Shown: positions 1 to 64,000 of the stretch, piece after piece
Layout of the letters: each line of letters opens with the position of its first letter
Numbering within the stretch: position 1 is the stretch's first letter
Origin: Orbicella franksi
Taxonomy: Eukaryota
Assembly: GCA_964199315.1 (NCBI GenBank)
Contig: OZ116698.1
Span: forward strand, 24,056,001-24,120,000
Length of the DNA stretch: 64,000 nucleotides
Reading direction: 5' to 3'
The notes under the pieces: generated by a model
The model's input: only the letters and a program-made list of their open reading frames with translations
What the model was told of the DNA's origin: nothing
The model's database searches: none
Position numbers and translations under genes: made by a program

Positions 1-159
1 CGAATTACACACTCTTGTTCTCCATGAAAGATATTGAACTATACACAAGCAGCGGTTCACTACTTATCAAAGCATAAATTTGCCAATTATTGTATACATT
101 CTTTAATTGAATATATTTTGCAATTACAAAAATAATATAATATTTATTATATACAAGAA

Positions 160-960
160 ATAACACCTTATTATCCTCATAAAGTAAAATTAAGTAAAGG
201 ACAATTAGAAAAGTTTTAAAAAGCTTAAAAAAACAATATCCCAATAAGTGTTCGACTTTATAACAATGAGTTGACTGGACCCAATCAACTAATGCTCACA
301 AACACTCAAATAAATAAATAAAAAAAATCAATGGCAAATGGAACAGGCTAAGACATTAAAATAAGTAAAAGTCAGATTAGAAAAGCAGTGAAACAGGGCG
401 GATATCTATGGTCTAATTTAATTTCGCTTGGAACAAAAATGCTTCCAATGGCAACGAATTTAGCTTCTAAAGTGCTTCCAGGTCTTGCTACTGGAGCTCT
501 TGGATCAATTGGTAATTTCACAATGGATAAAATACTTGGCCAAGGTATTTCTCAAACAGGTGGTCTCCTTATATCTGATTCCAAAATACAGCAGTTAATT
601 TAATATAAACATCTACTAACACAAGAACAAAAAAGGACATTTTAAATGCTCTTTAAACTGGAGGCACTCTTTATATCAAACCAACTCAAAAACAGATAAA
701 TGGTGGCTTTCTCGTAGTTTTGAGTTCGGTTGGTATCCCCATTACCATCGATTTCCTTTAAAAAATGTTTGGAAAAGGCTTGAGTGTTCCTAACAGATCT
801 TTTAGCAGTGGCAAAAATTCAGGTCAGGGTCTATCTGTTTCCCCAAGACCTAATATGCTACCATTTCAAAGTCCATCTGTATGTGGTGGATGGCAAAACA
901 CAGTTGGATATGGTGTTGAAACCAAAAAAAAACCTCAGAAAGCTTCAGAATTGATTTTAG
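160..960 (+). pseudogene. Polinton/adintovirus putative core/structural protein with GG cleavage-like motifs (broken)
   Basis: Read across stops: VKLSKGQLEK...LTGPNQLMLTNTQI...IKISKSQIRKAVKQGGYLW...LPGLATGALGS...QTGGLL...QINGGFL...MFGKGLSV...GQGLSV. Repeated xxGG/GxGL motifs resemble adenain cleavage sites. The family name is inferred. Confidence 0.55.
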
Positions 961-977
961 GCCCCAATTTCACCTCT

Positions 978-1110
978 AAAAGGAATACTGCTTTATTGTA
1001 TTTCGATAGTTTTGGTATGCATTATAGTAACGAATTTCAAAACAGGGCTAAAAGAGATGGTATGAAGGTTATTTACAATAACAATCCTTACCAAAATATT
1101 AAAGCAGTCA
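978..1110 (+). pseudogene. Adenain-like (Polinton) cysteine protease, internal fragment
   Basis: TALLYFDSFG...EF...VIYNNNPYQN matches the YFDSFG...YN...Q segment of Polinton proteases. The catalytic His (upstream) and CG-x-x-C (downstream) segments are missing. Confidence 0.65.
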
Positions 1111-1466
1111 GTCATATTCAATCAAAACTAGGAGAACTGCATACGCGTACACTAGAAGGCAAAAAATACAATTATTGTGGCCCTGGAACTAAATTAGAAG
1201 AGAGATTGGCTTCCGACGATCCTAAATATAGAGATCCAATTAATAATCTTGATAGCATGTGCAAACAACCTGATAGTGATTATAGAATGCAACATCACTT
1301 GCCGACAAACACAAAGCAGATGATCTTATGCTTAAGAGAATATCAGAAATACCATATATGCAACGACCTTGGGGAACTACAGCTGTTCAAGCTATGATCG
1401 CCGGTAAAAGAAAGCTTGGAATTGGTGTTAAACAGAGCAAAAAGAAGCCAAAAAAAAAAAGGTAAA
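1110..1466 (+). pseudogene. Parvovirus-VP1-like phospholipase A2 domain protein (adintovirus PLA2X type), frameshifted
   Basis: YNYCGPGTKLEERL...PINNLDSMCKQPDSDY shows the Ca-loop YxGPG, with the HD motif degraded to PD. After a frameshift near 1285: DKHKADDLML...AVQAMIAGKRKLGIG, stop near 1466. Confidence 0.75.
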
Positions 1467-1470
1467 AAGC

Positions 1471-3480
1471 TGTCGAGTAAAGAAATAAGTTGGCAACGAC
1501 CATTAGCAGATGAATTATATAAACCCATAAAGCGTAACTTTACTCCACAGCATGTTATTGCAAATCATATTCATTTTGATGAAATATGGCGTTCTGACCT
1601 TACTGAAATGCAACAATTCAGTAAATGGAATAAGGGCTACAGATATCTTCTTATGGTCTTAGATGTGTTTAGTAGATATGCTTGGATTGTACCATTGAAA
1701 GATAAAAAAGGTGAATCTGTTGCTGAAGCATTTAAAACATCTCTAAGGGAGGTGGAAAACCACAATATTTATGGACAGACAAAGGTAAAGAATATTATAA
1801 CAAACACTTGAAAGACTTCTTAGACAAAAATAAAATAGCATTGTACTCAACAGAAAATGAGGAAAAGTCATCTGTTTGTGAAAGATGGAATGAAACCATT
1901 AAGACTAAAATGTGGAAGCAGTTTACTGTTCAAGGTAATACACAGTATTTAGACATCCTACCCAAAATATTGAAACAGTATAATAACACTAAACACAGTT
2001 CAATAAAAATGACACCTTTGGAAGCAAGTAAAAGGAGCAATCAAGGAACTCAGGGGGGGGGGGGGGGGCAGTTGCCCCCGCCAGGAAAACTAAATGTTTT
2101 TGTTTTTTCTAACATAGTGTTTGATTTTGCTGGGCTATTTCTTGTAGCTATATTGGTCCGAAATCTCAAGAAAACTGACTAATTACCTTAAAAATCTCCC
2201 TTCAATGTAAATTCCGAATAATTATTTTGGAAAATCGTTAGAGGCAAAAGCCAGTACGAGTTTTCTTATGACAACAATGACTATGTAATTTGGGCTGCCT
2301 GGGGTTTAGAATTTGGTGGGAAACAGTTGATGCGTGTTTCTTGCCAACGTTTGCAAAACGTTTCTCTCTCAATCCACTGGGAAAAAGTCGGGAGGAAAGC
2401 GCTGGGCTCCCATTCAACGAGGTATAATGGACTTCTTTAATGCCAAAAAAAGGTAAGTATCAAACTACAACATGTGTTATTTAATACATCTAATAGTTGC
2501 CTTGTTTGATGTGTCATTCTTAGCTCCTTGTAGTATGAAAATCAGTGAGCCACTTCACAGTTTTGTAGATTGGACAAAACAACGTGGCAATTTAACCAGA
2601 ACGGACTTCATTCCCACTTTAAAAGAGATCTATGACATGAAGTCAAATTGGAGAAGAATCTAGAATGGCCTAATATAGACTCGTGTTTGAGACTTGGTAT
2701 TCTGATAGCAAAACCTGCAGTTTTAGCTCAGTCCCTTCAAGCCAATCTCTGTTCAAACTAATGAAAGCTTTCAACCCATTTTTGAAACCATCCATACAAA
2801 GTGGTAAACTGCTGTTCACAGTATAGCTTGAGTTAAAGATGGGATATAAATCATCATTGTGTAGCAGAGACCTTGGGGGCAATTTCAAACTTAACAAGGT
2901 GTTTATGCCATAATAAATCATGACAATTTAAAACAAAAAGCATCAGTGTGGTTTGTTTCCTCAAAGGTTGTAGAGGCAACCTTCTGTGTAGGGGTGAAAA
3001 CAAAATGTCCAACTAGAAACCCTTTCTGTATACGGGAGACCCCTGTGAAGGTGTGCTGAGTTTGCCCCTGCAGACAAAAAAACATACGGTAGGTACCGCC
3101 CTGAGGAACTGTTTATTTTAATTTATATGGAGACATAGAACAAGTTAGATCTAACCCAAATTCAAAGTTGGTGATAAGGTTAGGATAAGCAAATATAAAA
3201 GAGAGATTTTTGATAAAGGATATACTCATAACTGGACTGAGGAGATACTCATGGTTGACAAAATACAATACACAAATCCAATAACTTACAAACTAAAAGA
3301 CTTGAATAATGAAGAAATAAAAAGCAGCTTTTACTCGCGAGAACTAATAGAAGCCAAACAGGATGTATTCAGAATTGGTAAAGTAATCAAAAAGAAACAA
3401 GCTCTTGTACTGTAAAATGGAAAGGATATAGTGATGATTTTAATAGCTGGATATCATTTAAGAACTTGCAATCTATATAA
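1471..3480 (+). pseudogene. Polinton retroviral-like (rve) integrase with C-terminal chromodomain, frameshifted and split by an insertion at 2051-3103
   Basis: LADELYKP...DEIWRSDL...LDVFSRYAW...WTDKGKEYYN...EEKSSVCERWN (D,D,E). It resumes at 3104 with GTVYFNLY...KFKVGDKVRISKYK...FDKGYTHNWTEE...VKWKGYSDDFNSW, ending at TAA 3478-3480. Confidence 0.9.
2051..3103. mobile_element. Non-autonomous cut-and-paste DNA transposon (hAT/P-like termini)
   Basis: Termini CAGGG...CCCTG, flanked by direct repeat AGGAACT (2044-2050, 3104-3110). Removing it restores the integrase reading QGTVYFN. Confidence 0.8.
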
Positions 3481-3488
3481 AATTTTAA

Positions 3489-5620
3489 GAGTGTTTCCAT
3501 GAGAAAACCAGGAGGAGGTGATACAGCCGCTCAAATCACCAATTTCACTCAAACTTGGCACAAATGTGGGGTTTGGTGAGTAAACGATCATGGCAAACAC
3601 TTAGGTCAAAATATTTTATTCCCTTCAAGTTAGGAGGACCCCCTCCAAAAATGGCCATTTGTCACTAATTTGTGCATATTTAATTAGCTGTGTTTGATTT
3701 AGTATTTCTTCAACAAGAAAGGCCATGTGAAAATGAAATCCACTGAATCATGTTCTACTATTATCAGTCTCAAAGCACAGATATTCATTTGAACTAGACA
3801 ATTTTATTTCTCTCTGTGGCTCCATCTTAAGTGAGGTGCATATTTCGTAGTGTTGTGAATAGCCTTTAATTGATGGCAAATATCTGCACTGGGCAACAGC
3901 AAATACACATCATTCTAACATGGATAGTGAGAGCAATCAGTAAAGTTTTCAAAAAAGCCATAAAATGTTGGGGACTTCCATAATATTTTTCTGTGCTGAC
4001 ATACTGTTTATATAGGACTTAATGATTTTTGGCCATTTCATGAACATCCACTCAAACACAACTATTTTTCTTTTAGAAAGATCACTGGTGTTTTTCTTTC
4101 TATAAATATCTTTCTAAGCAATTTCCTATCAATTTTCAGTATAAATTCGGCGAAAAGAAGCACTTGAGACATTTCTTTCATATATTTCACAGCCACATGT
4201 ACATTTTGTGGCAATCTCACGATATCGAAAAATGCAGGAGAAGAAGATTCAACGCATAAGTTCCCTCAAGTTATGTTTTCAGGCGTAAAATAGAATGGAA
4301 ACAAGAAATAACTACTATATACACTTAGACGCGCGTTTCGTCATCAGAGATACCAACATTTGTCGAAACAGTTACTCAAACGGCCGTTTAAAATCCAGGG
4401 AGAGCCATCACTGGTGTTTTAACATACAGATTGCTTTTAAAATCCATCACAAAACACTCCGCCGACCACTCCGCCATCTTTAACTTAGGCGTTGAAAAGT
4501 CAGCGGTTATCTTCTTTTTAATTCGGTAGCCATGTCATGTACGGTGATCCAGATTGTACCCCTTAATATCGTTTAAAGATGGCGGAATGTTTTCTGGTGG
4601 GCTTTGAAAGAAATCTGTATGCTATAACACTTACCGCAGTGATGGCTCTTCCTGGATTTTAAGCGGGATGGCAATGGATATTCTCTTTAGACCTCGGGTC
4701 GAAGCAACGGAACAGATGACACAAAACTGAACATTTCGCAATCCAAGAATCAACAAGAGCGCAACCGCGTCTAAGTGACATGTATGTAGTAGTTATTTCT
4801 TGTTTCCATTCTATTTTACGCCTAAAAACATAAGTTAGGGGAACTTATGCGTTGAATCTTCTTTTGCCGCGTTTTATTGATATCGTGAGAATGCCACAAA
4901 ATGTAGCTCTGAATATATGAAAGAAATGTCTCAAGTGCTTCTTTTAATTTCGCCGAATTTATACTGAAAATTGATAGGAAAATACTTAGGGAGATATTTC
5001 TTGTTGATTTCAAGTTAGGTTAAGATAGAAAATGGCTTTTGTGTTTTAGTGAATGTTCATGAAATGGCCAAAAATCGTAAAGTCCTATGTAAGCAGTATG
5101 CCAGCACAGATAAAAATATTGAAGTTCCCAAACATCTTATGGCTTTTATGAGGAACTTTAGTGATTGCTCTCGCTATCCATGTTAGAATAATGTGTATTT
5201 GCTGTTGCCCAGTGCAGATATTTGCCATCAATTAAAGGTTATTCACAACACTACGAAGTATGCACGTTACTTAAGATGGAGCCCCGGAGAGAAATCAAAT
5301 TGTCTAGTTCAAATGAATACCTTTGCTCTGAGACTGATAATAGTAGAACATGATCCAGTGGATTTCATTTTCACATGGCCTTTCTTGTTGTAGAAATACT
5401 AAATCAAAGACAGCTAATTAAATATGCATAAATTAGTAACAAATGGCCACCTTTGGAGGGGGTCATCCAAACTTGAAGGGAATTAAATATTTTGACCTAC
5501 GTTTTTGCCATGATCGTTTACTCGCCAAACCCAACATTTGTCCCAAGTTTGAAAGAAATTGGTGATTTGAGATGTATCACCTCCTGCCTGGTTCTGCCTG
5601 GTTTTTTCTTGGACACACTC
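3489..5620. mobile_element. Foldback-type non-autonomous DNA transposon with about 1-kb inverted arms and TTAA TSD (Kolobok-like termini)
   Basis: TTAA at 3485-3488 and 5621-5624; ends GAGTGTTTCC...GGACACACTC. 3489-~4483 is an imperfect reverse complement of ~4572-5620. No ORF. TTAA TSD with RR...YY termini is the Kolobok signature. Confidence 0.8.
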
Positions 5621-5707
5621 TTAAATGGTAAAATTCAGGAAAATAAAATATATGCTATAATAAAGTGTATTATCGTTTGTCTCACGATGTAGTCACTTGA
5701 GATGTAG

Positions 5708-5751
5708 ATCGCGACGTTTCGACTGCTTACTGCTAGTCTTCTTCAGGCGAT
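5708..5751 (-). ncRNA. Minimal type I hammerhead ribozyme (PLE pLTR, inverted copy)
   Basis: Reverse complement of the 7097-7140 motif; core intact. Confidence 0.8.
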
Positions 5752-5913
5752 AAGGTCGACTGATTGCACGGTATCATTTATATCACAAAGGTCGGCTGTG
5801 ATTGGTGTATTTCGATCCTCCTATTGTTCCATTGTTCCGGCGAGTAGCTGTTCCCTCAGCGGTCCGCTGTTGTACCGTTCTCCTGTTGTTGTGTTTCTTG
5901 ATCGTGGGTATCC

Positions 5914-7065
5914 ATGCTTCAGTACAACGGATCGATTTACGAACAACGAGACGGCGCAGCCATGGGGAGCCCTGTATCCGCGCTTATTGCTAATCTCTAC
6001 ATGGAGATATTTAAAGAACAAGCAATAGAGTCCGCGCCTTGCAAGCCTAAGATCTGGAAACGCTACGTAGGTGATACTTTCACCATCCTGGATCGGGATA
6101 GAGTTGATGTCTTCCTGCAACACCTGAACAGTCAACAACCATCAATCCTTTTCACCATGGAGATTGAGAACAACAGCAAGATCGCCTTTCTCGACCCGTC
6201 AGTTTACAGAGAACCTGATGGCCGCCTTACCACCAGTGTCTACAGGAAACCAACACATACTGATCAGTACCTAGCGTATGATTCACACCACCCTCAGTCA
6301 GTAAAGCGCGGTATTGTGAAGTGTCTGTACGACCGGGCTAAACGTCTCGTGACCAAACCATCAGTAATCGCTGGAGAGAAGAAACATCTGTCATCTGTAC
6401 TTGTTTCTAACGGATATCCTTCCTTTTTTGTACAGAAGATCACAAAGGCGCGAACAACCCCAAGAAGAGAGCCTGTCGCGGAATTTAAATCCACCGCCGT
6501 TTTACCTTATGTCCAAGGGGTTACGGAGTCTCTCCGCCGCTGCCTAGAACAACAAGGCATTCGCACCGTCTTCAAGTCCGACACGACACTTCGGTCACAC
6601 TTAGTGCGGCCAAAGGACACTGTCAACCCGGCTAAACAAGATGGTGTTGTCTACAGGATTCCCTGTGAGTGCGGCAAAGTCTACATCGGGGAAACAGGGA
6701 GATCTGTGCAGGAGAGGATCAAAGAACACGACAGGGATATACGACTCGCCCGTACCCAGACCTCCGCCGTTTCTGAACACACCCACGAGACCGGCCACTA
6801 TCCTATCTGGAATGATGTCAAGTTTATTGATCGAGATCCTCACTGGTACACACGTAGGGTCAAGGAAGCTATTCACATAAGACTTCACCCTAATAACATC
6901 AACAGGGATAGTGGAATTGAAATTCCTGAAGCATGGATACCCACGATCAAGAAACACAACAACAGGAGAACGGTACAACAGCGCACCGCTGATGGAACAG
7001 CTACTCACCGGAACAATGGAACAATAGGAGGATCGAAATGCACCAATCACAGCCGACCTTTGTGA
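5914..7065 (+). pseudogene. PLE reverse transcriptase (C-terminal half) plus GIY-YIG endonuclease
   Basis: YEQRDGAAMGSPVS, WKRYVGDTF (catalytic YxDD mutated to YVGD), FLD, VYRKPTHTDQYL, GVVYRIPCECGKVYIGETGR...RIKEH, EAIHI. N-terminal RT is missing. Confidence 0.92.
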
Positions 7066-7096
7066 TATAAATGATACCGTGCAATCAGTCGACCTT

Positions 7097-7140
7097 ATCG
7101 CCTGAAGAAGACTAGCAGTAAGCAGTCGAAACGTCGCGAT
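7097..7140 (+). ncRNA. Minimal type I hammerhead ribozyme (PLE pLTR)
   Basis: ATCGC-CTGAAGA-a-GACT(loop)AGTC-GAAA-C-GTC-GCGAT: stem I ATCGC/GCGAT, CUGANGA and GAAA cores, GUC cleavage triplet and the very short stem III typical of PLE hammerheads. Confidence 0.85.
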
Positions 7141-7620
7141 CTACATCTCAAGTGACTACATCGTGAGACAAACGATAATACACTTTATTATTGCATCTAC
7201 CACGATGAATAACAACAACCTTTTCCTCGACAAAATATATGCTATATACATGGATAATATGATTAAATATGAATTTGATAAAGGACTCTTTTTTGGAGAG
7301 GATGAAAAAACACTTGATGCAGATTATAGAGATCTTCAATTAATGACTCATATCAACTTGTTTATGATTCATCTTAATCATAATATTAAATATACATGTA
7401 ATAACAAAAAATATGGAAAACTTTTAAACTTGACTCCATCTCCTCTTGTTTGATATTATAAACATTAAGGTAGATATATTGTTAAAGAATACACCAGAGA
7501 TGGTTATTTTAATACTGAAGGTTCTGATCGTGTAGCATTTTTTCTGTTTGATCATTACAAAGGATTAAAATTAGCTAATGATGTATAAAACATTTAAAAA
7601 TATATATATAGTATTATTAT

Positions 7621-7820
7621 ATGGAAAATAACGATAAAACTGTTAAACGAGGCAGACCATACAATATCCACACATATAGAGATAAAGAAGAAGCTGAACG
7701 AGTGACAAAAAGGCTAAAAAACATATATATGTTAAATACTCAATGGTTTTGTAATAGATGTCAGTGTGCATATATCTATGCTGGTAAAAGATCACACCTC
7801 AATACTAAAAAAACATAAGA
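7621..7820 (+). pseudogene. Small Polinton ORF: AT-hook-like KRGRP plus C2H2-type zinc finger
   Basis: MENNDKTVKRGRPY...WFCNRCQCAYIYAGKRSHLNTKK(H); the final His is reached by a 1-nt shift in an A-run. Confidence 0.5.
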
Positions 7821-10431
7821 AATGCTGAAGCTGACATGGTTGACAATTACTTATTTTGTGATATAGTTTAAATGATACATTAATATGTATCATTTAAGTT
7901 GAAATATTTAAATTAACTATAAAAATATTTTAAAAATAAAATATATATATAAATGATAAGTCTAAAATATTTGAAAGGATTTAATAATGACTTAGAATTG
8001 ATTACGGGCAGTATGTCATTAATCGTTAAATCAGATCTGGCCTATCAAAAAACATCTTGAAAGTGCTTCATCTGAGATTAAAACCATTTTTAAAGATTTA
8101 TTAAAGAAATATAAATATACTAGAATAAACTATAATGTCAAATTTGAGACGAAAGTCATTATCAGAGAAATTGTTTTTAATTATATCAAAACTGATAAAA
8201 TGAATAAAATGATTTTGGAGCACAGTGATGAATTTCAAAATGGCAAAGCTTTTACTCATTAAAAAAATAATAAGATGATTGCAATGAATCAGATGTTCAA
8301 AAAAGAATAACAAAAAAAGAACAGACAAAAAAAATGAGAGATGAATATAAAGAATATCAATTTGAAGATCATTGTGTAAAAACACAAAATGACACTTTGG
8401 ATTGTTTGATAGAAAGATCTGGATTTAAAATGAAATATTTGAAAGATTTCATTCAAAAAAAGAGAAATAACAACATACAATTGAGATCGAAATTCAAATT
8501 GAAAAATCATTTGCTCAAGATAGAGTCAACCAATAGTAAAACAGAACTTAATTGCTCTTTTGAAAAATAATGCAAAACTCAATTTACATACAACAATTGC
8601 TTATACATCTGTGTATGAAAATATGGCGGATGGATCTATATGGGTCCAAAAATGTGTGAAATCAATAAGTCTGATATAGATACTAATATAGATAGAAAAG
8701 TTAATTCAATGACTGAATATATTACAAACATCTATATCAAAGAAAAAAACAAAATACTAGTTGACATTTTTTTTACAATATCTGAATATGTCAATACGCG
8801 ATAATGATGATGGTAAAGATAAAAATCACAAATATCAATTCACTGATGAATATGCAGACCAAATCGACAAATTAAGGGGGAACAGAAGCAAATGAAAATC
8901 AATTGCATACCAAACTAGACGCTCTAAAAGCAGTGTCAAATCGTGCTTTCCGAAAACGCGTATTAGACACAATAAAAACAAATTAAAGAATTAGGATATT
9001 TTCGCAGAAGAGTTCCGCTTAGATATTTACTATTCAAGTTGCTTCGTTGAGTATCCTCCTAATCCAATCGCAAGTTCTGAGTTTAAACCATTTTGGTTCA
9101 AGAATCAAGCACAGCTGTCTACGCATTTATGGAGAACTTGTTTGCAAAGAATTTTCCAGGTCTTTATACAACTTAGGGCGATTACATTGTACATGCTAGC
9201 AGAAATTGTATGAAGTTCGTTTACTGGTCTTGGCGATCCGAGTGAATTGTTCAGCTAAACATCTTTGCCGTGTTGCGATCTTAAAACCTGTTCAAGAGTC
9301 ATGTCTCCTTTGGAGTGCGAATAGATAAACTCCTTCGCGAAAACAACAGCCCTGTGACAAGGCGCAAACTGCGTGGCACATAATTTGCATAAAATTTCAA
9401 GTTGTGTTTTTCGCGGATAACTTCCGAGAATTTGCGACCCTTAACGCAGTTTATGAAGAATATTTAACCTACACATTTTTATTGAATCAAGGCAGGAGTA
9501 TTTTTTAAAAAGGAACTCATTTATAAGGGGAGATGCGGCATTCTGTTTTGCTATTTATTTTGTTTCATACTAGTCTAGTTCGTGTCACGCAACAAGATTT
9601 TCTTTAGCAGTCAGACACAGTTTTCTGAAAGAATTGGCGATTGTTAAGACTGCTAGATATATTTGAACTACTAGTGAATAAATTTGGCTAAACTATCGTC
9701 AATGCAGATTTTCCTTAGGACTTGGCAAGAACATTGGTTCGTCAATAACCCCGCACAATTCCCCGCACAATAGAAGTTTTAATTTTCCCGCACAATTTGC
9801 CTCCAAAATCACACGTTTTTTTTTCCTGCACCCTACTAGAAAGCCAACTAACTTGGAGGTAAGATATTTAATTCAAGTTACCGAAAGTCTTATCTTTACA
9901 AATTTGGAGATCGACATAGTTCGCGCGGTGCAAGAAACAAGTCGCATGTTTTTAATGAGATACCAGTCCAAAAAGGTTTTCGTATTTAGCTCGTTTTATC
10001 GCAATATGATTTGTTTTACTGCAATGTTCTAAATAATAACAGCAGTAGCCACATGCAGTCATTGACTGCCTATTGTTTGTCAGTGTTTTCGTAGTTTGAA
10101 CTCATACCGCGATCGGCTCAATTGTTATCTAACGAGAACGTTTCGAGCCTGACCTTTGCTTACCTGGCTAGCTTTCAAGCAATATAATTCGTGGACTGAC
10201 CCTTTCCGAAAACGATCGACATCTTTCTATGCGAGATGAACGTATAAGGCGCGATTCTCACCAAAACTTTCTTCACAAAACACCGCGTTCTGTCACGAGG
10301 AGCGAGCATTGTCGCGTTTCTCGTCCCCAGTTTCCATGGTCTACGCATGGAACGCCTGGGACCATGACCCCCCTTTTGGCGACCAAAACGCTAGCATTTT
10401 ATGGCTCGGGCTTTCCTGCTGAAGCCCGAGT

Positions 10432-12356
10432 AATATTATGGAAAAATACATGACTTTTATGTTAGGTAAGCATCTCACATTTCGTGATAGTTTTCAATTC
10501 ATGAGCTCAAGTCTTGATAACCTAGTAAGCAATCTGCCTGATGATAAATTTAAATAAACATCAGAAGTCTTCAAAAAGTCTAAAAAGTTTAATCTTATGA
10601 AACAGAAAGGCATTTATTCCTATGACGATATGGGTAGCTTTGATAAATTCAGTGAGAAGCAATTCCTTTCAAAGAAGACTTCTACAGCATCCTAAATGAT
10701 GAGCATATATCTGATGACGATTATAAACATGCTAAAAAAGTTTGGATATCTTTGGATTAAAAAATTTACGTGAACATCATGATCTGTATCTCAAGTCTGA
10801 CATTCTTCTGTCAGCTGATGTGTTTGAGAACTTTAGAAAGACTCGGGGAAAGACTTGTATGCAATATTACAAACTCGAGCCTCGTAAGGCTGGGTTTATC
10901 ATGGGATGCTATGTTGAAAATGACTGATATTAAACTTGAACTGATGGTAGATGTAGATCAATATCTATTTATCGAGCATGCATTACGCGGAGGTGTGAGT
11001 TACACTGCTCATCGTTATGCAAAGGCAAATAATAAGTACATGAAAAATTATGATGAAAAAAAGCACATCACATATTTGGATTGTAACAATTTGTATGGGG
11101 CAGCCATGAGCCAATTTTTGCCGACAGGTAATTCAAATGGTTATCGGAAAAAGAAATCAGTAAAGTGAACGTAGCTGACTATAAAGAAGACAGTAAAAAA
11201 GGTCTTTTACTTGAAGTCGATGTTGATTATCCTCAAAACTGCATAATCTTCATAATGAATTTCCTCTTGCTCCAGAAAAAATCAATGTTAAAAAAAAAAG
11301 ATGTTTTGTGAATCCATAAGCTAAGACGAAAGTATAATATAACAATCGGACGAGTTAAAAAGTTAATCACGTTAATACCAACATTAAGCAACAAAGAGAA
11401 ATATGTTCTTCGAATTCGCCATCGCAATTTGCAGCTATACACTGATCTAGGTTTGAAAGTCACTAAAGTACATAGAGTATTTGAGTTCAATCAGTCTCCT
11501 TGGTTGAAGCAATACCGTATATAGATTTCAACACTCAAAAGAGAATGCAGGCAAAAAAGGACTTTTAAAAAGACTTCTTCAAGCTAATTAATAACTCAGT
11601 ATTTGGTTAAACCATGGAAAATCATAGAAAAAGAGTTGATGTAAGACTTGTAACAACTGAAAAACAACTATCAAAATTAGCTTCTAAACCAACTTATGTT
11701 AGCAGTAAAATGTTAAATGAAAATTCAGTGGCAGTTCATAAAATCAAACAAAAATTAACCTTAAACAGACCCAGTTATGTTGGTATGTTTATTCTTGATC
11801 TTTCTAAGACACTAATGTATGATTTTCATTATAATTATATTAAACAAAAGTATGGTAATAAAGCTAAACTACTATTCACAGACACAGACAGTTTGACTTA
11901 TGAAATCAGACTGAAGATGTGTATCAAGACTTTTGAGTTGATAGAGATAAATTTGATAATAGTGAATGCTAAGAAGAAAGTCCATTTTATGATAAAACCA
12001 ATAAAAATTTAATAGACAAATTTAAAGATGAAGCCATTGGTGTTGCAATAATTGAATTTGTTGCATTAAGAAGCAAAATGTATTCCTATATAATAGACAA
12101 TAATGAAGGAGGAAAAACAGCAAAAGGTATCAAGAAAATGGTGATTAAAAAAGATATCAAACATGACGACTATAAAAATACACTGGTGAACAACAAACAA
12201 ATCTATCACAGGATGAACACTATACGAAGCAATAAGCATAAACTTGGGAGTTATGAGATTAATAACATTAGTCTCAGTTGTTTTGATGATAGGCGTTACA
12301 TTCACGAAAATGGCATATACAGCTTCGCTTATGGACATTATAAAATACAAAACTAA
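10432..12356 (+). pseudogene. polB: Protein-primed type B DNA polymerase (Polinton), 5'-truncated with stops and frameshifts
   Basis: NIMEKYM...DSFQFMSSSL; KGIYSYD; [18 protein letters not shown]; RGGVS...YLDCNNLYGAAMSQFLP (motif A); FKLINNSVFG (motif B); LLFTDTDSL (motif C); KTAKGIKK; LSCFDDRRY...AYGHY, stop at 12356. Confidence 0.93.
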
Positions 12357-14334
12357 AATGTAAAATCAAGTAATTAAATTAGATTTCCATTTTGAAGTAA
12401 ACTTTATAAAAAAACTTTATGAGTAAAATTTACTAAAAAAGCTTACTCGCACAACTCGAAAGAAAATACAAATGTAATTATAGCTGAATCCCCATAATTT
12501 TACGTAAGACGCGTCTGCTAATTGCTGACTTGATGACTCATTTCAGCGGGAAAGTCCCTCAAGTATGACGTCACGGCACAGCTATGCCGCTCTACATCAA
12601 CTTCCTGTTTTTCTGAGAAATGTCACGCAGTAAGATATTCCAGCACGTATGCATGCCAAATAATCCAGAGAAAAGACAAAATAGTTGGTTCACGACTTTT
12701 TCAAAACTACTGCATTTATTCATAGATTTGACTAGCAAATAAAACAGAGTTTTCAATCGACTTTCTCATATTTTGATTCCAAAAAAGCATATAGTTTTCT
12801 CAATTTTATTGTCATATAACTGAAACAAAATCGAGTGACTAAAACCAAGCTTGTGACCAAAACAAAACTTGTCGCAAAGAAATCAGTTTTTTCAAAAACT
12901 GATTCCGTTGCGCCAGGTACAATACTACTCTTAAGACATCATTGTTTTAAAAACGTTATCGCTTATGCTTGCATTATGTGCCGTTTATATTTAACAATTA
13001 GACCGTGAGCACGAGATTTCTATAATTTAGAGAAAATTTTGCCACTATGAGGACGACTTCAGTGACAGTGTAGGATAGCTGAGCCAATCAGATTGCAACA
13101 TTTGCATTAGCATACTTACTAGCAGAATTTTGCTAATGTTTGCTAGTCACAATAAGGCTTTGGCTTTGTTAATAGCACCTGGTTTATACTACCTCGAAAT
13201 AAAGAGTTGCTGGACTTTTCATGGCACTATTATACATGTAGCACATAATCTCTAGTAAATGCATGATTGTAACGGCAAGTACAAAATGTATGTGTTTTAT
13301 GACCAGTAGGAAATCGAAGAACAGTACATACCGTACAAATACCTATTGTCTTCGATAGCAGCGGGGCGTCCTACACGACACCGAACCATTTTGGTAGCTA
13401 ATGAAAGTGTGTTGTCAACAACATCGAAATACAGTTTCCGAGAAATGATCTCACTGAGAGTTATACTCTGGTTAAGCCAATTTTGAGTGCCGCTTTGCAG
13501 CTAAATCATAAATTTAGCCCGCGGTTTTCGTGTGTTTTTTAAGAGGCTCAAAAGAGAGCCCTCGAAACTTGTGCTTTTAATACGCTTTGTTATGAACATC
13601 TCGAACAATCTTTGTTTGTGAACAGCTCATTACACGTTGATTAGACGCCCTTTAGACCATTTGTTCGCTGTTTACTGAATGGAGTTAGAATCAGTTTGGT
13701 CTGTTCTGAAGACCTTGTGGTCTTGTGAGGAGAAAGAGGATTATTGGCTAACATATCGTAAAGAATTTGTTACGTACTGTTAAAAGATCGGTTATGATGA
13801 CAATCGTCTTCCTAGTAGTGCGGTTTTGGCTTTTAGGAGACAACGAAGGTGACCTTTGGTTTTGAAGGAACAAAATATGGCGGTTTGCGGAATGTACAAC
13901 CCCCTATAAAAGGTCCTCCTCACTGGTAGCGGTCCTGTAGGAAAGCGATATTATGGCTGAATGTACAGCCAAATAGCAATCTTTATCAGTTGAAAAACTG
14001 CAGACGTAATTTGAAATAGTGTTTTCCTTTTTCAGCTTGGAAGCTTAAGGCCTGGTTCCTGAGAAATAATTGTTCTCACTTTCTTTCATGTAAAAAGTTA
14101 TTCCGTCTTAGCACACTGAGAATTCTGTGTTCACTTTCAAAAGGAAGTACGCATTACTGATTTCGAATAAGGCATGACTAGGTTATGAACGTTTTCTTCA
14201 ATTCAATTACTGAATAATTGAAAACACGTCTCTGTTTTCACGGGACTCCAACTTAGTTCTGTTTTGGTTAATTATAAGTCCTTGGAAGAATCACTAGTGT
14301 GGTACGTATTCATCTAAACAGAATGCATTCTTAC

Positions 14335-14584
14335 CTTTTTTAAAGGCAGCAACATCTGGGGATTCCGCAGTCTTTTGGAACAGAACGTCCACCACAACGC
14401 CATGTTCCCTCTGTCGGAAGTAGAATGGTCTTGACAGCTGCTGTTCAAACTTTTCATTGACTGGATAGTTGGTAAGAACACGTCCATAAGGCGCACGCCT
14501 CAATCTGGGTTCTCGCACATCTAACTTGTAAAGATGTAAAGGAGATCCGCCATCGTCCTCGCGTAATGCAGACGTTATGTCAAC
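14335..14584 (-). CDS. Exon 2 of the LLTP-domain gene (rest not found in window)
   Basis: AG acceptor at 14586-14585; in frame with exon 1: VDITSALRED...LYKLDVREPRL...LSRPFYFRQREHGVVVDVLFQKTAESPDVAAFKKG; GTAAG donor. The PF-x-F...G-x-V...F...KxG pattern is typical of the LPD_N beta-barrel. Confidence 0.75.
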
Positions 14585-15245
14585 CTACGTGTGTTTGAAA
14601 AAGACAATGATTACTCCTACAAGGAATGAGGTACATGTATGATTGGAGAGGAGTACACGGAGCCGCTCTTTCGTGGCATATTTAGAAGGCACGCAACATG
14701 GAATTGCGAGCCTCATCCCCCAATGTGCATGGCTTTTATCTGAATCATGCACGTCATTTACATTGTTCGTTGCTGTTATTATTGACTTACAGAGCATGAA
14801 GCGGTCAAATTTAGGAACATACACCGGACAAAGTGGTTTTAGGTTCTAAAACTTTTAAGTGGCACCATTCAAATAAAAGCAATTGAGTGTTTCTACCATC
14901 ATCGCTCCCACTCTGGACAAGGGGCCCAACATGTATTTGTTTTTAAGACAATAGACAACAGGTTGCAGCGATACCTGTAATCCCCCCCCCCCAAATGATG
15001 CAAAACACATATAAAATTAAAGCGACAGGAAAGGTGCTGATTTGCTTTTCGTTTTCTCTATATTTCATAAGTTAATTTTTGCTTAATTTTCACTACTCGT
15101 GGGAGTAAAAGTGTCTCTGACATTTTCCTGTAATCGAAATCAGGCCGATGTAAACTTTCTCACTTCTATAAACAAATCTAGGCCGGGAATTTTGCAATCC
15201 ATCGCCGTCATCCAGTTTTGCAGATGTTTATGCATTTGTACTTAC

Positions 15246-15449
15246 CAGAGCATGAACTTGAAAGCCATCACTCTCGGTTGACTTGGAGCCTCGAGCAGTA
15301 TGAACTGCTACCTCGTAAGAATAAGTGCATTTGGAATTTTGGACAAACGAAAGTCGCTTTTCCTTTCGCTCTTTAGAAGCTGCTGTAGTTTTGCTAAAAG
15401 TTGCTGCTGACAATTGCAATAACAGTAAAAGCCAGCAAAGCCAATCCAT
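15246..15449 (-). CDS. Exon 1 of a secreted large-lipid-transfer-protein (vitellogenin/MTP N-domain) gene
   Basis: ATG at 15449; signal peptide MDWLCWLLLLLQLSAA; CTYSYEVAVHT...SDGFQVHAL; GTAAG donor at 15245; phase 0. Confidence 0.75.
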
Positions 15450-17580
15450 TGTCACTGCTTCCTCATCAACTGTTATTACGCAAAAGGCGCTCTATCTTCA
15501 GTGCAGTTCAGGGAAGGAAGAAAATCGATACAAAGATAGCAAAAGGAGTTAAACCGGTCAACATAGCTTCGTGACTGGATATAATTGTATCATCTACTGC
15601 TATTACGATGTCATGGGTCACACATTTTTCAGCAGTTTTATACAGGATTTGCGTAAATCTTTGAAAGGACAATTGTTCAATGCAGACAGAAAAAGCCTAC
15701 AATCTACTCGCTGTTGATTATGAAATCATTTTGTTTTGTTTCTGGTTAACTTTGTGCCGGTGACGCCCTCTTAACAACTTTATACATTTAATAATTACCA
15801 AGTACCAGGTATTTTCACTGATACCTCAGTGTTTCTATCCGTGCGTGATACGGAACTGGTCGACGGAATATGTTTGGGCCGGTATGAAAATTTAATCTTC
15901 TCCTGAACTAATGTTGAGTTTGATAATCCAGTTTAACCCTTTGCCTATCTTGCGGAGTAGTCTTAAAAGTGATACAAATTCGTCTGGATTCAGCCAAACT
16001 TTGGGTTTGTTTTTTAAGTCGAAATACATTTATTTCCCTACAGAGTTTACAAAGATCTTAGGTCTGCATCCCTTCATACATGTAGTTACATTTAGTAACT
16101 CATGTACAGGATTCGCGTCTGTGTTGTATCAGCTTATGATAGGGTATTTATATGTAAATAGCGGGCAGTTTTTTGTTTTTGTCTCATTTTGTGCGACTAC
16201 GCTGTCAGGGGGACAATCCAAACTTCTGATTAATATTATCATTTCAAGAATAAGAATGGCGTCGGCGTTCTTTGTTTTTGTCTCATTTTGTGCTACAACG
16301 ATGTCATGGAGTCAATCCACACTCGTGTGCAAAATAATCATTTCGAGAATGAGGATGGTGTATCAGGCCTGTACTTTATGCCTACAAAAAGTCACCTGTG
16401 ACTGAGCAGTAGGGTAATTTTGATTGTTTTTGTATCTGTGTTGCATTCAAACTGCCAAATTAACTATGGCTCTGAATTTTATTCTAAGCCCGCCCATCCA
16501 CCCCCGGGCATTTATCGGGTATTTTTCGAAAAAATGTTGCAAATGCCCCACGGTGGGACCAGCTCAAGAGTACAAAACACCTGGAACTTCCAGAAGACTG
16601 CAAACTCCCGACTCATGGGATATGGTAAAAAATCTTATTTTGATGATTGCCGATGGAAACCGGTCTCTTTTAAAAATTCTTATTGAATGATAGCAGCAGC
16701 CAAGCGTTCACAAACTGACCTCTTTCCGTAAAATTAATGTATGGAATTTGAATCCCGAAATATCTGTGATACTACGTAAGATACTACATAAGGGAACTTG
16801 CTTATCAAATTTCAGGGATATAGCCTCGCTAAGAAAGCCGCAGTTATAAAGATTCTCAGTTTTCCACGCTTTTTTTCTGTGAGCTACACTTCGCCGTGCA
16901 GCTGTGAAATAAAAAATTTAAAACGCTCAATCGCTGGTCCCAGAGTTCTCAACGTACGGTAATTTTTACTGTAATTTTTGCCATGTTTTCCCCCAGCGTG
17001 CCAAAAACTGTAGACAGGTCTCTTAATTTCCCCCCGCATCCCGGAGACCTCTCGTCCCCCAGTCTGCGTTTCTAGACATTTTCAACCTGTTGTAAATCTC
17101 GTAATCTATACTGCTGAATTTTATCCTTGTGAACGTTTCTATTGTGTGCTCTAGTATAAAAGAGGTATTGTAGAAAAAGCTTTAAAACAAAAACACGATC
17201 AAAAATAACAGTCTTTTTACAGTTTGAAGTGTTAATTTTGTTTCAATGTGAACCATCCACTGGCGCAGTTGGCACTTTTACTAAATTAGGCTGGTATTAA
17301 TATGCGCTCTTCGACTTGAGTAGAAATCAATACTCTACCTAATTGATTTAGTTCGTGTTTTCGGTAAACAGGTAAATGGGCTTATACGGTGTCAAGAGGG
17401 TAACTGTTAATTTTAATCCACTCCAGGAGGTGCTGCAGTTTTTAAGATCTCCTTTCGCTAAGTTGTTTTACGCATTTTTGCCCGTATTAGACAATCAGAC
17501 AGCTGCAGTATCGATTGTAGGTCTCAGGGGTTCTTCTCCGCTCGAGGACGGCGAAACTTCTAAAACTTCTCACAAAAAGG

Positions 17581-17962
17581 ATGACAAAAATAACGACCAT
17601 TTTTGCCTTGCTATGCATTTTCATGCTCTTTGCTGAAACATGCGCTTTCTGGTCAAGAAGAAGAAGACGACGACGTAGATCCCCACCACCACCACCAGGG
17701 CTTCCACCACCCTGTACACCCCAAGATTGCGTACTCAGCACATGGTCATCCTGGAGCAGCTGTTCTTATCCTTGCGGAAATAGTGGTATTATTTCGAGAA
17801 CGCGATACAAAATTAGCGTAGAGAACTCTTGCGGACGTTGTTATCCGTTACGCGATGAAAATCCGTGTAATAGAGATAAATGCAATGGAACAAGCAGTAC
17901 TGGTTCACATAGTACAGGGTGTTATTGTAGAGCGGGATATACTGGAACTTGTTGCCGAAGCG
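17581..17962 (+). CDS. Giant gene exon 1: signal peptide, R8/P-rich segment, TSP1, EGF-like
   Basis: [22 protein letters not shown]; [12 protein letters not shown]...SRTR; [12 protein letters not shown]; GTAAG donor, phase 1. Confidence 0.9.
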
Positions 17963-20900
17963 GTAAGCTTTAAATAATTTGGCTAAAAATTCACGAGTGT
18001 CACAAATTTAAGGGTGTTTATACCATAGCTTCATTTTTGCTCATGGATGACGTAGTCATTCCATGAGCTTAGAAGGCACTCCAATGGCACTCACTCCCTC
18101 GATTCTGATTAAACATTTTTTTTCTCCTACCTCCCCTGCTAAGTATTGTTTTTGTCCCAAAGACTTCGGTGCATATGTTTGGCTAGTTTTATGGGGGTAC
18201 TACAAAGGCGTAAATTTTTGTCCAACAACATGGCGCAACGTAGACTGCAAAACAGTCGTATTTTTTTGCGAACGCGAGCGACGGTCAATATTCGAACGAA
18301 AGGTACGGAGCGAGTGTAAAAACGGCAAGGGAGAATGGGGAGAGACGCTAAAAAATACGGGCATGTGAGGCTCGCGCGCTTCACACGCGAGGATCGCGCC
18401 TACGGCGCTTTGCGCCTTCCGAAAACGTCCGAAAACGAGTGTTTTGCCGTCTAGATGCAACGTGGCACGGAGGTCATGGGTTTTTGTTCGATCTGTAAAC
18501 AAGGATTCCTTCGTGGGTTGAAAAATGGGAAGTTATTACGCTAAGGGACATGAGCTGCGACAAATCGACATCGAAATCCTAAAAGCGACAATACTTGCAT
18601 CGAAATCTTAAAAGCTACGACCTCTATCGACCGTGGTCTGTGGACGAATCGACGGAATCGTTTAAAAATGTTTTTATGTCACCCGGAGGAGGAATGAAAT
18701 GAGTTCCGTGTCATCTGGAAGCTAAGGTAAGCCTCCTTGTTGTATCATTTTGTTTTCTTTAAAAGCTATAACTGTAAGAGCACTTTTGAGTACTAGTAAT
18801 TAGATTGTTTCGTCCGGAAACTGCTCGATTCCGAAAATAGTCATATGACAGAGGACACGGAGAGCTGTTATTCGCCATTTTGTGTCCCATTTTGTGGGGT
18901 GTCTGGAAAACCCGAATAGCGAATAGCGAATAGTCGCGAATAACGAATAGCGAATAGTACGAATAGTGCGACTAGTCTCGAATAGGAGAATCTTTGTTTA
19001 CAATATTTGCCTCATTGCCATGAGCGATACAGTTTCTGATGGAGCTACAAAGAGATTAATACTGACCATAGAAAGGGCACAGCACGATTTACTGTCCTAA
19101 GGAATTTGAGCGCGATTTATTGAATACTTTTTGTGCGACGAGGGTTTAATAGCTCAAAATTTTACACAGAATGTATGAGCTCATTAGCGCTTTTGCCACA
19201 CAGAAATTTTGATGTTTTTGAAAGCCAATTTCTCCTCGAACATTACACCCAGAGAGCCAAAAATTTCACCACTTACTAAGTTTCACAAGCTCTTTAAGTT
19301 TTTCTAGTAAAATCGTGTCTAGCATGATGCCTTCTATGCGCAAAGTCATATGTTAATGAGGAAAAATGTGAACAATGACGTCAGCAAAGATTCGCTTATA
19401 GTGCGAATAGTGGCGAACAGTGGCGAAGAGTCGCGAATAGTGACGAATAGTTGTCAATAGTCACCGCTTTAGTCCAGCACTGATCTGGATTTGTTCAAAT
19501 TGACCAGTTAGAGCAATAGCATTTATCTGCAGACGCTGATAAATTCGACCAAGCATGTTCTGTGAAAAAAAAAAACAAACAATACAAATACAAATGTGAG
19601 GCAAGTTGAATGTGATAAGTTTATTAACTGAAAAGACACAAACGAGCTTCTCTGATAACTGGCTATAAAAACAAAAACATCTAAGCTATATCTTGCGTTA
19701 ATTAATTATTCAAATAAGCGACAGAATTTCAGTGAATTTGTTACCTTTTCTTCTCAGGACTCAGGCTAGGGCTGTCCATCGCCGACATAAAGAAAACAGA
19801 AAACACAAGGATAACCTAATGAAGACATATTTACACTTTTGCAGCGGTGAAAACAGAAGAAATTACGTTTAGAAACACCTTTTGTCCTGATTAGAGTCTA
19901 TGCTTTTTAGCAGGAAAATCCCATCCCACGTTACTGTGAGGTTGACTGTGAGATACTGGGTACCTTATTTGCTTCTATTTGTTACTACTTGTGACTGTTT
20001 GCTGCTATTTGCTCTATTCGAGGCTATTCGCGCTATTCGTACTATTCGCTATTCGCTATTAGGAATTTGACTATTCGTTATTCGCTATTTGCGACTATTC
20101 GCTATTCAGGTTTTCCAGACACCCCATTTCGTGTCATTGTTGGGTGTTTTCCTTATAGAGTTGACTTCTTTCTGTCAGCGATTTATATTATCGATTGATG
20201 CTATGGATGTAGTTTGTACTGGAAATGCTAATAACAAGTCTTTCGTATATTCGGAGACATATTAACAAATTGAAATCAGCTTTTTATGCGTCTGTCCTCT
20301 TATTGATGATAAATTGCGTCATAGCATTGTCAAAGTGGCTGTGGAACCACAAGCCACATAACTTTGACAATGTTATGACGCAATTTAAAATCAATAAGAG
20401 GACAGATGCATAGAAAATTGATGTCAATTTGTTTTTTACAATAACAAGACCGCAAAGTGGCCAAATGCCGGGATAAATGAGAGGAAAAGACGCTGTAAAC
20501 TTGCTGTAAACAAAGATAACTGAATTTTATTCAAAATGACATGAACATTGTCAATAGCTTTTCTCACATTTTAATTGGCTACTTAAAAAGTCCATAAAAT
20601 ATCATTGGTTAAAAAGTTGACAGTTTGACGGCTGAAAGTTTACCTTGAAAGTTTGCATAAATTAAAATTTTACCCATCTGTACTCTTATTGATGATAAAA
20701 ATGAGCCAATCAGTATGCGGGAAATTAGACAGTTATTGTAAAAACCATTATCGCAACCCTCGACTGGCCGGGATACGTGTAATTCTCTAGGCCAGGAGAT
20801 GTGTAGCTTCGTGTAGCTTCGAAGAAGCTTACATCGAGTTCCCCTCTCACTGCGACTTAAATGCTACAATTGTGGAAAACGAGATTGAGAGAGAACTGTC

Positions 20901-23900
20901 AAATACTTATCAAACTTATGCCAAACGAATGTCAAATAATCTATACCAAATAACAAATGTCAATTACCACATGCTGAACAACTGCAAAAGAACAAGAACA
21001 GCTCTGCACTGCATATATATATTCTTACTATGAATGAAAACAATATAAAGGTTAGTGAGAAAGTTAAAAGTGAAATGGGCAGACTAAGAACACAAGCAAG
21101 CCTTGTGCCTTTAGCAGTGTTACAGACTGACAATTCACTCCAAACAAAAACAATCTTGTTTCAGAGTGTTAGGTCTCTCCTACCCCACATAGATGATGTG
21201 CAAAGTGATTACAACATTCCAAAAATAGGTGCTTGATGAGCACATGAATCCATAGTGGTAGGTAAGTGGATTAGGAATCTCTGCAGGACTTGAGTTTAAT
21301 TCAATGTCTCCAGATAACAAAAGCTTCTTTTCTGACAAGAGGTAGTTCTTATTATCAAACTGAAGTCGGACAAAAATTCTGGATAACATTTATAATTCCT
21401 ACCAGAAGAGAGACTGCAAACAGTCGTATTTTTTGCGAATGCGGGTGACGGTCAATATTCAAACGAAAGGTCTGAAGCGAATGTAAAAACGGCGAGGGAG
21501 ACTGGGGAGAGACGCTAAAAAATAAACAGTCATATTTTTTGCGTATGTGGGCGATGGTCAATATTCAAATGAAAGGTCCGAAGTGAACATAAAAATGGCG
21601 AGGGAGAATGGGGAGAGACGCTAAAAAATACCACAGTCCGACATGCATATGTTAAATTCGTTCAAAATCACCTGTTCTTCCAGCAACGGGAAATTCCCAT
21701 TGGTTTAATTCTGACGTAACCTGTCATCAAATGTCACTCACACCTCATCAAAAAGATATAGACGCCGTATCAGTTTCACTGTAAAGAGAGTAATTCTCGT
21801 GGGAAAATGGAAGACGTTGACTCCACACTTGCGAGCGATTTAGCAGTGGTCCACTCGTAAAAATTATCATTTTACTCTCAGTATGAATGGCTAGCTCACT
21901 AAATACATTGGCAATATTCCTTGAAATTAATAACTGAAGATGGACAGGTCGGGCTTCTCAACGGCCACTGGCATGCATGAATGACCCTGAGAGCAAGCAA
22001 ATATACTCGCAAACAAATGATTTCTGCACGTATTTGTCTTGGGGCTACGGACTGAACGAGACTTAACGTCTTATAAACCTGATGATTTTGTAAGGTAATA
22101 AGTTATAAGTTTTATAGGATTAAGTATTGTTCAGTCACGTGCAGAAATAATTTGTTTGTGTGTAGATTTGCTTGCTCTCGGGGTCATTCATGCATGCGAA
22201 TGGCCGTTGAAAACCCCGACAAACGTCTTCATTCATAGATTTCAAGGAATATTTAATGGCAATGTATTTAGTGAGCTAGCCATTCATACCATAAGTTGTG
22301 GGTGGAGCTGTCAAGCAATTTCTGTCACCTCAGTGACATTATACGACCCCCGCTTGGAACGAATTCGTTGTATGAAAAGCCGACAGTCATTTTCTCGCCT
22401 CACACGCCCTATGGGTGTGTGAGGCTTGGGCACTTCACACGCGAGGATTGCACTTACGGGACTTCGCACCTTCCGAAAACGTCCAAAAGGGACTGAAAGG
22501 GCTGAATAATCCCTCGAAAGGGTTGAATAATCCCTCGAAAGGGATTTGAGTTTCCTTGAGAGGAATGAATTACCGCGAACAGTGAATTCCTGATTACTGT
22601 GCCATTTGAGTCACCCAGTGATGTAACTGGCCTGATTGCAGATTCTGTTCTACATTGAGCAATATTGTTTTAAAATTTGAGTGCATGGCATTAATGTCCT
22701 CTGCATCACAAGCAACATTAGGGACCTTTATACGATGCAAGGACGGGAAGGCCAAGATGGGAATGCCGGTGGACGCGGGAAACTTTCGAGTGCCATGTAG
22801 CCAAAGACGGTGACGTCAATAACTCTAGCTCCATAAAAGCTTTTCACAAAACCAATGACATCCCTTTGAGATAATGTAGAAATATTATCCAGTTAAGCTT
22901 TAACGATGGTGAAGAGATGACACGAAACTTACTCTTGTTTAGATAATTATGTAAAGCAAACCTTCCTGATCTGTCGGTATTTGACTTTTAAAGAATCCAG
23001 AATTTCCATGTGAAGAATTTATGTGAACGATCTTTGTATCAACCTGGTTCAGATAGCTTTTTGTTAGCAGAGCGTTTTAGAATCGATCCTGCCTGTACAT
23101 GTAGCTGAAACAAATATTTATAACAAACATTACGTTGAGTTCCGAGTTGTATGAAAACATGAAATAAACATCAATTTGCAAATGTGCGTTTTATTTGCTC
23201 GATAGCTGCTTTGAAGGCACGTAACAATCGTATTTCCAATCAAAACCTTTTGGAAACCACCCAAAATCATGCAAGATCATTCGAGAACAATGTTTTGGCA
23301 CATTCGCTGATAGCTGTACGTGGTTATATCAGAAAAAATAGAAAACTTTGTCTACTCACCAATTTGTGTCACTTCAAAGAGTGTGGGAAAACGAGTCTAC
23401 AATGTTTTATGTACGGTTAGCAGTTAGAGATCGTAGTCATTGATAACGCTCCATAATGCTGTGCTTCTTCCAGTAAATTCGCATTTTTTTTTTCCATTTT
23501 GACAAGCAACTCGCTCTTACGAACATTGACAGGTTTGACCAACCAAAAGTCTACCGAAAAATCAATCGTGACTAATCCTCACATGTTTTGTTCCTCTCAA
23601 TCGTACAGTCGGTCATTCGGGCATTAATTGGGAAGCAATCTTCGCACATACCAAGTTTGACTAAGTACGAATATTCTTTTGTTACACGATTTTGGTTAAC
23701 GGACACGCTCGATGACATAGAATCCATGGCCCTTGAGCCATAGATTCAAAAACTGATGTCAACATTTTTGTTGAATCAAAACTTTGCTTGTCAGATAGAG
23801 ATGATGCATATCAGCTTCCTGAATTTATGCATAACAGAAATGACTTTAGTTAGTCTAACGTAAGAACTTGCTATAGAACAGCTGTGTACATTAAGAATGA

Positions 23901-26900
23901 TTTCAATAATTTGTACTAAAATTCCATGACAGTAATTTCCAAATTGAATAATTTGGAAATTACAGTTATGGTTTTAAGCTAACCAATTCCAAATATTCAA
24001 GTCATTTGACATTGGCATCTATTGTTCAAAAACTAAAGTAACAATTTCATTTGATTCAGAGTAACGCTCAGGATCTGTTTACCATCTGTTCGACGAATTT
24101 TTGCGGTAAGTAGTTTGTCTGACATTCTGCTTTTTGCTGTGGCTACATGTCCGGCAGCCGGACAGGTTTGTTAAAATACTCTGTGTCCAGCAGTGAGACT
24201 TTTTTTTTAAAAAAAAGTAAAACAACATAACAAGAACTTTATGACAGGCGGCCCCAAGAGTAATCGAACCCAGGTCACCGGCATGGCAAGCGAAACCTAT
24301 TACCACTGCGCCACGGCAACCGGGTTGGTACATTTCGGTGACCCCTAGTCCATGGACTACCCTGATGGACCTGGTCCATGGACTACTTGAATGGACTACC
24401 CATGGACTACCCTAAATGGACCACCCTGAAAATTTGTGGCAAACATGTGGCAAACATAAATTTAATGATGCTAGAACCCGAACAAAAGATGCGATCGATC
24501 AACAAACACAATTACAGAACACTTGCAATGCAACAGATTTAACGATCTTGAACAAGAGATGCAATCGATCAGAACAGCTGTGATTTAATCCTCAAACTTT
24601 TCCTACCTTAACATCTGGACGGTCCTGGACCTTTGCCACAAAATATTGGATTCGAGCAAAATTTCCTTTTGTTACCTACATGATAAGACATGACATTCAC
24701 ATAACCCCATACACCGCCATCTTGCAAAAGAGTGTAGCTAGCAGGCGCAGTAGTCGCTTACAGTCACTCACAATATGGAAAGCATGCTAGCTATGGTAAG
24801 TGGAAATTTTGCACATATAATCGCATTCGTGTCTGACTTACGAGCCAGTTCTTTACGCCATGACAAGGAACGAGAAAAACAACTCATTTCCTTTATTTTG
24901 GTTGTAATATTTTGTGACAAAGGTCCAGTTGGGTATTAAATCTGTTCATAGTTAAAGGAAGTGTTCTGTAATTGTATTTGTTGATCGATTGCATTTTTTG
25001 TTCGGGTTCTAGCTTTGTTAAATTTATGTTTACCACAAATTTCAGGATGGTCCATTTAGGGTAGTCCACGGGTAGTCCATTCAAGTAGTCCATGGACCAG
25101 GTCCATTGGGGTAGTCCGTGGACTAGGGGTCAGCGAAATGTACCAACCCACGGCAACCGGCCGGAAGCCTTCTGAATTCGGACACGGATTACTTTGAAAA
25201 ACCTGTCCGGCTGCTGGACATATGTGTAGGGACACAGCGTCTGCTTTTTGAAGGTGAATGTAAAATAAGTTAGTAAAGGATCAATGAGGTGCATGTAACT
25301 TAGATTGAACGCATTTTCATGGAGACAAAAGTGTTGAGCAGAGAACAGTGTAAAACAAGCTTGCATGTAATATGATGAAGATTGTGAATGTTATTTGTTT
25401 AATTTGAATGTGTTTTTAAAGGAGTATTTGCAATCAATTCGGTGATTCACGGTAAGTTTTTACGTGATTAATGGTATATGTTTGGTTTGAAGTTTCTTTT
25501 AATTTCAAGAACTTTGCTCAGAGGTCATCAGAAGTGAACTCATTGGTTCGATTTGAGCTGTCAACACATTGGTTGAAATTTACTTTCAAAGAGCACCTTT
25601 GCTGAATGAGGTTTTCCAATTATGTGATTCAATTGCAACAAATCCAAGTTACATTCTCCTTCAAAAAGCAGAATGTCAGACAAACTACTTACCGAAATAA
25701 TTCGTTGAATGGATGGCGAACAAATCCTGAGTGTTACCCTGAATCAAGTAAACAACACTCGAATTCATTCCAGAAAACAACTTGGGTCTTGTTGAACTTT
25801 AGCAATTGTACGATTCAATCACAACAAATCCAAGATGTATACGCCTCAAAAAGCAGAATGGTAGACAAGATAATCGCCCAATGAGGTCCCACACGCAGGA
25901 TTGTTAAAAATACAAAAAAATTAAGTGGTTAGTGTTTGTTCACTCACTGAGTTGAAAAATAAGCAATGTTGTTTCAATTACAGCAATAATTTGAAACATT
26001 AACTAAAAGAAATTTATTTTAACACCTGTTATACTAGAAGTATCCCAAATAAATATTACAAAATTTAATCGACTCCTGTTTACTAACTCAATTCACTCGT
26101 TGGCACTTACCGATAGGTACAACTAGTTATACCCTTTTAAAATATGTAACTATTATCTTTATTTCGTATTGCAGGTGAAGTTGTACTATTGTGTATATGC
26201 AAATAACCCAGATGAATGCTGCAGTAACAACTACAATATAATATACAAGTGACAGTAAGAAGTAAGCAGATGTTAATACTAACAACACCATTACTGATTC
26301 TATACGTGTCAAATACTCCTGCTTACAAAGAGAATAAGATACTTTCAACACTTGTGTCAGCTGCCACTGGAGCTTTTGAACTCATTCTTTGTGAAAGACA
26401 TCAGTAACAAGCAAATATTTAAAACTGCATGTGTAATTACAGAGTTGGTAACACTTTTGAACATCATGTGGGTTTCTTAAAGTCAAGAATGTCAACAAGT
26501 GAAATCCACCTGAACTCACTACATGTGTCTGACAAAACTCAGAAATCAACCTGTAACTTTACAGTGGAACACAGAAGTACAACTTCAACTTAAAATTAGT
26601 AGCTCCATATCATGTTCATATACATGAGCATGTACATGTAGAGTAACATCAGTCCTTTACATTGGGACTACAGTTAAATGAAACTATTAGAACCCATCTT
26701 AAGGGAACACAAAAATAGACTGTGTTAATCTGTCTCCATTAATTACATACAAATCTTGGAATGTTTATTTGAAGTATAAGCTATCCTAACTTTTCCAGCT
26801 TATACCTGTTTAATTTTCACGCAATTCTTAAAATGGTTGTTATCATGCTGTACTTCTACTACATGTGTGTCCTGCTGCTGTGAAGATTACGCTATTTATA

Positions 26901-29900
26901 ACTTAATACAAAATGTATAATCTGCATGTATAGGAGACTGTTGGTTACAATGTCTCCTCTTAGCTTCTATGTGCTTCATTATAGTAGTCAGTGTTTCAGT
27001 GGACTTATTAAGAAATTTAAGAAACTGTTCCTATTAAAAGCGGTGTTCATCTTGATTTTTTGTCTTTGTTCTATTTCAAGTATGTAATAAATGATTATTT
27101 ATTGTGAAATGGTTTTACCAAAGAACGAATTCAGCCACATAAAGGGTTTCAATAAACAACCATATTTGGACATCAGAACCTATGCATCACATTTGACCAA
27201 AAGATGTTTTTTTTTATTTTCCTGTTTTTCTCTTCCCTTTTTATTCAACTACCTTTTCTCCATTCATCTAATAGGACATTTCCAAGTTGCCATTTGCCTC
27301 TGTGTGAGAACAAGTCTCAGTGGGAAACAATTCATATGACTTCCGTCTACAGGTTCATTTTTATGCAAATCAAACTCAGTTTCACACGAAGATTCGTTTT
27401 GAAACTGAGGCACAAAGAAACGTTCATCCATGAGCTGGCTAACAGGAGCCTTTGATATTCTGTATTGCCCCTTTTCTCAGAGTAATGAGTGATGACTGAC
27501 CATGAAAAGAGAGGGGGGTTCAGATGGGATGAGCCACAACTGTCCAATTTGGCGAATCCGTCTCCCATGATGTTCTTTTGACAGGCAATGAGGTTTTTGT
27601 TATTGATTGCTCGTCGCGATGACAACCAGAAAAACGCGAGAAGGTCTGGTTACAAGTATGTGCCAGGGTTAGTCACGCAATCTTCCTAGAATTAGAAAAG
27701 CCAAGGTTAAAGACGGTGCATCCATGCAAATTACAGGTGTAAGACTGGTAGAGGCTTTGTTGCTGAGCATGTAAGAACATTCTCACACGTAGTTTTAGCT
27801 CAGAAGGCCAAAATGATAAGTAACAACAAAATGTAACTGGAATTGAAGATCTATTTGTTTTTTGGATACATTATTTCAATAGAAAAATGTTTAAAGACTT
27901 GGTTACTTTCAATGTGTAGGTATCATTTTGTTGAGCTGCTGTTCTCAGACGAGCAAAAAAAATGGCCCTACATGAATATATTTGTCTGTTCATGAGTATT
28001 GGCTATTTCATTTTCTCAAAATGGCTCGACAAAACGAGAAAAAGTTCTTCTGTTGCCAGTGCAAAATTGCTATTCAATCTTTCAAAAATGCCCAGTGGAA
28101 ATCCTCCATGCATAAAAAGGATGTAATTTTAGCTTGGAGTTGGCAAGTTAATCTGACTCCAAGATTCTTTTAACCTTTGGCGAATACCTGGGGGACGGGG
28201 GTACTCCCAGAAAAATTTGTGGGGGTGTGTGGCCCGCTTTCAAAACCCTTGCCCTATTTATGACCAAAATCTGTGATTTTCCCTACCCTATTTTTGACCT
28301 GACCAAAAATTCGAAACCCTATTTATGAGCTGACCCTTAACTCAAAACCCTGTTTCAGACCTGCCTTATAATCAGTTCCCTAGTTCAGACCAATGTTAAA
28401 TTGCCGTAAACATAATTTATGAATGGCTTTTGTTGATTTTCTTTTCGATAATGATGCAAAAGGAGCTTCTTCTTGAAAATATACCCATATCAAGACCTAA
28501 GTGCAAGACCCATACCCTAGTTATGACCAAAATGGCCAAAATCGATACCCTATTTATGACTGAAACGGCAGAAAAACCACACCCTTCAGGGCTGCGCTTA
28601 CCCATATAGCCCATATAAGAGAGTGTCCCCCTCTCCTGAGGGCAAATGATTGTTAACTATTGTCCAGATGTAAGCTTAATATGTTTTGGGGTTTTTTGAT
28701 GTACATTTATGTTATAGGACCTACTAAATATTGACTACATATTCTACTGATGGGGATACTCATCAGATATTTAAATAAAAAAGGCTCCTCCGGGGTGCTT
28801 GAAACTATTTTCTTGGATGTGCCTTTACAGTTCATTTCTTTTCCTCAGAGGTGTCATAATCCCAAAATTTTTTATTGATTCTCTTTCCCATCAGCAATAC
28901 GATGTGCATCAGTACATGCATGTTTGTGTTGATAGCCTAAGAATTGTTTATCAAATGAATCAAAATTCTTTACAATGATTGTGAATGTAATCCTCAAAAA
29001 TGTATTTAAGTAAATTGCCCACTTTTGATTTGATTGTGTAGGATAATGTAGGTTAATTAGCTGTAGTGAGTTATTGAGGCTGACAACTTGAGTGTTAGCA
29101 CAGGTTTGTCAAAACAACTGAAGGGCACATGCTAAAAAAGTCAGCTTCACTAACTTACTACAATTTTGTTATATAGGCTCTCTAACTTAATGACGAAAAT
29201 GAGTAAAATTCAGGATGGTTTCTTTTTCTAGATGTGGATGAGTGTAGCTCAAACCCAAGGCTATGTCAACATAACTGTCACAACACAGTTGGTAGTTATA
29301 CCTGCAGCTGTTATTCCTGTTACTATAAAATTGGAGCGAAGTGTGAATTAAGGCAATGCCGAATAAATGGAAACTGTTATCGATACAATACAATCAATCC
29401 ATGGAATCGTTGTCAGGTATGAAGGAGTCCTAGTTAGGCATTTTATTAGTAAATAATAAGGCATCATGAACTTAGTGACTGGGTGAGGGCTCATTGAAAA
29501 CTCGAAATGGTGAATTATGTCAATTAATGACATTATTGGTAAGTGTCAACGAGGAATAAGGGTTTCTGTAAGGGTTCAAATCCAGACAATATTATTGAGA
29601 GCTAAGCACTGTCATGTCAGTGATATTTAGGCTAACTTGAGCACTGTTTAAACTAACCGGAGCACTATTTTAAGCTAACTGTAGTGCCAGTAATTGAAGT
29701 CTAGAAACACTGCCTTTGAAATTTATTTAGAATTTATTTACTTTTGTTGAGGCTTGGAATTTCGTTTTTTCTGTATATTTTTGCCAAATGAAAACTATTG
29801 CTTGAAACAGGCTTTATCATGGAAACCAAACCACATTGGGTTTAATTAAAGTTGAAACTACTGATGAACGTCATCTCGTCAGAAATCATTTCCCTACTTT

Positions 29901-30225
29901 TTAACAACCAAAATTGATCAGTCTAGTCCAGCTGTAGTCAGAAATACATACTCCACAGACCACAGAAAGCACTCAGAGTGCTTAAAACTTCTCTCATAAC
30001 TCAAGTGTAAACAGAATTGGCAAAACATTTTTGCAATGGAAAAAAGATCAAGCTTATCTTTTATTGTCAATTATCACTTAATTTTATGTACTTACATTTT
30101 AACTAGTTTGTATTTACTTTTGTACTTAAGGTCACTCCAAAAACCGTATATTTTTTGAAGGTGAAGAATGATCATCGCAGTAAATTTTCCAATTTAAGCA
30201 ATTGGAAAGAAGCCTGAAAAAATCA

Positions 30226-30259
<34 letters not shown>

Positions 30260-30375
30260 GATACCGGTGCGATGCTCTACCATCTGATACCTCTACCGGT
30301 ATCGCGGAGGTCATGGGTTCGAATCCCGCTGAAGCCCTGATTTTTTCAGGCTTCTTTCCAATTGCTTAAATTGGA

Positions 30376-30406
<31 letters not shown>

Positions 30407-32969
30407 ATCTACAACCGCAGTTCATATATGAATTATTTCATATAAACTTCACGTATATTTTTCGTCAACCCTAATAAAAACCTTGTACTAAGTTTAGCTA
30501 CTCACCAAAGTTTCAGCCTCTAAAGTGCAGGTTTTCCTTATGAAATTCGTCTCCAAAGAAGCCCAAAATTTGTACATTGTTGCCGCCATTTTGAACAGTA
30601 CTCAGCAGCCAGGCCACTTTTTCGTGACATCCTTCCATCTGAGAGAATTTTTTTTTCCACATGGCTTCTGAAGAGCCTTTTAACTACCACTCTGGGTTAT
30701 GGCTGCTCTTGAGCCATATTATTTTGAGCTAAACATGTTCCAAACTCCGAAATGATAGCATTGAAGATAGTGAAGTGGATAATCACGTTGAAAAAAATAG
30801 ATTTTGCTGACCTTGTGAAGGATGCCAAGTCAGTTGCAAGGTTTTCTCCTTTCTGCCAATTTCGAGTCAGACGGAATGATGTCACATGAACACGGCCTGG
30901 CTGCCAAGACAGTTTCAAAATGGTGGCCTCCGAGGTCGCTTTTTTCAAGACGAATTTCTTCTGGATAGCAGGCACTTCAGAGGCTGAAACTTCGATGGGT
31001 GGAAAAGCTGAATGTTTACTTTGTATAAGCGGAGACAAAAGAAAGTAAGCTTTTTGGAGTGATCTTCTGCTTTAATTAAATAAATGTATATTTGTATTAT
31101 TTAAATAGTGGGCTACCTATGAGGTAGCTTTTTAGCTAAGCAGAGCTTGTTACTCTACATGTAAATAATGAATTACCTCACATTACCTTACATAACCATA
31201 CGTCACACCTATATATCACAACCAACTTCTTCCATATGAAAAGACATTCGTGTTATCAAATATCTCAGCCAGTGAAAAGACGAAACTGTTTATTACATTT
31301 GTTATCGCTAGTGTTTTGAGTTCTCATTCTTGTGTAGAGTTGCCATATCAGGAACCAATTTGTTTACCAGTACAATAGAACATAGGTTTGGCAACTTTCT
31401 TGACCAATCAGAGTGTGTGTAGTATGTATCTCAGTTACATAGGCCACTATAAAAACACTTTTAATTTTTATAATTAACAATTGTTTGCCGAAGGCTCAGA
31501 GAATATTGTCAACAATATTCACTGAGCCTGGGGCAAATAATTGTTTTAGTATAATTTCAGAGCTGAACAACAGAGAATAATAGACTAAAATATAAAAACA
31601 GATACACAATTGTTCATTTGCATATACATATGCAGCCGTAGTTTTAATAAGCTTACATGTACATCGATTGGGAATTAATTCACTCATTGACTTTGGCAGT
31701 AAAACAAACGAACAAAACACTACGGTACCTTTGGTACCTTTGTTTTATCGTTGTTGACTTCATTCGCAGTTGTCATCATTGTCTAAGAATGAGTAGTTTT
31801 AGTTTGAAGAAAATAAATTTTGGTCAATCCGTCTGACCTGCTGGCGATCAACATAACCGCTGTGTTTACAATTCTTAAATGCCTTGAATAGGAGTTCTTG
31901 AAAGGATTTTTGGTCCAAGGGTGACAGCAGTCATTTTGAAAATTCTTCATCCTTTCAAATATCCTGGACTTGGAGTGATGTCAGCCGAATAAATGAAAAA
32001 ATTCATTCAGCAACTGTCTACCATGTTTACTTGCCGAGATGGCAAAGGTGGCAAGCTTAATAACCAAGCTCAGAAACGTTATATTCACCACCTGGAGCGG
32101 TTAATATAACGTCATATAAGCAATTGCTCAACCAAACAGATTGCTGGAAACTCTTTGTTCAGCTCTGAAATTATACTAATATGTGTTTACAAAAAGAAAT
32201 GTTGAAAATGTTTCAACTTAAAGATTGCTTCATGTAAATAAAAAAGTAGTGCAAGTGAGCAATAATTATAATTTCTTGCACAAAAAAATTAGCTTGCGTC
32301 CATATGGCATAAACAATAACGTGTGTGAAGTCAGTATAACTCATAAGCAATCAAATCCAACAGGGTATTGAACACTGCCAGTGACACTTATGTCCCCCAA
32401 ACCTCTGCCCTGCCCTTCTTGACCACATCCTGAAAATTATCAATAATTATGTTGTAAGGTTTCTAATATTCTCCACTTGCTCGTACACAGAATTCATGAA
32501 AATTAACAATTTTGAGAAATTAGAAATTGATTTCAATATCTTTTGAATTGTCATATTAGAAATGCCACTACAATTACAAGAGGTCATGGACAAATGACAA
32601 TGCCCTACCATGCAGTGATGGTAAAGCCTGCACCAGAAATGACCACTGCTCTAATGGAAGATGCACTGGTACTCCATTCACCTGCCTATCATGTGAAGAG
32701 TGTTACAATGATGCATGTCTTGTTAAACCGGGATATTGTACAATCATTGTGGGAGGGGTGAAAACATGCTTTCGTCATGGGAACCTGAGGCCAGGATATC
32801 CATGCCAGGTAATGATGAAATCTTTCAAGCTTTTGCTATGAAGAAAAAGGGTACAGTGCACATACATGTGCATTGTATTGTTATAATATAGAGGGTATTA
32901 CATACCCGCACGTGGATGCAAATTTTATCTTTGAGTGTTCAGCTCAATATCTCACGAGTGAGTGCAGCA

Positions 32970-33010
<41 letters not shown>

Positions 33011-36000
33011 GTATCCACAAGTGGGCATGTAATATTCTATTTTTGACGATTTTCCGAAGATTTCTGACCACTTTCTAAAGATTTCCGAAGATTTTCCAAA
33101 ATTGTTCCGAAGGCCACACAAATGCTTCCGAACATTTTCCAAATATTTCTGAATATTTTCCAAAGATTGCTGAAGATTGCCAAAGATTGCTGAAGACAAC
33201 CGAAGAAGATCCGAAGATGTTTCGATCATACATCAACAAATTTAAGTGTAGTTAAAGGGACAAAAGAAAAATGTTATCAAAAAGGAATGATATCTTGACA
33301 GTGTGAAGGATAAAAATAGTATCTTCACTGCGTGCAATGAAGATATGATTTTTTAGTGAAAGGAAAAATCCTGGTCTTTCACTGGTGTTTATATAATAAA
33401 AAGCAATACAATTTACATGTAAGTCCTTCTAATTATTAGTAACTTATTGTTTATAATACATAGTATACTAGTAAATACATCAGGGAACTCTAATTATATT
33501 AAGACGTCTGAATTCTAAGGCTCCAGCTGGGGTCGTGGTATTGTGTTTCTGGGCATAATTTATTTGCTCTTGCAATGCTTTCCTCCAACCAGGATTATGA
33601 CTGGGTTAAGACAAATTTTTGGTACAGCTTGACAGTGGAGTGGGTATCCTGTCAATTATTATGGACAATTTTTAAAGACAATTTCTTAATGATTAGAAGT
33701 ACAGGTAAATATAAAGGAAAAAAATTCTCAACAATTTTAGGAAACAAACCTTAGACATCTTGACTGCCAAGTGATCAAGAGGTCAACACATAACGTTTTT
33801 GTACTTTAAAGCATTTATAAAGTGGATAGGTATGGAACTGCTAGATAATTTAAGCAGGCTCAAGTGAGTTCTGAATACTGAAGTCGTGTGGAAATTCAAT
33901 GTTGAATTGACTTCAGCAGAGTTTAGTAGAGTATGTGCCATAAGATTGCTGTTTTTGATCCTGCAAAGAGTTTAATTGTCACTGAACCTGTTGAGATGAC
34001 TCACCAAGTGATTTGTTTTAGTGGCAGTGTTTGTCATTCCTTAAGATCTGTTTAAATCTGAAATCTAGAATCTACGAGACGTATGTAGAGGCCTAACGCT
34101 AAATAACACTATGAGTGAAAAGCTCTAGCCAGCATTGTGCCAGAATGTAATTAGGTAATTGTGACTTGCCCAAGCCTAGTTAGTTATCTTCCCAGCACTA
34201 CAAGCTGACACAGCTGGCACATGCTGGATATGTAGGCATACAGCAAGCATAACTTACATGTAGCTTCACTAATGTGAGCACATACAACAAAGCTTGGGGA
34301 TCGAGTCACTGCGAGGCTCAACGGATCACAAAACATGAAAAGTGGAGCAAGAGTTTATTAAAAATAACAACTAAACTCTGAATGGAGGGAAAGTTGAAAT
34401 GAAAATTTTAAAACTCTAAAGAAGACCTCTATGAATGCAGTACAATTACGTGTAGCGAATGAGACCTGGTGTTGAACTAGAGCTTTTATAGCTTGACAGT
34501 CATCTTGGATAAATAATCATATTTTTGTATTCATATATTTTAAAACATTTAAAAATTACTCTTCCAGTGTACAGTATGGGATTTAGTTTACTGTTTCAAA
34601 TGTAAATAATTCTTACTTTCAGCAATGTGACAGCAATTACAAACATCAGTGGACTAACAACAACAACCTACAATGCAGTGACAACAACTTGAGGACCAAA
34701 AGTGATCGATGTTTGAATGGAGCATGTGTAGGAACACCCTATAACTGTCTTTCATGTGAAAGACATGATGGCAGTGGCTGTCCAATCCAATCTGGATACT
34801 GCATTATACAGCATGGTGGTCAAAGAACATGCTTTGCTAAATATCAGTATAAACCTGGAAATCCATGCCAGGTAATTGTTCTATTTGACAGTCACAGGCC
34901 GGAAATGTGCAGTATTGATATTTAATACCAAGCATTCCTTTATAAAAAAAAAATTAATAAAAATTGGGCTCTCTATGTAGTTATCTCTTTCATGTATGTA
35001 TATCATGTATACATACATGTATGACTGCATGTACATTTGTGTATGAAAACCTGGCTAAGGAAAAGTGTGTTCATTTGCACTAAGTGAGCCACATGTATTT
35101 GCTTGGATTTTATGATTACAATCTCTTCAATCACTACAAACGATCCTAAAAGGGAGAAGAGCACTAAAAGGAAGATGAGAGAGTGAAGTGAAAAAAAAAA
35201 AAAAAGATTGACATTGCTTTGTATTTATAGTTTGTCTACATTTTACTTTGGAGATGCACTACTTTCACCCCAGGTATAATAATTACACCAAGGTGAAATT
35301 TTGTTTAATACAGGCATCTAGACATATACAGATATAAACATCTGTATACACATTGCATTTTTTGTAAGATTATGTCTTGGCCTGACCAATCAAGGAAAAT
35401 TGACTTCAGAAATTGATTGATCAATCAATATCTATTTATAGCTGTTAGTTAATAAAAAAATATTGTTGAATTGATAGTTATAAGTTAATTAATAGTCACA
35501 AGAGAAATTTCCATAAGTATTTAGATTGCTATCGATTGCCATCAATTTCTGTTGATCTTGACATGATGAAAATGCGAGAGGAAAAATGGCTGTTTGCTAC
35601 TGAATGCCATTTATATTTTGCATTGATCAATATTATTATGCAAAGCATATTACATGTACATGTAGGTGTATATACGTGTAATAACTTAAAAACTGACCCA
35701 GCGGACAGATAGCTTCTCCCTTGACCTGTGTTAGTAAGTTTGCAATGTTTGAAAGGAAAAATGTATCATCAGTCGTTGGTCAAAGGTTGCAATGCCCACA
35801 ACTTTACTGTTGAGGTCGATATAATAATAAGATGCTTTTGATGACTATTGTAAACATTGCATCGATTATTAAGTAGCTTAACCAGACAAAAGTACATCAC
35901 TGTGAGCAAATTATGGTTTTCCAGTGGTCAAAATGTTTCTTTTTTTTACTGTAGTGGTGTGATCCAGGAAACAGCATCAGTACATGGTCAAATCGTGACG

Positions 36001-39000
36001 GTGTTGCTTGTGATGACAATGATAAGTGCACACGTAAAGACACCTGTCGCAATGGCCAGTGTACTGCCACTCCTTTCACTTGTAACTCTGTGTGTCAGTA
36101 CTGTAATGGCAACAGCTGCAGTCTGAAAACCGGATTTGGATTGCTGAACAACAAATGCATGTGCAAGATAGCAGGTAACTACATTGTATCATAGTTAATG
36201 GTTTGAACCCCCGTAGTTCGTCTAGTGTGATCGTCCGGTTACGGGTAGTTCTGAAAAGAACTATTGTCGGGGACTGACGTTTCGACAACCTGAGCGGAAG
36301 TCATCTTCAGAGTCAAGTGAATAGTGTTTGTCAGTCGATGATGTTATAAGTCTTGTCCTTTAAAAGTGATCGTTAGTTTAGCCGTGATGGTATTGGCAGC
36401 ATGACTCGTGTAAAGTTTGTCATCAGTCATTGGTCGGTTTCGATCCGTCTATTGTTAGTTAAGTTCGTCGGTTTTTGGTCTGTTTACTTTACACGAGTCT
36501 TTCAGCCATCTTATCTAAACTGACCAATCACTTTCAACGGACCAGACTTATAACATCATTGACTGACAAACACTATTCACTTGACTCTGAAGATGACTTC
36601 CGCTCAGGTTGTCAAAGCGTCAGTCCCCAACAACAATTCTTTTCAGAACTATCCTCACCCGGACGATCACACTATACAAACTAACTACACTGTGTTAAAG
36701 TGTTACTGTTGTTATATCCCATCAACAGCTTCTTACTTAACCTGTCGTACAAAATACACACATGTATACACACACTCTATGCAGATGTAATTACCATGCC
36801 ACACCATTATATCGGTATACAAAAATGAATGTTTTTTGTAAATTCAGTTTTTCGTTTACAGGTCAGGACTATGGTCATCAGACCCTAAATCCTTCAAACA
36901 AGTGTCAATGGTGCGACTTGTATGATGCAACAGCCCGTGCTAACAGTGCCTGGTCCAAGCGTCCCACAGTCCCATGTGACGATACAAACAAATGCACTAA
37001 ACAGGACACCTGCAAAGCTGGCAGGTATATGTCACTGCCTTGTGTTTTCCAATTTATTGAGTGTACGGTCATGGCAATGATAATCCTCAGCAGTGTTCAT
37101 AGTTAATCAAATTGTCTCTTGAAGTTACATATCTTTTATCTATAATTCATGTATGTATGCATACATTTAAAATATGTTTTGATGGATTACTTATACATTT
37201 GTTGTCTAATAGTGCAGAGTACAGTATAACTCCTATCTCTGAGGGGAAATTGGGGTGGGTATTTGGAGGTACCCGTTGTATCCCCAATTAAATCAATCTG
37301 TTATGGATCTTGAACAAAATCAATTTTCTCTAGGATGGTGCACAATCAGTGACACATTGTTAGTACAGTGGCCGTTAAATTGTCCTTCCTCTGACTCCCA
37401 CCTTTTAGTGCTGTTAAGAAACTGAAATGCATTGAACAAGGAGTTCAGGTACATTGCGTTATCCAGCTTTGGGTGAAGGAAAGAAGACGTGTGTACCAAC
37501 GACTAATGACAGTGATTGTAGATCCTTGCAAAAACCTTTACAATATTCCAAGATCCTAGAAGAGAATTTTTGAGAATAATCAGTAATAGTTGAAGACCCG
37601 AACGAATTGTGAATACATGCATATTTCTCAACGATTCATATGAATTTGAGTTAATCATTGATCACTGCTTTTATTGATACTCTGTTCACTTCATGTTTTC
37701 AGTTTGTAAAGCTAAAAGTTAAATTTATCTGTTGTCTGTTTCAGATGTTCAGGGGTGGGATATTCTTGTCAATCGTCTTTCCCTTCATCAAGTTGTATCA
37801 GGACTTCTAAGTGTGTTGGTGATGGAACTTGCACTTTTATTATGAGGCCAAAAGGGACTATATGTCGATCTGCTGTTGACGTCTGTGATCAGCCAGAGAG
37901 GTAGGAGTTAAGAAAAATAAACCAAATAAAGAGCATTGCACTGCGCCCAGGGTAAAGAATCACAAACAATGTGTATTCTTAGTTTCTAAAGCCTCTAATG
38001 GGTATAGGAAAATCAATTATGAAAATTAAACCAAGAGAAGCAGGATTTATTGTGGTAGTTATACATGTGTCATTTACATTCGCCATAATTATACTGGAAC
38101 TCCTTGCAAATGACATGACACGCCACTCAAAAAATTTGGTTAATGTTTTACATCTTTTTTGACATGTACATGTAATGTGCATCAATTTTTGCGTCACGCG
38201 GATTCCGTCAAAATCTAGACATGAGGGCGATCGTCGTGGACCCATTTTCACTCTACTTTGCGGAGGTTATAATTATTTTCAAGAGAGCATACTTACAGCT
38301 CTCCTTTGCAGCTAAGTAAGGCAATTGCACCATCTCAATCACCTAGACCATCGTGCAAAGTTACTCAGCTGCTGAGGCATAGCATGGGCACAGCTCCAAC
38401 GCACCCACACTAAAGCATGGTTTGTTTATATTTTTTGCTCACTTGAAATGAATTTCTTGTGTATTTACAATGTGTTAATTGTGTTATTACATGTAAGGTG
38501 CAATGGTATTCTTGGAACTTGCCCTGGAGCAGTGACAGATAGTATTGTTTTGAAGACTGGCAACTTGCAAATGATGGACTCCAAGTTCAAGTCGCCTAGC
38601 ACCTACCAGTATATCTCAAGCAGATTATTTTTAAAGATATCTGGATTTTCAGTATCATGTGGCCAAATTAATCTAAGATGGTCCATTCTGCAAGGAAGTT
38701 CTCCTTGCTCTTTTAATTCACCGGTCAGTGGTACTCTGCCAAACACCAATGTATACCAGACCATAACTGGGCTAAAGCTTCAGGATAATACAACCTACAA
38801 AGTCTCCCTAAAAGCGTCTGACCTGAGAGACAAAATACATCAACTCGTTTGTAGCGGTATAATAATCGTGGATACGTCAAAGCCACAAGGTGGGTGGATA
38901 CGTGATGGGCCTGGATCCGACCTGAGTTACCAAGCCTCCACGTTGTTGCAGGTGAACTGGGGTGGAGTGAAAACAAGACATGGGGTTGGAAAGTACGAGT

Positions 39001-42000
39001 GGAAGGTGATTCTCAAGTCATTTAAAAGCAATAATACCAGCGAGTTAATGCGTTTTACCAACGTAAATTTAAGCACTAACGCAAGGAAAAAATTCAGCAA
39101 CTTGGCAGATGGTTCAGAAGTGAAATTTGTTGTTCGAGCTTTCACAAAAGCGGGCCTGTTTTCTGACTTCTTAAGTGATGGAGTTGTCATTGATACCTCA
39201 CCACCAGTAGCTTGCAAGATATACGATGGGAATCAACTTGGCGCAGACGTGAAATATGCCAAATGGACCAGTACGTTCAGTGCAAACTGGGACCGTTTCA
39301 CTGATGCACATTCTCCCATTTCACGATACACTTGGGCGGTACAGCGGCAAGGTGCCGGACTCATTACTTCATTTAAGGACACAGCACTAAACCGCTCTCC
39401 TACAGTAACTAACCTAAACCTAGTTTCTAAAGAAAGCTACTGCGCAGTCGTCAGAGGTTATAACGAAGCTGGACTCTACAATCAAGTAAGTTCAGACTGT
39501 GTGCTAATAGACCATGATGCTCCACAAGCTGGCTCCGTTAACGATGGACATTTCAGTGATGTAGACTTCCAATCAGATGACACCATGATAGCAACGAACT
39601 GGAATGGATTCACAGACGGGAACAAAGGAAGTGGAATCGTAGAATACAAGTACAAGATATCAGACAACAGTGGAAATATAATTGTTCTTTGGACATCAGC
39701 GGGAAATGCAACGAACATTACACGTAACGGGTTGACTTTGAAGAATGGCACAAAGTATTTTGTCACTGTTAGAGCGGTTGATGCAGTTGGTCTAAGCACT
39801 GACGTCACCACTGACGGCATTACCGTGGATACGACCCACCCAGTGTTTACAGGAAAAGTTATAGTAACAGGAGAAAGCGACTTCATAAATGGAACACCTT
39901 GTGTCTACATACCAAGTGTATCGTCAGTAACGGTGCAGTGGGTTGGTTTCTCCGATGCACACAGCGGACTTGTACGATATGACTGGGCTATCATCCCTTC
40001 AGACACGTCTCCATCAAACTCTGACTTCAGTGCTGTACCAGGTTCTAATCTGCCAACATCCGCGACATTCAGTAATCTCGCGCTAACTCAAGGCAAAGGT
40101 TACCACATCATTATAAGAGCCTACAATGGTGCTAAATTGTGGAAAGACGCTTATTCAGTCCCCGTTATACCTGATTCCACTCCTCCTTCACCAGGAAACG
40201 TATTTGATGGACCAATGTCCGAAGTAGACATCGACTATCAGGCAAACGTCAAAGAAGTTTATGGTTCTTGGACCAAGTTCCCGGAGCCACACATTGAAGT
40301 TAAGCAGTACTATTATGCTGTAGGAAGCTGCATAAACGGAAACTATCATGTAACCGGAAATGGATTCGTTCGACTTGATCCTCCAAAAGCAACTTCGTTT
40401 ATGTTAGCAAACGTTACACTGGTTAACGGCCAGCGTTACTGCATTAAGATCAAGGCTGAAAACAAGGCTGGGCTGATTAGTTCTGAAGTGTCTTCGGATG
40501 GCTTCGTCGTGGACGTGACATTTCCGAATGTACACCTGGCTCAAGTGCATGATGGAAACAAAGGTATTGATCTCGATTATCAAGCCAATACCACAGCACT
40601 GTCAGCAGCATGGGATGGTTTCGTGGACCCCGAGTCTGGAATCCAGTATTATGAATATGGAGTGAGCCGAAGTCGTGGTGGTACACCAAATGTCTCTCCA
40701 TTTCAAAGCGCTTTTCTGAACACTTCAGTTACTGTGAGTGGCCTATTATTGTCTGATGATGTGTATTACTTCATAGTCTGTGCTGTGAACAATGCCGAAC
40801 TTCGAAAATGCAAAAGTTCTGATGGTGTTCTCATTGACCTGACTCTCCCAAGTCATGGTGTGGTGCATGATGGGATTATCGAACCAGATAGAAAGTACCA
40901 GTCTTCCCTGTCAAGCATGGCTGCAAACTGGGAAGGAATATGGGACTTAGATAGTGGTGTTGAGAAATTCGATTGGAGTATTGGAACAAGTGAGCATGAG
41001 AAAACCAGTATTCAAGGGTACACTGACGCTGGTCTTTCAACACATGTCAGAAGTCAAAGAGTTCTCCGTTTAGTAAGTGGGACAAAGTACTATGTGCATT
41101 TGAAAGTGACAAACCAGGCTGGATCAGTCAGGGAACTCGTTTCAGATGGCGTTATAGCGGATGGAACTCCACCAATACCAAGCACAATCCGTCCTGGATT
41201 TGGGTTCCAAAGTGATTGGAAATACAGCGAGCAAGAGGATGTTTTCTACTCCGCTACTGCATCAAGTATTGCAGTTTACTGGAAAAGATTCTCCGAACCT
41301 GAGAGTGAAGTTTGGTACTACAAGTGGGCCATAGGTACAAGCAAATGTGGCACTCAAGTTCAACCACTCGTTAACATCGGCCAAGTTAATTATGCTAACA
41401 CAACAATGACAGACTTGGTCTTCAGATCAGGAGTGAAATATTACGTCACTGTGATTTCCAGGAACAAAGCTGGTCTCGTGTCACAAGCATGCTCTGATGC
41501 ACTTGTCTTTGACAGCACCCCACCAATTCCAGGAAACGTTTATGTTGGGCAACCATCAAGCAGGAATGGTGAGAAGACCTTTATCAGTAACAACGATGTG
41601 ACTATTTTGTGGAAAGAATTCGAAGATCAAGAAAGTGGAGTACGAAGATGCAATATTTCAGTCCTTGACCAAACTGGAAATATTGTCTTCTCTACGATGA
41701 GAAATACGTCATCAGGCAATATGACATTGCCTGGCAACATTAACTTAACTCATGGCGAATACAATGCCAGCGTAGAATGCACGAACAATGCAGACCATGT
41801 ATCGTCGTCGTCTTTAGTATTTGTTATCGATAACACCCCCCCCATCGAGACTGGTCCTATTATAGCAGGTGTGTCACGTGATCACTCTTTCCAATACCAG
41901 TCAGACACAAGTTCAGTTACTGTATCATGGCCTTCATTTATAGACCTTGAAAGTGGTATAGAGAAGTATTATTTTTCCATTGGCACCAAGCCTTACCAAG

Positions 42001-45000
42001 ACGACGTGGTAAGTTTTGAAGACGTAGACTTGGCCACTCGAATAACCAAGATGGACCTCGGTCTTTTCCATGGGGCTACGTACTTCATCACAGTTAAAGC
42101 AACAAACCTGGCTGGATTAAGCACCAAAATTTCGTCACTTGGTCTCATGATAGACACGACTTCGCCTCTTGCTGTGAACGATGATATCCAAGACGGTTCA
42201 GGTGACAAAGATGTTGATTATTTCTCCCCTGGTGAGGGATTATCGGCACATTGGGAAACGATTAAAGATCCCGAAAGTGGCATCATTCAGAGCGAGTATT
42301 GCTTGGGGACTAAACCTCGAGGCTGTCAGATTAAGCCAATGACAAACATTGGAACCAACAAATCCTTTATGTGCCCAAAATGTATCACACAAGAGGAAGA
42401 GAGGGTATTCGTAACAGTGCGTGTGACTAATGGCGCTGGTCTGTCTCGAACATTTACCTCTGATGGAATGCTGCTGGATGCCAGCCCTCCAGTAATGGGA
42501 GAGGTTATTGATGGAAGTCACGTAACTGGATGTGACTACAATGTTGTGTTGGAGGATTGGAATGTTGCTATGTCTTGGTTTGGTGTAGAGGATGGCGAAA
42601 GTGGCGTTCGTTCATGCAGGTGGACCATTGAAAACGCCGATGGAATCGCTTTGTTTGAAAAGAAGATAACCAAGGTTTCTATTTATGAGAAGAGAAAGGT
42701 TTTTTCAGACAACCAAACATACAGAAATCTGCAGCTCATTAGAAACGTGACTTACCATAATGTGTTGAGTTGCTTGAATAAAGCAGGGTTGCAAGCTACT
42801 GTGCGGTCTAATGGTTTCCAGGTAGAATCTGTTTGGCCTATTCCAGCTCCTGTTCGAGATGGCGCGGTACCAGAGATAGATCTTGTTTATCTAACCAATA
42901 CCAAAACAGTTGGGGCCAACTGGGATGCTTTTTATGCGGATAACAAGGATCCTGTTGTCGACTATGAGATGGCTATCGGGACGGTTATAGGCAAAGAAGA
43001 TGTTCTTCACTTCACAAGTGTTGGCCTGACGAGGACTGTTAAAAAGGACTTGGCCCCAAATATTCCAGATCTTGATGTTTTAGAGGCTGGTAAAATGTAT
43101 TACGTAACCATTAAAGCTAAGACCTTATGTAGTCTAAGTTCCACACAACATTCGGATGGATTCATAGTAGATCCTAGCCCACCAGTGAAGGCAGAATTTT
43201 TGGTGTCACATAGAGTGGTCGATCAAGGTATGCAAACTATTGAAATAAGTGTCTCCTGGAATGGCGTTAAAGACGACGAAAGTGGCGTAAGCAGCAATGG
43301 ATATTGCCTTGGAACAACTACTCGCACTTGTAGGAGTGGCTTTGTGTTGGCAAGTGCCTCTACCTCTGGAACTATTGGCCCTTTCAGACCTGATCCACGG
43401 GCGGAATATTTCGTTACGGTTATTGTTGTAAATGGGGCTGGTCTGAAAACAGTCATGTCATCAAAGGAGCTAGTTTTTGACACCACACCCCCATCTACAG
43501 GTAGTGTGAATGATGGCGCTGGCCATGACATCGATTTTGTGAATTCTACGAATTTCTTGTCTATCCATTGGGGAGGAATTGAGGATGAAGAGTCCGGGGT
43601 TGCTTCCTGTTCATTGGCACTGATCGAGCAGTCAGCTTCACATGACAGATCCGTATTTGGAAATGATTCTGTTGTGTTGACAACAGCCGTGGAACGCGAA
43701 GGGAACCTCACTCAAGCAAATCTTAGTCTTGCCCCAGGCGCTCGCTACATCAGTGAAATCACGTGCTCCAATGGTGATGGCTTCAGTAGCACTTCTTCCT
43801 CTGATGGTGTCATTGTAGATATCAGTCCACCTAATGCTGGTGTGGTTCAGGATGGATCATCTCTGCTAGCTGACGTTGATTATCAGTCGTCAACATCTGT
43901 GGTAGAAGCAGTATGGAATCCCTTTGAAGACCTAGAAAGTGGAATCGTGGAATATCGCTGGGGCCTAGGAACCACTCCTGATGACACGGACGCTATGAAT
44001 TTTACGGCTGTAGGAAGGATAACATCGGGGAAGGCAGAAAACTTGCTACTAACCCATGACGTGCGGTATTACGTCACTGTTGAGGCCGCAAATGGCGCTG
44101 GGATGACAACACGTGGTTGGTCTAGTGGTTTCGTAGTCGATATCACTCCCCCTGAATTAACCGAGGTAAATGCATTTCATTTTTTGCCACCAAAGACTGA
44201 AGAACTTTTTACTGATACTAAGGTGAACAGCTTTGCCTAAATTTGCACTTAACACACAAAATAATTGAAATGTTAGTTTAAAGAACTTAGTAACTTGTCC
44301 AACTCAAGAAATTTTTTTGAGAGTCACAAGTGCAACTTTTGTTACTTGAAGTTATACCGGCAGGTCTTTTTTGCAGGGTGCAGGTTGCAGGTTGAAATTT
44401 AATTCTAACTGGAAATCCACTGGCACTAAAAATAATTAATAACCTATACACTCGTCAGGGGTTCTTACATAAAGTAGTTCGCCTCTTTCACATAGTGATA
44501 ACACGCTGTTATTAATTTTGAGGCCTTTTTTGGCAATCTTCTAACTTGTTACGCCGTGTACAGAAACCAGAGACTTCGTACGCTTCCCAACATGTTTGTG
44601 ATCGCACTTGGTGTGAGCGATGTTCTCTTGTCCATCGAAAACACGATCGATCCGCTATAAGTACTTATCGATCGACGCGCTGAGACCAGTGAAATCTCTT
44701 CAAAGTCATCTGGGTGGCTGCTCCACAGATGTTTCCATCGATTCCAGATTTGGCTCGGGTCTTCCCTCAACAACAGAAGATTGCCATCACAAATGAAGCA
44801 AATAAATAAAGAAATGAAATAATATAAGATTTTAACCGACGGAATATACTAGCACAAGCTCAGTGTGCTTTCATTTTGGTACTCACAGTGAAGAAACCAA
44901 ATTCAGCAGATATTTCAGATGATATTTCAGATGTTTCTTCAAAAACAATAATTCATTGCAGGCTTAAAATCATAGGAATATACTCTCCTACCATCGCTAC

Positions 45001-46762
45001 GGCCGGTTTGGCACTTAGTAGAAGCCACCTTTCTGAGCGACTGTAAACAGCGTCATGTAACAGTCACGGTAAGTCTACCACCTGTACGTCTCTTTTAAGT
45101 GCGAGTGGTTTTCCAGTTATAATTAAATTTCAACCTGCAACCTGCAACCTGCACCCTGCAAAAAAGACCTGCCGAAGTTATACATGTACTTTCGTGATTT
45201 TATTCATCGTTCTCCACTCACGCAATTCTTAGCAAACAATACTACAGTATCAGCGGACGTGTGAAGGGATCGTGAAGAGATTCTTTCCGTGTCAAAAGCA
45301 CGGAGACCAAACTTGAAAACACAGTATTCAGAGGGGTTTGAAATCTCGAGGTATTCAGTTGGTTCGTACTATGTATTATGTAGTGTGCTATTTCGTAACC
45401 TTTAAGGATGCAGTACCTAAAGTGGTTAATACATTTTGGAAAGGCACAGAAAACGTTGTCAAAATGTTGAAGGGGTCATTAATTTTAACATCTGTAAATT
45501 TAACGTCACTTTTTCCAATGAACAATTGTTTGATTTGTTTTGGGATTTTTTTTGTCTGCCTCTTTTACCAATTGCGTAATGAAACGGTTTCGATTAAACT
45601 AAGTTTCACACGTTCTTGTCCTGACAGGTCGCGGCTGGTTCAAGACTTTGGATTGGCCCGACAGACTTACTGCATTCCTCGTGGAAGTCACAAGACCTCG
45701 AAAGCGGGATATCCAAAACAGAATTTTGCGTTGGAACTTTGCCTGTCGGATGCCAGATTAAATCCATGAGCGAAATACTCCCAAACGCAACGGACGTGAA
45801 ATGTAGTGACTGCCGTTTGAGTCATTATGGGACGTATTACCTTAGTATAAGAGTAACAAATGGTGCTGGCCTTTTTACAGTGATCGCGACAAACGGGACC
45901 AAAGTCGATCTGACGGCTCCTTTCCTCGGTGATGTTGTTCCGCAGTTCACCGTCACGTCATGCATCACCAATTGTACCCTGGCTTCAAATATCACAGGCG
46001 TCCAGGATCATGAAAGCGGTGTCGGTGTGTGCAGCTATGCCATAAGAAACAGTACTGACTTTGTTACCGACTTTGTAGATAATGGCTTGAGCACGACTGT
46101 GGAGGCCTCAGGACTACAGTTGCTGCCTGGACAAAGCTATTACACCGTGGTGAGATGCAAAAACAATGTTGGGCTCAGCACGGAGAGCGTGTCTTCTCCA
46201 GTCATTGTTGACAATACACCACCTTCGAAGGTACATTCAATCATTTGGACACTGTTTAAACACTTTACGTAACTGAATCTAGAAAGGAAGAGAATTCATC
46301 ACTTTTGTACCCTTATAGAACCCACCACTGTGAAGCTCGCATCCTCTCATCCCTTCACTTTCTCTTGTCATTTTTTAGGGCTCGGTAATTGTGAGTGAAG
46401 ACCGTACGCATGACGTCTTTGGCATACATTCCAGCTGCCACCTCTTCAACAAAACCCTAAGGGCTCACTGGCATGGTTTTCACGACGAAGAATCCGAGAT
46501 AAGCGGCTTTCGTGTTGCAGTTGGAAAACAACCGAACGTAACCGACGTCTTGCTCTTCCAAGAAGTTGGCTTGGTGACAAACGTTAGTCTGTCTTTCACC
46601 AACATCAGCACGTTGTTTGATGGTGACATCGTTTACGTGACAGTTGAATCACGCAACGGCGTAGGCTTGGTCACTCAAAGTTCGTCACCTCCTACAAGGT
46701 TGATTGCAGCTGACAGTGAGGAGTATATGAGAGAAGGAGATTTTTACTGTCTGAATTTTTAA
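17581..46762 (+). CDS. Giant secreted multidomain protein, about 2752 aa: SP, Arg8/Pro, TSP1, EGF, cbEGF, Cys-rich repeats, disintegrin-like motif, about 20 FN3-like repeats
   Basis: join(17581..17962,29232..29416,32560..32808,34623..34871,35955..36174,36862..37024,37745..37900,38498..44165,45628..46230,46379..46762) = 8259 nt. All junctions are GT-AG with matching phases, there is one open frame, and the stop is TAA 46760-46762. Confidence 0.85.
18241..18453. mobile_element. MITE with TAGACTGCAAAAC terminal inverted repeat
   Basis: TAGACTGCAAAACAGTCGT...ACGAGTGTTTTGCCGTCTA; a related longer copy lies at ~21411-22495. Confidence 0.7.
18896..20125. mobile_element. Non-autonomous TIR element with subterminal (CGAATAG)n / (CTATTCG)n arrays
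   Basis: TIR GGGGTGTCTGGAAAACC / GGTTTTCCAGACACCCC; heptamer arrays in inverted orientation at each end; possible 7-bp TSD ATTTTGT/ATTTCGT. Confidence 0.75.
20265..20435. repeat. Palindromic (hairpin) interspersed repeat
   Basis: ATGCGTCTGTCCTCTTATTGA...CATTGTCAAAGT - loop - ACTTTGACAATG...TCAATAAGAGGACAGATGCAT; second copy at ~51310-51515. Confidence 0.7.
21226..23747 (-). mobile_element. Non-autonomous Helentron (Helitron2/HINE-type), copy A, with an internal MITE
   Basis: Same termini and interior as 57228-59145; inserted in an A-run (T-run on the minus strand) with no TSD; terminal hairpin at 23720-23747. Confidence 0.75.
21411..22495. mobile_element. Longer member of the TAGACTGCAAAAC MITE family with an internal ~105-bp tandem duplication
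   Basis: 21411-21630 and ~22390-22495 align with the two halves of 18241-18453. Confidence 0.55.
24248..24321 (-). pseudogene. tRNA-Gly(GCC)-like sequence (pseudo-tRNA or SINE head)
   Basis: A box TGGCGCAGTGG, anticodon loop CTTGCCAT, B box GGTTCGATT; acceptor and T stems do not pair. Confidence 0.5.
24322..25149. mobile_element. MITE with long TIRs and 9-bp TSD (MULE-like)
   Basis: TIR GGGTTGGTACATTTCG(G/C)TGACCCCTAGTCC with CCATGGACTAC subrepeats; TSD ACGGCAACC at 24313-24321 and 25150-25158. Confidence 0.85.
27270..27425. mobile_element. Degenerate AATAGGCCATTTCCGAGTT-family MITE
   Basis: Similar to 47070-47239; right TIR decayed. Confidence 0.5.
28187..28640. mobile_element. Interspersed repeat (MITE-like) with CCCTATTTATGACC subrepeats
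   Basis: A reverse-complement copy lies at ~52174-52593; G/C-run termini. Confidence 0.65.
29232..29416 (+). CDS. Giant gene exon 2: calcium-binding EGF and start of Cys-rich repeat
   Basis: (D)[26 protein letters not shown]...NPWNRCQ; TTCTAG acceptor, GTATG donor. Confidence 0.9.
30130..31064. mobile_element. Non-autonomous TIR element (TTAA-flanked on the left, Kolobok-like) hosting a SINE
   Basis: TTAA-GGTCACTCCAAAAA ... TTTTTGGAGTGATC; subterminal TTTCAGCCTCT(A)AAGTGC inverted copies; right TSD degenerate. Confidence 0.55.
30157..30451. mobile_element. tRNA-derived SINE in head-to-head palindromic form
   Basis: 30161-30402 is a near-perfect inverted repeat, each arm with B box GGTTCGAATCC; 11-bp TSD CGTATATTTTT at 30145-30155 and 30452-30462. 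Confidence 0.8.
32560..32808 (+). CDS. Giant gene exon 3: Cys-rich repeat (249 nt, phase 0-0)
   Basis: [37 protein letters not shown]...PGYPCQ; AG/GT boundaries. Confidence 0.85.
32886..33405. repeat. Interspersed repeat with terminal palindrome and degenerate GAAGATT-type minisatellite
   Basis: Internal inverted repeat at ~32895-33035, followed by CCGAAGATTT-like low-complexity units. Confidence 0.5.
34623..34871 (+). CDS. Giant gene exon 4: Cys-rich repeat (249 nt, phase 0-0)
   Basis: [37 protein letters not shown]...PGNPCQ; paralogous to exon 3. Confidence 0.85.
35955..36174 (+). CDS. Giant gene exon 5: Cys-rich repeat
   Basis: [43 protein letters not shown]...; AG/GT boundaries, phase 0-1. 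Confidence 0.85.
36272..36314 (-). ncRNA. Minimal hammerhead ribozyme, intact core
   Basis: Minus strand GACT-CTGAAGA-T-GAC...GTC-GAAA-C-GTC-AGTC. Confidence 0.75.
36583..36625 (+). ncRNA. Minimal hammerhead ribozyme with mutated core
   Basis: GACT-CTGAAGA-T-GAC...GTC-AAAG-C-GTC-AGTC; the invariant GAAA is changed to AAAG. Confidence 0.6.
36862..37024 (+). CDS. Giant gene exon 6: Cys-rich repeat
   Basis: [19 protein letters not shown]...[24 protein letters not shown]; phase 1-2. Confidence 0.85.
37745..37900 (+). CDS. Giant gene exon 7: Cys-rich segment with disintegrin-like motif
   Basis: CSGVGYSC...[16 protein letters not shown] continuing into exon 8 CNGILGTCP, which resembles the ADAM disintegrin motif GTxCR...CDLPExCxG...CP; phase 2-2. 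Confidence 0.8.
38498..44165 (+). CDS. Giant gene exon 8 (5668 nt): tandem FN3-like repeats
   Basis: Uninterrupted ORF with recurring D-x-T/S-PP-x-x-G-x-V-x-DG...D-x-DYQ...W-x-x-F-x-D-x-ESGI-x-x-Y-x-W-x-IGT...Y-x-V-x-V-x-A-x-N-x-AGL units; donor GTAAA after GAG at 44165. Confidence 0.92.
44358..45174. mobile_element. Non-autonomous TIR element with 9-bp TSD (MULE-like) carrying a GPCR fragment
   Basis: TIR CGGCAGGTCTTTTTTGCAGGGTGCAGGTTGCAGGTTG / reverse complement; TSD AAGTTATAC at 44349-44357 and 45175-45183. Confidence 0.85.
44505..44636 (+). pseudogene. Captured class A GPCR TM1-TM2 fragment
   Basis: [44 protein letters not shown]: GN (N1.50), ICL1 RLRT, N-x-F...L-x-x-SD (D2.50). Confidence 0.8.
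45628..46230 (+). CDS. Giant gene exon 9: FN3-like repeats
   Basis: [10 protein letters not shown]...[15 protein letters not shown]...DHESGVG...VDNTPPSK; phase 0-0. Confidence 0.88.
46379..46762 (+). CDS. Giant gene exon 10: last FN3-like repeat and stop
   Basis: [12 protein letters not shown]...[19 protein letters not shown]...DFYCLNF*; no hydrophobic TM segment. Confidence 0.88.
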   Translation, partial: GSVIVSEDRTHDVFGIHSSCHLFNKTLRAHWHGFHDEESEISGFRVAVGKQPNVTDVLLFQEVGLVTNVSLSFTNISTLFDGDIVYVTVESRNGVGLVTQSSSPPTRLIAADSEEYMREGDFYCLNF

Positions 46763-47069
46763 GTTAAAAGGCTGTTGATACGCGCAAACTGGTACAAAAA
46801 TTATGCTTAATTTGCTGGTCGAGTCATTTGAACAGGGCTGTGTTCTAGAAGCGCCCGGGTGCCACAGGCGACTAATTTTTGACTTTGGGCGACTGGAAAG
46901 TCTCGCTTTTTTTTTTCATATAAGCTTAAGTGCTGGGCACCCAGGATTTCATAATTAGGACTGAACTTTTGGCTCCTCGAAATTTCTCGTAGACCACAGC
47001 CTTGTTTGAACCTTGATTGTCTCGGCATCTTTCTTCGGCGACATTATATATTTCTTAACAAGTGGAAGC

Positions 47070-47239
47070 AATAGGCCATTTCCGAGTTGCTTTTTGATTT
47101 GCGCAAAACCATTCATATAACAATTTTTTCCGCGTACAGGTTCATTCTCATGCCAATGAAACTCATTTTCATGTGAGAGGTTTTTGCACGAGGACTCATT
47201 TTGAAACAGAGGCACAAGGTAACTCGGAAATGGCGTATT
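47070..47239. mobile_element. MITE, AATAGGCCATTTCCGAGTT TIR family
   Basis: AATAGGCCATTTCCGAGTT ... AACTCGGAAATGGCGTATT. Confidence 0.75.
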
Positions 47240-49695
47240 GTTGAGTCTTTAATGCATGCAATACATGTGATTACCTGATTGACAGCATTGCTTAAGAACC
47301 CCTTCGTTTTAAAAAAGCATAATATACTTTTTATAATTATGTAAATGATACATAGCTAACTTTCAGGAGAAAGCAGAACCAGTACCACATTCAAGTGACC
47401 CTTTGAGATCATCTCAGTTCTTGTATGTAGGTCCTTGGTATAGAATTGAATATATTGCCGTAATGATTCGATTTAGCTTAAGGGATAGCTCTTATTTGAG
47501 AGGGGTCACTTATTAGGGAGGGGCGCTTATTTCTTTTTTAAGTGTAAACTTCAGAATGACATAAAGCATTTCAACCTAAAAACAACTGGTTCTTTGACTA
47601 AAGAACAGTGCATAGTTTTAACACCATTCGTGTGTTGGATATGTTCAGACTAGGCAAATCACCCCTCTTATCAGTCTATGCTGTGTCAATGTCGTGAATG
47701 CCATTTTCGTAATGGGTGGGGCTTATTGGAGCAGGGGTGTTTATTGACAATAGGGTGGTGCTTTCATTAACAAGGGAACGGTTAATGGACCCGGGACGGC
47801 TGATTCGAATATAGTTGCATGTTTGCAGAGTCAACCAATTTATACGGTTTCGTTACGGCCACCCTGACTTCCCAACTCTTAAAGAGCTCTCTCTCCTAGT
47901 TCCTAACAGATTCTTAGATTATCGTTTTAAGCTACCTTACCTAAGCTTTTAGCCTGCGTAGTTCTTGGTTTTTAGCTTGTCAAACACCTATATTATGAGC
48001 CTCTGGCTCGGAGACTGGGACACCACTCCCTGTGTATTTGACGTCGAATAAAGGAGGAGTTGTAAGCTGTTTACATTCTTTGGTAAAAGTTATTCCGTCC
48101 TTCGGATTTTGGATAGCTCTAAATGACAGCATAATGTAGGTTTTTGTAATTAATAAATGTGATTGTCCATAAATAGAAAGAGTGCGATATACCAAAGGTG
48201 AATTAAATTGCAGTTGACATCCTGAATAGAGGTTTTCACTTGGTTGGTTTTCCGTTTACCAGAAGGGCCAGAAGGAGTGTCTGACCTCAGCTAAATCGTT
48301 TTGAGTCTTTCAGGGTCTTTCAGCCATTCGCACGCTAGCAAATAACGTCCCTTGATTGGCCAAATAACAGATCTTGCATGTGTACGTGAGATGGGTTAAA
48401 TTACAAAGACTACACGAGGGACCGAACAAAATGATCTCGTACTATGGTAGTGATTCCTCTTTGTATGGTCTGGAGAATTTGCGGGCATAAATAGCTTGGG
48501 GTGCACTGTACTAACAGAGATTGTTTGTCTTTTTTACTAAGCTTTTATTGCTTTTTATCAGCGATCATCCCACGTCGTCCTCACCTCGGGACAAGGTTAT
48601 TTTTGGCGGCGATTTTTAAGATCACTCGTTGACAAACATAAGCTTAGGCATTATTGTTATATAGCGGGAAGTTTTTCTGTAAAAGCACGCTCTCCCATTA
48701 GCTACTGTTTCCCTCCAAAAGACTCTAAGCGAATTTAAAGAGCCCTTTTCAAACTTATGTCAGGCGTCTTTTCAGTACATTTGTCTTTGATTTTTTCCCA
48801 AAGTGGCACGAACTTGTGAGCCGCGCTCAAGTTCGCGGAAAGAAATTATTGACAAATGTATGGAAAATTAGAAACATCCCTCAAATTTGGCCAATGCAAT
48901 CCCTTATCGAGTATCTTTACTTTGATATTTATAAATTGTTCAGAATTCAGATTTTTAGAAAATTTATTTGCCATCGGATTCCCTCACAAACACTGTAATT
49001 GCTGACCCTGTTGCCTACCCATAAAACCCGGACATGAAATGGCTTCTAAACTTTTTGTTTACGGCTGGACCTCTACTCGCCATAGAGGTAAATCGTCATT
49101 TTCTCGCTAACGAGTATGGTGAGCTATCATTTTTTTTGTTGTTGTTTCGAATTGAATAATAAATTTCTCTGTGTAAAATAAATATTGACCAAGATTCAGT
49201 GTAGAAAAAGAAAAAAACAATCGTCGGAAACGTGACTTTAGCAAGCAATCGTGACTACAATCATGGTGCTATTACAAGGATTTATTGGGTATAAACAAGG
49301 TGCTGTTGCTCCTATACGAACACGGGGACCCCTCATTTTTATTTCAAAATTCAAGTTCCTATAATATAAACAATCAATAGGCAAAGTTTCACAAAAATAT
49401 CAGTGCAGGTTCTATTTCAGTGGAATGACCTTAAAAAACTTAAACCTAAACCTCGTACCCATGCCCAAGCTCTTCTCTTCTTTTGGGTTGAGGAGAAGAC
49501 ACCGGGGACGAGGTTGCATAAGAGTTTGTCATTTTGGCGTCCATTTTGAAAATCGTCTGGTGATGTAAACGTTCCAAAAACAGTACTCTTCGCTACAGGG
49601 AATTCGAGAGGCAACATGGATCGCAGATAAAAATCATCTTGGGTAAGCAAAAGCGCTCAATTAGGAATAATTCTCATCTCATGGTTTAACGCTTC

Positions 49696-49738
49696 ATTTG
49701 CGACTGATGAAGGGGTTTTTCCCGAAACGTCTCTAAAT
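49696..49738 (+). ncRNA. Solitary minimal hammerhead ribozyme motif
   Basis: ATTTGCGA-CTGATGA-A-GGG(GTTTTT)CCC-GAAA-C-GTC-TCTAAAT; cores and stem II intact, stem I imperfect. Confidence 0.55.
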
Positions 49739-51672
49739 ACCACACATGAGCACTTTTTCAATTTTGTTAACTTAGACGAATGCAATAATTCTCATCCTCT
49801 CTGTCCCGGAAGAATTGGTCAATTACCTTCTTCTCACAGTAAACACTTGGTAATTAATTTATAAAATAACATGTTACAGCATGATATCTCTTCCTAGACG
49901 AAAACAACAGTCGAAGATGACCACGTAAAAGCGATTGCGTGACACTTCCTTCACTCATAATTTCACCCAACATAAGCTTATAAGTTCATCACTTAAACCG
50001 ATTTATATGAACGCATAGAATCTTAGATAAAGAATACTAACTGATAAGTTATTACCAACCATTTAATATTGTTGGGGTGTGTGTGTCATTCTTGAAGGTA
50101 GGGAGAGTAGTGGATTTGTGAAGGATCAACCCACCAATCTAATACCTTCCTTGGTAATGAAAGAGTTTGCAATTGATTCGTCATTTTAAGTTGCCAAAAG
50201 GGAATTAACAATGTTGCATGTATGTCATTCTCACCATGACATACATACATCCCACCATGCGTGCTTTCCCACCATGTATCAGTAACACAGAACATGATGG
50301 TACATGTATCTTCCTCTTGGTACAGTGCACTGACTTTCTACACATCACAGTATCATCCCAGAGAAACCCAGGTTTTTTAAACATCCTTGCTGTGTTTTTC
50401 AATTTATGGCATTTACATGCATGCTAAGTCATATCTCCTGTGGTAAAGGACTGTACCAGAAAGCATAACTGCAATAAGGGGGTGGGGATAGCCCTGGGGA
50501 TCAGAAACTCCTACTTCCTGTACCCTACTCTCCCACGTCCTGTACTTTTATCTCCCGACTTCCCCCTTCGTCCAACTTGCTCCCATCTCCTGTAAATAAG
50601 AAGACTCAAAACACATCTTCGTCATTTAACTATGCAATCCTTGAGCATCTCCTTTTCCTTTTTTCCTCTGTAGTAAGCCTTGCTCTTCTTACTCACCTCT
50701 TTTGACAGCTTAAGTGACATTCATGACCTATGACATAACCACTGTAAAAGGGTTTCCAATTTTACTGGGAGTAAACCTCCGTTTTTTAGCCCAAGGGTGA
50801 ATTTTTGTTTTTCTGTTGGCCCAGAAGTCTCAAAATAAGCTAAATGTAAGTCAAATAACATTCTGGGTTCTTATTTTTGAAAGTATTTTAACACTTACAG
50901 CTGTAATAAATGATTCCCACCTTCTTAGAACTCCTGCTTCCTGCCCTTTCCTCACCCGCCTCCTGCCCCTTATTCTCCCAGGTTCCCACCCCCCTGTCCC
51001 CCCACCAATAACCTGGTTTTCTCCTGGGACCATCCAGAAAGAAAATGTGAGCACTGACAAAATGGTGGCCCTGTCCATAAGTAGAACCAATGTTTATTTC
51101 TTACTTGAGACATGTTTTCAATACCTAATATTTAATTTGTTTAATTTACGACTTGTATACAACTTAGCTTTTTACAATAACTCAGAAATTATTGCATGCT
51201 CAGTGGCCAAGTTTCATTGTCAATAAGTGGACAGACACATGAATTTATAATTTATGTGATGTTGATGCAGGAAGTGAGAGAGGACAATTTGACAATAATT
51301 ATTATTTTGTTATTGTAAAAAACAAATTGACATCACTTTTTCATGCATCTGTCCTGTTATTGACAATGAATTTCAACATGCAAGCATATGTAACATTGTC
51401 AAAGTAGTCTGGAGATCCACTTGGCTATTTCCTCAAGGATCCACAGCTACTTGGACAATGTCATGACAAAGTTCATGGTTAATAACAGGACAGATGCATG
51501 ATAAACTGATGTTGAGTTGTTAAATAGTGCTGCTTATAGTAATAGTAACTTGAAATTGTTGCACTGTTTTTATAGTCTGCGTGCAGATGTGTACTTTTTC
51601 CTTCTTTATGAAAGGAAAAATTAAAGTAGATATCTGCATGTTGGCTTTATTTTTATTTAAATTTCTATAATA

Positions 51673-51812
51673 TTATAGGCGACCAGCATCTTGACATGTT
51701 TTACAACAAAGATCCAGCCATGCCCTGGTGGAGCAGAGATTATACTTCACAACTGCTTTGCACTGCTTGCTGCTATACTTGTCTTGGTTACAGACTGTCT
51801 CTAATACAACAT
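51673..51812 (-). CDS. ADAMTS-like terminal exon: PLAC domain
   Basis: (D)VVLETVCNQDKYSSKQCKAVVKYNLCSTRAWLDLCCKTCQDAGRL*; C...C...C...CCxTC PLAC pattern. Confidence 0.85.
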
Positions 51813-54800
51813 CTGCAAAATCAATCAAAACAATAGCGAGTTTGCTATAAAAAAGAATAATTTATTAGCATGCTAAATCATCGATTTAAACTATCACACA
51901 TGTAAGGGAGGCACAAGACATTATGGGCAGTATCAAAGATTTGCCCTTACTGGAGTTCAGTCCTCTTAGAGCTGTTGGAATAAGTAATAAGCATTTTATT
52001 ACACAGCATACTTCAAAGTAAAGTTGTCTTTTAGGTTGACAGTAGAAGCAATGGCATAATTTCACTTGCTGATTCAAACACACGATTTTATCTTATTTTC
52101 TCTAATCTCCAGTCAGAAATATCCATTCAATGATGAAACCGTACCTTAAGGTAATAAGTGAGTTAGTGAAGCTCCTGGGGGTTATTCCCGTATATGGGCG
52201 ATGAAGGTATGTCCAGTCCCAAAGGGTATGGTTTTTTTTAACCATTTTGGTCTTAAATACATGTACATGTAAGGTATCGAGTTTGGCCATTTTGGTTTCA
52301 AATAGGCTATGGATTTTGCACTCTAGTCTTGAATTGAGTATGTTTTTCACAAGAAGCCATTCTACCTATTGCCTTTAATATTGGTCTGAACTAGGGAACT
52401 AATTATAAGGCAGGGCTGAAAGTGGGTCCATATTGATTTAAGGGTCAGGTCTTAAACAGTGTATCAAATTTTTGGTCACATCATAAAAAGAGAAGGGAAA
52501 CTCACAGATTTTGGTCTTAAATATGGTAAGGGTTTTGGGAAGCGGGCTGCACACCCCCACCAAATCAGTTTTCTGGGGGTACCTTCCCTGGGGTGAGGTG
52601 AAGCAGACATTTCAAGCATAAGCCTTTTGTCAAAGCAACCCTCGTGAAAACCTTTTTATGTTCTCAAAGGATCCTCAAAGATATTCGAAAAGGTCTTCAA
52701 TGATCCAATTGAAGATCCTAACAAGGTCTTTCAAAATTCTTGCCAAGATCCTCAACTGAAGGTCCTTAATATTCTTGCTGGAATCTGTAAGGATCTTCAA
52801 CTTCTTGTCAGGGTCTTAGAGGAGTTTTGATTACCTACAGTAGGAGGAACCTTGCAAATATCTTTACAATGTAACAGATACTTCAATTAAGGACTCTTAC
52901 AACATCTTTAAAAGGATCTTTTAAGAATCCTTGAAAGAGTATCATCCTCAATATTATTATAATCCATCAAATATTTACGCGTGCGCGTGATTGGTCTTAA
53001 CACATCTCGTGACTGAATATTTCCCAGCTAAAACTGGGGAATATCTGAGTGGTATTCCCCAATTTTCAAAACCACGCTTGTTGCAAAAAAATATTTGAAG
53101 GATAATAAACACAATAACCTCCATTTGGCGCGAAAATATGTTCGCATATTTGTCCTTGGACATTACTTGTTCCTCGAGCTCACAGTTTTCCTCGAGCTAC
53201 GCTCTCGGAAACTTGTTCGCTCCTCAGAATAGATAATGTCCGCGAACAAATATCTTTGTTCCCGCCAAATGGAGGCTATTGTTTATATATCCTGTAAGTA
53301 GTTTTTCAAGAAGGAAGAGCTCGGAAAACTGTCCTGAATGGCGGTTTATTTATCTCTTTCAAGCTTACGTTGATAACAAGGTAATGTGTAACTTTACAAA
53401 CCGAGCACGTGACACGCATTTCACGTCATGTGCACGTGCGACATCACGTGCACGTGCAAAACATCAATTGCTTGATCTCTGCCCAAGGAGAGTTTAAAGT
53501 GGTCTAAATTTTCCAGTTCTTGACAACTTGTGAGATTTTTTTGTTTCGGACGTTTGTGTGCCATATGAAGTGTGTGTGAAGTAACCTGTGTTGACTTAAA
53601 GGCAACACCCACCTATTTTCTTGCATTCCTTGAGCCTACACTCACGTGCTGATGCTGGTTTTGAGCCTGTATTGCAAGTATTACCAGCTTTTCCGGTTAG
53701 AGTATGCTTACAGGTCACTGACCGTCTTTGCATTCCTAATCCACATCCAGCAGAACACTAAAGAGAAGATAATTTAATTTATGTGGTACAATACCACATT
53801 ATATGCGTGCAGATTATCTCACTATTATTGAACTGAAGGTACAGATGAAACAGATTTTAACTCACACTCCCCCAGGTCCCAGCACTCCAGTCATAGCACG
53901 ATCCTTTAAAACAGGATTTTCGTGTGGGGGGTTTTCTTCTGTGTTCACAGTTTCCCTCAACTGGGCAGCGGACATTCCTCAAACGGTAGCCAACACCACA
54001 CAGAGCGTGGCACTGAGAGATAAAAAAACAAATGTATTTATGTAACATTTGACATCATGATGTGTCATGGCGAGTTCAGAAGGACAGAGGTCTCATGCAG
54101 AAACCACATGCACCAACTGCAGCACTTAGGCTGGATTTAGAATTCAAGGCTGTCTTAGGTTGACTCGGTGAATTCTTTGATGACCTCACTTGCAGCCAAT
54201 CAGTGTTTGATTCCCCGCGGTGCCTGATTTTAAACTTAACAAAGAAAATAATTTTGAAGTGTCGCACAACACATCATTTTAAAGCAAAAGATTGCTGTCA
54301 TAAAACAAATCGAAGTGCAATTTTCAAACAGTATGACTGTATTTAAGAGAAGATAATTTTGGTAACAAAAAAAATGTATGCAATTTGAATGACGACGGCC
54401 TTTAACGTTTTTTATAGGTTAAGATCTATTGTCGCGGAATGGCAATCATCGCACATTGTACATGTATGGACAATCGTGGCACTCAAAGGAAAAGAGAAAG
54501 CCATCTTTGACTCCATTCGGTGCCTACGGCTAAGGAACTTGGCATTCGCAATTGCCTTACTCGCAAATGGCATTATATAGTAATTTCTTCTTTTGATACT
54601 GTAATGCTCGCTGTTTTTTCTTTGAAGAAATCTAACACAGAAGACAATAATCAAAAGAACAACGCAAAAAGATGCATTTTTGGGTTTTAAATAGGTACTG
54701 ACTCACTTGAGACCATGGACCAGCCATCCAATTTAGGTGGCACGCTTTCTTGATGCAATTTTGAACCCCTGAAGGTTTGTCGCTGGGGCACAAATGGCTA

Positions 54801-54911
54801 GAGCTCTCTTCAGTGGTGCCATTTCTAGTTTGATGCATACAAGTAACCGAACGATACTGTAGACCAGGCCCGCAGGTCTTGGAACACGGTTTCCATGGCG
54901 ATACTTCCCAC
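51673..54911 (-). CDS. 3' end of an ADAMTS / ADAMTS-like gene (TSP1 x3 plus PLAC)
   Basis: complement(join(51673..51812,53613..53757,53866..54012,54707..54911)); AG/GT boundaries with compatible phases. Upstream exons were not found in the window. Confidence 0.85.
52174..52593. mobile_element. Second copy (reverse) of the 28187-28640 repeat
   Basis: Shared segments such as GGTCTGAACTAGGGAACT and GGGAAGCGGGCTGCACACCCCCAC. Confidence 0.65.
53613..53757 (-). CDS. ADAMTS-like exon: TSP1 repeat
   Basis: CSAGCGLGMQRRSVTC...CNTGSKPASARECRLKEC; phase 0-1. Confidence 0.85.
53866..54012 (-). CDS. ADAMTS-like exon: TSP1 repeat
   Basis: CHALCGVGYRLRNVRC...KPPTRKSCFKGSCYDWSAGTWGS; GTGAG donor. Confidence 0.88.
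54707..54911 (-). CDS. ADAMTS-like exon: TSP1 repeat
   Basis: WEVSPWKPCSKTCGPGLQYRSVTC...CPSDKPSGVQNCIKKAC...WMAGPWSQ; TTGCAG acceptor, GTGAG donor. Confidence 0.88.
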
Positions 54912-55859
54912 CTGCAAGAGATGAACTTTCATCACCGTTCATGTGTTTTCAAGAGTTATTTGATTTAAGTTTCATTATGTGGCAGCGCTTTTTCAAACTA
55001 GAAATCATGGAATGGAAATTTCCGGAAATTCAAATCAGAATTGTTGGTCGAATGGAAAGCGCCCCTAATTTTCACATGAAGGGTTTGGAAACAAGAAAAC
55101 GTATTAGAATACATTTACTTGAACGACAGTATTAGGAATGACGATGTTGTGGTCATTGTTTTTTCATTGTTGATTGAAGTTTATTGTATATCGTAAGACC
55201 TAAACTGCTATTTCTGTTCGGTTGAACTCTTCCTCTCTAGGTACGGGAGGTAAAAGTCATTAAAATAGTCTTTAGCAGCTGCAGTTTGTATTTAGTTTAT
55301 AAAAATATCTACACGAAGTCAGTTCTTAACTGATTGTTAAAAAGAAAAAGCTCTGAACCTTATTTGACCCATTTACCACCATAGGGTATCAAAATTAGTT
55401 CATGCATGTGTACTTTCACAATTCCTGTAAGTTCGTTTCAGATTCCTAGAGTAATAAGCTTATCTCTTCCTTTTTTGCAGTTTCCACTCAGTGTTTATAC
55501 ATCCTATAAGGCTGGTAACAAGAAATACAACGATCGGACGTAACCCCAGAGGCCTGGAACGTTGATAGGTTGGTTCCCTATTGTGCCTTAGACCTACATG
55601 TATATAGCTAAAACATTTGAAAACAGTTGCGCTGCTTGTATCTAGATGATAAAATTTTCAATATATATCTTGAAAAACGATCGGATTGCGGAAGGAAATT
55701 TGAGTTTATTAATGTACATGCAGTGGATCTAAAGACTATTCGTAATTACGATTTCCAACGCGATTAAATTAAAGTCAGTGCAAGCGAGATACATTGTTCT
55801 TTATACCATGCTCAAGTTCGCTTTTCCCTGGCTTTTTGTACCAAGCGGCCGGAGTCTGA

Positions 55860-56050
55860 CTACGCGGGGCATGGTACAATTACCGCATATAACCAAATCA
55901 GGAATACAAGAAAAGCAAGTTTCCTCCATGATCTTAAAGACTCTAAAGGGGTGCACAATGTGTTGGTACCTATCGGTAGCTATGGTAACCAAACAGACAG
56001 ATACGACCGAACTACAAGTCTCTGAGAAGAAAGACAACAACTTGCAGTGG
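55860..56050 (-). pseudogene. Class A GPCR pseudogene fragment (TM3-TM4), paralog of 59933-60991
   Basis: HCKLLSFFSETCSSVVSVCLVTIATDRYQHIVHP, then a frameshift to FLVFLIWLYAVIV and a stop. Confidence 0.75.
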
Positions 56051-56521
56051 GAGCATGTTTTTTTAAAAAAACAATACGTCATTCTTTTTCTTGAGATAAA
56101 ACGACTGATTCTCTTTAAATGTGTACAGTTTCTTTGCTAGCATCTGTTTGGCACCAGTTCCATACTCGTATAGGTACCGTGACCAAATCTATTTATAAAG
56201 AGGACAAAGCAGTGGAACTAAGAACCACCTAAATGGCTATAAATCGCCCTAGAAACCTCACGAAAAAAAGTGAGGACAAAGCCAATAACTTCGGTATTTT
56301 ACAGTTCCGTGATGAGGAGTTTAAGCAAGAGCGAAGCCAGTGTTGACTGTGCCATTTGCATTCAAATGTAAATTATCCTGTTGTCAGCCCAAAGCTCGCT
56401 TACTTGCAGAACTGAAATTGGTTCTATGGTTTCTTGAGGCACTCTTGAGCACCGTAGATCGGCAGTTTTCTTTATAACGTGAATTGTCAAAAAAGTCTTT
56501 TTTTTTTTCACCTGCCCGTAG

Positions 56522-56679
56522 AATAGACCAATTTCGATATATTAAAATTCAGCCAAACAATAGACCCCAGTACGAGGCTATGGGGAATAACTACAGAGTT
56601 TGTGGGGTTTATTCCCCAGAGCCTCGTGCTGAGGTCTATTGTGTTAGGCTGAATTTTAATATATCGAAATTGGTCTATT
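56522..56679. mobile_element. Palindromic MITE
   Basis: AATAGACCAATTTCGATATATTAAAATTCAGCC ... GGCTGAATTTTAATATATCGAAATTGGTCTATT. Confidence 0.8.
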
Positions 56680-57227
56680 AGACAGACCAGAAAAACAACG
56701 ACTGGGAAATTTTTAGTATTTGCGTATAATTTTAGAAAGATATCTGCGCTATGCCATTTATAAAAGAGTCCACGGCCAATCAATTAATGCGAGTAGACTC
56801 GAATAAAACGAACTTTAGCACGTAAAATTATTTAAAAGAAAATTTAGTACTGAATTTGCATTCTGTGCTACTTAAAAGTTGACTGCATGCTCTCATAATT
56901 ATCCATTCTGGGCAAACGTATGTTTGCGTGCGTTGCATAAAACATAAGTGTTTGCCTTGGGAGATAGCTTACGAGATCTACAGAAGTTTGCCCCTAATGG
57001 TTAGTTTTGGGAATGAACAATTATTGCCCAAACTGAATGTGGTAGAGAAGGCCTACATAACATCTTATTGACCTGTGTGTGTTGCCAAGGCTAATGTTGT
57101 TCACTGTTTTCTTGTATTTCACCTGTGTGCTTTACATGGGACTACAACCTCAGTTCCCACTCAGAATATTCGCCCTGTCATACTATCGTTATAATAACTT
57201 CAAAAGATTTTTACAACACAATAAAAA

Positions 57228-59145
57228 TAGGTGCTCGATGAGCGCATGAATCCACGGCCGTAGGTAAGTGGATTAGGAATCTCTGCAGGACCTGAGTTTA
57301 ATTCAATGTCTCCAGATAACAAAAACTTCGTTTCTGACATGAGGTTGTTTTTATTATCAAACTTAACTCGGATAAAAATTCTGGATAACATTTATAATTC
57401 CAACCAGAAGACCAACACTTTTCTTGTTCAAATTTTGTTAAACAAAATCGAGTAAAAATAGACTCTTCTTCATGAGCAAGCTTGACAATTCATAGTTCAC
57501 AACTGGTAGCCACAGTTCTCTGTCTCTTTTCCTACATGGAGCAACTGATAAGTTTACTGATTGAAGATGAAAGATTTACTCTTACATGTACCTTGCCTAA
57601 GTGTAAACACTGGAAAGATTGGCTTTCCCTCCGAGTATTTGCAGAAAAAATACTAGTTACATAATGACCAGGCATAGCTTCTGTGGATGTGTATTCCATG
57701 GTCATAATTTCGTCAACTAAAGCTTTTCGTTTGCACTCTGCTAAGAGAGTCATATGTCCTTAAGAGGAACTCTCACGTAATCGCGGTGCCATTGACTGCG
57801 TTGCAGTGCTCTGACTGCATCATCCTTCGAAAAGGATGCGTGCTCCCTCGAAAGAACTGCATAATCCCTTGAAAGGGTCGAATTATCCCTTAAAAGGGCT
57901 GAATAATCCCTCGAAAGGGATTCGAGTTTCCTTGAGAGGAATGAATTACCGCCAACGGCGAATTCGTGATTTCTGTGCCATTTGAGTCGCCCAGTGATCG
58001 ATATAATCGGCGTGATTGCAGATTCTGTTCTACATTGCGAAATATTGTTTAAAGTTTGAGTGCGTGGCATTAATGTCCTCTGTGTCACAAGTAACATTAG
58101 GGACCTTTATACCATGCAAGGACGGGAAGGCCAAGACGGGAACGGCAATGGACGCGGGAAATAAACTTTCGCGTGCTGTGTCGCCAAAGACAAAATGCTT
58201 TAAGTTGTGTAATTTTCGTATAGGACGGCGACGTCAATAGCTCTAGCTTCATAAAAGCTTTTCATAAAACCAATGACATCCCTTTAAGATAGTATAGAAA
58301 TATTATCCAGTTAAGCTTAAACGATGGTGAACAGACGACACGGAACTTACTCTTATGTATATATGTAAAGCAAACCTTCCTAATCTGTCGGTATTTAATC
58401 TTGAAAGAATCCAGAATTTCCGTATGAAGAATTTATGTGAACGATCTTTGTATCGACCTGGTTCAAAATGCTTTTTGTCAGCAGAGCGTTTTAGAATCGA
58501 TCCTGCCTGTAGCTGAAAGAAATATTTATAATAAAACAAACATTACCTTGAGTTCCGGGTTGTATGAAGACATGAAATAAACACCAATTTGCAAATGTGC
58601 ATTTTATTTGCTCGATAGCTGCTTTGAAGACACGTAACAATCGTATTTCCAATCAAAACCTTGCAAGATCATTCGAGAACAATGTTTTGGCACATTCGCT
58701 GATAGCTGTGCCTGGCTATATCAGAAAAAAAAAAAATAGAAAACTTTGTCTACCCCCCAATTCGCGTCACTTCGAAGAGCGTGGGAAAACGAGTCTGCAA
58801 TGTCATACTCCCGGTCAGCGGTTAGAGATCGTAGTCATTGATAGTGCTCCGGAACGCTGTGCTTCTGCTAGTAAATTCGCATTTTTTTTCTCCGTTTTGA
58901 CAACCAACTCCTTCTTACGAACATTGACAGGTTTGACTAACCGAAAGCCTACCGACAAATCAATCGTGACTATTCTTCACATATTTTGTTCCTTTCAATC
59001 GTACAGTCGGTCATTCGGGCACTAATTGGGAAGCGATCTTCGCACATGCGAGGTTTGATTAAGTACGAATATTCTTTTGTTACACGATTTTTGTTAACGG
59101 ACACGCTCGATGACATAGAATCTACGGCCCTCCGGCCGTAGATTC
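57228..59145 (-). mobile_element. Non-autonomous Helentron (Helitron2/HINE-type), copy B
   Basis: Minus-strand 5' end is a perfect hairpin GAATCTACGGCC-GGAG-GGCCGTAGATTC. An inverted copy GGCCGTGGATTC lies about 20 nt from the 3' end, followed by a small GCTC-ATC-GAGC hairpin. T-run target, no TSD, internal tandem repeat. Confidence 0.78.
57826..57935. repeat. 21-bp tandem repeat (about 5-6 units) with internal CCCT-CGAA-AGGG palindrome
   Basis: GAATAATCCCTCGAAAGGG-type units; a shorter array is in copy A at ~22497-22545. Confidence 0.75.
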
Positions 59146-59932
59146 AAAAATGCAAATAATCACAATAGGTTTAGTTTCTTATTATAGTGAACACGTAAAC
59201 TATTCTTGCTCAGTTGATAATTTTAGCTGTTTCTAGAACAGTTTTTCAGATGTCCTTTATTTATCAACACTGGCAAAACATCACTTTAGTGTACTTGAAG
59301 TACGTTCTCTTATCTTGCCCATGTTCGTCATCAACCAATTATTGCTAGTTTGACATTATTGACCAAGGCCAACTAACTACTTTAAGCTATGCTAGCTGTT
59401 CTTCGTATTCAGTGATCAACAGCCTCATTACCCGCCACTGTTGGGTTGTTCGGACATAGTAGATCTAATTGATACATTTGTCCCTGTTGTAGGTCTTAAA
59501 AACCGTAATTATATGTAGCATGCTAAAATTACCAGCGAGTTCATTATATTTTCATAATATATTCATGATGATTTTCTCATATTTGCCCAGCTGAAGTTCT
59601 GAGTTAACAAATAAAAAAGCCGTTAACTGCGCTTTTTTATTTTTCAAGAAATTTGGTTTTGGTTTTGGGTCAGAAATAACTATTTTCAAAGCTTGCTCGA
59701 CTTCTGCAGATCTAAAGATGTGTTCTTTTTTAATGGGGTTATCGTTAATTTTTCAGCACCAATATAACCATTAAAATCACAGTGTTTGATTTAAGTGCAG
59801 TGTGAAAATTGGTATACATACAAAACACAACGTCTTTTTTTCCGCTTTATCCTCCATTCCTCGGTTGGAACTCACCAGGCTTGATTGACAGCTTACATTA
59901 AAAACATTTGCGTGTTTCAGGGGGTAAACTAA

Positions 59933-60991
59933 TTATTTACTTGCGTTTGAAATTGCGAACGTGACCGTGTGCGAATTCACTTTTTGTCGGTTTCTTCTGC
60001 GAAAAATGCGTAGGAGTTCCTTGCGGAAATCTCCGTTGTAATACGCATAGATTAACGGATTTCCCAGTGAGCTTGTATATGATGCAAAGTCGACCATGCC
60101 ACTAACCAGCAGCATAACGCCAAACGAAGTCTTGTTTAAAGCACCGTACGATCTCACCATGGCAAAAACCACAGCTGGCCCCAGAGACAGGACATAGCCA
60201 AATACCGTTACAATGAGCATGCGCACTGCTTTAGATTTCGATTTTGCCGCCACTTGGTTCATCATTCCATTGTTGCCTCTGTGACGCAAGAAGATGGCGA
60301 CCTTGGCGTACAACACAGATATGATGGTTAATGGAGCGATAAATGCAAGAAGAAAATACAACGTGGTTGAAGACTGCCCCAGCGAGTTTTGTGGAATGTC
60401 GCAAAGTTTCTTGTTAGCACAGTCCTCGCAGTCCATGCCTTTAGCTTCTGGAATTTCCAAAACTGAAACACCTTTGACGCTTATAATGGAAGGACTTGAC
60501 ACAATGACAGCATACAACCAAACAAGCCAAAGAAGCAAACGAGGCTTTTCCTTTGACTTCAACGCCTTCAAAGGGTGAACAATGCTTTGATATCTGTCGG
60601 TAGCTATGGCAACCAGGCTGACGAATATGGCCGAGGCGGAGGTCTTTGAAAGGAACGCTGTAACTCTGCACTGGAACGTGTTGATTCCTGATGCTGGAAC
60701 TGCAAAGTAGATGGTTAAAGGGAAGACAAGAAGGCGATATACCAGCTCCACCATGGACAAATGCGTAATGAAGAAATTTGAGCTGTTTCTTTTGTAGCGT
60801 TTTCCACGCAGCATAACATAACAAATGGTCGCATTGACGATTACTCCCAACACGATAATGAGCAGGTTTACAGATAGACTGATAGCGAAAACATGCCTCG
60901 CTTCTTTGTATGATCGAATAAGCAATATTGTTGAGCCACCGCCGGAAAATTTGTGGCTCGCATTAGTGCTTGGTGGCTCCTCATCGCCCAT
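59933..60991 (-). CDS. Intronless class A (rhodopsin-like) GPCR, neuropeptide-receptor-like, 352 aa
   Basis: Seven hydrophobic segments; N1.50 (VIVN), C3.25, TDRY, W4.50, P5.50, NPLIY followed by FRKE helix 8. Confidence 0.92.
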   Translation of the reverse strand: MGDEEPPSTNASHKFSGGGSTILLIRSYKEARHVFAISLSVNLLIIVLGVIVNATICYVMLRGKRYKRNSSNFFITHLSMVELVYRLLVFPLTIYFAVPASGINTFQCRVTAFLSKTSASAIFVSLVAIATDRYQSIVHPLKALKSKEKPRLLLWLVWLYAVIVSSPSIISVKGVSVLEIPEAKGMDCEDCANKKLCDIPQNSLGQSSTTLYFLLAFIAPLTIISVLYAKVAIFLRHRGNNGMMNQVAAKSKSKAVRMLIVTVFGYVLSLGPAVVFAMVRSYGALNKTSFGVMLLVSGMVDFASYTSSLGNPLIYAYYNGDFRKELLRIFRRRNRQKVNSHTVTFAISNASK

Positions 60992-62939
60992 TGTGAATAA
61001 TCACTGAAATGCTATCGATTTCTTCTATGACTAGTTCTCTGTTTATTGTAGAGCCATTTAGCTTCCCAAAATGAAGATGCTTGCCAGCTTTTCAGAAAAA
61101 TCGTTCAATCCTCTTGTGGTGTAAGTTTAAGCCTTTCGGTATCTTCTTCACTGGCACTGATTGACCGCACACAAGCTCTTCACTTGGCAATGGATTATCG
61201 TGCTTGTGGGTTGAAATCTGAATTTAGTTGTTTTTTTGTTCGTTGCACATCAGAAGAGCAAACACTATTAGCAAGTCTAATAAATGCTATTAAAAAAGCT
61301 ATTAAAAGGTTTACGCAGTAAATTGAAAAACAAAACTGATAATAAACAAAATTTGGCAAGTCAACAATCCCCAAACACGATGGGCTGTGCTGTTCGGAAC
61401 ATGACTGTATTATAGCCATTTTGTACGTATCTACACACTTCAAGTATAGATCTGAACGTTCGAAATCAGACAGAGTAGTAATAATTGCTGGAACTAAATT
61501 GGCAATAAAAAAAACATCGAGAGTTACTTGGTAGGGAATTTTGAATTGAATTTTGCGTTGGTGACTCCCACAGACTGCGATGTGGCACGTTTTTCACGCT
61601 TCTCCGTAAAGAGTCATTTAAGAGCAGCAGTTGCCTTATTATACAGCGAATAACTGAAATCTTTGTGTTTTCCTTCTCGATTCAGGTTAGGGACATTTTG
61701 CGAGAATTTACGTTTGAACACCTAATAAGTTAGAAATATATTAATGTTAAAAATTGGAACTTAATTACCTAGAAAACTATATTCAAAAAACAAGTTTTTT
61801 TTAGAAGCCTTTTATTTCACAGCTTTATTTTACAGTTTTTAAAAGACAGTTATTTCATATGCTAATGGCATCTAATCTGTTTTGTAAGCAACACTGACTG
61901 CTATTTGAATTAAAAAAAAAATCAATGCAGTTGAACACGACAGAGTTAGGTATAACTGCTCGTTTCAAGTTTAGATTTGCCAGGTTAAGCTTGCTTTAGA
62001 AGTAAACTCAGAATAAACTGGCGAATTATAACTGAACTTCAGGTCTGTCTTATCTTACTCTTTAGCATATATATTATTTCAGTCATGCTTTTAATTAAAA
62101 GGCCGTCATTGCGATCACGGATGCTTAAATAAATTACCCAAAAAAGTAATTCAAAATGCCTCGATGCGTACAAGACATTTTGCCGATAACCAAACAATTT
62201 GCGGGATAAGATCAAGGGATCCAGAACTAGCGCTATGGACAAATGAGAATACACTTCTCTATCCACATTTCGTCTGATAAAAGTCGTTTATGATAATCCA
62301 TGCTCTAACGAATAAATATTAACGCTATTTATTTAGTTGCAAAGATCGCGTTATTAAAGTTTACTTTACAGTTTTAAATTCACAATAGCAGCCAAACTGA
62401 CTAACTTTCTCGACTGGGCACCCTGGCACTTATTAAATTTAAGGTTTTCTGGTGTCGAGCCCCCCAATTGAGCAAATTTTTCATGGGGGCAATTTTATTT
62501 TTAAAGAGAACCTTGGAGTAATTTCAGCTTCTCTTGCTTAGGTCAGTGGGTTTATAGTTTAAATTTCGTGATTCTGTAGGGGGTTTGAAGTAATTTAATT
62601 ATTGGAAGTTGAAGGACTGTCAGAATTGGTTGAGGTTGCCTGTCAGAGCGTAATGCGGCAGCTGGAATAAAATGTAGTTGCATTAATTTTTTTATTACAT
62701 TGCGCACGGAACTGTCCAAATTACATGTTAATTAGAACAAGGGCCAAATTTTAAAAAAAATTGGCCAGTTGCAGCATTAACCAATGATAGTTCGACGTCT
62801 TTGTGGGATTCTGGGATGACAGTGTAATTAAGGTTAAAAGTGTAGTTTTAGAGGGATGGTTTGGCCGGAACTTTAGCCGAAGATTACATTAACGCCTGAT
62901 GAAATCAATTATTATGTTCAAGAGAGGATCCTCTGTTGT

Positions 62940-63315
62940 TCTGTCTGGCCGCCACCTTGTGCATCTCCCACTGCTGCTTCTTTGATGCAAGAAAATAGCA
63001 ATCTTCATGTTAAGCACAAAAATTACGATCGGCGGAACGAGAAACGCATATACAATGTAGATAGTTGTTGAAACTTGAATCACTTTGTTTTGTGGCATAT
63101 CACAAATTCTCATGCACGACAATTTTTGCAGTCCATTCCTTGAGCATCTAAAATGTCGTAGGTAGATATACTTTTCGTGTTTACGAAAGCGGGGATTGAT
63201 ACTTCTGTACCAAACCAGAAAAACGGAATGGCGGGAATGTTTCTCAGTTCAAGGCTTTCATTGGGTAGATGATGTTATGATATCTGTCGGTAGCAATGGC
63301 ATCTAAGCCTTCAAA
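62940..63315 (-). pseudogene. GPCR paralog fragment (TM3-TM5), frameshifted
   Basis: GLDAIATDRYHNIIYP...CDMPQN...STTIYIVYAFLVPPIVIFVLNMKIAIFLHQR. Confidence 0.8.
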
Positions 63316-64000
63316 TGTATTTGTGCTTGAGCTTATGAATGTAACCGTGGATGGTCCTACTTTTCTATCACTTCTCCTACGAAAGAAACGGACGATCTCC
63401 TTTCGGAAGTCTCCATTATAGTATGCATAAATCAAAGGGTTGGCCAAGGAACTTGTGTACATAGCAAGATCTGCCATCCAATTAACCAGAAACATAACGT
63501 CAAACGATGAATTTTTGAGAGCGCCATAAGACCTCAACATGGCGAGAACAGCAGCGGGGCCTAGGGACAGGGTATATCCAAATACAGTGATAACGAGCAT
63601 GCGCACCGCTTTGGATTCTGATCTTGCCGCCATTTTGTGCATCATTCCACTGTTGCTTCTGTGATGTAAGAGGAGGGCTACTTTGGTGTCCAGCGCAAAT
63701 ATAATGGCCAGTGGAAGTGCGAACGCAACGAGGTCAAAGAAAGAGGTTGAACTCTGACCAAGAGAATTTTGCGGAATGTCGCAAAGTTTCTTGTCGGCGC
63801 AATCCTCGCAGTCCTCCAAGCCTTGAGCCTCGGGAATTTCCAAAACTGAAATGCTGTACACGCTAAAAACAGAAGGACCGACATAATGGCAGCATACGAC
63901 CAGACCACAAAAACAAGTAAAACAGGCTTTCTTTCTGCCTCAAAGTCTTCAAAGGGCGAGCAATGTTTTGGTATCTGTCAGCAGCTATGGCAACTAAACT
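63316..64000 (-). pseudogene. GPCR paralog (TM3-C-tail; 5' part outside window), frameshifted and lacking its own stop
   Basis: SLVAIAADRYQN (63960-64000), two frame changes around TM4, then TM5-TM7 with NPLIYAYYNGDFRKE closely matching 59933-60991. Confidence 0.8.

What the first reader, a model, noticed from the sequence alone, without database searches (positions are those of the whole stretch)
17581..46762. About 2750-aa secreted protein with an unfamiliar architecture: TSP1/EGF head, Cys-rich repeats, disintegrin-like motif and about 20 FN3-like repeats
Seen: ten GT-AG exons join in one frame (8259 nt), with a signal peptide and no TM or GPI-like tail. About 20 units of 110-125 aa share a D-x-T-PP-x-x-G-x-V-x-DG...D-x-DYQ...ESGI signature, an Asp-rich pattern that could bind Ca2+. 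Established: TSP1, cbEGF and disintegrin modules mediate adhesion. Inference: an extended extracellular rod (matrix, mucus, skeletal organic matrix or microbe-binding) that I cannot assign to any named family. This is the strongest candidate for an undescribed system in the window.
Basis: partly seen in the sequence, partly recalled or inferred. Interest (0 to 1): 0.75.

Follow-up and report, generated by a model that had tools for sequence, protein, structure and literature searches.

The report
Giant secreted coral rod protein gene
This is a real, expressed coral gene for a 2752-residue secreted protein with a cysteine-rich head and a chain of 20 fibronectin-type modules; it is conserved across corals, sea anemones and soft corals, but nobody has studied or named the family.

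Summary
Ten GT-AG exons (17581-46762, + strand) join into an 8259-nt frame of 2752 aa. RNA contigs from three runs show five of the nine junctions exactly, and one contig spans exons 5-8, so the head and the giant exon 8 (5668 nt; it encodes FN3-01 to -17 and the start of -18) belong to one transcript.

The protein is 98% identical over its full length to Orbicella faveolata RefSeq 'uncharacterized protein LOC110066684'. It is colinear with orthologues in Stylophora, Montipora, Nematostella and octocorals.

Architecture:
- signal peptide, then a conserved W-Arg7-8-Pro-rich N-terminus
- TSP1, an EGF-like piece and a cbEGF-like module
- four ~83-aa Cys-rich repeats ending in a disintegrin-like knot
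- 20 FN3 domains, the same number in every full-length anthozoan orthologue checked
- a conserved Cys-containing tail

New here: the Cys-rich repeats have no Pfam match. Their nearest relatives are repeats in giant Myxococcota proteins and, by fold, Dictyostelium ecmA/ecmB. The FN3 subtype (D-x-E-S-G-I signature) also occurs in sponges, amphioxus and many bacterial giant surface proteins. Four such genes and three larger FN3 genes cluster within about 400 kb.

Most likely it is an extracellular glycosylated rod for matrix or adhesion. Calcium binding, location and partners are untested. It is a new variant of a known kind (modular matrix protein), of moderate interest.

The parts
17581..17962 (+). 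Exon 1: signal peptide (aa 1-23), conserved W-Arg8-Ser-Pro5 stretch, TSP1 domain (aa ~50-101), EGF-like half module
   Evidence: Pfam TSP_1 25.5 bits against a 21.6 cut-off. The N-terminal pattern is conserved in hexacoral and octocoral orthologues. Colinear with P0027, P0066 and P0136.
29232..29416 (+). Exon 2: calcium-binding-EGF-like module, then the start of Cys-rich repeat 1
   Evidence: EGF_CA 23.7 bits, below the 27 cut-off, with a D-V-D-E-C...G-S-Y-x-C motif. tblastn shows 61-66% identity to orthologues.
32560..32808 (+). Exon 3 (249 nt, phase 0-0): Cys-rich repeat of about 83 aa
   Evidence: No Pfam hit. Aligns with Myxococcota repeats in A2. RNA joint 32808/34623.
34623..34871 (+). 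Exon 4 (249 nt, phase 0-0): second Cys-rich repeat of about 83 aa
   Evidence: RNA joints 32808/34623 and 34871/35955.
35955..36174 (+). Exon 5: third Cys-rich repeat
   Evidence: RNA joints 34871/35955 and 36174/36862.
36862..37024 (+). Exon 6: first half of the fourth Cys-rich repeat
   Evidence: RNA joints 36174/36862 and 37024/37745.
37745..37900 (+). Exon 7: disintegrin-like end of the Cys-rich stalk (..C-R-x-A-x-D-x-C-D-x-P-E-x-C..)
   Evidence: Pfam Disintegrin E 0.0056, 17.9 bits, below the 35.1 cut-off. RNA joints 37024/37745 and 37900/38498.
38498..44165 (+). Exon 8 (5668 nt): FN3-01 to FN3-17 and the first residues of FN3-18
   Evidence: Open frame of 1954 codons. Repeat alignment A1. 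The A1 profile hits titin, contactin and fibronectin FN3 domains in the PDB. AlphaFold2 model pLDDT 96.5, and Foldseek finds FN3 folds.
45628..46230 (+). Exon 9: rest of FN3-18 and FN3-19
   Evidence: tblastn 56-83% identity to orthologues. Included in A1. Junctions agree with RefSeq model P0136.
46379..46762 (+). Exon 10: specialised FN3-20 (invariant T-H-D...H..C-H), conserved tail P-P-T-R-L...E-G-D-F-x-C-L-N-F, and the stop codon
   Evidence: Alignment A3 has 29 invariant columns across 11 anthozoan sequences. Model check.

Best explanation
The locus encodes a secreted, heavily N-glycosylated extracellular rod of about 300 kDa. It belongs to an unnamed family found in every anthozoan group sampled (stony corals, sea anemones, soft corals).

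Head (about 550 aa). It combines a strongly basic W-Arg8-Pro5 tip, a TSP1 module, EGF-type modules and a stiff disulfide-laced stalk. The stalk has four ~83-aa Cys-rich repeats and ends in a disintegrin-like knot. I infer that this end docks onto matrix or cell-surface ligands.

Rod. Twenty FN3 domains are joined by short Pro-rich linkers (V-D-x-T-P-P) with no flexible spacers. At 3.5-4 nm per FN3 (textbook value) they would form an extender of about 70-80 nm. The domain number and the identity of each position have been kept since hexacorals and octocorals split. That suggests a fixed-length spacer or multi-site scaffold rather than an elastic, freely expanding array.

Far end. The divergent last domain, with a conserved His/Asp/Cys cluster and a Cys-bearing tail, is the likely second binding end.

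Linkers. The conserved acidic residues (D108/D1, D12, D19, D38, E40) lie in the linker, the A-strand extension and the B-C loop. These are expected to meet at each domain junction and may bind calcium to stiffen the rod.

Shown: the gene structure, transcription, the domain folds, conservation and the lack of a membrane anchor. Inferred: extracellular matrix or adhesion role, rod geometry, docking ends and calcium binding.
For: - One transcript: five spliced joints in RNA contigs, and one contig spanning exons 5-8. Twelve RNA runs hold at least 83% of exon 8's sampled words.
- Full-length colinear orthologues: 98% Orbicella, 66-67% Stylophora and Montipora, 51% Nematostella.
- Exactly 20 repeats in each full-length anthozoan orthologue checked. 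Each repeat is closer to its positional counterpart in other species (25-83%) than to its neighbours (about 30%).
- FN3 fold: profile against the PDB gives titin E 6.5e-23, contactin and fibronectin about 3e-8. Model pLDDT 96.5. Foldseek hits are FN3 domains (neogenin, titin, Eph receptor and others).
- Head: model pLDDT 87.3, almost entirely beta-hairpins, pTM 0.44 as expected for an elongated shape.
- Only one hydrophobic stretch, at the N-terminus. 37 N-glycosylation sequons, pI 5.6.
- Conserved Cys residues in the FN3 array come in pairs within domains.
- The same FN3 subtype builds long arrays in bacterial giant surface proteins with varied heads: invasin-like, PQQ propeller, peptidases. 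That is consistent with an extender role.
Against: - No protein-level, localisation or cell-type data were found for any family member.
- Signal peptide cleavage is judged from sequence pattern only.
- The disintegrin and cbEGF assignments fall below Pfam cut-offs.
- No RGD or KGD motif is present.
- Junctions 1/2, 2/3, 8/9 and 9/10 rest on homology to gene models, not on reads laid here.
Confidence: 0.65

Rival explanations
1. It is a secreted recognition or binding factor for microbes or foreign surfaces in mucus or on epithelia. The gene cluster would supply diversified paralogues.
For: - Four head-bearing paralogues and three larger FN3 genes lie within about 400 kb. Several family members, by their gene numbers, also lie near one another on one Oculina chromosome.
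- TSP1 modules and a poly-Arg tip could bind polyanionic microbial surfaces (inference).
- The FN3 subtype and the Cys-rich repeats are also used in bacterial surface proteins.
Against: - Paralogues are old (72-75% identity, similar to the between-genus orthologue distance).
- Repeat number is fixed, and the head is the most conserved part (53-83%). This is not the pattern of fast-diversifying recognition genes.
- No expression or binding data exist.
Confidence: 0.15
2. It is a component of the coral skeletal organic matrix or of the cell-to-skeleton attachment.
For: It is an acidic (pI 5.6), Asp-rich, secreted protein in a reef-building coral. TSP1-bearing proteins are known in coral skeleton proteomes (general knowledge, not tested here).
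Against: Full-length orthologues with the same 20 repeats exist in the non-calcifying anemones Nematostella and Actinostola, and family members occur in the soft corals Dendronephthya and Xenia. No skeleton proteome paper lists any accession tried.
Confidence: 0.06
3. It is a structural protein of stinging capsules (cnidocysts), secreted into the capsule vesicle.
For: Many cnidarian-specific Cys-rich extracellular-type proteins end up in cnidocysts (PMC12549020, discussion read).
Against: No hydrozoan, scyphozoan or cubozoan homologue with this head appeared in any search, although cnidocysts are shared by all cnidarians. There is no minicollagen-type Cys-rich domain and no propeptide before a dibasic site.
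Confidence: 0.05
4. The model is an artefact: two neighbouring genes (head exons 1-7 and FN3 exons 8-10) were wrongly joined.
For: There are long introns (11.3 kb after exon 1), and the module styles of the two halves are very different.
Against: The RNA joint 37900/38498 is seen in three runs, and one contig spans exons 5-8. The same fused architecture occurs in at least 12 anthozoan proteins, including RefSeq models.
Confidence: 0.02

Closest known systems
Orbicella faveolata uncharacterized protein LOC110066684 isoform X1 (XP_020629580.1), with orthologues Stylophora LOC111337481, Montipora XP_068693723, Nematostella LOC116619209 and LOC5508728, Dendronephthya LOC114522435
   Same: Same gene or family. 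98% identity over 2752/2747 aa for Orbicella, 51-67% for the others. Same order of modules, and the 20 FN3 domains and C-terminal tail in those checked.
   Different: Nothing of substance. All are unnamed predictions without any functional study.
Tenascin / fibronectin-type matrix glycoproteins (Cys-rich or EGF head plus a tandem FN3 rod)
   Same: Secreted and glycosylated, with a Cys-rich or EGF-type N-terminal part followed by a long uninterrupted FN3 array. The FN3 fold is confirmed.
   Different: - No FN1 or FN2 modules, fibrinogen globe or RGD were found.
- The FN3 domains belong to a separate subtype with a D-x-E-S-G-I loop and an extended A strand.
- 17 of them sit in one exon rather than one or two exons per domain.
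Dictyostelium ecmA/ecmB and psi proteins (Dicty_CTDC repeats, PF00526)
   Same: Best reviewed-protein fold matches of the head: ecmB E 9.5e-9, ecmA 3.3e-8, probability 1.0. They share the C-x-D-x-x-x-C-T-x-x-D-x-C core. A cnidarian fragment is auto-named 'Extracellular matrix A-like'.
   Different: Pfam PF00526 does not hit the coral exons even at E 1. The coral unit is about 83 aa, not 24 aa, and there are only four units.
Giant Cys-rich secreted proteins of Myxococcota/Polyangiales (e.g. MET0388882.1, HOU52541.1 'putative metal-binding motif-containing protein')
   Same: 30-37% identity across four consecutive repeats with the same period, Cys spacing and W-T-N / C-T-x-x-D-x-C / G-x-C-x-G-T motifs. 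There are 34 invariant columns in A2.
   Different: These are bacterial, with tens of repeats, other partner domains (MopE motif, RCC1) and no TSP1, EGF or FN3 context.
Bacterial giant surface proteins with arrays of the same FN3 subtype (Armatimonadota PQQ-propeller proteins, Elusimicrobia C1A-peptidase proteins, an invasin-like protein P0082)
   Same: Same domain signature W-x-x-F-x-D-x-E-S-G-I ... Y-Y-V-x-V-x-A-x-N-x-A-G-L ... S-D-G-V-x-V-D-x-T-x-P. About 30% identity over 84-100% of the array.
   Different: Different heads. In a tree of 179 domains the animal and bacterial domains separate almost cleanly: 5 label changes against 59 in shuffles.
ADAM / ADAMTS proteins (disintegrin-like plus TSP1 modules)
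   Same: A TSP1 module and a disintegrin-like Cys knot with a C-D-x-P-E-x-C ending. There are weak fold hits to ADAM10 and ADAM17.
   Different: No metalloprotease domain. The disintegrin score is well below the Pfam cut-off, and the module order differs.

Membership tests
Fibronectin type III domain (PF00041) | Sequence profile match and a seven-strand beta-sandwich fold | tested here: met
   Pfam whole-protein score 54.7 against 25. The A1 profile against the PDB gives titin 6.5e-23, contactin-1 3.3e-8 and fibronectin 3.6e-8. AlphaFold2 pLDDT 96.5, and the 21 Foldseek hits at E <= 0.001 are FN3 domains.
Thrombospondin type 1 repeat (PF00090) | Profile match above the curated cut-off, with W-x-x-W and C-S-x-x-C-G motifs | tested here: met
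   25.5 bits against 21.6, at aa 53-101 of exon 1. W-S-S-W-S-S-C-S...C-G is present.
Calcium-binding EGF (PF07645) | Profile match above the cut-off, with the D-x-D-E-C ... aromatic consensus | tested here: inconclusive
   23.7 bits against 27 on exon 2. The motif D-V-D-E-C...N-T-V-G-S-Y-T-C is present.
Disintegrin (PF00200) | Full-domain profile match above the cut-off | tested here: not met
   17.9 bits (window) and 20 bits (Stylophora) against 35.1. Only profile positions 25-63 of 75 match on the window exon. 'Disintegrin-like' is a resemblance only.
Dicty_CTDC repeat (PF00526) | Profile match to the 24-aa Cys repeat | tested here: inconclusive
   No hit on coral exons 3-6 at E up to 1. Their Myxococcota homologues do carry PF00526, and the head's best reviewed fold matches are ecmB and ecmA.
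Versican / lectican (the name attached to the Stylophora orthologue PFX19966.1) | N-terminal Ig plus Link modules; C-terminal EGF, C-type lectin and CCP modules | tested here: not met
   Pfam scans found none of these modules in the Stylophora head (P0027:1-470) or in any window exon. The name is a mis-transfer.
Tenascin | EGF array, FN3 array and a C-terminal fibrinogen globe | tested here: not met
   No fibrinogen_C hit. The C-terminus is FN3-20 plus a 24-aa tail.
ADAM / ADAMTS | Reprolysin metalloprotease domain before the disintegrin-like and TSP1 modules | tested here: not met
   No peptidase family appears in any Pfam scan of the exons or orthologue heads.
Unnamed anthozoan TSP1 / Cys-rich stalk / 20-FN3 family | Colinear full-length similarity, the same module order, 20 FN3 domains, the W-poly-Arg N-terminus and the E-G-D-F-x-C tail | tested here: met

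The most novel reading that the evidence does not exclude
The family may be an anthozoan invention that fused two parts. One is a Cys-rich stalk of a type otherwise seen only in Myxococcota and social amoebae, possibly gained by ancient gene transfer. The other is an ancient intron-poor array of 20 bacterial-style FN3 domains. Together they would make a calcium-stiffened molecular ruler of fixed length (about 100 nm) that sets a defined spacing in anthozoan tissues, for example between epithelium and mesoglea, substrate or surface mucus.
Probability: 0.12. Interest if true: 0.7.

Novelty: new variant of a known kind. Interest (0 to 1): 0.45.

Why it matters
Cnidarian matrix biology is used to reconstruct how animal tissues first held together, yet this large, deeply conserved and expressed family has no name or study.

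Three features make it a useful test case:
- The domain count has stayed at 20, with position-by-position conservation, since hexacorals and octocorals diverged.
- The Cys-rich stalk's closest relatives are in myxobacteria and slime moulds rather than in other animals.
- The FN3 subtype is shared with sponges, amphioxus and bacterial surface proteins, which bears on the old question of how FN3 domains moved between animals and bacteria.

In practical terms, the Stylophora orthologue is mislabelled 'Versican core protein' and should not be read as evidence for lecticans in corals.

Tried and rejected
- Direct sequence search of exon 8 against PDB chains found nothing. Only the repeat profile worked.
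- Foldseek of the head against the PDB gave no convincing match.
- Seven full-text searches covered accessions and locus names of coral, anemone, octocoral, sponge and amphioxus homologues, and the terms matrisome, calicoblast and Dicty_CTDC. No paper mentions this family.
- Supplements of the Stylophora cell atlas and the Nematostella matrisome paper could not be linked to the family. They use other gene identifiers.
- Homodimer test of FN3-20 plus tail with complex prediction gave no verdict, so it counts neither for nor against. I dropped the idea that the tail Cys makes a disulfide dimer. FN3-20 has exactly two invariant Cys residues (one in the domain, one in the tail), which fits an internal bond.
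- Recent bacterial origin of the FN3 array is unlikely, because animal and bacterial domains separate in the domain tree.
- The calcium-site geometry could not be examined, because model coordinates are not returned.
- Earlier scan notes gave no information on this gene.


Full report
**Gene model.** The + strand between 17.5 and 46.8 kb holds a 1954-codon open frame (38376-44237) flanked by shorter open pieces. tblastn with full-length homologues from Oculina, Stylophora, Montipora and Nematostella placed ten colinear blocks. Choosing GT-AG sites that keep the frame gave these exons: 17581-17962, 29232-29416, 32560-32808, 34623-34871, 35955-36174, 36862-37024, 37745-37900, 38498-44165, 45628-46230 and 46379-46762.

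**Transcription.** Twelve RNA runs hold at least 83% of the sampled words of exon 8. I laid four runs on 32700-38699. Assembled RNA contigs from three runs showed GT..AG joints at 32808/34623, 34871/35955, 36174/36862, 37024/37745 and 37900/38498. One 1426-nt contig ran through exons 5, 6, 7 and 8. The remaining four junctions agree without gaps with the RefSeq model of Orbicella faveolata LOC110066684 isoform X1, which is 98% identical over 2752/2747 residues. The window is thus an Orbicella-type stony coral, and the gene is already annotated, but only as 'uncharacterized protein'.

**The FN3 array.** An alignment of the units (A1) and an HMM built from it find 20 units of 101-122 aa. The first unit is divergent.
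Frequencies in 100 repeats from five species are listed.
- The A1 profile matches FN3 domains of titin, contactin and fibronectin in the PDB.
- An AlphaFold2 model of one unit has pLDDT 96.5, and Foldseek returns FN3 domains.
- The units differ from textbook FN3 by a longer stretch between strands A and B (D-G...D-x-D-Y-Q) and a D-x-E-S-G-I loop between strands B and C.
- Stylophora, Montipora, two Nematostella sequences and a further (unnamed) full-length sequence, P0071, all have exactly 20 units.
- Each unit is much closer to its positional counterpart in other species than to its neighbours. The array was fixed before hexacorals and octocorals parted.
- Conserved Cys residues in the array occur as pairs within domains.

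**The head.**
- Exon 1 gives a signal peptide followed by W-Arg8-Ser-Pro5. This pattern is conserved in every anthozoan orthologue looked at.
- Next comes a TSP1 module that passes Pfam's cut-off.
- Exon 2 is cbEGF-like but below the cut-off.
- Exons 3-6 encode four repeats of about 83 aa with no Pfam match.
- An exhaustive search with this region found 1454 proteins at E <= 0.001. Apart from cnidarian sequences, the hits that could be identified are giant proteins of Myxococcota/Polyangiales (a few from other bacterial phyla), many carrying Dicty_CTDC or MopE motifs.
- The alignment runs through four consecutive repeats with the same period and Cys spacing, and has 34 invariant columns.
- Among proteins of 1510-4807 aa, no other animal has this head.
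- The head model (pLDDT 87.3) is a chain of beta-hairpins. It has no good PDB match.
- Its best reviewed matches are Dictyostelium ecmB, ecmA and psi proteins. Its best AlphaFold-cluster matches are bacterial 'disintegrin' and DUF4215 proteins.
Formal Pfam membership in Disintegrin is not met.

**Where the FN3 subtype occurs.** The same signature appears in three groups:
- homoscleromorph and calcareous sponges and amphioxus;
- three larger neighbouring coral genes with open frames of about 4050 aa;
- hundreds of bacterial giant surface proteins with varied heads. One sits on a clearly bacterial contig and one has invasin-type C-terminal domains. There are 760 hits at E <= 1e-20.

In a FastTree of 179 domains, the animal-versus-bacterial label needs only 5 changes against about 59 in shuffles. 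Animal domains are therefore close to one group, which argues against a recent transfer.

**Genomic setting.** The head occurs in only four genes of this genome, all on the same chromosome within about 400 kb, alongside the three larger FN3 genes.

**Interpretation.** There is a signal peptide and no other hydrophobic segment. The protein has 37 N-glycosylation sequons and pI 5.6. It has short Pro-rich linkers and two rod-like module types. Together these point to a secreted, glycosylated rod for matrix or adhesion, with a docking head and a specialised last domain. That last domain has an invariant T-H-D...H..C-H cluster and a tail Cys. Calcium binding at the domain junctions is plausible from where the conserved acidic residues lie, but it is untested. 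A skeleton-specific role is unlikely, because anemones and soft corals keep the protein. I found no study of any family member.

**Verdict.** This is a real, well-conserved but unnamed modular extracellular protein. It is a new variant of a known kind, of moderate interest.

Noticed in passing
Own genome G000:C1:23.70-24.10 Mb (window = C1:24056001-24120000); loci L002-L010: A gene cluster spans about 400 kb. Four genes carry the Cys-rich head plus an FN3 array: this one, two with ~1890-aa exons at 75% and 72% identity, and one apparently shorter. Three further genes have single open frames of 4037-4063 aa built from the same FN3 subtype (about 30-35% identity).
   Followed up: partly
window 17650-17712 (aa 24-44 of exon 1): The predicted mature N-terminus is W followed by 7-8 Arg and then a Pro run. 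It is conserved in hexacorals and octocorals. I know of no described motif like it; polyanion binding is a guess.
   Followed up: partly
window 46379-46759 (FN3-20 and tail): The last FN3 lacks the usual acidic signature. Instead it has invariant T-H-D, H, C-H residues and a tail ending E-G-D-F-x-C-(L/V/F/I)-(N/G)-(F/V/I). This could be a metal site and an internal disulfide.
   Followed up: partly
window 36100-36700 (intron 5): Summed RNA contig depth is 2,800-10,000 here, against 10-100 on the exons. There are many loose ends and opposite-strand joints. It looks like a highly abundant, transcribed repeat or transposon.
   Followed up: no
window 765-1397 (+): A 210-aa ORF has a Phospholip_A2_4 match (PF08398, the parvovirus VP1-type PLA2 domain; 27 bits against 23.9). 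It may be a virus-derived or transposon-borne piece.
   Followed up: no
window 59933-60991 (-) and 63244-63861 (-): Two rhodopsin-family GPCR open frames (7tm_1, E 2.6e-35 and 2.8e-15) lie downstream of the gene on the opposite strand.
   Followed up: no
P0027 (Stylophora PFX19966.1): This orthologue is named 'Versican core protein' in GenBank and UniProt, although it has no Link, Ig or C-type lectin modules. It also lacks one 83-aa repeat compared with isoform X1, which suggests skipping of a phase-0 repeat exon.
   Followed up: partly
window 29416/32560, 32808/34623, 34871/35955: The first three introns of the Cys-rich stalk sit at the same point of each repeat, in phase 0 right after the conserved C-Q. 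By contrast, 17 FN3 domains share one exon.
   Followed up: partly
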